From Acidobacteriota bacterium (lineage in GTDB: Bacteria; Acidobacteriota; Thermoanaerobaculia; Multivoradales; UBA5704): DNA of 33,724 nucleotides. Location: NCBI GenBank assembly GCA_040005235.1, contig JBDTZG010000058.1, positions 1-33,724 on the forward strand, written 5' to 3'. This document shows positions 1 to 33,724 of the stretch, piece after piece. The notes under the pieces are model-generated. The model was not told where the DNA came from and did no database searches. It saw nothing but the letters and a program-made list of their open reading frames with translations. Positions within the stretch are counted from its first letter, which is position 1. The number at the start of each line of letters is the position of its first letter. The translations under genes and the position numbers were made by a program.

Positions 1-3000
1 GCGCTCTCCGGCCCGCTCGCGTTTGCTCCGTTCGTCGCGGCGCTCTCCGCCGTCGTGGCCCGCCATGCGAGGTTGCGAACCCGGTTCGGCGAACGGGACG
101 AAAAACCGTTCGCCGAGGTCGTGCCCCCGAGCGCATTCTCGGTGCCCCGGATCGATCTCTCGGGTTTGGCCACGAATGCCGAGGCGGAGCGTCTGGCCAC
201 GGCGGAGGGGCGCCGACCGTTCGATCTCCCGCTCGGACCGCTGCTGCGCGTCACGCTGATTCGCCATGGCCCGAACAGCTACGACGCGCTGTTCGTGTTC
301 CATCACATCGCGACCGACGGCTGGTCGATCTCGGTCTTCTCTCGCGAGATGGCGGAGCTGTATGCCGCTGCGCTCGAAATGCGCCCGGCGCGCCTTCCTT
401 CGCTGCCGATCGAGGTTGCCGATTGGGCGGCCTGGCAGCGCGGTTGGCTTTCGGGCGAGGTCTATTCGCGGGAGCTTTCCTGGTGGCGCGATCGACTCGC
501 CGGGGCGCCGGATGTTTTGGAGCTGCCGGCCGATCGGCCGAGGCCGAGCCGGCGCATTCATTCGGCATCGCATTTCGTCTGGCGCGAGCTGTCGCCCGAT
601 CAGACGGCCGCGATCGGGGCCAGAGCGCGGGCCGCGGGCGCTACTGCGTTCATGGTGCTTCTCGCCGCCTGGGCCGGGCTGCTGTCGCGCCTGGGAGCGG
701 GGGCCGATCTGGTGATCGGTTCGCCGGTCGCGAACCGCAACCGGGCCGAGACCGAAGGGTTGATCGGGTTCTTCGTCAACTCGCTGGCGCTGCGGCTCTC
801 GGCCGACCCCGCGGGCTCGCTCGAAGATCTCCTCGCCGGGGCGCGGACGGCGGCGCTCGGCGCTTACGCGCATCAGGACTTCCCGTTCGAGCGCCTGGTG
901 GCCGAGCTGGCCGGTACGCGCGCCGGTACGGGCGGTGGTACGCGGAAAAACGGCGCGCCGCCGATCTATCAGACCTCGCTGGTGTTTCAGAACCTGCCGG
1001 AGCCGGTGATGCTGCCGGGGCTCGAAACCCGTGTCGAGCCGCTTGCCGGCGGCGGACCGAAGGTAGATCTCGGCCTCGGGGTTTCGCCCGTTCGCGAGGA
1101 CGGAGCGGAGCGCTACGCGGTTCGTCTGGAGATCGATCTCGACCTGTTCGATCCGGCGACCGGCGCGCGGCTGCTCGCCGGATTCGAGGCGATGGCCGAC
1201 GCGCTCGCGACGCGGCCGAAGACGAGGCTCCTCGACGCCGAGTTGCTGGGGCCGGCCGAACGCCATCAGCTGCTCGTCGAAGGGGCCGATCGGGATCACA
1301 ATCTGCCGCCCTGGCGGCTGCACGACTTCCTGGCGCGGAACGCGCGCGAGCGGCCCGACGAGCCGGCGGTCGAATCCGAGCACGAGGCCGGCCGCCGTTA
1401 CACCTGGGGCGAGCTCGACGCGCACACCAATCGCCTCGCCCGCCGGCTCGCGGGCCTGGGAGCCGGGCCGGAGCGCGTGATTGGCGTCTCGCTCGAATGG
1501 TCGGTCGATCGGCCGCTCGCGATCTATGCGATCTGGAAGGCCGGCGCCTGCTACCTGCCGGTCGATCCGGAGCTGCCGGTCGAGCGGCGGGCGCTGCTGC
1601 TCGCCGACTCGGGGGCAGTCGCGTTGATCACGCGCGAGCGGTTCTGGGCCGAGCTGACCACGGCGTCGGATGACCCTGCGGCGTGGGCGCCGCTGCTTCT
1701 TGGTGACGATGGCCTGCCGCTCGCGCCGGGACCGGAGGCCGAGCCTAGCGCGGCGCTGCCGGACAACCTGGCCTACATCCTGTACACCTCGGGCTCGACC
1801 GGTGTGCCGAAAGGAGTGGCGGTCTCTCACGCCCACGCCGCGGTGCACTTGGCGGCCATGGTGGATGTCTATCGGATGGACGCGAGCGATCGGGTTCTCC
1901 AATTCGCCGCCGCGAGTTTCGATGTTTCCATGGAGCAGATTGGCATCGCGCTCACCTCGGGCGCCACCCTCGTGGTGCGCGGACCGGAGTTGCCGGCTCC
2001 CGGCGAGCTGTCGTCCTGGCTCGCGCGGCTGCGGATCACCCAGGCGCATCTCTCGACCGCGATCTGGACCGAGTGGAGCTGGTCCGATCCGGCGAGCGCG
2101 CCGCTGCCGCGCGATCTTCGCGCCCTGATCGTCGGCGGCGAGGCGATGAGCGCCGCGGCGGTCGAGCGCTTCGCGGCCCTGCTCGCGACCCGCTCCGCGC
2201 CGCCGGTGTTGTGGAACGGCTACGGCCCGACCGAAGCGGTGATCGACGCCACCCTGCATGAGGTGCGATCCGGCCCCGCCGGCGGTTCGGGCTCGGTGCC
2301 GATCGGCCGACTGCTGCCGCGGCGCACGGGATTTGTGGCCGACCCCTCCGGCGCCCCCCAGACACTCGGCGGGCGCGGCGAGCTGCTGCTCGGCGGCCTG
2401 CTCGCCCGCGGCTACTTCGGCCGGCCGGATTTGACCGCGGAGCGCTTCCGGCCCGACTCCTCCGGCATCGCCCGGCGGCCCGGCGCTCGGGTCTATTGGA
2501 CCGGCGACCGGGCGCGGGTCATCGCCTCCGGCGCGTTCGAGTTTCTCGGCCGCATCGACCAGCAGGTAAAGATCCGCGGCTTCCGCATCGAGCCAGGGGA
2601 GATCGAGTCGGCGCTCGGCCATCATCCGGCGGTCAAAGAGGCGATCGTGCTCGCGCGCGGCGCCGGGGAGTCGAGCCGGCTGATCGCCTGGTTCCGCCCG
2701 CTCACGGCCGGGGGCAGGGCGATCGACCCGCGCGAGCTGCGGCGTTTCCTTGGCGCCGTCCTGCCGGATTACATGATTCCCGCGGCATTCGTCGAGATCG
2801 CCGAGTGGCCGAAGACCGCCACCGGCAAGGTCGATAAGAAGGCTCTCCCCGAACCGTCGCGGGAGAGCGCGGAGCGGATCTTCGTCGCGTTGCGGACGCC
2901 CGCCGAAGAGATCATCGCGGGGCTCTTCGTCGAGCTGCTCGCGCGCGGCGGCGGCGCAGCGGAGCTGCCGCCGATCGGCGGCGACTCGGACTTCTTCGCG

Positions 3001-3130
3001 CTCGGCGGCCATTCGTTGCTCGCCACCCAGCTCGCCTCGCGCCTGCGTAGGACGTTCGAGATCGAGCTGCCGCTCGCCGATCTGTTCGTCGCCTCGACCG
3101 TCGCCGGGATCGCCGAACGGGTGGCGGCGC
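1..3130 (+). other. Module 1 (partial LCL-type C, A, T); A code DVEHIGGIDK
   Basis: HHIATDGWS; FDVSMEQ, ITQAHL, LIVGGE, NGYGPTEAVID; GGHSL. Code read by manual alignment to GrsA-PheA. Confidence 0.85.
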
Positions 3131-6100
3131 TCGCGGGCGGTCCGGCCGCGCCGCCGGTGGAGCGGATTGATCGGATCGAGCGGGAGGGCTCGGCCCTGCC
3201 GCTGTCGTTCGCGCAGGAGCGCATTTGGTTCCTCGATCGGCTGGAGCCGGGCCGGGCGACCTACAACCTCGGCTTCCGGTTGACCCTCGAAGGGCCGCTC
3301 GTGCCTGCGGCGCTCGGCGTCGCTTTCGGCACGGTCGTTTCCCGGCACGAGCCGCTGCGCACCCGGTACCCGCTGGTCGACGATCGGCCGGTGCAGGAGA
3401 TCCTGCCGCCCGAGGAAGGCGGTTCTGCCGCGCTGCCGGCGGTCGATCTTGCCGGCGCGCTCGCCGAGCCGAGTGCCACCGCCGAGGCTCGGCGGATCGC
3501 AAGGGCGTTTGGCCGCCGCCCGTTCGACCTTGCGCGCGGGCCGGTGCTGCGCGCGGCGCGGCTGCTGCGCGGCGCGGAGATCTCCGACCTGCTGTTCGTC
3601 TTCCATCACATCGCGACCGACGGCTGGTCGACGGCGGTTTTTTCGCGCGAGCTGGTGGCGGCCTACGGCGCCGCGATCGAAGGCCGGGCCGCCCCCCTGC
3701 CCGACCTGCCGATCGACTATGCCGACTGGGCGATCTGGCAGCGCCGCCGGCTCTCCGGAGGCTTTTATGACGCCGAGGTCGCCTGGTGGCGCGAACGGCT
3801 GGCCGGGGCGACCGAGATCGCAGAGCTGCCGATCGACCGGCCGCGCCCTGCCAACCCCCGGCGGCTCGCCGCGGCCCTGCGCCACGATCTGCCGGATTCG
3901 CTGTCGGCGGCGCTCGCAGCCCGGGCGCGGGCTTCCGGCGCGACGCTTTTCATGGCGCTGCTTGCCGCCTGGGCCGGCCTGCTCTCGCGGCTCGCGGGCC
4001 ACCGGGAGGGGAGCGACCTGGTGATCGGCACGCCGGTCGCGAACCGCAACCGGGCCGAGACCGAGCCGCTGATCGGGTTCTTCGTCAACTCGCTCGCCCT
4101 CCGGATTTCGACCGAGTCGCCCTCCGGCCTCACGCTATCGGAGCTGCTCTTGCGGACGAAGAGAGCGGCGCTCGCGGCCTACGAGCACCAGGATCTGCCC
4201 TTCGATCGCCTGGTCGCGGAGCTGGGTGGGGGAGCCCGGTTCGGCCAAGCGCCGCCGATCTACCAGGTGCTGATGGGGTTGCAGAATCAGCCCGAGCCGG
4301 TGCTGCTGCCGGGCCTTCGCACGACGTTCGAAGAGCTGGGCGGCGGTACGGCGAAATTCGATCTCTCCCTGGTGGTGTTGCCGGTGCGCGAGCCCGGCAC
4401 AGGAGGGCACGATCGGCTCGCGGCGATGCTGGAGATCGATCTCGACCTGTTCGAAGTCGCGACCGGCGAACGGCTGCTACGCGGTTTTTCGGCGCTCGCC
4501 GCGGAGCTGGCGGCGCATCCGGGTCGGCCGCTCGCCGAAGCGGAGCTGCTCGACCGGTCGGAGCGCCATCAACTGCTCGCCGAATGGAACGACGCGGAGC
4601 TGGCGCTGCCGCCCGTTCGAGTGCACGATTTTCTAGCTCGGCATGTCCGCGAGCGGCCCGACGAGCCGGCGCTCGAATCTGAGCACGAACCCGGTCGGCG
4701 CTATACCTGGCGCGAGCTGGATGCCCACACCGATCGGCTCGCCCGCCGTCTCGCGTTTTTGGGGGCCGGGCCGGAGCGGGTGGTAGCCGTCTCGCTCCCC
4801 TGGTCGGTCGATCGGGCGCTTAGCGTCTACGCGATCTGGAAGGCGGGCGCCTGCTACCTGCCGGTCGATCCCGACTTGCCGGCCGAACGGCGGGCGTTGC
4901 TGCTTTCCGAGGCTCGTGCGGTCGTGCTGATCGCGAGAAATTTGCCGTCCGCGCTTTCCGGGTCGAGCGCAACGGTGACTCCGCTTCTTCTCAGTAAGGA
5001 GAATGGATTCCCGGCGGCCTTCGGACCGGAAGCGATTCCGCGGGCAGCCTTGCCGGAAAACCTCGCCTACCTCATCTACACCTCGGGATCGACGGGAACG
5101 CCCAAAGGGGTCGCCGTCTCCCACCGCCGCGCGGCGGCACATTTCGAAGCCTCCGCCGGCTTCTACGGCTGGAACGCGAGCGATCGGGTGATCCAGCTCG
5201 GCGCGGCTGGCTTCGACCTTTCGGTCGATCAGATCGGCGTTGCCCTTGCCGCGGGTTCAACACTTGTCGTCCGCGGTCCCGAGCCGCCCGCCCCCGCGGA
5301 TCTCTCCGCCTGGCTGGGAGCGCTTCGGATCACCTGCGCGACGCTGCCGACTCCCCTCTGGGCCGAATGGACGCTCGCGACCGAGCCGCTGCCCAAGACA
5401 CTGCGCCGGCTCTACGCGGGCGGCGAAGCGATGAGCGCCGCCGCGGCCGAACGCTTCCGGAAAAAGCTCGCCGCATCGCCCGATCCCCCGACGATGTGGA
5501 ACGCCTACGGACCGACCGAGGCGGTGGTGGTCGCGACCTGCCACGATCTTGCGACGGGTTTCCTGCCGGAGTCCGGCTCGGTGCCGATCGGCCGCCCTTT
5601 GCCGCGCCGGATCGCCTACGTGCTCGACCCCGCGGGCGATCTCCAGGCGCTCGGCGGGCGCGGCGAGCTGGCGCTCGGGGGGCTGCTCGCGCGCGGCTAT
5701 CTCGGACGGCCGGACCTCACCGCCGAGCGGTTCCGTCCCGATCCCTTCGCCGAGAACGAAGGCGCAAGGGTCTATTGGACCGGCGATCGGGTTCGGCGGC
5801 GGGCCGACGGCGCTTTTGAGTACCTCGGCCGGATCGACCGACAGGTGAAGATCCGCGGCGTCCGCATCGAGCCGGGGGAGATCGAAGCGGCGCTCGCCGC
5901 GCACCCGGGAGTCCAAGAGGCGATCGTGCTCGTGCGCGACGCGCCGGGGATTGGGAAGCGGTTGATCGCGTGGTACGTGCCTCGTCCGGGAGAACCCCCA
6001 TCCTGTCCTTCCCCCGGCTCCAACCCTCCCCCTCCCCGGGGGAAGGGACCCTTCGCCGATTTCAAACGCTTTCTGGGAGGGCGACTTCCCGATTACATGG

Positions 6101-9100
6101 TTCCCACCGCTTTCGTCGAGATCGCGGAGTGGCCGCTCACGCCGAATGGCAAAGTGGATCGGCGGGCGCTGCCCGAGCCGGCAATCGAAGCCGAAGGCCC
6201 GGCGCGGATTGCCCTCTCGACACCGATCGAGGAGATCGTCGCCGGAGCGTTCGCCGAGCTGCTCGGAATCAATGACGCACTCGGCGCGGACGCGGAGTTC
6301 TTTTCGCTCGGCGGCCATTCGCTGCTCGCCACGCAGCTCGCCTCGCGCCTCCGCCGGGCGTTCGGGGTGGAGATTCCCCTCGCCGAGATTTTCGCCGCCC
6401 CGACGGTCGCCGGGATCGCCGGGCGGATCGAAAAGAAGCTCACCGAGGGAAGCGATGTAGAGCCGATCCCACGCATGGCAAGACCCGCGGACGTCTCGCT
6501 GTCGTTCGCTCAAGAGCGGCTCTGGTTCATCGATCGGCTGGAGCCGGGGAACGCCACCTACAACGTCGGGTTCCGGCTCATGCTCCAAGGGCGCTTTTCG
6601 CGCGCGGCGCTCGAAGCGGCGCTCGCCGCCGTCGTCGGGCGCCACGAACCGCTGCGCACCCGCTACGCGCAACCGGGCGACCGCGCGCGCCAGGAGATCG
6701 ATCCTCCTAGTTCGAGTCTTTCGTCTCGCTGGCCGCTGGTCGATCTGACCCTCGACGATCGCTCTTCCGCCGCGGAAGCGGCGCGGATCGCTAAGGCCCT
6801 CGGGCGTCGGCCGTTTGACCTCGCGCGCGGCCCGGTCGTTCGCGCGGCGCTTCTGCGGCGCGGGACGGCGTGCCACGACGCGGTATTCACCTTTCACCAC
6901 ATCGCGATCGACGGCTGGTCGATCGCGATCTTCTCGCGCGAGATCGCCGAGCTGTACGGCGCGGCGCTCGAAGGACGGGAAGCGCACCTTCCCGAGCTGC
7001 CGATCGCCTACTCCGATTGGGCGATCTGGCAGCGAGGATGGCTCGCGGGCGACCGCTACGACCGCGAGCTGTCGTGGTGGCGCGGGCACCTTCTCGGAGC
7101 ACCGGAGGCGATCGACCTCCCCGCCGACCGGCCGCGGCCCGCCGCACCGAAACGCCTGGCGACCCAAGTTCGGCGTTCACTGTCGCCCCATCTGTCGCAA
7201 GCGCTCCGAGCCCGCGCTAACGCCGAATCCTCAACCCTCTTCATGACGCTTTTGACGGCCTGGGCGGGCCTCCTCTCGCGCCTGGGCGCGGGCCGCGATC
7301 TCGTCATCGGCACTCCGATCGCGAACCGCAACCGTGCCGAAACCGAAGGGCTGATCGGCTTCTTCGTCAACTCGCTCGCGATCCGCATCGCGGCGGAAGA
7401 ACACGGCGGCCACGGGGGGCCGCCCCTACGGGTTCTGCTCGGCCGGACGCGGGAGGCTTCGGTGGGGGCGTTCGCTCATCAGGATTTTCCGTTTGAGCGG
7501 CTGGTGGCGGAGCTGGGCGGTGCGCGGGGAGGAAACGTTCCGCCGATCTATCAAGTTTCGTTTGCGTTTCAGAACCTCCCTCCGCCGGTGATGCTACCGG
7601 GACTCGTCACCACGGTCGAAGAGCTGGACGGCGGCACGGCGAAGTTGGATCTGGGGCTGGTGGTGACGCCCCTGTCGGGAGGAGGGCTCGCGGCGCAGCT
7701 GGAGCTGAATCTCGACTTCTTCGATCCGGCGACGGGAGCGCGGCTGCTCGCCGGCTTCGAGCGGATGGCGGCGGAGCTGGCAGCGCATCCGGAGAAGGTG
7801 TTGGCGGATGCCGAGCTACTGGGGCCGGCGGAGCGGCAGCAACTGCTCATTGAATGGAGGGAAGGGGATCTCGCGCTGGATCCTCTTCTGGTGCATGACT
7901 TCATCGCGAGGAACGCGCGCGAGCGGCCGGAGGCGTTGGCTCTGGAGTCGGAGCACGAGCCGGGCCGGCGATATTCGTGGGCGGAGGTCGCGGCGCATAC
8001 GGATGTGTTGGCGCGGCGGCTGGCGGGACTCGGGGCCGGGCCGGAAACGGTGGTGGGGGTTTCGCTGGATCGGTCGGTCGATCGGGTTCTGGCGATGTTT
8101 GCGGTGTGGAAGGCGGGCGCCTGTTATCTGCCGATCGATCCGGAGCTTCCGGAGGAGCGGCGGATGTTGCTGCTTGGGGATGCCGGGGCGGTGGTGGTGA
8201 TTTTGAGGGATGTGCCGTCGGGGGATTTGAGGTGGATAGGCACGGTGGCTCCGCTTCTTGTCATTAAGGAGAGCGGGTTGCCGGTGGACGGCGGGCCGGA
8301 GGAGGAGCCGCGTGCGGCATTGCCGGAAAATTTGGCGTACGTCATCTATACCTCGGGCTCGACGGGGATGCCGAAGGGAGTGGGCATTTCGCATGAAGAT
8401 GCCGCCGGTCACTTCGCGTCCGCGGCGGGTTTCTATCGGATGGATGGGACCGACAGGGTGGTCCAATTCGCTTCGGCGAGCTTCGACGTTTCGATGGAGC
8501 AGGTGGGCGTGGCGTTGGCCTCCGGCGGGACGTTGGTGGTTCGCGGGCCGGAGCTGCCGCCGCCGTTGGAGCTTTCGGCCTGGATGACGCGGTGGGGGAT
8601 TACCAACGCGAACCTGCCGACGGCGGTCTGGAGCGAGTGGAGCTGGTCGGATGCGCAGCTTCCTCGGCAGTTGAGGGTGTTGGTGACGGGGGGCGAGGCG
8701 ATGACTCCGGCGGCGGCGGAGCGGTTTCGAGTGCGGCTGAATGAGATGGACGATCCGCCGGTGGTCTACAACGGCTATGGGCCGACCGAGACGGTGGTGA
8801 CGGCGACCTGTTATGACCTTCGCCATGGACGTCTGCCGGAGTCCGGCTCGGTGTCGATCGGCCGTCTGTTGCCGGGACGTTCGGGGCTTGTGGTGGATGA
8901 GTCGGGCAAGATCCAACCGCTCGGCGGCGTCGGCGAGCTGGTGCTGGGGGGCCTGCTCGCGCGCGGCTATCTCGATCGGCCGGACCTTACCGCCGAGCGA
9001 TTCCGTCCCGATCCCTTTACTGACGCTTCTTTCGGAGCGAGGCTCTATTGGACCGGCGACCGCGTAAGGCAGCGGGGCGACGGCTCTTTCGATTACCTCG

Positions 9101-12100
9101 GCCGCACCGACCAGCAGATCAAAATCCGCGGCTTCCGCATCGAGCCGGGGGAGATCGAAGCCGCTCTCGCCCAGCATCCGGGGATCAAAGAGGCGATCGT
9201 GCTCGCCCGCGAAACTCCGGAGACCGGCAAGCGGCTGATCGCCTGGGTCCGGCCGCGCTCCCTGGAGGTCGTGCTCGATTCGGACGAGCTGCGCCGCGAT
9301 CTCTCCAGCCGCCTTCCGGCCTACATGATCCCCTCGGCGTTCGTCCAGATCGAAGAGTGGCCGCTTTCCGCCACCGGCAAGATCGATCGCCGCGCGCTGC
9401 CCGATCCTTCGTTCGATTCAAAGAGCGAGCGAATCGCCCTGCGCACGCCGACTGAGGAGATCGTCGCAGGTCTCTTTGCCGAGCTTCTCGGCGTCTCGGA
9501 TCTCGGTGCGGACTCGGACTTCTTCAACCTCGGCGGCCATTCGCTGCTCGCGACGCAGCTCGCCTCCCGTCTGCGCCGGACGTTCGAGGTCGAGCTTCCC
9601 CTCGCGGAGCTTTTCGCCGGCTCGACGGTCGCCGCGATCGCCGGGCGGATCGATGCACTCGCCGGCCGGCCGCGCCAAGCGAACTTTCCCCTCCTTCGAA
9701 GCGAGCGCCCGGACGACCTGCCGCTCTCATTCGCCCAGGAGCGGCTCTGGTTCCTCGATCGCCTGGAGCCCGGAACTTCGACGTATAACGTCGGGTTCCG
9801 GCTCTCGCTCGACGGCGCGCTCTCGCCCGCGGCACTCGCCTTAGCACTACGCGCGCTCGTCGCGCGCCACGAGCCGCTGCGCACCCGTTTCGCTTTCGTC
9901 GACGATCGGCCGACCCAACGGATCGAGCCGCCCGGCGACTCTTCGCTTTCGGGAATCGATCTTTCGGGGATTGCCGCAGGGAGGGCCCTCGCCGAAGCCG
10001 ACCGAATCGCCCAGGCCGAAGGGCGCCGGCCGTTCGATCTGGCGCGCGGTCCGGTCTTTCGTTCGAACCTCGTCCGGCGGGCGCCGGATCATCACGAGGC
10101 GCTGTTCGTGTTCCATCACATCGCGACCGACGGCTGGTCGACGGGCGTCTTCTCGCGCGACCTGGTGGAGCTGTACGGCGCGGCGCTCGAAACGCGGCCG
10201 GCGGACCTTCCCCCGATGCCGATCGACTACGCCGATTGGGCGCTCTGGCAACGCTCATGGCTCGCGGGCGAGGCGTACGACCGCCAGCTCTCCTGGTGGC
10301 GCGAGCGGCTGGCCGGGGCTCCCGAGGTGATCGACCTGCCGCTCGACCGGCCGCGTCCGGCGCAGCCGAAGCGGCACGCTCAGACGATCCGCCGCGAGCT
10401 GTCGATCGAGCTTTCCTCCGCCGTCGCCCTCCGCGCGCGCAGCGCGAGCGCCACGATCTACATGACGTTGCTCGCGGCGTGGGCCGCGCTGCTCTCCCGC
10501 TTAGGGGCCGGGCGCGATCTGGTGATCGGCCTGCCGATCGCGAACCGCAACCGCGCCGAGACCGAGGGTCTGGTCGGGTTCTTCGTCAACTCGCTGCCGA
10601 TCCGGATTTCGGCCGATCCGGCCCCCGCACCGGATCTGACCCTGGGCGACCTGCTCGCCCGCGCCCGCGCCGCGGCGCTCGGGGCGTTCGCGCATCAGGA
10701 TTTTCCCTTCGACCGGCTGGTGGCCGAGCTGGGCGGTGGTCGCGGCAGTCGCGGCGGCGGCATCCCGCCCGTCTACCAGGTGTCGCTGATGCTCCAGAAC
10801 CTTCCAGCTCCCGTGCGGATGCCGGGGCTCTTGGCCGGCGTCAAAGAGCTGGGCGGCGGCACCGCGAAGCTCGATCTGGGGCTCGCGGTCGTGCCGGTCG
10901 CGGAGGAGGGAACGGAGCGTTTGACCGCGCTGCTGGAGCTGAACCTCGATCTGTTCGATCCGCCGACTGGCGCGCGGCTGCTCGCCGGTTTCGAGGCGAT
11001 GCTTGAGGAGCTTGCGCACCACCCGGAGCGGTCGTTCGCGCAGGCCGAGTTGCTGGCTGCGGCCGAGCGGCACCAACTGCTCGTCGAATGGGTTGATTGG
11101 AACGAGCGGGATCTCGCGCCCGCGCCGCTGTGCGTACACGACTTCCTCGCCCGCCATGCGCGAGAGCGGCCGGACGCTCCGGCGCTCGAATCGGAGCACG
11201 AGCCGGAGCGGCGGTACACCTGGGGCGAGGCGGCCGCGCACACGGATCGCTTGGCCCGCCGGCTCGCCGGTTTGGGCGCGGGGCCGGAGCGGGTGGTGGG
11301 CGTGTCGCTCGAACGCTCCGTCGATCGGGTTCTCGCAATGTTCGCGATCTGGAAGGCGGGAGCCTGCTACCTGCCGGTCGATCCCGAGCTGCCGGCGGAA
11401 CGGCGGGCTTTGCTGTTGTCCGACGCGCGGGCGGTCGTGCTGGTGGCGAGAGAGACGCCGTCGGAGCTGTCGGGCTTGAACCTCAAGGTTGCGCCGCTTC
11501 TTCTTAAGAAAGAGAGCGGATTGCCGATGAACTTCGGACCGGAAGGGATTCCGCGGCCGGCCGTGCCGGAAAACCTGGCGTACCTCATCTACACCTCGGG
11601 CTCGACGGGGCTGCCGAAAGGGGTTGGAATCAGCCATCGGCATGCGGTGGGGCATTTCGCGTCGGCATCGGCTTTCTATCGCATGGATTCGAGCGACCGG
11701 GTGGTGCAGTTTGCGGCGGCGAGCTTCGACGTCTCGATGGAACAGGTCGGGGTGGCGCTCGCCTCGGGGGGAACGCTCGTGGTGCGCGGTCCAGAGCTGC
11801 CGCCGCCGCTGGAGCTTTCGGCCTGGATGACACGGCACGGGATCACCCACGCGAATCTGCCGACGGCGGTCTGGTCGGAATGGAGCCGATCGAAGGCGCC
11901 GTTGCCTAGGGAGTTGCGCGTTCTGGTGACGGGCGGCGAGGCGATGACGCCGGATGCGGCAGAACGCTTCCGCTCGCGCCTCGCGGAGATGGATCGACCG
12001 CCGACGGTCTATAACGGCTACGGGCCGACCGAGACGGTGGTGACTGCCACCTGTTACGACTTGAGATGGGGCCGCCTGCCCGAATCGGGCTCCGTGTCGA

Positions 12101-12999
12101 TCGGCAGGATCTTGCCGGGGCGCCGCGGGTTCGTGGTCGACGAAACGGGCGAGGTCCAAACGCTCGGCGGCGTCGGCGAGCTGGTGCTTGGCGGTCTGCT
12201 CGCGCGCGGCTATCTCGATCGGCCGGATCTGACCGCCGAGCGCTTCCGTCCCGATCCATTCGCTGCGCAAACCGGCGCACGGATCTATTGGACCGGCGAC
12301 CGTATCCGGCAGCGGGGAGATGGCTCGTTTGACTACCTGGGGCGAACCGACAGCCAGATCAAGGTCCGCGGTTTCCGTATCGAGCCGGGGGAGATCGAGG
12401 CGGCGTTCCTGGGGCATCCGGGAGTCAAAGATGCGATCGTGCTCGCCCGCGAGGTGCTGGGCGCGGGGCCGCGGTTGATCGCCTGGTATCGGCCGCTCGG
12501 GGACTTAGGCGGCGGCCCCGACCTCCGCGCCTTCCTCGCCGGGCGGCTGCCGGACTACATGGTGCCGAGGGCGTTCGTCGAGGTGGCGCAATGGCCGATG
12601 ACGGCCACCGGCAAGATCGATCGCCGAGCCCTGCCCGATCCGCAGCGCTTGAGCACGGGCCAGCGGACGCCGCCGAAGACGTCGGTGCAGCACCTGATCG
12701 CCGACCTCTGGCGCGAGGCGCTGCCAGATCTCGGCGACGAGGTGGCGATCGAGGACAGCTTCTTCGAGCTGGGCGGCCATTCGCTGCTCGCCGTGCGCAT
12801 CACGTCCAAGGTGGCGGCGAATTTCCAAGTCGAGCTGCCGCTCAAACGGCTCTTCGAAGCCCCGTCGATCGCCGGCCTGGAAGCCGCCGTCCTCGCCGCC
12901 GAGTCCCGGCCGGGCCAAAGCGAGAAAATCGCCCGGGTGCTGCTGCGAATGAAAAGCCTGTCGCCGGACGAGAAAAAGCAACGGCTCGCCGCGGGGTGA
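1..12999 (+). CDS. Multimodular non-ribosomal peptide synthetase NRPS-1, 5'-truncated: C(partial)-A-T-C-A-T-C-A-T-C-A-T-tail
   Basis: Frame 1 is open from base 1 (ALSGPLAFAPFVAALSAVVARH..., mid C domain) to TGA 12997-12999. It has four HHxxxDGWS motifs (301, 3604, 6895, 10114), four YTSGSTG/YGPTE/GK(V/I)D A-domain motif sets and four GGHSL PCP motifs (3004, 6310, 9532, 12772). Confidence 0.97.
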   Translation, partial: ALSGPLAFAPFVAALSAVVARHARLRTRFGERDEKPFAEVVPPSAFSVPRIDLSGLATNAEAERLATAEGRRPFDLPLGPLLRVTLIRHGPNSYDALFVFHHIATDGWSISVFSREMAELYAAALEMRPARLPSLPIEVADWAAWQRGWLSGEVYSRELSWWRDRLAGAPDVLELPADRPRPSRRIHSASHFVWRELSPDQTAAIGARARAAGATAFMVLLAAWAGLLSRLGAGADLVIGSPVANRNRAETEGLIGFFVNSLALRLSADPAGSLEDLLAGARTAALGAYAHQDFPFERLVAELAGTRAGTGGGTRKNGAPPIYQTSLVFQNLPEPVMLPGLETRVEPLAGGGPKVDLGLGVSPVREDGAERYAVRLEIDLDLFDPATGARLLAGFEAMADALATRPKTRLLDAELLGPAERHQLLVEGADRDHNLPPWRLHDFLARNARERPDEPAVESEHEAGRRYTWGELDAHTNRLARRLAGLGAGPERVIGVSLEWSVDRPLAIYAIWKAGACYLPVDPELPVERRALLLADSGAVALITRERFWAELTTASDDPAAWAPLLLGDDGLPLAPGPEAEPSAALPDNLAYILYTSGSTGVPKGVAVSHAHAAVHLAAMVDVYRMDASDRVLQFAAASFDVSMEQIGIALTSGATLVVRGPELPAPGELSSWLARLRITQAHLSTAIWTEWSWSDPASAPLPRDLRALIVGGEAMSAAAVERFAALLATRSAPPVLWNGYGPTEAVIDATLHEVRSGPAGGSGSVPIGRLLPRRTGFVADPSGAPQTLGGRGELLLGGLLARGYFGRPDLTAERFRPDSSGIARRPGARVYWTGDRARVIASGAFEFLGRIDQQVKIRGFRIEPGEIESALGHHPAVKEAIVLARGAGESSRLIAWFRPLTAGGRAIDPRELRRFLGAVLPDYMIPAAFVEIAEWPKTATGKVDKKALPEPSRESAERIFVALRTPAEEIIAGLFVELLARGGGAAELPPIGGDSDFFALGGHSLLATQLASRLRRTFEIELPLADLFVASTVAGIAERVAALAGGPAAPPVERIDRIEREGSALPLSFAQERIWFLDRLEPGRATYNLGFRLTLEGPLVPAALGVAFGTVVSRHEPLRTRYPLVDDRPVQEILPPEEGGSAALPAVDLAGALAEPSATAEARRIARAFGRRPFDLARGPVLRAARLLRGAEISDLLFVFHHIATDGWSTAVFSRELVAAYGAAIEGRAAPLPDLPIDYADWAIWQRRRLSGGFYDAEVAWWRERLAGATEIAELPIDRPRPANPRRLAAALRHDLPDSLSAALAARARASGATLFMALLAAWAGLLSRLAGHREGSDLVIGTPVANRNRAETEPLIGFFVNSLALRISTESPSGLTLSELLLRTKRAALAAYEHQDLPFDRLVAELGGGARFGQAPPIYQVLMGLQNQPEPVLLPGLRTTFEELGGGTAKFDLSLVVLPVREPGTGGHDRLAAMLEIDLDLFEVATGERLLRGFSALAAELAAHPGRPLAEAELLDRSERHQLLAEWNDAELALPPVRVHDFLARHVRERPDEPALESEHEPGRRYTWRELDAHTDRLARRLAFLGAGPERVVAVSLPWSVDRALSVYAIWKAGACYLPVDPDLPAERRALLLSEARAVVLIARNLPSALSGSSATVTPLLLSKENGFPAAFGPEAIPRAALPENLAYLIYTSGSTGTPKGVAVSHRRAAAHFEASAGFYGWNASDRVIQLGAAGFDLSVDQIGVALAAGSTLVVRGPEPPAPADLSAWLGALRITCATLPTPLWAEWTLATEPLPKTLRRLYAGGEAMSAAAAERFRKKLAASPDPPTMWNAYGPTEAVVVATCHDLATGFLPESGSVPIGRPLPRRIAYVLDPAGDLQALGGRGELALGGLLARGYLGRPDLTAERFRPDPFAENEGARVYWTGDRVRRRADGAFEYLGRIDRQVKIRGVRIEPGEIEAALAAHPGVQEAIVLVRDAPGIGKRLIAWYVPRPGEPPSCPSPGSNPPPPRGKGPFADFKRFLGGRLPDYMVPTAFVEIAEWPLTPNGKVDRRALPEPAIEAEGPARIALSTPIEEIVAGAFAELLGINDALGADAEFFSLGGHSLLATQLASRLRRAFGVEIPLAEIFAAPTVAGIAGRIEKKLTEGSDVEPIPRMARPADVSLSFAQERLWFIDRLEPGNATYNVGFRLMLQGRFSRAALEAALAAVVGRHEPLRTRYAQPGDRARQEIDPPSSSLSSRWPLVDLTLDDRSSAAEAARIAKALGRRPFDLARGPVVRAALLRRGTACHDAVFTFHHIAIDGWSIAIFSREIAELYGAALEGREAHLPELPIAYSDWAIWQRGWLAGDRYDRELSWWRGHLLGAPEAIDLPADRPRPAAPKRLATQVRRSLSPHLSQALRARANAESSTLFMTLLTAWAGLLSRLGAGRDLVIGTPIANRNRAETEGLIGFFVNSLAIRIAAEEHGGHGGPPLRVLLGRTREASVGAFAHQDFPFERLVAELGGARGGNVPPIYQVSFAFQNLPPPVMLPGLVTTVEELDGGTAKLDLGLVVTPLSGGGLAAQLELNLDFFDPATGARLLAGFERMAAELAAHPEKVLADAELLGPAERQQLLIEWREGDLALDPLLVHDFIARNARERPEALALESEHEPGRRYSWAEVAAHTDVLARRLAGLGAGPETVVGVSLDRSVDRVLAMFAVWKAGACYLPIDPELPEERRMLLLGDAGAVVVILRDVPSGDLRWIGTVAPLLVIKESGLPVDGGPEEEPRAALPENLAYVIYTSGSTGMPKGVGISHEDAAGHFASAAGFYRMDGTDRVVQFASASFDVSMEQVGVALASGGTLVVRGPELPPPLELSAWMTRWGITNANLPTAVWSEWSWSDAQLPRQLRVLVTGGEAMTPAAAERFRVRLNEMDDPPVVYNGYGPTETVVTATCYDLRHGRLPESGSVSIGRLLPGRSGLVVDESGKIQPLGGVGELVLGGLLARGYLDRPDLTAERFRPDPFTDASFGARLYWTGDRVRQRGDGSFDYLGRTDQQIKIRGFRIEPGEIEAALAQHPGIKEAIVLARETPETGKRLIAWVRPRSLEVVLDSDELRRDLSSRLPAYMIPSAFVQIEEWPLSATGKIDRRALPDPSFDSKSERIALRTPTEEIVAGLFAELLGVSDLGADSDFFNLGGHSLLATQLASRLRRTFEVELPLAELFAGSTVAAIAGRIDALAGRPRQANFPLLRSERPDDLPLSFAQERLWFLDRLEPGTSTYNVGFRLSLDGALSPAALALALRALVARHEPLRTRFAFVDDRPTQRIEPPGDSSLSGIDLSGIAAGRALAEADRIAQAEGRRPFDLARGPVFRSNLVRRAPDHHEALFVFHHIATDGWSTGVFSRDLVELYGAALETRPADLPPMPIDYADWALWQRSWLAGEAYDRQLSWWRERLAGAPEVIDLPLDRPRPAQPKRHAQTIRRELSIELSSAVALRARSASATIYMTLLAAWAALLSRLGAGRDLVIGLPIANRNRAETEGLVGFFVNSLPIRISADPAPAPDLTLGDLLARARAAALGAFAHQDFPFDRLVAELGGGRGSRGGGIPPVYQVSLMLQNLPAPVRMPGLLAGVKELGGGTAKLDLGLAVVPVAEEGTERLTALLELNLDLFDPPTGARLLAGFEAMLEELAHHPERSFAQAELLAAAERHQLLVEWVDWNERDLAPAPLCVHDFLARHARERPDAPALESEHEPERRYTWGEAAAHTDRLARRLAGLGAGPERVVGVSLERSVDRVLAMFAIWKAGACYLPVDPELPAERRALLLSDARAVVLVARETPSELSGLNLKVAPLLLKKESGLPMNFGPEGIPRPAVPENLAYLIYTSGSTGLPKGVGISHRHAVGHFASASAFYRMDSSDRVVQFAAASFDVSMEQVGVALASGGTLVVRGPELPPPLELSAWMTRHGITHANLPTAVWSEWSRSKAPLPRELRVLVTGGEAMTPDAAERFRSRLAEMDRPPTVYNGYGPTETVVTATCYDLRWGRLPESGSVSIGRILPGRRGFVVDETGEVQTLGGVGELVLGGLLARGYLDRPDLTAERFRPDPFAAQTGARIYWTGDRIRQRGDGSFDYLGRTDSQIKVRGFRIEPGEIEAAFLGHPGVKDAIVLAREVLGAGPRLIAWYRPLGDLGGGPDLRAFLAGRLPDYMVPRAFVEVAQWPMTATGKIDRRALPDPQRLSTGQRTPPKTSVQHLIADLWREALPDLGDEVAIEDSFFELGGHSLLAVRITSKVAANFQVELPLKRLFEAPSIAGLEAAVLAAESRPGQSEKIARVLLRMKSLSPDEKKQRLAAG
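3200..6440 (+). other. Module 2 (C-A-T); A code DLDTYGAVVK
   Basis: HHIATDGWS; FDLSVDQ, ITCATL, LYAGGE, NAYGPTEAVVV; GGHSL. Confidence 0.85.
6005..6049. repeat. REP-like palindromic element inserted in frame in the module 2 A subdomain
   Basis: CCTTCCCCCGG (6007-6017) and CCGGGGGAAGG (6036-6046) form a perfect 11-bp inverted repeat around an 18-nt C-rich loop. It encodes a Pro-rich insert absent from the other nine modules. Confidence 0.65.
6495..9660 (+). other. Module 3 (C-A-T); A code DVENVGGVTK
   Basis: HHIAIDGWS; FDVSMEQ, ITNANL, LVTGGE, NGYGPTETVVT; GGHSL. Confidence 0.85.
9720..12885 (+). other. Module 4 (C-A-T, last module of NRPS-1); A code DVENVGGVTK
   Basis: HHIATDGWS; FDVSMEQ, ITHANL, LVTGGE, NGYGPTETVVT; terminal-type PCP EDSFFELGGHSLLAV. 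Confidence 0.85.
12886..12999 (+). other. C-terminal post-PCP tail of NRPS-1, putative docking element
   Basis: AVLAAESRPGQSEKIARVLLRMKSLSPDEKKQRLAAG. Not present after internal PCPs. 31/37 identical to the NRPS-2 tail. The docking role is inferred from position. Confidence 0.65.
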
Positions 13000-15900
13000 A
13001 CACCATCGAACTGACGCCGAGAGTCGAGAACCGCGCGCCGATGTCGTTCGGCCAGGAGGCGCTCTGGTTCCTCTCGAAGCTCGCGCCGGAGTCGCGCGCC
13101 TACCATCTGTGCGGCGCGGCGCGCGTCGTAAGCCCTTGCGACGCGGAGCGCCTGGAGCGCGCGTTCGCAGCCCTTTCCGAACGGCACCCCGTCCTTCGCA
13201 CCACCTTCGGCGAGGGGTCGGACGGCAAGCCCGAACAGCGGATCGGTAGCGGCGCCGGAGTCGTCTTCTCGCGCGAGATCGCAGAAGACGCCGAGGCTCT
13301 GAACGCCCTTCTGGCCCGCCATCTCGACGCTTCGTTCGACCTCGAGCGCGGGCCTCTGGTTCGCGCCGGGTTGATCACCGCCGGCGGCGAAACCGTGCTC
13401 TGGCTCGCGGCTCATCATCTGGTCGCCGACTTCTGGTCGCTCGCCGTGATGCTGCGCGATCTGGGGCGGGCTTATGCCACCGGCGACGAAATCGAAACGG
13501 AAGGCGGGCCACAGCTCTCGTATGCCGAGTGGGCGCGTTGGCAGCGCGAGCGGACGGCGGGCGAAACGGGGCAGCGCGAGCTGGCGGTCTGGAAGGAGAT
13601 CCTCGCAGGCGAGCTGCCGCGCCTGGAGCTGCCGACCGATCGGCCGCGACGGGCGAAGGTGACGTGGGTAGGCGGCTCGGTGGACGTCTTCGTCGGAGCC
13701 GAAGCCACGCGCCGTCTCGGCAGGATCGCGCGCGGCGCAAAGAGCAATCTTTTCTCAGGTTTGCTCGCCGCGTTCCAGGCGTTTCTTTCACGCCTTTCGG
13801 GGCAGGACGATCTGATCGTCGGCACGCCCACCACCGGCCGGTTCGGCGCCCGGGTCGACACCCAAGTCGGCTACTTCGTGAACCCGGTGCCGGTCCGCGC
13901 CGACCTTTCGGGCGATCCTTCGTTCGTCGATCTTTTGGCGCGGCAGAAACCCACGATAGAAGGCGCGCTCGCGCTTCAGGCGTATCCCTTCTCACGCCTT
14001 GCCGAGGAGATCCAACCGGAGCGCGATCCCGGCCGCTCGCCGATTTTCGATGCGATGTTGGCCTACGAGAAAGCGCGCGGAGGCGAGGGATTTTGGGGCT
14101 TCGCGTTGGGCCTTGCCGGAACGCAGGTGGACCTCGGCGGTCTCGCGCTCGAATCGCTGCGGGTGGAGCCTTCGGGCTCGCCCTTCGATCTATCGCTCGC
14201 GGTGTCCGAGGTGGGCGGCGGCCTTGCGGGCTCGCTGCGCTTTTCGAGCGAGCTGTTCGACCGCGCGACGATCGAGCGTTGGGCCGGATGGCTGGTGCGG
14301 TGGATCGAGGGCGCCGCGGCCGAGCCGGAGCTCCGGCTTTCCGATCTGCCGTTGCTCTCGCCTTTGGAGCGGCAGGAGCTGCGGCTGGAGAGCGAACCGC
14401 CCGCGGTGGCGTTCGCGAGCTCCGCGCTGGTCCACGATTTACTCGCCCGCCATGCGCGGGAGCGGCCGGGGGAGCTGGCGGTCGAATCGGAGCACGAGCC
14501 GGGCCGGCGCTATACCTGGGGCGAGGCGGCTGCCCATACCGATCGGCTGGCACGGCGGCTCGCGGGTTTGGGCGCGGGGCCGGAGAAGGTGGTCGGCGTG
14601 TCGCTGGAGCGCTCGGTCGATCGGGTGCTGTCGATTTATGCGATCTGGAAGGCGGGGGCCTGTTACCTGCCGGTCGATCCGGAGCTGCCGGCGGAGCGGC
14701 GGGCGTTGTTGTTGAGCGATGCCGGGGCGGTGGTGGTGATTGCGAGGGCGATGCCGTCGAAAGGGGCGGGCTGGATCGGGTCGGCTGCACCGCTTCTTCT
14801 CAGTAAGGATCGCGGGTTGCCGGTGGACGGCGGACCGGAAGGAGAGCCGCGGGCGGCGTTGCCGGAAAACCTGGCGTATGTGATCTATACCTCGGGCTCG
14901 ACCGGGGTGCCGAAAGGCGTGGGGATTTCTCATCGGGATGCGGCCGGGCACTTTGCGGCGGCGGCGGGTTTCTACGGAATGGATTCGACCGACCGGGTGG
15001 TGCAGTTCGCTTCGGCAAGCTTCGATGTGTCGATGGAGCAGGTCGGCGTGGCGTTGGCTTCCGGCGGGACGCTGGTGGTACGGGGTCCGGAGCTGCCGCC
15101 GCCGCTGGATCTTTCGGATTGGATGACGCGGTGGAGAATCACGAACGCGAATCTGCCGACCGCGGTCTGGACCGAGTGGAGCCGGGCTGTAGATCCACTG
15201 CCGAAGGACCTGCGCGTGCTGGTGACCGGTGGCGAGGCGATGACCCCGGCGGCTGCCGAGCGTTTCCGGCGGCGAATGGCGCGAATGGAGCGCCCGCCGG
15301 TCGTCTACAACGGCTATGGGCCGACCGAGGCGGTGGTGACCGCGACCTGTTTCGATCTGGCCGATCTGGCGGAGGGCGATCGGCCGGATTCGGGCTCGGT
15401 GCCGATCGGCCGCCTGCTGCCCGGGCGCAGCGGAGCCGTCGTCGATCGGACGGGCGTGGCGCAGCCGTTCGGTATCCCCGGCGAGCTGGTGTTGGGGGGA
15501 CTGCTCGCGCGCGGCTATCTCGATCGGCCGGACCTTACGGCCGAGCGATTCCGTCCCGATCCCTTGACTGACAAATTCGGCGAGAGGGTCTATCGAACCG
15601 GCGACCGCGTCCGGCAGCGGGGCGACGGCACAATCGAATACCTGGGACGGATCGATCACCAAATCAAAATCCGCGGCGTCCGCATCGAGCCGGGGGAGAT
15701 CGAAGCGGCGCTTGATGACCACCCGGGCGTCAAGGATTCGATCGTCCTCGCCCGGGAAGATCCGAACGCGCCGAATGCTGGCAAGCGGCTGATCGCCTGG
15801 TACCGGCCAATCCCCGACGAAGCGGTGACGGCGGCCGACCTGCGGCAATTCCTCGCGGCCCGGCTGCCCCAGGCGCTCGTGCCCGCCGCGTTCGTCGAGG

Positions 15901-18900
15901 TCGCGGACTGGCCGGTGGGACCTACCGGCAAGATCGACCGCCGCGCTCTGCCCGAGCCGGAGAACGACGGTGCAGGCGCCATTTGGATTGCGCCGCGGAC
16001 CCCTACCGAACAGATTGTCGCCGGCCTGTTCACCGAGCTTCTCGGAACCTCCGCACCGGGCGCCGAAGCGGACTTCTTCGCGCTCGGAGGCCATTCGCTC
16101 TTGGCCGCGCAGCTCGTCTCGCGCCTGCGCCGAGCGTTCGGCGTCGAGGTTCCCCTCGGTGAGCTTTTTGCCGGCTCGACGGTCGCCGCAATCGCCGAAC
16201 GCATCGATGCGCGCGCCGGAGCTCCGCAGGCGCCGCCTCTCCTGCGGATCGCTCAATCGCCCGAGGCGGCGCTGTCGTTTGGCGAAGAGCGGCTCTGGTT
16301 CCTCGATCGGCTGGATCCCGGCCGGGCGACCTACAACATCGGCTTTCGGTTGGCGCTCGGCGGGCCGCTGGATTCCGAGGCACTCGCAGGAGCGCTCCGT
16401 GAGGTCATCGCCCGCCATTCTCCCCTACGCACCCGGTACGCCGACCGCGAGGGGCGGCCCTACGCGACGATTCCGCCGCCGGAGTCGGCGTGGCGAATGC
16501 CGTTCGTCGATCTCTCCACAGCCATTTCGACGGAACGCGCGAAGGCCGAGGCCGCGCGGATCGCCGAAGGAGAAGGGCGGCGGCCTTTCGATCTTGCGCG
16601 CGGCCCGCTCCTGCGCGCGTCGCTGGTTCGGCGATCGGCGGATCTCCACGATTCGCTGTACGTGTTTCATCACATCGCGACCGACGGCTGGTCGCTGGGG
16701 GTGTTCTCGCGCGAGCTGGCGGAGCTGTACGGCGCCGCGGTCGAGGGTCGCTCCGCGAAGCTTCCGGAGCTGGCCGTCGAGTACGCGGATTGGGCGGCCT
16801 GGCAGCGCGGTTGGCTTTCGGGCGAGGTCTACGAGCGCGAGTTGTCCTGGTGGCGCGAGCGGCTCTCCGGAGCGCCGGAAGTGCTCGACCTGCCCCTCGA
16901 TCGGCCGCGATCGTCGCAGAAAAATTCGCAGGGCCGGCGTTCCCGCTGGGTCCGCCGTGAGCTGTCGGCGGAGCTGACCGAGGCGATCGCGGCCCGCTCG
17001 CGTGCAGCGGGATCGACCCCCTTCATGGTGCTTCTTGCGGCCTGGGCCGGAGTTCTGTCACGCCTTGGAGCCGGGACCGATCTGGTTCTCGGCACGGTGG
17101 TCGCGAATCGCAACCTGCCCGAGATCGAAGGGCTGATCGGATTCTTCGTCAATTCGCTCGCCGTTCGGATTTCCGCCGAGGGCGAGCCGACGTTGGGCGA
17201 GCTGCTCGAACGGACGCGGGCGGCGGCGCTCGGCGCCTACGCGCACCAGGAGCTCCCGTTGGACCGCCTGGTGGCAGAGCTGGGCGGCGGTGCGCGTTGG
17301 GGCGGAGTACCGCCGCTCTATCAGGCCTCACTGGTGCTCCAGAATCTCCCCGAGCCGGTGCTGCTGCCGGGGCTTTCGACCGCGATCGAGTCGCTCGATG
17401 GCGGAGTCGCGAAGCTCGACTTGTCGCTCGTCCTTTCGCCGATCCGGGAGGGAGGGACCGAGCGGCTCGCCGCGGAGCTGGAGCTGAATCTGGATCTGTT
17501 CGATCCGGCGACGGGAGCGCGGCTACTCGCCGGGTTCGAGCGGATGGCGGCGGAGCTGGCAGCGCTGCCGGAGAAGGCGTTGGCGGACGCGGAGCTGCTG
17601 GGGCCGGCGGAGCGGCATCAACTGCTGATCGAATGGCGGGAAGGGGATGTCGCGGTGCCGCCGCTCCTTATGCACGAGTGGATCGCGAAGCATGCGCGCG
17701 AGCGGCCGGCGGCGTTGGCGTTGGAGTCGGAGCACGAGCCGGGCCGGCGGTATTCGTGGTTTGAGGTGGCGGCGCATACCGATCGGCTGGCTCGGCGGCT
17801 CGCGGGTTTGGGCGCGGGACCGGAAGGGGTGGTCGCGGTGTCGTTGGAGCGCTCGGTCGATCGGGTGCTGGCGATGTTTGCGATTTGGAAGGCGGGCGCT
17901 TGTTATTTGCCGGTCGATCCGGAGCTTCCGCTAGAGCGTCGGGCGCTGTTGCTTGAGGATGCCAGGGTTGTGGTGGTGATGGCGAGGGATGTGACGTCGG
18001 GGGAGGGTGGTTGGATCGGGTCGGTGACTCCGCTTCTTATCAGTAAGGAGAGCGGGTTGCCGGTGGACGCCGGGCCGGAGTGGGAGCCGCGGGCGGCGGT
18101 GGCGGAAAACCTTGCGTACGTGATCTATACGTCCGGATCGACCGGGGTGCCGAAAGGTGTGGGGGTTTCACATCGGCATGCCGCCGGGCACTTCGCGGCG
18201 GCGGTGGGTTTTTATCGGATGGATGCGACCGACCGGGTGGTGCAGTTTGCCTCCGCGAGTTTCGACGTTTCGATGGAGCAGGTGGGCGTGGCGTTGGCTT
18301 CCGGCGGATGTTTGGTCGTGCGTGGGCCGGAGCTTCCTCCGCCGTTGGAGCTTTCAGGTTGGATGGCGCGATGGGGGATTACCAACGCGAATTTGCCGAC
18401 CGCCGTTTGGACCGAGTGGAGCCGGTCGGAGACTCCGTTGCCGCGCTGTCTGCGCGTGCTGGTGACGGGTGGCGAGGCGATGACTCCTACGGCGGCCGAG
18501 CGGTTCCGAAAAGCGCTCGTCGAGATGGAAAACCCTCCGGTCGTCTACAACGGCTATGGCCCGACCGAGACGGTGGTGACCGCCACCTGTTACGACTTGG
18601 CGGTCGGCAAGCTCAACGATTCCGGCGCGGTCTCGATCGGCCGCCTGCTTCCTTCCCGCACCGGCTTCGTCGTCGATCCGGAAGGTCGCCCGCTACCGCT
18701 CGGCGGCATCGGCGAGCTGGCGCTGGGCGGCCTGCTCGCGCGAGGCTATCTCGACCGGCCGGACCTCACCGCCGAGCGATTCCGCCCCGATCCCTTTACT
18801 GACAAAGCCGGCGAGAGGCTCTATCGGACCGGCGACCGCGTAAGGCAGCGGGGCGACGGCACTTTCGACTACCTCGGACGCATCGACAGCCAAATCAAGA

Positions 18901-21900
18901 TCCGCGGCTTCCGCATCGAGCCGGGGGAGATCGAAGCCGCTCTCGCCCGACATCCCGTCGTCCAAGAGGCGATCGTCCTCGCCCGCGAGATTCCAAACCT
19001 CGGCCTGACCCTGATCGCCTGGGTCCGCCCTCTGGCCGCTTTCGATTCCAACGAGCTGCGCCGCTACCTCGCCGCCCGCCTTCCTTCCTACATGGTGCCC
19101 GCCGCGTTCGTCGAGATCGCCGGATGGCCGCTCACGCCTACCGGCAAGATCGATCGGCGCGCGCTGCCCGATCCGTCGTTCGAATCCAACGCCGGGCGCA
19201 TCGCATTGCGCACGCCTACGGAGGAGATCGTCGCCGGGCTCTTTACCGAGCTGCTCGGAGTCGCCGAGATCGGTGTCGAAGACGACTTCTTTTCACTCGG
19301 CGGCCACTCGCTGCTCGCGACCCAACTGGCGTCCCGCATCCGCAAGACTTTCGATGTCGAGTTTCCCCTCGGTGAGCTTTTCGCTGCGGCCAGGGTCGCC
19401 GTGATCGCCGAGCGGATCGACGCGTTCTCGGGCGGTCCAATCGCGCCGCCTTTGAAAAGAAGAAAAGCGTCTGGTAAGGAGAACGAAGGCGAGCTTTCGT
19501 TTGCGGAAGAGCGGCTGTGGTTTCTCGACCGGCTCGAGCCGGGGACGGCGACTTACAACGTGGGTTTTCGGCTCGCGCTCGACGGACCGCTCGCGTTCGC
19601 TCCTTTCGTCGCGGCACTCTCCGCCGTGGTCGCCCGGCATGCGCGGCTTCGCACCCGGTTTGGCGAACGGGAGGGAAAGCCGTTCGCCGAGGCCGATTTC
19701 CCTCGTGTCTTTCCCGTGCCGCGGATCGACCTTTCCGCGATCGAAAGCCCAACGGAAGCCCTGCGCCTCGCCGCCGCCGAGGGTCGCCGGCCGTTCGATC
19801 TCGCGCGCGGGCCGCTGCTTCGCGTTGCTCTCCTCAGGCACGCTGCCGATCGGCACGACGCGCTGTTCGTGTTCCACCACATCGTGACCGATGGCTGGTC
19901 GATTTCGGTCTTCTCCCGTGAGATGGCGGAGCTGTATGCCGCCGCCATTGAGAAGCGGCCCGCACTTCTTCCCTCGTTGCCGATCGAGGTTGCCGATTGG
20001 GCAGCCTGGCAGCGCGACTGGCTTTCGGGCGAGGTCTACCTCCGGCAGCTCGCCTGGTGGCGCGAGCGGCTCGCGGGGGCGCCGGAGGTTCTTGACCTTC
20101 CGGTTGATCGGCCGAGGCCGGCATTGGCCAAGAGTCCTTCGTGGCTGGTGCGCCGCGAGCTTCCTTCGGCGCTCTTTTCTTCCGTCGTCGCCCGCTCTCG
20201 TGCGGCGGGCGCCACGCCGTTCATGCTTCTGCTCGCGGCTTGGGCCGGTTTGCTCTCGCGGCTGGGGGCGGGCAGAGACCTGGTGATCGGTGCGCCGATC
20301 GCAAACCGCAACCGGGCGGAGACCGAAGGGCTGATCGGCTTCTTCATCAACTCGCTGGCGTTGCGCATTTCGATCCCCGCCGAGGAGTCGCTAGGGGCCT
20401 TGGTCGAACGGACTCGCGAGGCGGCGCTCGGCGCGTACGCGCACCAGGACTTCCCGTTCGATCGCCTGGTCGCGGAGCTGGGCGGTGGGCGCGGCGTCAA
20501 AGTATCGCCGATTTTTCAGGTTTCTCTGGTGTTTCAGAACCTACCCGAACCGGTGCTGTTGCCGGGGCTTACGACGGCGATCGAACCGCTCGGCGGGGGT
20601 GTCGCGAAACTCGATCTTTCCCTCCTCCTCTCACCGGTTCGGGAGAGGGAGCAAGAGCGGCTGTCGGCGCTCCTGGAGATCAATCTCGACCTGTTCGATC
20701 CGGCGACCGGCGCTCGTCTGCTGCGCGGTTTCGAGGCGATGGTTGGGGAGGGGGTAGCGCATCCGGAGCGGTCGTTGGCGGATGCAGAGCTATTGGGCCA
20801 GCCGGAGCGGCATCAACTGCTCCTCGAATGGAAAGGAAAGAACCTCGATCTGCCGCCAATTCTCGTGCACGACTGGATCGCGAAGCATGCGCTGGAGCGG
20901 CCGGATGCGTTGGCCTTGGAATCGGAGCATGAGCCTGGGCGGCGGATGACCTGGGCGGAGGTCGCTACCCATACGGACGTGCTCGCGCGGCGGCTCGCCG
21001 GGTTGGGCGCCGGGCCGGAGAAGGTGGTCGCGGTGTCTCTGGAGCGCTCGATCGATCGGGTGCTGGCGATCTATGCGATCTGGAAGGCGGGGGCGTGTTA
21101 TCTGCCGGTCGATCCGGAGTTGCCGGCGGAGCGGCGGGCGTGGCTGCTGTCCCATGCGGGGGCGGTCGTGCTGATGGCGCGGGCGATACCGTCGGAGATG
21201 ACGGGTTGGATCGGGACGGTGGCGTCGCTTCTTCTCAGTAAGGAGAGCGGGTTGCCGGTGGACTTCGGACCGGAGGAGGATCCGCGGGCGGCGTTGCCGG
21301 AAAACCTTGCGTATGTGATCTATACGTCCGGATCGACCGGGGTGCCGAAAGGCGTGGGCATTTCGAATCGGAATGCGGCAGGGCACTTTGCGGCTGCTTG
21401 TGGTTTCTATCGGATGGATTCGACGGATCGGGTAGTGCAGTTTGCTTCGGCGAGCTTTGACGTCTCGATGGAGCAGGTGGGGTTGGCGCTCGCTTCCGGC
21501 GGAACGCTGGTGGTGCGCGGTCCGGAGCTGCCGCCACCTTTGGAGCTTTCGGCTTGGATGACGCGGTGGGGGATTACGAACGCCAATTTGCCGACCGCCG
21601 TTTGGACGGAGTGGAGCTGGTCGGATGCGCCGCTGCCGAGAGAGTTGCGCAATTTGGTGACCGGGGGCGAGGCGATGACCCCGGCGGCGGCCGAAAGATT
21701 CCGGTTGCGGCTGGCTGAGATGGACCCTCCGCCGGTCGTCTACAACGGCTATGGGCCGACCGAGACGGTGGTGACCGCCACCTGTTATGACTTGAGGTAT
21801 GGCCGGCTTCCGGAATCGGGCTCGGTTTCGATCGGCCGCCTGTTGCCCGCGCGAACCGGTTGGGTGGTGGGTGAAACAGGCGAGGTCCAGGCGCTCGGCG

Positions 21901-24900
21901 GCATCGGCGAGCTGGTGTTGGGCGGCTTGCTCGCGCGCGGCTATCTCGATCGGCCGGACCTTACCGCCGAGCGATTCCGTCCCAACCCTCTTACTGACGC
22001 TTCTTTCGGCGAGAGGCTCTACTGGACCGGCGACCGCGTAAGGCAGCGGGGAGACGGCTCGTTCGACTACCTCGGCCGTACCGACTATCAGATCAAGATC
22101 CGAGGATTCCGCATCGAGCCGGGAGAGATCGAGTCCGCGCTTGGCCAGCACCGCCAAGTCAAAGAGGCGATCGTCCTCGCGCGCGAACCGGCGGGGATCT
22201 CTGGGGCGGGTCAGCGATTGATTGCCTGGGTTCGTCCTCTCGTCGGTCTTCCCATCGATGCCTCCGAGCTGCGTCGCTTCCTATCGAGTCGCCTCCCCAA
22301 ATACATGGTGCCGTGGGCGTTCGTCGAGATCGCCGAATGGCCGCTCACCCCCACGGGTAAGATCGATCGCGGCGCGCTGCCCGATCCGGCGGCGGAGAGC
22401 GGTGGGCGGATCGCCCTTCGAACGCCGACCGAGGAGATCGTCGCCGGCCTTTTCGCCGAGCTCCTCGGCGTCTCGAACCCTGGCGCCGACGCTGATTTCT
22501 TTGTCCTCGGCGGCCACTCGCTGCTCGCCACGCAGCTCGCCTCTCGTTTGCGCACGACCTTCGCCGCCGAGATTGCCCTCGCCGAGCTTTTCGCCGGCTC
22601 GACCGTGGCAGCGATCGCCGGAAGGATCGATGCGCGAGCGGGCCGTCCCCAAGCTCCGCCGTTGCTGCGTACGGTTCGCTCCGGCGAGGTTGAACTTTCG
22701 TTCGGTCAGGAGCGGCTTTGGTTCCTCGATCGCTTGGAGCCGGGTCGCGCCACCTACAACGTGGGGCTCCGGCTCACGTTGGAAGGGGCTTTCGAACCTC
22801 CAGCGTTCGATGCGGCGTTGCAGAGAATCGTCGAGCGCCACGCTCCGCTGCGCAGCCGGTTCGGCGAGCGCGACGGGAAGCCCTACGCCGCGATCGAACC
22901 GGCCATGGCGCTCGACCTGCCGTGCATCGATCTGTCGGCGATTCAAAGCGACGTCGAAGCGGTGCGGATTGCCCAGGCCGAAGGGCGACGGCTGTTCAAT
23001 CTCGCGCGCGGTCCGGTCCTGCGAACGACGCTCGTGCGCCGCGCTCTCGACCGGCACGACGCGCTGTTGGTGTTTCACCACATTGGGACCGACGGCTGGT
23101 CGCTCGGCGTCTTCTCGCGCGAGCTGGCCGAGCTGTACGGCGCCGCGGTCGAGCGGCGGCCGGCGATCCTTCCCGCGCTGCCGATCGAGTATGCCGACTG
23201 GGCGGCTTGGCAGCGGGGATGGATGGCGGGAGAGGTCTACGACGCGCAGCTTGCCTGGTGGCGGGAGCGGCTTTCCGGCGCGCCGGAAAGTCTTGAGCTG
23301 CCGGCCGATCGTCCCCGCCCTCTAGCATCCCCTCGCCGGCCCGTGGCGGTTCTACGTCGCGAGCTGCCGCACGATCTATCGAAGGCGCTCGCCGCGCGCG
23401 CAAGGTCCTCCGGATCGACCCCATTCATGGCGCTTTTCACCTCGTGGGCGGCGCTTCTCACGCGCCTTGGAGCGGGCGACGACCTGGTGATCGGCACTGC
23501 CGTCGCGAATCGGAACCGTGCGGAGACCGAGGGGCTGATCGGTTTCTTCGTCAACTCGCTCGCGATCCGCATCGCGACGAACGGGCCTTCTTCTTTCGTT
23601 GAGCTTTTGTCTCGTGTGCGCGAGGCGGCGCTTTCCTCGTACGCCCATCAGGATTTCCCGTTCGACCGGCTGGTGGCCGAGCTGGGCGGCGTCCGCGGGG
23701 GGCACGCACCGCCGATCTATCAGGTATCGATGGTCTTTCAGAATCTGCCCGAGCCGGCGCTGTTGCCGGGACTTGCGACCACGTTCGAGGAGATCGGCGG
23801 TGAGACCGCGAAGCTTGATCTGGCCCTGACGGTGCTGCCGACGCGCGCTCCGGACGAGGGCCTCTCGGCGATCTTGGAGCTGAACCTCGATCTATTCGAT
23901 CCCGCGACCGGCACGCGGCTGCTCGCTGGGTTCGAGGCGATGGCAAGGGAGCTGGCGGAGCATCCGGAGAGGCGCCTGGCCGAGGTCGAGCTGTTGGGGC
24001 GGGCGGAGCGGCACCAACTGCTTATCGAATGGAACGCCGCGGAATGCGCGAGCGCGCCGAAGCGGATCCACGATTTTCTGTTTCGCAACGCGAGCGAGCG
24101 GCCGGAAGGTTCGGCACTCGAATCGGAAGATCCGGCGGGCCGGCGTTATTCCTGGGCGGAGCTGGACGCTGTAACCGGTCGGCTGGCAAGAAAGCTCGCG
24201 GGCCTGGGTGCCGGGCCGGAGCGGGTGGTTGGGGTGTCGCTTGAGCGCGGAGTCGATCGGCAGGTAGCCATTCTTTCGATCTGGAAGGCGGGCGCCTGCT
24301 ATCTGCCGGTCGATCCCGAGCTGCCGCGGGAGCGGCGATCGCTGCTGTTGCGCGATGCGGGGGCGGTGGTGCTGGTTCTTAGGGGCGAGACGTCGGAAGG
24401 GTTGGAGTGGATCGGGAGTGTGGCGCCGCTTCTTCTCAGCAAGGAGGGCGGTCTGCCGGTAGATCACGGACCGGAGGGGGAGCCGCGGGCGGCGGTGCCG
24501 GAAAACCTTGCGTACCTGCTCTATACCTCGGGCTCGACCGGTGTGCCGAAGGGCGTCGCAGTGACGCATTGCGACGCGGCGGAGCACTTCGGTGCGGCGG
24601 CGCGGTTCTATGACCTGGGAGCCGACGATCGAATCGTTCAGTTTGCGGAAGCAAGTTTCGACGTTTCGATGGAGCAGTTGGGGCTCGCGCTGGTCTGCGG
24701 CGCCACGCTGGTCGTGCGCGGTCCCGAGATGCCCGCGGAGCTTCCGGCCTGGCTCGATTGGCTGGGCATAACGGACGCGAACCTGCCGACCGCGGTCTGG
24801 AACGAGTGGGCGTTTTCCGACGCGCCGTTGCCCGAGAAGCTGCGTGTCCTGGTGGTGGGCGGCGAAGCGATGACTCCCGCGGCGGCAGCGCGGTTTCGCG

Positions 24901-27900
24901 AGAAGCTCGCCGCGAGCGCGAATCCCCCTCGGCTGTGGAACGCCTACGGCCCGACCGAGACGGTGGTGACCGCCACCTGCCAAGACGTGGCGGTCGGCCG
25001 GCTGGGCGAATCGGGGGCGGTCGCGATCGGCCGGGCGCTGCCAGGTCGCTCGGCTTTCGTCGTCGATGCATTGGGCGAGCCGCAGGCGCTTGGCGGGATC
25101 GGCGAGCTGGTGCTCGGGGGATTGCTCGCCCGCGGCTACCTCGACCGGCCGGACTTGACCGCCGAGCGATTCCGTCCCGATCCCTTCGCCGAAAAAGCCG
25201 GCGCGCGGGTCTATTGTACCGGCGACCGCGTCCGGCAGCGGGTCGACGGCTCGTTCGACTACCTGGGGCGCACCGACAGCCAGATCAAGCTGCGAGGAAT
25301 CCGCATCGAGCCGGGAGAGATCGAAGCGGCGCTCGGCCGGCACCGACAAGTCCAAGAGGCGATCGTCCTCCTTCGAGAAACGGGCACGGGCCGGCGGCTG
25401 ATCGCCTGGTACCGGCCTCACGGGGCGCTCGGGGCGCTTGGAGACGGCGGCGAGATCGATCCGGCCGACCTACGCCGCTTCGTCGCCGCCCAACTGCCCG
25501 CCGCCCTGGTTCCCTCGGCGTTCGTCGAAATGGCGGAGTGGCCGCTCTCGCCGACCGGCAAGATCGACCGCCGCGCTCTGCCGGAGCCGATGATCGATCG
25601 CGAGTCCGGCGAGCGTGTCGCCCTGCGCACGCCAACCGAAGAGATCGTCGCCGGTCTTTTCGCCTCGTTGCTTGGGACCGGTCCCGATCTTTCGGCCGAT
25701 GCGGATTTCTTCGCGCTCGGCGGCCACTCGCTGGTTGCAACGCAACTCGCATCGCGATTGCGACGAACGTTCCAGGTCGAGATTCCCCTCGGTGAGCTGT
25801 TCGCCGGCTCGACGGTCGCCGGCATTGCCGGGAGGATCGAGGCGCTCGCGAACATCGGTGCCCCGCCGCCGCCAGCCCTCCTTCCCGTTCCGCCGCGGCC
25901 GGCGGAGATCCCGCTCTCGTTTGCGCAGGAGCGGCTCTGGTTCCTCGACCGCTTGGAGCCGGACCCGGCGACTTACAACACGGGCTTTAGGCTGACGCTG
26001 AACGGCGCCCTGGACGAAGAAGCTCTCGCGGGAGCGTTCCGCGCGTTGATCGCCCGCCATGAGCCGCTGCGCACCCGCTTCGTCCTGGCGGAAGATCGGC
26101 CGATCCAGGAGATCGCTCCGCCCGAGGCGGCGGCGTGCGCATTTCGAATGCCGCGCATCGATCTATCGGCTGCCCCAAGTGCGGTGGAAGCGGCCCGGCT
26201 TGCCCGCGGTGAGGGGCGCCGGCCTTTCGATCTCTCGCGCGGGCCGCTGCTGCGAGTGGTGCGGGTAACTCTGGGTCGGGGAAAGAGCGAGCTGCAGCTG
26301 ATCCTCCACCACATCGCGACCGACGGCTGGTCGCTCGGCGTCTTCGCGCGCGAGCTGGCAGAACTGTACGCCGCCCGGGTCGAGCGCCGAGCGGTGACGC
26401 TGCCCGCTCTGCCGCTTGCGTACGCGGACTGGGCGATCTGGCAGCGCGCGTGGCTCTCGGGTGAGGTCTTCGACCGGGAGCTTGCCTGGTGGCGCGGGCG
26501 CCTGGCGGGTGCGCCGGAGGCGCTCGATCTGCCGTTCGACCATCCGCGACCCGCGCGGCCGGCGGGGCTTGGATGGATGGGCGACGGCGAGCTTTCGGCC
26601 GATCTGGCGAGCCGCCTGGCGGCGCGCGCCCGGAGCGCCGGATCTACCCTCTCGATGGCCCTGTTCGCCGCCTGGGCCGGCCTCCTTGCGCGCCTGGGTG
26701 CCGGGACCGACCTGGTGATCGCGCTGCCGATCGCGAACCGCAACCGGGCGGAGACCGAGGGGCTGATCGGGTTCTTCGTCAACACTCTGGCGCTCCGGAT
26801 CGAGATTCCGGAAAGCGGTGTCACCCTCGGCGGCCTGCTCGCCCGCGTTCGTGAGGCGGCGCTGCCGGCCTACGCGCACCAGGATTTTCCGTTCGAGCGC
26901 TTGGTGGCGAGCGCCGGAGCGCCGCACCCGCAGGTCTCGTTCGCTTTCCAAAACCTTCCCGCGCCGGTGCTGCTGCCGGGGATCGAAACGCAGGTCGAAG
27001 AGCTGGGCGGCGGTGGGGCGAAGTTCGATCTCGGCCTGATCGTGGTGCCTGATGCCGAGGGTCTCCTCACGCGGATCGAGATCTCGCTCGACCGGCTCGA
27101 TCCGGCGACCGGAGCGCGGTTGCTTCGCGGTTTCGAGGCGATGGTTGGGGAGTTGGCGAATGATCCGGGTAGATCGTTGGCGGAGGCGGAGCTGTTCGGA
27201 CCTGCGGAGCGGCATCAGCTGCTCGTCGAATGGAACGACGCGGATCTCGCGCTGCCGAAGGCGTTGGTCCACGATTGGATCGCCCGGCATGCCCGCGAGC
27301 GGCCGGACGATCCTGCGCTCGAATCGGAGCACGAGCCGCACCGCCGCTCTACCTGGCGCGAGGTGGAGGCGCAGGCCGATCGGCTGGCCCGGAGGTTGGC
27401 GGGGCTGGGAGCCGGACCGGAGCGGGTGGTCGGCGTGTCGCTGGAGTGGTCGGTCGATCGGGTGCTTAGCGTCTATGCGATCTGGAAGGCGGGCGCCTGC
27501 TATCTGCCGGTCGATCCGGATCTGCCGGTCGAGAGGAAGCGACTGCTGCTTGCCGATGCGAGAGCGGTGGCGCTTGTGGCCCGAGAGACGTCTGGGGATT
27601 TGGGATGGATCGGGCCGGCGGCGCTGCTTGTCCTCAGTAAGGAGAATGGGCTGCCGGTGGCTGCCGGGCCGGAGGAGGATCCGCGGACGGCGTTGCCGGA
27701 AAACCTTGCGTATCTGATCTATACCTCGGGCTCGACCGGCGTGCCGAAGGGGGTGGCGGTTTCGCATCGGGATGCGACGGGGCATTTTGCGGGCTCCACG
27801 GATTTCTATGGCTGGCGAGCCGACGATCGGGTGATCCTGCTCGGCGCGATCAGCTTCGATCTTTCGGTCGATCAGGTCGGCTGTGCCTTGGCGGCAGGGG

Positions 27901-30900
27901 CGACGCTGGTGGTGCGCGGTCCCCAGATGCCGGCTCCGGCGGATCTTTCGCGGTGGCTGGGCGATCTGCGGATCAGCTGCGCGACGTTGCCGACGCCGCT
28001 GTTCAACGAGTGGACCTTCGCGCCGGAGCCGCTGCCGAAAGCCCTTCGAATGCTCTACGCCGGGGGCGAAGCGATGAGCATCGCGGCGGCGGAGAGGTTT
28101 CGCGGGCGGGCAGGATTGGGGGCGCTGTTGGCCTTGAACGCCTATGGACCCACCGAGGCGGTGGTGGCCGCCACCTGCCACGACTTTCTCAAGGGCCGCC
28201 TGCCGGAGTCGGGCGCGGTGTCGATCGGTCGTTTGTTGCCTCGACGGAGCGCCTATGTGTTGGACGAAATCGGCGTGCCGGTGCCGCTCGGCGGCCTCGG
28301 CGAGCTGGCGCTCGGCGGCCTGCTCGCGCGCGGCTATCTCGATCGGCCGGACCTCACCGCCGAGCGATTCCGCCCCAATCCTTTTACTGACCAATTCGGA
28401 GCGAGAACCTATCGAACCGGCGATCGCGTGAGGAGGCGGGGCGACGGCTCGTTCGACTACCTCGGCCGCATCGACGGCCAAATCAAAATCCGCGGTTTCC
28501 GCATCGAGCCGGGGGAGATCGAAGCCGCGCTCGCCGCCCACTCTCAAATCAAAGAAGCGATCGTCCTCGTCCGCGAGACGCCGCGGATCGGCAAACGCCT
28601 GATCGCCTGGGTGCGGCCGCAGGACGCGCTCGACCCCGGCGAGATCGCCCGCTTTCTCAACCTACGCCTTCCCGCATACATGGTGCCCTCGGCATTCGTC
28701 GAGATCGCCGAATGGCCGCTTTCGCCCTCCGGAAAAGTCGATCGCCGCGCGCTGCCCGATCCCGCCTTCGAAACCGGCGCGCGGTCCTCCCTGCGCACGC
28801 CTTCGGAAGAGATCATTGCGGGTCTGTTCACCGAGCTTCTGGGAGCCACGGACCCTGGCGCGGACTCCGATTTCTTCGCCCTCGGCGGTCATTCGCTTCT
28901 CGCGACGCAGCTCACCTCCCGCCTACGAAGAACTTTCGAGGCCGAGCTTCCCCTCGCCGAGCTTTTCGCCGGCCCGACGGTGGCGGGGATCGCCGAACGG
29001 ATCGATGCGCTCGCCGGCCGGCCCCAGGAGTCCATCGCCCCTCTGGCCAGATCCCCGCGGCCCGCAGAGGTACCGCTTTCGTTCGCCCAGGAGCGTCTCT
29101 GGTTTCTCGATCGCCTGGAGCCCGGAACGGCCACGTATAACGTCGGCTTGAGGCTCACCCTCGGGGGTCCGTTGGTCCCTGCGGCGCTTGCCGCAGCGCT
29201 CGGCGCGCTAGTCGCGCGGCATGAGCCGCTGCGCACCCGGTACGTGATCTCCGGCGATTTGCCGTTCCAGAGAATCGATCCGCCGGGCGGTTTCTCGCTT
29301 CGAGCGGTCGATCTCGAAAGGCTCGATGAAAAGAGCGCCAGCCCGGAAGCCGAGCGCCTCGCGGCGTTCGAGGGCCGCCGGCCGTTCGATCTCGCGCGCG
29401 GGCCGGTCCTGCGTTCGGCCTTGATTCGCCGCGCCCCCGAGCGGCACGAAGTTCTTTTCGTGTTCCACCACATCGCGACTGACGGCTGGTCGATCGGCGT
29501 CTTCTCCCGCGAGCTGGTGGAACTGTATGCCGCCGCCTCGGCACGCCGCCCCTCGCGCCTGCCGCCGCTGCCGATCGAGTACGCCGATTGGGCCCTTTGG
29601 CAACGCACCCTGCTCGCCGGTCAGACCTACGATCGCCAGCTCGCCTGGTGGCGCGAGCGGCTCGCCGGAGCGCCCGAGGTGCTCGACTTGAGTCTAGACC
29701 GGCCGCGCCCGGCTCTGCCGAGACGGCGCGCCCGCACGATGCGTCGCGAACTTTCGGCCGACCTTTCGGCAGCCGTCGCCAGCCGGGCGCGAGCCGCGGG
29801 TGCCACTTCATACATGGTGCTGCTCGCCGCGTGGGCCGGCCTGCTCTCGCGGATGGGGGCAGGGAGCGATCTGGTTATCGGGCTGCCGATCGCAAACCGC
29901 AACCGGAAGGAGACTGAAGGGCTGATCGGATTTTTCGTCAACTCGCTCCCGGTGCGGCTGTCGACCGCGTCCGATCCCACTCTCGCCGAGCTTCTCACGC
30001 GCGCCCGGACCGCGGCGCTCGGGGCCTACGCGCACCAGGATTTCCCGTTCGATCGATTGGTTGCCGAGCTGGGCGGAGTTAGGGGCGGCGGCGTTCCGCC
30101 GATCTACCAGGTGTCGCTGATGTTTCAGAATCTGCCCGAACCGGCGATGCTGCCGGGTCTCCGGACTACGGCCGAGGAGCTGCGCGGTGGCCTCGCGAAG
30201 ATCGACCTGGGGCTCGCGGTGGTGCCCTTGCGCGAAGCGACGGGCGATCGGCTCGCGGCCCTCTTGGAGCTGAATCTCGATCTGTTCGACCCGGCGACCG
30301 GCGCGCGGCTGTTGCGCGGCTTCGAGGCGATCCTGGGGGAGGTTGCGGCGCACCCAGAGCGCGCCCTCGGAGAAGCGGTGCTGATCGGGGCGCCGGAGCG
30401 GCACCAGTTGCTCGCCGAATGGAACGACCGGGATCTCGCGCTCGCGCCGCGGGTGATTCACGACTGGATTGCGCGGCACGCGCGGGAGCGGCCGGACGAT
30501 CCGGCTCTCGAATCGGAGCACGAGCCGGGCCGGCGGTATTCGTGGCGGCAAGTCGCCTTTCACACGGATCTGTTGGCGAGAAGACTCGCAGGGCTCGGGG
30601 TGGGTCCCGAGAGAGTGGTGGGCGTGGCGCTCGAACGGTCGGTCGATCGGGTGCTCGCGATGTACGCGATCTGGAAAGCGGGTGCCTGCTATCTGCCGGT
30701 CGATCCGGATCTGCCTGTGGAGCGGCGGGCGCTGATGCTTGAAGATGCGCGGGCGGTCGTGCTGATCGCCAGGGATTTAACGCCGGATCTTTTGGGTTTG
30801 AGCGGAACGGTTGAGCCGCTTCTTCTCAGTAAGGAGAACGGGTTGCCGATGGACTTCGGACCGGAGGGGATTCCGCGAGCGGTCTTGCCGGAAAACCTTG

Positions 30901-32321
30901 CGTACATGATCTACACGTCGGGCTCCACCGGGGTGCCGAAGGGGGTGGCCGTCAGCCACCGGCACGCGGCGGGGCATTTCGCGGCGGCGGCGGGCTTCTA
31001 CGGAATGGATGCGACGGATCGGGTGGTGCAGTTTGCCGCCGCGGGTTTCGACGTGTCGATGGAACAGGTGGGAGTGGCCTTGGCTTCGGGAGGAACTCTC
31101 GTCGTGCGCGGGCCGGAGCTGCCGCCGCCGCTGGAGCTTTCGGCGTGGCTGACGCGGCACAGGATCACGAACGCGAACCTGCCCACCGCCGTCTGGACCG
31201 AGTGGAGCCGTTCGGAGGCGCCGCTGCCCAAGGACCTGCGCGTGCTGGTGACGGGCGGCGAGGCGATGACTCCCGCGGCGGCGGAGCGGTTCCGAAAAAG
31301 GCTCGCCCAGATGGACGATCCGCCGGTTGTTTACAACGGCTACGGGCCGACCGAGACGGTGGTCACCGCCACCTGCTACGACCTTCGTTACGGGCGCCTG
31401 CCTGAATCCGGCGCGGTGACGATCGGCCGACTTCTGCCTGGGCGCACCGGGATCGTGGTGGACGAGTTAGGGGAGATCCAACCGCTCGGCGGCATCGGCG
31501 AGTTGGTTTTGGGCGGCCTGCTCGCGCGAGGCTATCTCGATCGGCCGGACCTTACCGCCGAGCGATTCCGCCCCAACCCCTTACCAGACGCTTTTTTCGG
31601 AGCGAGGGTCTATGGGACCGGCGATCGCGTCCGCCAGCGGGGCGACGGCTCGTTCGATTACCTAGGTCGCACCGATGCCCAAATCAAGATCCGCGGCTTC
31701 CGCATCGAGCCGGGAGAGATCCAAGCGGCACTCAGCCTACATCCGGCAATCCACGATGCGATCGTCCTCGCCCGCGAAGTACTCGGCGCAGGTCCGCGGC
31801 TGATCGCCTGGTACCGGTCTTCCGCTGAATCGACCGCCGCCGACCTGCGCGCCTTCCTCGCTGCACGGCTACCGGCCTACATGGTCCCCGCGGCGTTCGT
31901 AGAGGTCCTGGAATGGCCGATCTCGGCGACGGGAAAAATCGATCGCCAGGCGCTTCCCGAACCGGCGCGCTCTACCGGTACCGAACGGACCCCGCCGCGG
32001 ACGGCGATCCATCAGGTGATCGCCGATCTTTGGCGCGAGGCGCTGCCGGAGGCGGGGGAGGACCTGGCGATCGAAGACAACTTCTTCGAGCTGGGCGGCC
32101 ACTCTCTCCTCGCGGTGGGACTCGCCTCGAAGGTGGCCGCGAGCTTCCAAGTCGAGCTGCCGCTCAAGCGCCTGTTCGAGGCGCCGACGGTCGCAGGCCT
32201 CGGAGCCGCGGTCCTCGCCGCGGAGTCGCGTCAAGGCCAAAGCGAGAAGATCGCGCGGGTGTTGCTGCGAATGAAGAGCCTGTCGCCCGAAGCGAAGCGC
32301 GACAGGCTCGCATTGGGCTGA
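12996..32321 (+). CDS. Multimodular non-ribosomal peptide synthetase NRPS-2, 6441 aa: (C-A-T)x6-tail, no TE
   Basis: GTG 12996 overlaps the NRPS-1 stop (GTGA, 4-nt overlap). The C1 motif MSFGQEALWF follows 15 residues later. Six C, A and PCP motif sets are present (GGHSL at 16086, 19299, 22509, 25719, 28884, 32094). Stop TGA 32319-32321. The start codon is inferred. Confidence 0.95.
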   Translation: MNTIELTPRVENRAPMSFGQEALWFLSKLAPESRAYHLCGAARVVSPCDAERLERAFAALSERHPVLRTTFGEGSDGKPEQRIGSGAGVVFSREIAEDAEALNALLARHLDASFDLERGPLVRAGLITAGGETVLWLAAHHLVADFWSLAVMLRDLGRAYATGDEIETEGGPQLSYAEWARWQRERTAGETGQRELAVWKEILAGELPRLELPTDRPRRAKVTWVGGSVDVFVGAEATRRLGRIARGAKSNLFSGLLAAFQAFLSRLSGQDDLIVGTPTTGRFGARVDTQVGYFVNPVPVRADLSGDPSFVDLLARQKPTIEGALALQAYPFSRLAEEIQPERDPGRSPIFDAMLAYEKARGGEGFWGFALGLAGTQVDLGGLALESLRVEPSGSPFDLSLAVSEVGGGLAGSLRFSSELFDRATIERWAGWLVRWIEGAAAEPELRLSDLPLLSPLERQELRLESEPPAVAFASSALVHDLLARHARERPGELAVESEHEPGRRYTWGEAAAHTDRLARRLAGLGAGPEKVVGVSLERSVDRVLSIYAIWKAGACYLPVDPELPAERRALLLSDAGAVVVIARAMPSKGAGWIGSAAPLLLSKDRGLPVDGGPEGEPRAALPENLAYVIYTSGSTGVPKGVGISHRDAAGHFAAAAGFYGMDSTDRVVQFASASFDVSMEQVGVALASGGTLVVRGPELPPPLDLSDWMTRWRITNANLPTAVWTEWSRAVDPLPKDLRVLVTGGEAMTPAAAERFRRRMARMERPPVVYNGYGPTEAVVTATCFDLADLAEGDRPDSGSVPIGRLLPGRSGAVVDRTGVAQPFGIPGELVLGGLLARGYLDRPDLTAERFRPDPLTDKFGERVYRTGDRVRQRGDGTIEYLGRIDHQIKIRGVRIEPGEIEAALDDHPGVKDSIVLAREDPNAPNAGKRLIAWYRPIPDEAVTAADLRQFLAARLPQALVPAAFVEVADWPVGPTGKIDRRALPEPENDGAGAIWIAPRTPTEQIVAGLFTELLGTSAPGAEADFFALGGHSLLAAQLVSRLRRAFGVEVPLGELFAGSTVAAIAERIDARAGAPQAPPLLRIAQSPEAALSFGEERLWFLDRLDPGRATYNIGFRLALGGPLDSEALAGALREVIARHSPLRTRYADREGRPYATIPPPESAWRMPFVDLSTAISTERAKAEAARIAEGEGRRPFDLARGPLLRASLVRRSADLHDSLYVFHHIATDGWSLGVFSRELAELYGAAVEGRSAKLPELAVEYADWAAWQRGWLSGEVYERELSWWRERLSGAPEVLDLPLDRPRSSQKNSQGRRSRWVRRELSAELTEAIAARSRAAGSTPFMVLLAAWAGVLSRLGAGTDLVLGTVVANRNLPEIEGLIGFFVNSLAVRISAEGEPTLGELLERTRAAALGAYAHQELPLDRLVAELGGGARWGGVPPLYQASLVLQNLPEPVLLPGLSTAIESLDGGVAKLDLSLVLSPIREGGTERLAAELELNLDLFDPATGARLLAGFERMAAELAALPEKALADAELLGPAERHQLLIEWREGDVAVPPLLMHEWIAKHARERPAALALESEHEPGRRYSWFEVAAHTDRLARRLAGLGAGPEGVVAVSLERSVDRVLAMFAIWKAGACYLPVDPELPLERRALLLEDARVVVVMARDVTSGEGGWIGSVTPLLISKESGLPVDAGPEWEPRAAVAENLAYVIYTSGSTGVPKGVGVSHRHAAGHFAAAVGFYRMDATDRVVQFASASFDVSMEQVGVALASGGCLVVRGPELPPPLELSGWMARWGITNANLPTAVWTEWSRSETPLPRCLRVLVTGGEAMTPTAAERFRKALVEMENPPVVYNGYGPTETVVTATCYDLAVGKLNDSGAVSIGRLLPSRTGFVVDPEGRPLPLGGIGELALGGLLARGYLDRPDLTAERFRPDPFTDKAGERLYRTGDRVRQRGDGTFDYLGRIDSQIKIRGFRIEPGEIEAALARHPVVQEAIVLAREIPNLGLTLIAWVRPLAAFDSNELRRYLAARLPSYMVPAAFVEIAGWPLTPTGKIDRRALPDPSFESNAGRIALRTPTEEIVAGLFTELLGVAEIGVEDDFFSLGGHSLLATQLASRIRKTFDVEFPLGELFAAARVAVIAERIDAFSGGPIAPPLKRRKASGKENEGELSFAEERLWFLDRLEPGTATYNVGFRLALDGPLAFAPFVAALSAVVARHARLRTRFGEREGKPFAEADFPRVFPVPRIDLSAIESPTEALRLAAAEGRRPFDLARGPLLRVALLRHAADRHDALFVFHHIVTDGWSISVFSREMAELYAAAIEKRPALLPSLPIEVADWAAWQRDWLSGEVYLRQLAWWRERLAGAPEVLDLPVDRPRPALAKSPSWLVRRELPSALFSSVVARSRAAGATPFMLLLAAWAGLLSRLGAGRDLVIGAPIANRNRAETEGLIGFFINSLALRISIPAEESLGALVERTREAALGAYAHQDFPFDRLVAELGGGRGVKVSPIFQVSLVFQNLPEPVLLPGLTTAIEPLGGGVAKLDLSLLLSPVREREQERLSALLEINLDLFDPATGARLLRGFEAMVGEGVAHPERSLADAELLGQPERHQLLLEWKGKNLDLPPILVHDWIAKHALERPDALALESEHEPGRRMTWAEVATHTDVLARRLAGLGAGPEKVVAVSLERSIDRVLAIYAIWKAGACYLPVDPELPAERRAWLLSHAGAVVLMARAIPSEMTGWIGTVASLLLSKESGLPVDFGPEEDPRAALPENLAYVIYTSGSTGVPKGVGISNRNAAGHFAAACGFYRMDSTDRVVQFASASFDVSMEQVGLALASGGTLVVRGPELPPPLELSAWMTRWGITNANLPTAVWTEWSWSDAPLPRELRNLVTGGEAMTPAAAERFRLRLAEMDPPPVVYNGYGPTETVVTATCYDLRYGRLPESGSVSIGRLLPARTGWVVGETGEVQALGGIGELVLGGLLARGYLDRPDLTAERFRPNPLTDASFGERLYWTGDRVRQRGDGSFDYLGRTDYQIKIRGFRIEPGEIESALGQHRQVKEAIVLAREPAGISGAGQRLIAWVRPLVGLPIDASELRRFLSSRLPKYMVPWAFVEIAEWPLTPTGKIDRGALPDPAAESGGRIALRTPTEEIVAGLFAELLGVSNPGADADFFVLGGHSLLATQLASRLRTTFAAEIALAELFAGSTVAAIAGRIDARAGRPQAPPLLRTVRSGEVELSFGQERLWFLDRLEPGRATYNVGLRLTLEGAFEPPAFDAALQRIVERHAPLRSRFGERDGKPYAAIEPAMALDLPCIDLSAIQSDVEAVRIAQAEGRRLFNLARGPVLRTTLVRRALDRHDALLVFHHIGTDGWSLGVFSRELAELYGAAVERRPAILPALPIEYADWAAWQRGWMAGEVYDAQLAWWRERLSGAPESLELPADRPRPLASPRRPVAVLRRELPHDLSKALAARARSSGSTPFMALFTSWAALLTRLGAGDDLVIGTAVANRNRAETEGLIGFFVNSLAIRIATNGPSSFVELLSRVREAALSSYAHQDFPFDRLVAELGGVRGGHAPPIYQVSMVFQNLPEPALLPGLATTFEEIGGETAKLDLALTVLPTRAPDEGLSAILELNLDLFDPATGTRLLAGFEAMARELAEHPERRLAEVELLGRAERHQLLIEWNAAECASAPKRIHDFLFRNASERPEGSALESEDPAGRRYSWAELDAVTGRLARKLAGLGAGPERVVGVSLERGVDRQVAILSIWKAGACYLPVDPELPRERRSLLLRDAGAVVLVLRGETSEGLEWIGSVAPLLLSKEGGLPVDHGPEGEPRAAVPENLAYLLYTSGSTGVPKGVAVTHCDAAEHFGAAARFYDLGADDRIVQFAEASFDVSMEQLGLALVCGATLVVRGPEMPAELPAWLDWLGITDANLPTAVWNEWAFSDAPLPEKLRVLVVGGEAMTPAAAARFREKLAASANPPRLWNAYGPTETVVTATCQDVAVGRLGESGAVAIGRALPGRSAFVVDALGEPQALGGIGELVLGGLLARGYLDRPDLTAERFRPDPFAEKAGARVYCTGDRVRQRVDGSFDYLGRTDSQIKLRGIRIEPGEIEAALGRHRQVQEAIVLLRETGTGRRLIAWYRPHGALGALGDGGEIDPADLRRFVAAQLPAALVPSAFVEMAEWPLSPTGKIDRRALPEPMIDRESGERVALRTPTEEIVAGLFASLLGTGPDLSADADFFALGGHSLVATQLASRLRRTFQVEIPLGELFAGSTVAGIAGRIEALANIGAPPPPALLPVPPRPAEIPLSFAQERLWFLDRLEPDPATYNTGFRLTLNGALDEEALAGAFRALIARHEPLRTRFVLAEDRPIQEIAPPEAAACAFRMPRIDLSAAPSAVEAARLARGEGRRPFDLSRGPLLRVVRVTLGRGKSELQLILHHIATDGWSLGVFARELAELYAARVERRAVTLPALPLAYADWAIWQRAWLSGEVFDRELAWWRGRLAGAPEALDLPFDHPRPARPAGLGWMGDGELSADLASRLAARARSAGSTLSMALFAAWAGLLARLGAGTDLVIALPIANRNRAETEGLIGFFVNTLALRIEIPESGVTLGGLLARVREAALPAYAHQDFPFERLVASAGAPHPQVSFAFQNLPAPVLLPGIETQVEELGGGGAKFDLGLIVVPDAEGLLTRIEISLDRLDPATGARLLRGFEAMVGELANDPGRSLAEAELFGPAERHQLLVEWNDADLALPKALVHDWIARHARERPDDPALESEHEPHRRSTWREVEAQADRLARRLAGLGAGPERVVGVSLEWSVDRVLSVYAIWKAGACYLPVDPDLPVERKRLLLADARAVALVARETSGDLGWIGPAALLVLSKENGLPVAAGPEEDPRTALPENLAYLIYTSGSTGVPKGVAVSHRDATGHFAGSTDFYGWRADDRVILLGAISFDLSVDQVGCALAAGATLVVRGPQMPAPADLSRWLGDLRISCATLPTPLFNEWTFAPEPLPKALRMLYAGGEAMSIAAAERFRGRAGLGALLALNAYGPTEAVVAATCHDFLKGRLPESGAVSIGRLLPRRSAYVLDEIGVPVPLGGLGELALGGLLARGYLDRPDLTAERFRPNPFTDQFGARTYRTGDRVRRRGDGSFDYLGRIDGQIKIRGFRIEPGEIEAALAAHSQIKEAIVLVRETPRIGKRLIAWVRPQDALDPGEIARFLNLRLPAYMVPSAFVEIAEWPLSPSGKVDRRALPDPAFETGARSSLRTPSEEIIAGLFTELLGATDPGADSDFFALGGHSLLATQLTSRLRRTFEAELPLAELFAGPTVAGIAERIDALAGRPQESIAPLARSPRPAEVPLSFAQERLWFLDRLEPGTATYNVGLRLTLGGPLVPAALAAALGALVARHEPLRTRYVISGDLPFQRIDPPGGFSLRAVDLERLDEKSASPEAERLAAFEGRRPFDLARGPVLRSALIRRAPERHEVLFVFHHIATDGWSIGVFSRELVELYAAASARRPSRLPPLPIEYADWALWQRTLLAGQTYDRQLAWWRERLAGAPEVLDLSLDRPRPALPRRRARTMRRELSADLSAAVASRARAAGATSYMVLLAAWAGLLSRMGAGSDLVIGLPIANRNRKETEGLIGFFVNSLPVRLSTASDPTLAELLTRARTAALGAYAHQDFPFDRLVAELGGVRGGGVPPIYQVSLMFQNLPEPAMLPGLRTTAEELRGGLAKIDLGLAVVPLREATGDRLAALLELNLDLFDPATGARLLRGFEAILGEVAAHPERALGEAVLIGAPERHQLLAEWNDRDLALAPRVIHDWIARHARERPDDPALESEHEPGRRYSWRQVAFHTDLLARRLAGLGVGPERVVGVALERSVDRVLAMYAIWKAGACYLPVDPDLPVERRALMLEDARAVVLIARDLTPDLLGLSGTVEPLLLSKENGLPMDFGPEGIPRAVLPENLAYMIYTSGSTGVPKGVAVSHRHAAGHFAAAAGFYGMDATDRVVQFAAAGFDVSMEQVGVALASGGTLVVRGPELPPPLELSAWLTRHRITNANLPTAVWTEWSRSEAPLPKDLRVLVTGGEAMTPAAAERFRKRLAQMDDPPVVYNGYGPTETVVTATCYDLRYGRLPESGAVTIGRLLPGRTGIVVDELGEIQPLGGIGELVLGGLLARGYLDRPDLTAERFRPNPLPDAFFGARVYGTGDRVRQRGDGSFDYLGRTDAQIKIRGFRIEPGEIQAALSLHPAIHDAIVLAREVLGAGPRLIAWYRSSAESTAADLRAFLAARLPAYMVPAAFVEVLEWPISATGKIDRQALPEPARSTGTERTPPRTAIHQVIADLWREALPEAGEDLAIEDNFFELGGHSLLAVGLASKVAASFQVELPLKRLFEAPTVAGLGAAVLAAESRQGQSEKIARVLLRMKSLSPEAKRDRLALG
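13035..16215 (+). other. Module 5 (divergent C, A, T); A code DVENVGGVTK
   Basis: HHLVADFWS at 13413-13439; FDVSMEQ, ITNANL, LVTGGE, NGYGPTEAVVT; GGHSL. Confidence 0.85.
16270..19430 (+). other. Module 6 (C-A-T); A code DVENVGGVTK
   Basis: HHIATDGWS; same pocket residues as module 3; GGHSL. Confidence 0.85.
19490..22640 (+). other. Module 7 (C-A-T); A code DVENVGGVTK
   Basis: HHIVTDGWS; same pocket residues as module 3; GGHSL. Confidence 0.85.
22690..25850 (+). other. Module 8 (C-A-T); A code DVENVGAVTK
   Basis: HHIGTDGWS; FDVSMEQ, ITDANL, LVVGGE, NAYGPTETVVT; GGHSL. Confidence 0.85.
25910..29015 (+). other. Module 9 (C-A-T); A code DLDTYGAVAK
   Basis: HHIATDGWS; FDLSVDQ, ISCATL, LYAGGE, NAYGPTEAVVA; GGHSL. 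Confidence 0.85.
29070..32207 (+). other. Module 10 (C-A-T, last module of NRPS-2); A code DVENVGGVTK
   Basis: HHIATDGWS; same pocket residues as module 3; terminal-type PCP EDNFFELGGHSLLAV. Confidence 0.85.
32208..32321 (+). other. C-terminal post-PCP tail of NRPS-2, putative docking element
   Basis: AVLAAESRQGQSEKIARVLLRMKSLSPEAKRDRLALG, same length as the NRPS-1 tail. Confidence 0.65.
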
Positions 32322-32368
32322 ATCATCGGGAGTGCTCGTCCTGGGAGCCCGTTGGCCAATAATTTCTA

Positions 32369-33724
32369 CTACGGCACCTCCACCACGATCGTCCCCTCCA
32401 ACACCACGGCCACCGCCTTGCCGCCGTTTTGCAGCTTGCCGAACAGGAGCTGGTCGGTGAGCGGCTGGCGGATCGTCTCGTCGATCACACGCCCGAGCGG
32501 GCGGGCTCCGAAGGCTGGGTCGTAGCCTTTCTGGGCGAGTAGGGTGCGCGCTTCCGGCGTAATTTCGAGGGTCACCTTTTTGGTCTGGAGCTGCTTGGCC
32601 AACTCGGCGATCATCTTGTCGACGATCTGTTCCATTACCGCCGGATCGAGCGGCCGGAAGCGGAGCCGGGCGTCGAGCCGGTTGCGGAACTCCGGGCTGA
32701 ACAGACGCTCGACCGCTTGGTCGCTCGCCGGGTCGCCGCGGAGCGCGGGGGAGGCGCCGGGCTCGTCGCGGAGCGCTCCGAATCCGGCGCCCACGCCCTC
32801 GATCGCGCCGACCGGCGAAACGCCGAAGCCGGGCGTCCTTTGAGCCATCTCCCGCGCTCCGACGTTCGAGGTCATCAGCAGGATGACGTGGCGGAAATCG
32901 GTCGCCTTGCCGTTGGTGTCGGTGAGCGTGCCGTGGTCCATCACCTGGAGCAGCAGGTTGAATACGTCCTCGTGGGCTTTTTCCACCTCGTCGAGCAGCA
33001 GCACGGCGTGCGGGCTTTTGGCCACCGCCTCGGTGAGCAGGCCGCCGCGGTCGTAGCCGACGTAGCCCGGGGGGGCGCCAACCAGGCGCGAGACCGTGTG
33101 GCGCTCCATGTACTCGCTCATGTCGAAACGCAGGAACGAGATGCCGAGGGTCAGGGCGAGCTGCTTGGCCATCTCGGTCTTGCCCACGCCGGTCGGTCCC
33201 GTGAGCAGGAAGGCGCCGACCGGTTTTTGCGGTTCGCGCAGTCCCGCGCGGGAGACCTTGATCGCCATCACCAGCCGTTCGATCGCCGCGTCCTGGCCGA
33301 ACACCACCGCCTTCAATTCCGATTCGAGCGCCTGCAACCGATCGCGATCGCTGCCGTGGACCCGCTTGGGCGGAATCTGCGCCATGGTCGACAAGATCCG
33401 CTCGATCTCCGGCGCGCCGACCCGCTTGCCTCCGCCGAGCGACACCGCCGCGCCCGCTTCGTCCATCAGGTCGATCGCCTTGTCGGGCAGGCGCTTGTCG
33501 CGCAGATGGCGCTCGGCCAGCTCGGCCGCGGCGCGCAGGGCGGACTTGGTGTAAGTGACGCCGTGGTGTAGCTCGTACCGTTCGCGCAGACCTTCCAAGA
33601 TCCGCACGGTCTCTTCGATCGAGGGCTCCAGGACTTCCACCTTTTGGAACCGCCGGGCGAGCGCCGCATCGCGTTGGAAGTTTTGACGGTATTCCTCCCA
33701 GGTGGTGGCGCCGATGCAGCGCAG
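32369..33724 (-). CDS. clpA: ATP-dependent Clp protease ATP-binding subunit ClpA, 5'-truncated (end of AAA+ D1 and all of D2)
   Basis: Frame is open from the window end: LRCIGATTWEEY...DAALARRFQKVEV, LPDKAIDLMDEA, Walker A GPTGVGKT, FDMSEYMERHTVSRLVGAPPGYVG, Walker B LLLDEVEKAH, FSPEFRNRLD, GARPL. The short D1-D2 linker lacks the ClpB/ClpC coiled-coil middle domain. Tandem TAG TAG stops at 32371-32366. Confidence 0.9.
   Translation of the reverse strand: MRCIGATTWEEYRQNFQRDAALARRFQKVEVLEPSIEETVRILEGLRERYELHHGVTYTKSALRAAAELAERHLRDKRLPDKAIDLMDEAGAAVSLGGGKRVGAPEIERILSTMAQIPPKRVHGSDRDRLQALESELKAVVFGQDAAIERLVMAIKVSRAGLREPQKPVGAFLLTGPTGVGKTEMAKQLALTLGISFLRFDMSEYMERHTVSRLVGAPPGYVGYDRGGLLTEAVAKSPHAVLLLDEVEKAHEDVFNLLLQVMDHGTLTDTNGKATDFRHVILLMTSNVGAREMAQRTPGFGVSPVGAIEGVGAGFGALRDEPGASPALRGDPASDQAVERLFSPEFRNRLDARLRFRPLDPAVMEQIVDKMIAELAKQLQTKKVTLEITPEARTLLAQKGYDPAFGARPLGRVIDETIRQPLTDQLLFGKLQNGGKAVAVVLEGTIVVEVP

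Follow-up and report, generated by a model that had tools for sequence, protein, structure and literature searches.

The window analysed here, 33,724 nucleotides making up the complete contig C34, encodes ten intact C-A-T modules, divided 4 + 6 between two genes. We suggest that these genes encode two separate NRPS subunits without a TE, each of which would build a fatty-acid-capped hexapeptide made mostly of one basic residue and hand it on in trans, and that they are not one decamodular assembly line. This reading is drawn from the sequence, and we give it an even chance of being right.

The domain content of the two open reading frames is simple. By Pfam, the domains are Condensation, AMP-binding and PP-binding, ten of each, and otherwise AMP-binding_C alone; there are no E, MT, Cy, Ox or TE domains in ORF1 and ORF2. 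An earlier sequence-only reading had called the first four of these absences correctly, and the lack of a TE joins them. The core motifs SGSTGxPKG, HHxxxD and GGHS are each found in 10 of 10 domains, and A7, A8 and A10 are intact in the alignment. That is, ORF1 and ORF2 are modular (type I) NRPS genes, with repeating C-A-T units and intact core motifs. The modules are diverged copies with 70–85% DNA identity to one another and are therefore not the product of an assembly collapse. The count of "ten or more modules" made previously needs one qualification, as follows. The window holds ten, but it is an entire contig, and its 5′ end shares an exact 55-nt overlap with contig C86, which brings two further modules to ORF1. 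The GC content of the genome is ~69%. Candidatus Angelobacter, a genus of subdivision 1 with a GC content of about 55% (PMC9723581), was accordingly rejected as the source; one near-identical protein carries the label Thermoanaerobaculia.

All features of the window lie on the + strand. ORF1 (1..12999, open at its 5′ end) is the 3′ two-thirds of gene A, comprising modules 3–6, a C-terminal tail and the stop; the 5′ part of gene A, a starter-type C domain and two modules, is on C86. Module 3 (1..3201, its C domain truncated by the contig start) has the A-domain code DVEHIGGIDK, module 4 (3202..6498) has DLDTYGAVVK, and modules 5 (6499..9723) and 6 (9724..12840) both have DVENVGGVTK. The T domain of module 6 is of a divergent type, FFELGGHSLLAV. 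The gene A tail (12841..12996) is a candidate docking helix of 52 residues with a net charge of +4 over its last 34 residues. ORF2 (12996..32321), which we call gene B, begins with a GTG that overlaps the ORF1 stop as GTGA and encodes six C-A-T modules and a tail. Its module 1 (12996..16271) opens with a starter-type C domain (13041..~14400) and, like modules 2 (16272..19493) and 3 (19494..22694), carries DVENVGGVTK; module 4 (22695..25913) has DVENVGAVTK, module 5 (25914..29075) has DLDTYGAVAK, and module 6 (29076..32162) has DVENVGGVTK and again a T domain of the FFELGGHSLLAV type. The gene B tail (32163..32318), also 52 residues long and with a net charge of +4 over the last 34, is 83% identical to that of gene A. 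With the two C86 modules included, gene A reads X, DVEN, DVEH, DLDT, DVEN, DVEN, and gene B reads DVEN three times, DVENVGAVTK, DLDT, DVEN. The repeat-fragmented contigs from three runs of one study, two of which may have yielded the DNA of the window, include no piece that bridges 12.2–13.0 kb, and they neither confirm nor deny the ORF1/ORF2 junction or the C86–C34 join. A loose contig end at 13034 among them, bearing the 5′ flank of gene A, is a graph ambiguity between paralogous heads.

Nine of the ten C domains look like ordinary elongation domains. The LP.DRPR-like motif is present in all ten, NRN..E.E.L.GFF.N.L in nine, and LSF.(Q/E)ER.WF in eight of the nine whose N-terminus lies inside the window. 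The LCL-like signatures previously ascribed to nine C domains thus stand, except that the NRN motif had been spelled one residue short. The tenth domain, at the head of ORF2, deviates, with MSFGQEALWF and HHLVADFWS. In a tree of 81 in-genome C domains (from 94 HMM hits, with 13 short hits, including three E domains, left out), the nine elongation C domains of the window and three on C79 and C86 form one clade with support of 1.0. This clade nests in an LCL-like set of 68 C domains (support 0.73), apart from the clade with C132:5871, which comes directly after an E domain. Against solved structures, the elongation C domains score 168–264 bits with Txo2, DhbF and TycC6 and 81–90 bits with SrfA-C and TycB1. 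Dual C/E domains are defined by a second N-terminal HH motif; none was seen by eye in the C domains, and dual C/E domains were rejected. An all-L product, as proposed in the earlier reading, is plausible because nine of ten C domains group with the LCL type and E domains are absent.

The substrate question turns on the A-domain pockets. The 10 A domains were aligned with MAFFT, and their specificity positions were located by the anchors FDxS, ITxxxLP, GGEA, NxYGPTE and GKxDR, which we take to map to PheA numbering in the usual way. Read along the window, the codes are DVEHIGGIDK, DLDTYGAVVK, five consecutive DVENVGGVTK, DVENVGAVTK, DLDTYGAVAK and DVENVGGVTK; a repeated extraction agrees, and the list is identical to the one reported before. 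Position 239 is acidic in every pocket, as had been claimed (Glu in eight, Asp in two). Position 278 is Asn in seven, Thr in two and His in one, and the Asp of the Arg consensus occurs in none. As a control, the same extraction was run on all 71 A domains of the genome, and it returned for other modules codes that we regard as textbook, including DLFNNALTYK, DVWHISLVDK, DFWNIGMVHK, DILQLGMIWK and DAWQFGLIDK.

These codes resemble published ones for basic residues. The consensus of Arg A domains is D[AV]ED[IVL]GA[VI][TD]K, and DVESIGGVTK, with Ser at 278, is a reported Arg/homoarginine code (PMC12283262). DVENVGGVTK shares 8 of 10 positions with the latter (D235, V236, E239, G301, G322, V330, T331 and K517) and differs by Asn for Ser at 278 and Val for Ile at 299; DVENVGAVTK agrees with the Arg consensus at 9 of 10 positions. 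The best substrate-specific NCBIfam match of an A domain is the Lys-activating MxcG model, at 369.6 bits. In a tree of the A domains of the genome, these domains form a clade that adjoins, as a whole, A domains of the hydrophobic type, with no canonical basic code near it. Glu239 codes are known for non-basic substrates as well, for example in the ACV synthetases. Within the searchable literature, four exact codes and six-letter prefixes gave no paper, and only DVESIGGVTK was met (PMC12283262). The earlier reading had not recognised the cluster as a characterised one, and no match to such a cluster was found here. To summarize, a basic residue is the likely substrate of the DVEN pocket. Arg or a close basic analogue (such as homoarginine, ornithine or an N5-modified ornithine) would be the most likely choice, and the DVEH and DLDT pockets probably take further basic residues. 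The basic monomer of the sequence-only reading is supported by the acid-lined pockets and by the nearest published codes. The missing Asp278, the nearly equal match to N5-modified Orn codes, a Lys/Orn N-monooxygenase gene elsewhere in the genome and the hydrophobic-type neighbours in the A-domain tree count against Arg in particular.

The same architecture could instead serve a dominant monomer that is not cationic in the product. With N5-hydroxy- or N5-acyl-ornithine, the peptide would be rich in hydroxamates and bind metal; alternatively, the monomer could be neutral and polar, as citrulline and glutamine are. Three N5-modified Orn codes, DGEACGGVTK, DGECTGGITK and DGEGSGGVTK, share 7 of 10 positions with DVENVGGVTK within the common frame D.E..GG[VI]TK (PMC12283262), and Asn in place of the Asp278 of Arg codes would suit such a substrate. 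The Arg/homoarginine match is nevertheless the higher one, and the N5-modified Orn codes have Gly236 and small residues at 278 and 299, where the window code has Val, Asn and Val. The genome does carry an intact Lys/Orn N-monooxygenase gene (348 bits), but it is on a separate contig, C20, where its neighbours are housekeeping genes and neither an acyltransferase nor a formyltransferase was detected among them, and the window locus has no hydroxylase or acyltransferase gene. The C20 gene was considered as a partner and set aside, since it stands alone with no partner gene recognised beside it. Further, such a product would carry four to five hydroxamates per hexapeptide, and to our knowledge no siderophore has as many. 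We consider a non-cationic monomer unlikely.

Genes A and B belong to a family of three paralogues, the third of which, gene C, has four modules and lies on C79 and C83. All three share a common head C domain and a basic tail of about 50 residues; the tails are 52 residues long with 83% identity among the three genes. The genome holds exactly three copies of the head and three of the tail, apart from one weak tail relative on C117. In sister genomes the orthologues stand alone: that of gene A in G003:C53, that of gene B in G001:C3, and those of gene C in G003:C7, G001:C133 and G002:C23. No NRPS lies upstream of gene A or gene C, both of which open with the same head C as gene B. The genes around A, B and C are housekeeping genes, including kynureninase (above the NCBIfam cut-off), tryptophan dioxygenase, pdxH, ClpB-like, SMC and DnaE genes; a flanking class-V PLP enzyme falls below all cut-offs. 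Precursor genes at these loci were considered and rejected, as no flanking housekeeping gene can be tied to the NRPSs.

What kind of C domain is the head? In the in-genome tree, the three head C domains cluster together (support 1.0), and their clade joins, with support of 0.99, three C domains located behind AMP-binding (FAAL-type) and PP-binding domains of the same ORFs by Pfam, on C91, C117 and C132. The joint group lies outside both the set of 68 LCL-like C domains and the post-E-domain clade, and its members share an Asp-Phe variant of the HHxxxDG motif. The head C is the first domain of its protein, with the HH motif 140–194 residues from the open-frame start in genes A, B, C and four same-genus orthologues. 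Its nearest homologue outside the genus, in G008 (49% identity), is preceded by an ACP in the same ORF. The head C of ORF2 is probably a lipoinitiation-type starter domain. On this phylogeny, it would N-acylate the first residue, with acyl-CoA or an acyl-ACP encoded elsewhere as donor. No FAAL, ACP or other acyl-donor gene is found beside genes A, B and C in G000, G001, G002 and G003; other FAAL-like genes occur on C56 (as a lipid acyltransferase fusion) and C140.

Two observations on the head C and its surroundings count against separate chains. By sequence, the head C is far nearer to LCL structures (Txo2, 241 bits; TycC6, 161 bits) than to CDA-C1 (44 bits), which is the only starter C structure compared. 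Also, the neighbours of the three genes are of the housekeeping kind, with no acyl-donor gene among them.

An alternative is that genes A and B are colinear, with the ORF1 tail passing its chain to the ORF2 head C, to make a linear all-L 12-mer (ten residues from the window) with a run of five identical basic residues, freed by an unlinked release enzyme. The two genes are indeed adjacent, on the same strand and joined by the GTGA overlap, an arrangement to be expected of colinear subunits and one that counts against separate chains. Moreover, the head C keeps HHxxxD along with its LCL-like scores, and each tail is preceded by a T domain of a distinct subtype, which would fit a T domain with a special downstream partner. 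Against colinearity, however, the same head C opens genes A and C, upstream of which there is no NRPS; orthologues of genes A and B are found one without the other, in G003 and G001; the head C clusters with FAAL-ACP-linked starter C domains; and only ~15 residues, with a net charge of 0, precede the C1 motif of ORF2. The latter lacks the acidic docking stretch with which other downstream subunits of the genome open. We assign the colinear 12-mer a low probability.

Because the head C groups with FAAL-ACP-linked C domains, head and tail are common to the three genes, and the orthologues stand alone, a single chain of at least 10 residues is less likely than a pair of separate acyl-hexapeptidyl chains. 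Each gene, with its six modules, would then leave an all-L, strongly cationic acyl-hexapeptide on its last T domain. The sequence-only reading had joined the window into one assembly line in which five or six identical residues follow one another; that run spans the ORF1/ORF2 boundary, and the single line is not supported, in view of the starter-type head, the single orthologues and the docking-like tails that end both genes after a T domain with no TE. Since the run crosses an ORF boundary and a starter C opens ORF2, the longest run within one protein is four, in ORF2 modules 1–4, the fourth with a Gly322Ala variant.

Pfam finds no TE (PF00975) on C34, C86, C79 or C83, whereas other NRPS lines of the genome end in one. 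The tail is strongly conserved: an alignment of T-plus-tail segments from nine sequences has 36 invariant columns, and a tail search of a 5.8-billion-protein collection, among proteins of 106–2000 residues, returned six fragments, all of which terminate in the tail and give no information on partners. The sole significant match of a tail HMM is the C117 tail (E 1.4e-6). The internal tails of C118 and the junction tail of C132 were not matched, so their resemblance is by eye only. A generic docking family was rejected, as the HMM matched the C117 tail alone.

The candidate recipient is on C118, where genes 1–4 (153.3–206.0 kb) form a TE-bearing line that has no initiation module of its own. The N-terminus of gene 1 is an acidic stretch (residues 1–45) followed by C-A-T; its net charge is −6, compared with +4 for the tails. 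There is no NRPS upstream of gene 1 in G000, G001 and G006. In G002, the gene C orthologue is directly upstream of the gene 1 orthologue (85% identity), a synteny link seen in this one genome only, and genomes so closely related do not count as independent evidence. In G004, neither the head-C genes nor gene 1 is present. The TE-less, tail-bearing chains of the genome are those of genes A, B and C and the C117 line, and the only TE-bearing line without an initiation module seen in it is that of C118. A fold model of T-plus-tail with residues 1–60 of gene 1 scored 0.35, with the best control at 0.01, contact agreement of at least 93% between runs and a partner pLDDT of at least 55. In a benchmark of such models, 116 of 157 solved complexes passed the mark, as did 2 of 215 mismatched pairs; the score lies in the weak band, as at ≤0.60 the mark was reached by only 18 of the 157 solved complexes and by both passing mismatches. 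Given the synteny in one relative and this weak pass, we propose that the tail docks in trans onto the C118 line. The tail would be the docking element, the acidic stretch of gene 1 its receptor, and the C118 genes 1–4 line, with its TE, would take over the chain for release; gene C, having the same head and tail, may feed the same line.

Alternatively, each gene may be a stand-alone synthetase whose acyl-tetra- or acyl-hexapeptide is freed by a free hydrolase or by spontaneous hydrolysis, the tail being a linker remnant. A hydrolase is at hand, in that a free (type II) TE gene adjoins a PPTase gene on C73, and the scatter of the three genes amid housekeeping genes fits independent enzymes. 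Release of TE-less NRPSs by trans-acting hydrolases has precedent, as in coelichelin. Against this, the tail is basic and strongly conserved, a related tail is found on a fourth TE-less line, that of C117, and an initiation-less TE-bearing line does exist and is syntenic with gene C in G002. For these reasons stand-alone synthesis seems quite improbable. Returning to docking in trans, a further step can be offered tentatively, as possible yet somewhat doubtful. The three paralogues, perhaps together with the C117 line, may be interchangeable initiation cassettes that supply different acylated polycationic heads of four or six residues, carry nearly identical docking tails and compete for the single C118 docking site, which would yield combinatorial hybrid lipopeptides with a shared PKS/NRPS body.

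If the DVEN pocket takes arginine, the products would be six-residue acyl peptides in which four to five side chains bear a guanidinium group. Synthetic cell-penetrating and membrane-active peptides display such oligo-arginine-like chemistry, which is rare among characterised non-ribosomal products. The source is a soil acidobacterium of an uncultured, BGC-rich Thermoanaerobaculia lineage. Its architecture, with three TE-less paralogous starter subunits that have one head and tail and are scattered amid housekeeping genes, and a single initiation-less TE line elsewhere, would escape cluster-by-cluster mining, which would report the pieces as incomplete orphans and mispredict a decapeptide or nothing. 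If docking in trans is true, docking-directed exchange of subunits could be tested in this system, which would also supply portable docking parts. If the cassette reading is true, a single organism would naturally produce a small combinatorial set of long hybrid lipopeptides with a common body and a varied oligo-arginine-like head.

Several known systems share features with this one. In the epsilon-poly-L-lysine synthetase (Pls), one A-T unit works iteratively, and the C-like domains are embedded in the membrane. The predicted product here would likewise be a cationic homo-oligomer, but the window has ten canonical C-A-T modules, and the Pls A domain (7wew) is a mid-ranking match at 194.6 bits. 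Arg-rich NRPS peptides of Xenorhabdus, such as bicornutin, are short and Arg-dominated, and are made by gammaproteobacterial clusters with their own release chemistry. Daptomycin-type systems initiate with FAAL-ACP-C(starter) units. The units of this kind on C91, C117 and C132 are in the same clade as the head C of genes A, B and C, which in contrast have neither a fused nor an adjacent FAAL or ACP.

Another parallel is PaxABC of Xenorhabdus, which has seven modules in three adjacent colinear genes, a terminal TE and Lys codes. In PaxABC, a starter C carries out N-acylation, consecutive modules incorporate one basic residue, and a T domain is followed by a short C-terminal docking element. Genes A and B are predicted to have all three of these features: the starter C, the repeated basic-residue modules, and the T domain with its short C-terminal docking element. 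They differ, as does gene C, in having an Arg-like code and, on all four of their contigs, no counterpart to the terminal TE of a complete PAX-like cluster. Where PaxABC is one colinear set, the starter subunits here are three paralogues whose loci lie apart and whose heads and tails are nearly identical.

The window, contig C34, is a complete contig of a 6.22-Mb genome (140 contigs; ~69% G+C), and all evidence in the present analysis is computational. Two giant frames lie on its plus strand: ORF1 (1 to 12999), the 5′ end of which is open, and ORF2 (12996 to 32321), the GTG start of which (12996) shares a GTGA overlap with the ORF1 stop. They encode 4 + 6 C-A-T modules, in which Pfam recognizes only Condensation, AMP-binding, AMP-binding_C and PP-binding domains; no epimerase, methyltransferase, heterocyclization, oxidase or thioesterase (TE) domain was found by Pfam in the two ORFs. 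The window's modules are real diverged copies, as their DNA identity is 70–85%. A ClpB-like AAA+ gene on the minus strand (32369–33724), which runs on into contig C39, is tail-to-tail with ORF2. With 94 C-superfamily matches and 71 A domains spread over 28 frames, the NRPS load of the genome is extraordinary for 6.2 Mb.

Exact 55-nt end overlaps link many contigs of the assembly, so that several clusters can be chained, as follows: C91-C55-C65, C84-C132, C86-C34-C39, and C79-C83. The 3′ end of C86 overlaps the 5′ end of the window in this way, as does the 3′ end of C79 with the 5′ end of C83. Gene A thus comprises C86 and ORF1 and has six modules (DPALHGQVVK, DVEN, DVEH, DLDT, DVEN, DVEN). Gene B, which is ORF2, also has six, and gene C, a third paralogue on C79 and C83, has four (DAFFTGMVVK, then DVENVGGVTK three times). 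All three genes open with the same unusual C domain, the head (MSFGQEALWF, HHLVADFWS; ~80% identity among the three), and close with a T domain of divergent type, after which comes a conserved ~50-residue tail. The genome has exactly three heads and exactly three tails. In public contigs of two runs, one piece matches gene B exactly from 13040 on and has the gene A 5′ flank before it (window ~13034); the sequence shared among the paralogous heads is enough for cross-linking in short-word assemblies at this point.

Each orthologue found in other genomes of the genus is solitary: that of gene A in G003 (C53; six modules, with the same kynureninase and ClpB-like neighbors), that of gene B in G001 (C3; six modules), and those of gene C in G003 (C7), G001 (C133) and G002 (C23; four modules each). 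The genes are therefore self-contained units, and the A–B tandem is peculiar to the genome under study among those compared. Rather than one long line, the window more probably encodes a pair of separate acyl-hexapeptidyl chains, with predicted sequences of roughly X-R-R′-Z-R-R and R-R-R-R-Z-R, where R, R′ and Z are the DVEN, DVEH and DLDT residues. The sequence-only reading had proposed a single line of at least ten modules making an all-L polycationic peptide in which five or six identical basic residues stand in a row. A polycationic, all-L product is still plausible; the single line and its run are probably wrong. The ClpB-like gene also comes after the solitary gene A orthologue of G003 and the solitary gene B orthologue of G001, which suggests that a whole six-module gene was gained or lost here through recombination between paralogous last modules. 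The ending of the G003 gene A tail resembles the gene B tail of the window.

A kynureninase gene lies directly upstream of gene A (C86:~12300–14650; L002:11816–13237; minus strand; 310.8 bits, NCBIfam cut-off 246.4). At G003:C53 and G001:C133, a tryptophan 2,3-dioxygenase gene adjoins that for kynureninase, and it too precedes the local NRPS gene. Both genes probably serve housekeeping tryptophan catabolism.

The C domains were placed in an in-genome tree of 81 of the 94 matches from the NRPS frames, namely those covering at least 380 model positions; the 13 omitted include three E domains. A single clade (support 1.0), within the large set that follows T domains, unites the window's nine elongation C domains with three from C79 and C86; far from it is the clade that includes a C domain preceded by an E domain. 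The three heads group with three C domains, on C91, C117 and C132 (support 0.99), which are preceded in the same proteins by FAAL-type AMP-binding and PP-binding domains. The nearest head homologue outside the genus likewise has a carrier domain before it in the same frame. Because of this grouping and this carrier, the head is read as a predicted lipoinitiation-type starter C domain. Two observations count against this reading: no acyl-activating gene was found near genes A, B and C, and the head is closer to LCL-type solved structures than to the single solved starter domain. Separately, a divergent C-like domain without HHxxxD opens several NRPS subunits on C91 and C132 (e.g., C132:67311, C132:90713, C91:27227); its N-terminus contains RLSPQQ, and it forms a deep separate clade.

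No TE was found in any of genes A, B and C, in contrast to other NRPS lines in the genome, which end in one. In each window tail the last 34 residues carry a net charge of +4, and many tail positions do not vary among nine T-plus-tail sequences. The C117 line, likewise without a TE, has a related tail at its end (E 1.4e-6). The last protein of this FAAL-initiated line (C117:10475–15355; L033:5476–10356; minus strand) is C-T-C-T with no A domains, and non-NRPS genes, a CHAT-domain gene among them, lie downstream. We tentatively suggest that genes A, B and C would pass their chains in trans to the four-gene C118 line (153.3–206.0 kb), which starts with a C-A-T protein and ends in a TE. The proposal draws on the missing TEs, the basic tail, the acidic, helix-like first ~45 residues of C118 gene 1 (net charge −6), synteny, and a fold model. 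In G002, the gene C orthologue is directly upstream of the C118 gene 1 orthologue; no NRPS gene is upstream of gene 1 in the genome under study, G001 or G006, and G004 has neither partner. The fold model of T-plus-tail with gene 1 residues 1–60 lends weak support, scoring 0.35 (best control 0.01). Of 157 solved complexes, 116 attained the pass mark, against 2 of 215 mismatched pairs; just 18 of the 157 passed with a score at or below 0.60, a range that also holds both of those mismatched pairs. Runs share at least 93% of contacts, with partner pLDDT of at least 55. The alternative release route would be the free type II thioesterase whose gene directly precedes that of an Sfp-type phosphopantetheinyl transferase (C73:5512–7215; L041); the two are probably an accessory pair common to all NRPS lines.

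Specificity codes were taken from the aligned ten A domains at ten positions set by standard anchors, the correspondence of which to PheA numbering we assume. They are, in order, DVEHIGGIDK, DLDTYGAVVK, DVENVGGVTK (five times), DVENVGAVTK, DLDTYGAVAK, and DVENVGGVTK. Position 239 is Glu or Asp in all ten; the codes and acidic pockets of the sequence-only reading were thus recovered unchanged. As a control, extraction from all 71 A domains of the genome gave many textbook codes at other modules. DVENVGGVTK occupies 10 of the 16 modules of genes A, B and C, and the 14 domains coded DVEN, DVEH or DLDT form one tight clade in an in-genome tree, with no canonically coded domain inside. Among substrate-specific NCBIfam models, that for Lys-activating MxcG scores highest (369.6 bits). 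With Gly at 301 and 322, a Glu buried at the floor of the pocket would suit a long basic side chain, and we favor, by a modest degree, a basic substrate, Arg-like first. A lone intact Lys/Orn N-monooxygenase gene lies at C20:6926–8341 (L042; minus strand; 347 bits), with no recognizable siderophore or NRPS partner beside it.

No characterized counterpart of the genes A, B and C system was found, and none of the four window codes was met in the literature searched. The family UBA5704 is mentioned as BGC-rich in a paper the accessible portion of which does not describe this system (PMC12818350); another BGC-rich acidobacterial genus, of a different lineage, is reported, in the accessible text, to have clusters without MIBiG links (PMC9723581). 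Published codes for comparison come from the accessible part of a survey (PMC12283262) that covers 2051 bacterial A domains. DVENVGGVTK equals the code reported there for Arg and homoarginine, DVESIGGVTK, at 8 of 10 positions, and the N5-modified ornithine codes (DGEACGGVTK, DGECTGGITK, DGEGSGGVTK) at 7 of 10. From the Arg consensus, D[AV]ED[IVL]GA[VI][TD]K, it differs mainly in having Asn for Asp278.

Follow-up and report, generated by a model that had tools for sequence, protein, structure and literature searches.

The window, 33,724 nucleotides long, is one entire contig of a draft Acidobacteriota genome. Because it is a whole contig, the first of its two NRPS genes is truncated at base 1 and the rest of NRPS-1 lies upstream on contig C86, which a 55-base overlap links with C34. 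Contig overlaps gave three paralogous NRPS subunits, NRPS-1 and NRPS-2 with six C-A-T modules each and NRPS-3 with four, the latter being encoded at a separate locus and ending on contig C83. The features in the window are as follows.

1-12999, forward strand: NRPS-1, last four of its six C-A-T modules (Pfam, C86-C34 overlap, domain map)
12673-12885, forward strand: terminal T domain (PCP) of NRPS-1, of the 'terminal T' class (identity to other terminal T domains)
12886-12996, forward strand: tail 1, candidate C-terminal docking domain of 37 aa, helix-LSP-helix (translation, AF2, family motif)
12996-32321, forward strand: NRPS-2, six C-A-T modules, lacking E and TE domains (translation, Pfam, domain map)
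12996-13037, forward strand: leader of NRPS-2, 14 residues (translation)
13026-14381, forward strand: head C domain of NRPS-2 (HHLVADFWS), of a FAAL-ACP-associated, starter-like clade (identity, clade neighbours)
31995-32207, forward strand: terminal T domain (PCP) of NRPS-2 (translation, domain map, identities)
32208-32318, forward strand: tail 2, candidate C-terminal docking domain of 37 aa (translation)

The GTG start codon of NRPS-2 at 12996 overlaps the stop codon of NRPS-1 as GTGA, and the two genes form a translationally coupled pair. No NRPS gene comes after NRPS-2; a convergent clpB lies 3' of it instead. In the portion of NRPS-1 within the window Pfam recognized four Condensation, four AMP-binding and four PP-binding domains, and the scan of NRPS-1 and NRPS-2 together returned four families only, none of them a docking-domain family. 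In particular, none was a beta-hairpin NDD of the TubC and rhabdopeptide/xenortide (RXP) kind (type 3; Pfam TubC_N). NRPS-1, NRPS-2 and NRPS-3 all lack a TE.

All three subunits have in common the head C domain, the terminal module and the T domain with its tail. Their domains form a closed family, unlike every other NRPS of the genome, and the terminal modules are orthologous, the A domains in them being 79-81% identical. A TE-bearing NRPS on C65 was considered as a lost member of this family and ruled out, as its domains score like those of any unrelated cluster. The assembly consists of 140 contigs and both 55-base joins fall within repeated NRPS sequence; it may lack individual modules or an entire subunit.

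Terminal T domains, tails and their usual partner

Tail 1 (AVLAAESRPGQSEKIARVLLRMKSLSPDEKKQRLAAG; stop codon 12997-12999) and tail 2 (AVLAAESRQGQSEKIARVLLRMKSLSPEAKRDRLALG; stop codon 32319-32321) are identical at 31 of 37 positions (amino-acid identity 0.84) and have the core GQSEKIARVLLRMKSLSP in common, so the translations bear out what the first-pass annotation had read from the DNA. A third copy of the T domain and tail terminates NRPS-3 (C83:2339-2449), and a 51-aa query retrieves the remaining copies within the genome with E = 2e-20; this likeness is far beyond chance. The terminal T domains are 75-90% identical to each other versus 31-45% to the internal T domains, in agreement with the earlier suggestion that they make up a distinct class, and that of NRPS-1 aligns with subunit-terminal T domains from other NRPS lines.

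The identity of the tails (78-84%) is not above that of the adjoining T (73-90%) or A (79-81%) domains of the terminal modules. Between tails, 11-14 of the 37 codons differ synonymously, with dS of 0.7-1.0, dN of 0.11-0.16 and dN/dS of about 0.15, and the 18-residue core of tails 1 and 2 has accumulated five synonymous changes and no replacement. Purifying selection thus acts on the tails, and dS values of this size rule out a recent gene conversion as the source of their identity. Since the whole terminal modules are old paralogs held by purifying selection, the sameness of the tails can mostly be explained by common ancestry together with one partner common to all.

The AF2 model of the T domain and tail (alignment A3; mean pLDDT 65) adds two short helices (82-95 and 98-107) behind the four of the T domain, with a turn between them in which a Leu is conserved; the confidence of this prediction is low. 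No solved relative of the tail better than E = 0.23, and no docking domain, was obtained with phmmer among PDB sequences, and the profile matches PaxA over the T domain only. The C-terminal position, the two predicted helices and the purifying selection are consistent with the tail acting as a docking element, as had been proposed.

The family motif is PGQSEKIAR, and the core PGQSEKIAR..LLR terminates many public NRPS subunits. Among the best 120 public matches to the T domain plus tail, PGxSExIAx occurs in 24; in 23 of these it is C-terminal, 13-40 residues from the C-terminus, and 22 of the 23 come from other DNA. The remaining carrier, P0009, is a natural fusion in which the motif is internal and is followed by DELLAYLLQEEGI and a C domain (the AF2 model of this CDD-NDD part, made from a single sequence, has a mean pLDDT of 49). 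The T domain plus tail is 46-57% identical to terminal units from unrelated lines, compared with the 31-45% to internal T domains of its own enzyme. Judged from these alignments, the T domain with a predicted two-helix tail is a cassette widespread at NRPS subunit ends in Acidobacteriota and other phyla.

At all nine junctions examined in which an NRPS comes after a tail of the PGQSEKIAR class (L065, L066, L101, L151, L153, L155, L156, the C118 pair of this genome and P0009; the helices were aligned), the following subunit starts with an acidic helix, LL..LL.EEG[IVLF]. The tail is basic and this partner helix acidic. In the sister genome G357 the order is FAAL-ACP-starter C and so on to a T domain with tail, and then an acidic helix, a C domain and so on to a TE. 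The arrangement of tail and acidic helix resembles that of alpha-helical docking pairs already described, of the type 2/PAX kind. This likeness and the tail's occurrence at so many public subunit ends speak against the proposal that it founds a new docking family. Neither half of the pair matches any model in Pfam or NCBIfam. Subunits that end in the tail and have no NRPS gene behind them occur elsewhere as well (L149, L152, L158 and probably L067), and a metagenome scan for close relatives gave one locus, with no NRPS after the tail.

Head C domains and the NRPS-1/NRPS-2 junction

The leader of NRPS-2 contains Pro and its 14 residues precede APMSFGQEALWF, which fits the previous count of about 15 residues before the first C motif. 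It holds no N-terminal docking helix, and the 35-residue N-terminus has no Pfam match. An NDD hidden 5' of the GTG codon was considered and rejected: the frame is open there, but what it encodes overlaps NRPS-1 and does not resemble a helix. A matching N-terminal helix is also absent from the heads of NRPS-1 and NRPS-3, whose leaders are at most about 37 residues long, and the leaders upstream of the C core are not conserved across four heads.

The head C domains themselves are 79-80% identical among the three subunits versus 32-35% to internal C domains. These odd domains have the motif HHLVADFWS in common, and no public protein outside their own family is more than 50% identical to them. FAAL-ACP precedes 8 of 11 related HHxxxD[FLM]WS loci (7 if the unpublished G152 is set aside) as well as 13 of 14 internal HHxxxDF.S domains, and the head relatives on C91, C105 and C132 of the same genome also follow FAAL-ACP. 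By its clade neighbours, the head C domain of NRPS-1, NRPS-2 and NRPS-3 groups with the lipoinitiation (starter) type. No FAAL or ACP gene was found near either NRPS locus and no NRPS gene upstream of NRPS-1 or NRPS-3.

It had been proposed that tail 1, and by likeness tail 2, docks onto the N-terminal C domain of NRPS-2. In its wider form this reading lets the tail dock straight onto the folded C domain at the head of the following subunit, in the manner of COM or DHD elements on a domain surface, so that an N-terminal helix would not be needed. As the three tails and the three heads are nearly the same, such docking would be promiscuous, and NRPS-1 could pass its chain to NRPS-2 with self-docking, skipping or ladders in 4- or 6-residue steps. 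The gene order and the GTGA overlap are what would be expected, and the junction of a tailed T domain with a helix-less head C domain is kept in another MAG, where P0003 (HXU32506.1) adjoins P0124 (HXU32505.1). Moreover, P0243 is a three-module subunit with the same head and tail, which makes the subunits look interchangeable, and with like terminal modules and heads every junction would be chemically alike. Heads of this clade in relatives receive their donor from a carrier protein immediately upstream, and the tails are under purifying selection though the neighbouring subunit has no partner helix.

The comparative evidence leans against the tail docking on the NRPS-2 C domain, because NRPS-2 lacks the helix with which this tail class pairs at the nine other junctions, because the head clade follows FAAL-ACP and because the same head stands on NRPS-1 and NRPS-3, where there is no upstream NRPS. 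In addition, a head of the same clade at L054, on a separate subunit after a tailed carrier, does bear a helix. The lack of a TE and of anything that marks a first subunit also argues against direct docking, as do the unconserved leaders. We consider it possible but doubtful. Its boldest form, a helix-free docking mode in which the T-tail cassette binds a lipoinitiation-type C domain and interchangeable 3-, 4- and 6-module subunits assemble in any order into combinatorial or ladder-like long peptides, seems to us improbable. What does hold good is that donor ends and acceptor heads are so nearly identical, in three subunits and not two, that the sequence is of little help in ordering the subunits.

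Candidate partners and comparison with known systems

Searches of the genome with regular expressions found the acidic-helix motif at two NRPS N-termini only, both in the C118 cluster, and in no free-standing protein. One of them, at C118:153341, has no NRPS upstream and stands at the start of the leading gene in the C118 PKS-NRPS line, which lacks its own initiation module and terminates in a TE. The C117 line is FAAL-started and TE-less, with a terminal tail of the same class (PGRAEKIARAVLRLQAMS). Orthology of the C117 and C118 lines to the contiguous clusters of G357 was not found.

Our tentative preference is for three parallel starter-headed subunits that bear one docking code for a partner encoded elsewhere. 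The 37-aa tail would be the C-terminal half of an alpha-helical docking pair, whose usual partner is probably the short, acidic N-terminal helix (..LS.ED.ELL..LL.EEG[IV]..) of the following subunit. We infer that all three subunits must fit one kind of partner and would therefore work in parallel as alternative starter subunits, passing their chains to an acidic-helix acceptor. The sole unpaired helix of that class in the assembly, at the start of the first C118 gene, is a candidate for it; the partner may also be unassembled. In favour of this arrangement are the common head, terminal module and tail, the helix at nine of nine junctions, the layout of G357, the FAAL-ACP clade of the heads, the unpaired helix at C118:153341, the tails without an NRPS after them in other genomes, and the predicted helices and purifying selection. 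Against it stand the GTGA coupling of NRPS-1 and NRPS-2 and the junction kept in another MAG, both of which fit a direct hand-off at least as well. Further points against it are that no FAAL or ACP lies near the loci to supply three 'starter' heads, that the C117 tail is a rival donor for the C118 helix, the absence of orthology to G357, the fragmented assembly and the modest pLDDT of the T domain and tail.

The tail might instead join no NRPS subunits here, being a leftover of an inherited T-tail cassette or recruiting another kind of partner, for instance a free-standing releasing enzyme or its own copy. This could account for three subunits with neither TE nor partner helix nearby and for the tail-ending subunits of other genomes, and a free type II TE does adjoin a PPTase on C73. 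However, the low dN/dS and the five-to-zero ratio of changes in the core argue against a neutral leftover, no candidate partner has a recognisable docking motif, and the tail class has a consistent helix partner elsewhere. We regard it as quite unlikely.

Docking codes set the order of NRPS subunits and are engineering tools. The cassette defined here, a terminal T domain plus a basic tail of two predicted helices, with an acidic helix at the N-terminus of the next subunit as its counterpart, has no curated model. Such a docking pair can help to foresee how subunits are ordered in the NRPSs of Acidobacteriota, a very large repertoire that is still uncharacterised. What sets the local case apart is that three synthetases at two loci share one donor code and starter-type heads and all lack a releasing domain. 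It is a candidate either for several starters that feed a single downstream line or for promiscuous docking between heads and tails; should both fail, it is no more than a family of paralogous genes in a fragmented assembly.

A two-helix CDD with a one-helix NDD is the PAX/type 2 kind, described as three-helix-bundle docking for the PaxB CDD and PaxC NDD ('3HBa') and, for type 2, CurG/CurH (PMC9113145, PMC11221535). As in these pairs, the tail directly follows the carrier domain and has two short predicted helices, and in related systems the next subunit starts with a single amphipathic acidic helix before the C domain. The tail differs in showing no detectable sequence similarity to any solved chain, PaxB and CurG included, and the acceptor in the window, NRPS-2, has no helix. 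In PaxA T1-CDD/PaxB NDD (PDB 7B2B) the T domain and a minimal CDD cooperate (PMC8251938). Here too the T domain is inherited together with its tail as a single conserved cassette, although the tail is longer and has two predicted helices. With the T-domain and tail model Foldseek placed ordinary PCPs at the top and 7B2B at rank 7; it is the isolated-PCP match reaching longest into the tail (99 columns), which at an rmsd of 7.5 A and a model pLDDT of 65 is a hint only.

COM domains (helix-hand) have donors that follow E domains and are promiscuous, and their acceptor is the N-terminal 'hand' of the C domain (PMC9113145). If direct docking holds, the likeness would be that a C-terminal helix sits on the downstream C domain's surface and that near-identical donors are promiscuous. 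Here, unlike COM, the tail follows a T domain and no E domain is present, the Condensation matches being equal to the modules in number. Nor do the sequences look alike.

It is established that FAAL, ACP and a special C domain (starter C/CIII), which takes the fatty acyl from FAAL-ACP, bring about lipoinitiation (PMC9113097). The head C domains of NRPS-1, NRPS-2 and NRPS-3 belong to the clade that follows FAAL-ACP, and, as in P0129, P0130, P0142 and P0203, they stand at the N-terminus after a short leader. They differ in that no FAAL or ACP is near the loci and in that one head of the three comes straight after a peptidyl carrier that bears a docking tail.

Finally, the docking of RXP synthetases is described as promiscuous (PMC6195595, PMC9872161) and as made by a beta-hairpin NDD and a short C-terminal motif, type 3 (PMC11221535). 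NRPS-1 and NRPS-2 differ from them, with no docking-domain family in Pfam and a leader of only 14 residues in NRPS-2, but as in RXP the subunits have like ends and could give product libraries.

Three paralogous subunits with a common tail

The window spans contig C34 from end to end, one of 140 contigs in a 6.2-Mb draft genome. By their names, the nearest public proteins assign this genome to class Thermoanaerobaculia of the Acidobacteriota. The window carries the following genes:

1-12999, plus strand: NRPS-1, open at the contig start, four C-A-T modules inside the window
12996-32321, plus strand: NRPS-2, GTG start at 12996, six C-A-T modules
32369-33724, minus strand: 3' part of a clpB-type AAA+ chaperone gene, convergent to NRPS-2

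The GTG of NRPS-2 overlaps the stop codon of NRPS-1 (GTGA), and on the NRPS-2 side the cluster ends at the clpB gene. No E or TE domain was found in NRPS-1 or NRPS-2 by a domain scan of the window. Exact 55-base overlaps link contigs C86, C34 and C39 in this order and, at a second locus, C79, C83 and C48. After joining, NRPS-1 has six modules, of which two come from C86 and four from the window, and NRPS-3, encoded at the second locus, has four, although the assembly is fragmented and both joins fall inside repeated NRPS sequence, where modules could be missing.

The domains of these three subunits form a closed family, apart from every other NRPS cluster in the genome. Their N-terminal (head) C domains, which carry HHLVADFWS and an insertion, are 79-80% identical to each other and 31-36% to the 13 internal C domains, which are themselves 58-87% alike. 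At the opposite end the terminal C domains are 72-74% and the terminal A domains 79-81% identical among the subunits, and the three terminal T domains share 75-90% identity with each other against 31-45% with the internal ones, which upholds the distinct class of terminal PCPs proposed in the first-pass annotation.

Fourteen of the 16 A domains (window, C86, C79 and C83) share 61-87% identity, which points to a repetitive peptide and to modules duplicated recently; this repetition probably explains the assembly breaks inside the NRPS genes. The two remaining ones, which are the first A domains of NRPS-1 and NRPS-3, resemble each other at 68% and the other 14 at only 38-44%. Genes for tryptophan 2,3-dioxygenase and kynureninase (L031, C86 12309-14641) lie immediately upstream of where NRPS-1 starts (about C86:14681), on the minus strand and divergent to it, and these first A domains may load a tryptophan-derived unit, e.g. 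kynurenine or anthranilate.

After their last T domain NRPS-1 and NRPS-2 end in tails of 37 residues, 31 of them identical, with the common core GQSEKIARVLLRMKSLSP. This sameness had been noted before, and a whole-genome search extends it to a third copy at the end of NRPS-3 (C83:2339-2449), 78-81% identical to the other two. Synonymous differences among the copies affect 11-14 of the 37 codons (dS 0.7-1.0, dN 0.11-0.16), and the 18-residue core, read from the nucleotide sequences, shows five synonymous changes between tails 1 and 2 and not one replacement. Because synonymous divergence is high and the core is free of replacements, the likeness is old and has been kept by selection. Recent gene conversion as the source of the identity is ruled out by these dS values. 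Moreover, tail identity (78-84%) is no higher than that of the rest of the last module, and the sameness of the tails is therefore part of the paralogy of the entire head and end modules.

The tail family and its probable partner helix

The motif PG[QRK]S[EDR][KRT][IL]A[RKG] was scored in the best 120 public matches to the T domain plus tail and occurs in 24. It lies 13-40 residues from the C-terminus in 23 of these, one being the C83 protein itself, and is internal in the remaining one, P0009. In the alignment of the family E..PGQSEKIA is invariant, and remoter tails of the form ..LL.EL..LS[DE]EE...LL close T domains in cyanobacteria, Pyrinomonadaceae, Binatia and others.

After tails of the class [IT]A[RQ].L...[LV]...S the next subunit opens, in 9/9 junctions, with an acidic helix LL..LL.EEG[IVLF] about 15-20 residues ahead of the C core:

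L065, L066, L101: tail followed by acidic helix
L151, L153, L155, L156: tail followed by acidic helix
C118_156808 to C118_177315: the same junction in the own genome
P0009: the same junction, fused

The single chain of P0009, a public metagenome protein, contains at residues about 180-260 a T domain, the tail PGQSEKIAR, a linker, a relic Met, the helix DELLAYLLQEEGI and a C domain. It is a natural fusion of two subunits, whose docking pair has stayed in cis since the stop codon was lost. A second tail class is followed by an LSPEKRALLE-type helix in 6/6 junctions. Two lines of the sister genome G357, which is nearly closed, show the order T-tail, then acidic helix-C and finally TE, and one of them begins with FAAL-ACP-starter C.

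The head C domains

The acidic helix is absent at the N-termini of NRPS-1, NRPS-2 and NRPS-3. The NRPS-2 leader has 14 residues, as short as first described, and those of NRPS-1 and NRPS-3 are limited by an upstream stop codon to at most about 37, the likely GTG starts giving about 17-22. The three leaders are mutually unlike and contain proline. Short leaders without the helix are usual for initiation modules, and several public homologues of the head are also N-terminal with a short, helix-less leader.

Across 400 other genomes of the phylum the best match to the head is 44% identical, and in the protein collection identity above 50% is confined to its own family. Its nearest relatives are C domains placed after a FAAL-ACP pair. 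Eight of 11 HHxxxD[FLM]WS loci stand behind FAAL-ACP in cis (seven without L046, from the unpublished genome G152); another follows an ACP, one is N-terminal with nothing upstream, and L054 is N-terminal after an ACP with a docking tail, the helix being present. Internal HHxxxDF.S domains of fetched proteins lie behind FAAL-ACP in 13/14 cases, and among the next-best C domains of the own genome are the ones that follow FAAL-type A domains in the C91, C105 and C132 clusters. Since the nearest relatives stand behind FAAL-ACP, all three heads are by likeness lipoinitiation-type C domains; according to PMC9113097 this kind of initiation uses FAAL and ACP together with a special C domain. FAAL and ACP genes are absent from the surroundings of both loci. 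The public Thermoanaerobaculia MAG protein P0180 has HHxxxDFWS at residues 316 and 2064 and appears to contain two FAAL-ACP-starter C units, which would place two lipoinitiation-type units in one partial polypeptide.

Subunit order and candidate acceptors

The first-pass annotation considered that the tail might dock, possibly promiscuously, on the head C domain. The translational coupling of NRPS-1 and NRPS-2 speaks for this, as does a T-tail and helix-less head junction in another Thermoanaerobaculia MAG (P0003 and P0124, consecutive accessions on one 6551-base contig), and P0243, a metagenome protein of three modules, shares both head and tail. Subunits of three, four and six modules with interchangeable ends are predicted by promiscuous docking; they are equally expected from a tandemly duplicated family of starter subunits. 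Comparison disfavours docking of the tail on a C domain; we rank it second and consider it rather unlikely. The accompanying view that the sequence gives no basis for subunit order was judged sound. The best explanation, put forward tentatively and ranked first, is that NRPS-1, NRPS-2 and NRPS-3 are parallel, starter-headed paralogs which would work side by side, the one docking code of their tails leading to an acceptor encoded elsewhere. Another docking role for the tail, or none, is improbable.

In this genome the acidic-helix motif stands at the N-terminus of two NRPS proteins, both encoded by the C118 cluster. The first has its matching tail on the product of the preceding gene; the second, GLSEQDRELLALLLAEEGVEL at C118:153341 (L164 142-336), lies at the start of the leading gene of a PKS-NRPS line that has a TE at its end and neither an upstream NRPS nor an initiation module. 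No other acceptor of the right class in the assembly is unpaired. A line on C117, started by FAAL and lacking a TE, has a tail of matching class at its end, PGRAEKIARAVLRLQAMS (C117:10475-10639), a putative rival donor for this helix, and the C117 and C118 lines resemble a single assembly line split between two loci. It seems not uncommon for a partner to be encoded elsewhere, since tail-ending subunits without a following NRPS gene recur in other genomes (L149, L152, L158 and probably L067). On C65 (L148, 289-15964) a TE-ending NRPS, cut by the contig end, lies next to a Trp halogenase, an ABC exporter of the MacB type and a starter-type C-A fragment (HHAVADFAS) that has no helix; by sequence this NRPS shows no relation to the three subunits.

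PDB sequences gave no match to the tail, Pfam and NCBIfam contain no model that fits either the tail or the acidic helix, and a literature search returned no paper joining Acidobacteria, nonribosomal peptides and docking domains. With low confidence (AF2, 17-sequence alignment, mean pLDDT 65) the tail is predicted as two helices, 82-95 and 98-107; a second model, of the P0009 fusion, was likewise of low confidence. The suggestion of a new docking family was not sustained, the tail being a member of a widespread one. PMC9113145 and PMC11221535 describe for the alpha-helical PAX '3HBa' or type 2 pair a two-helix CDD after the carrier and a one-helix NDD; tail and acidic helix show this layout, by which the tail would belong to this known alpha-helical docking kind.
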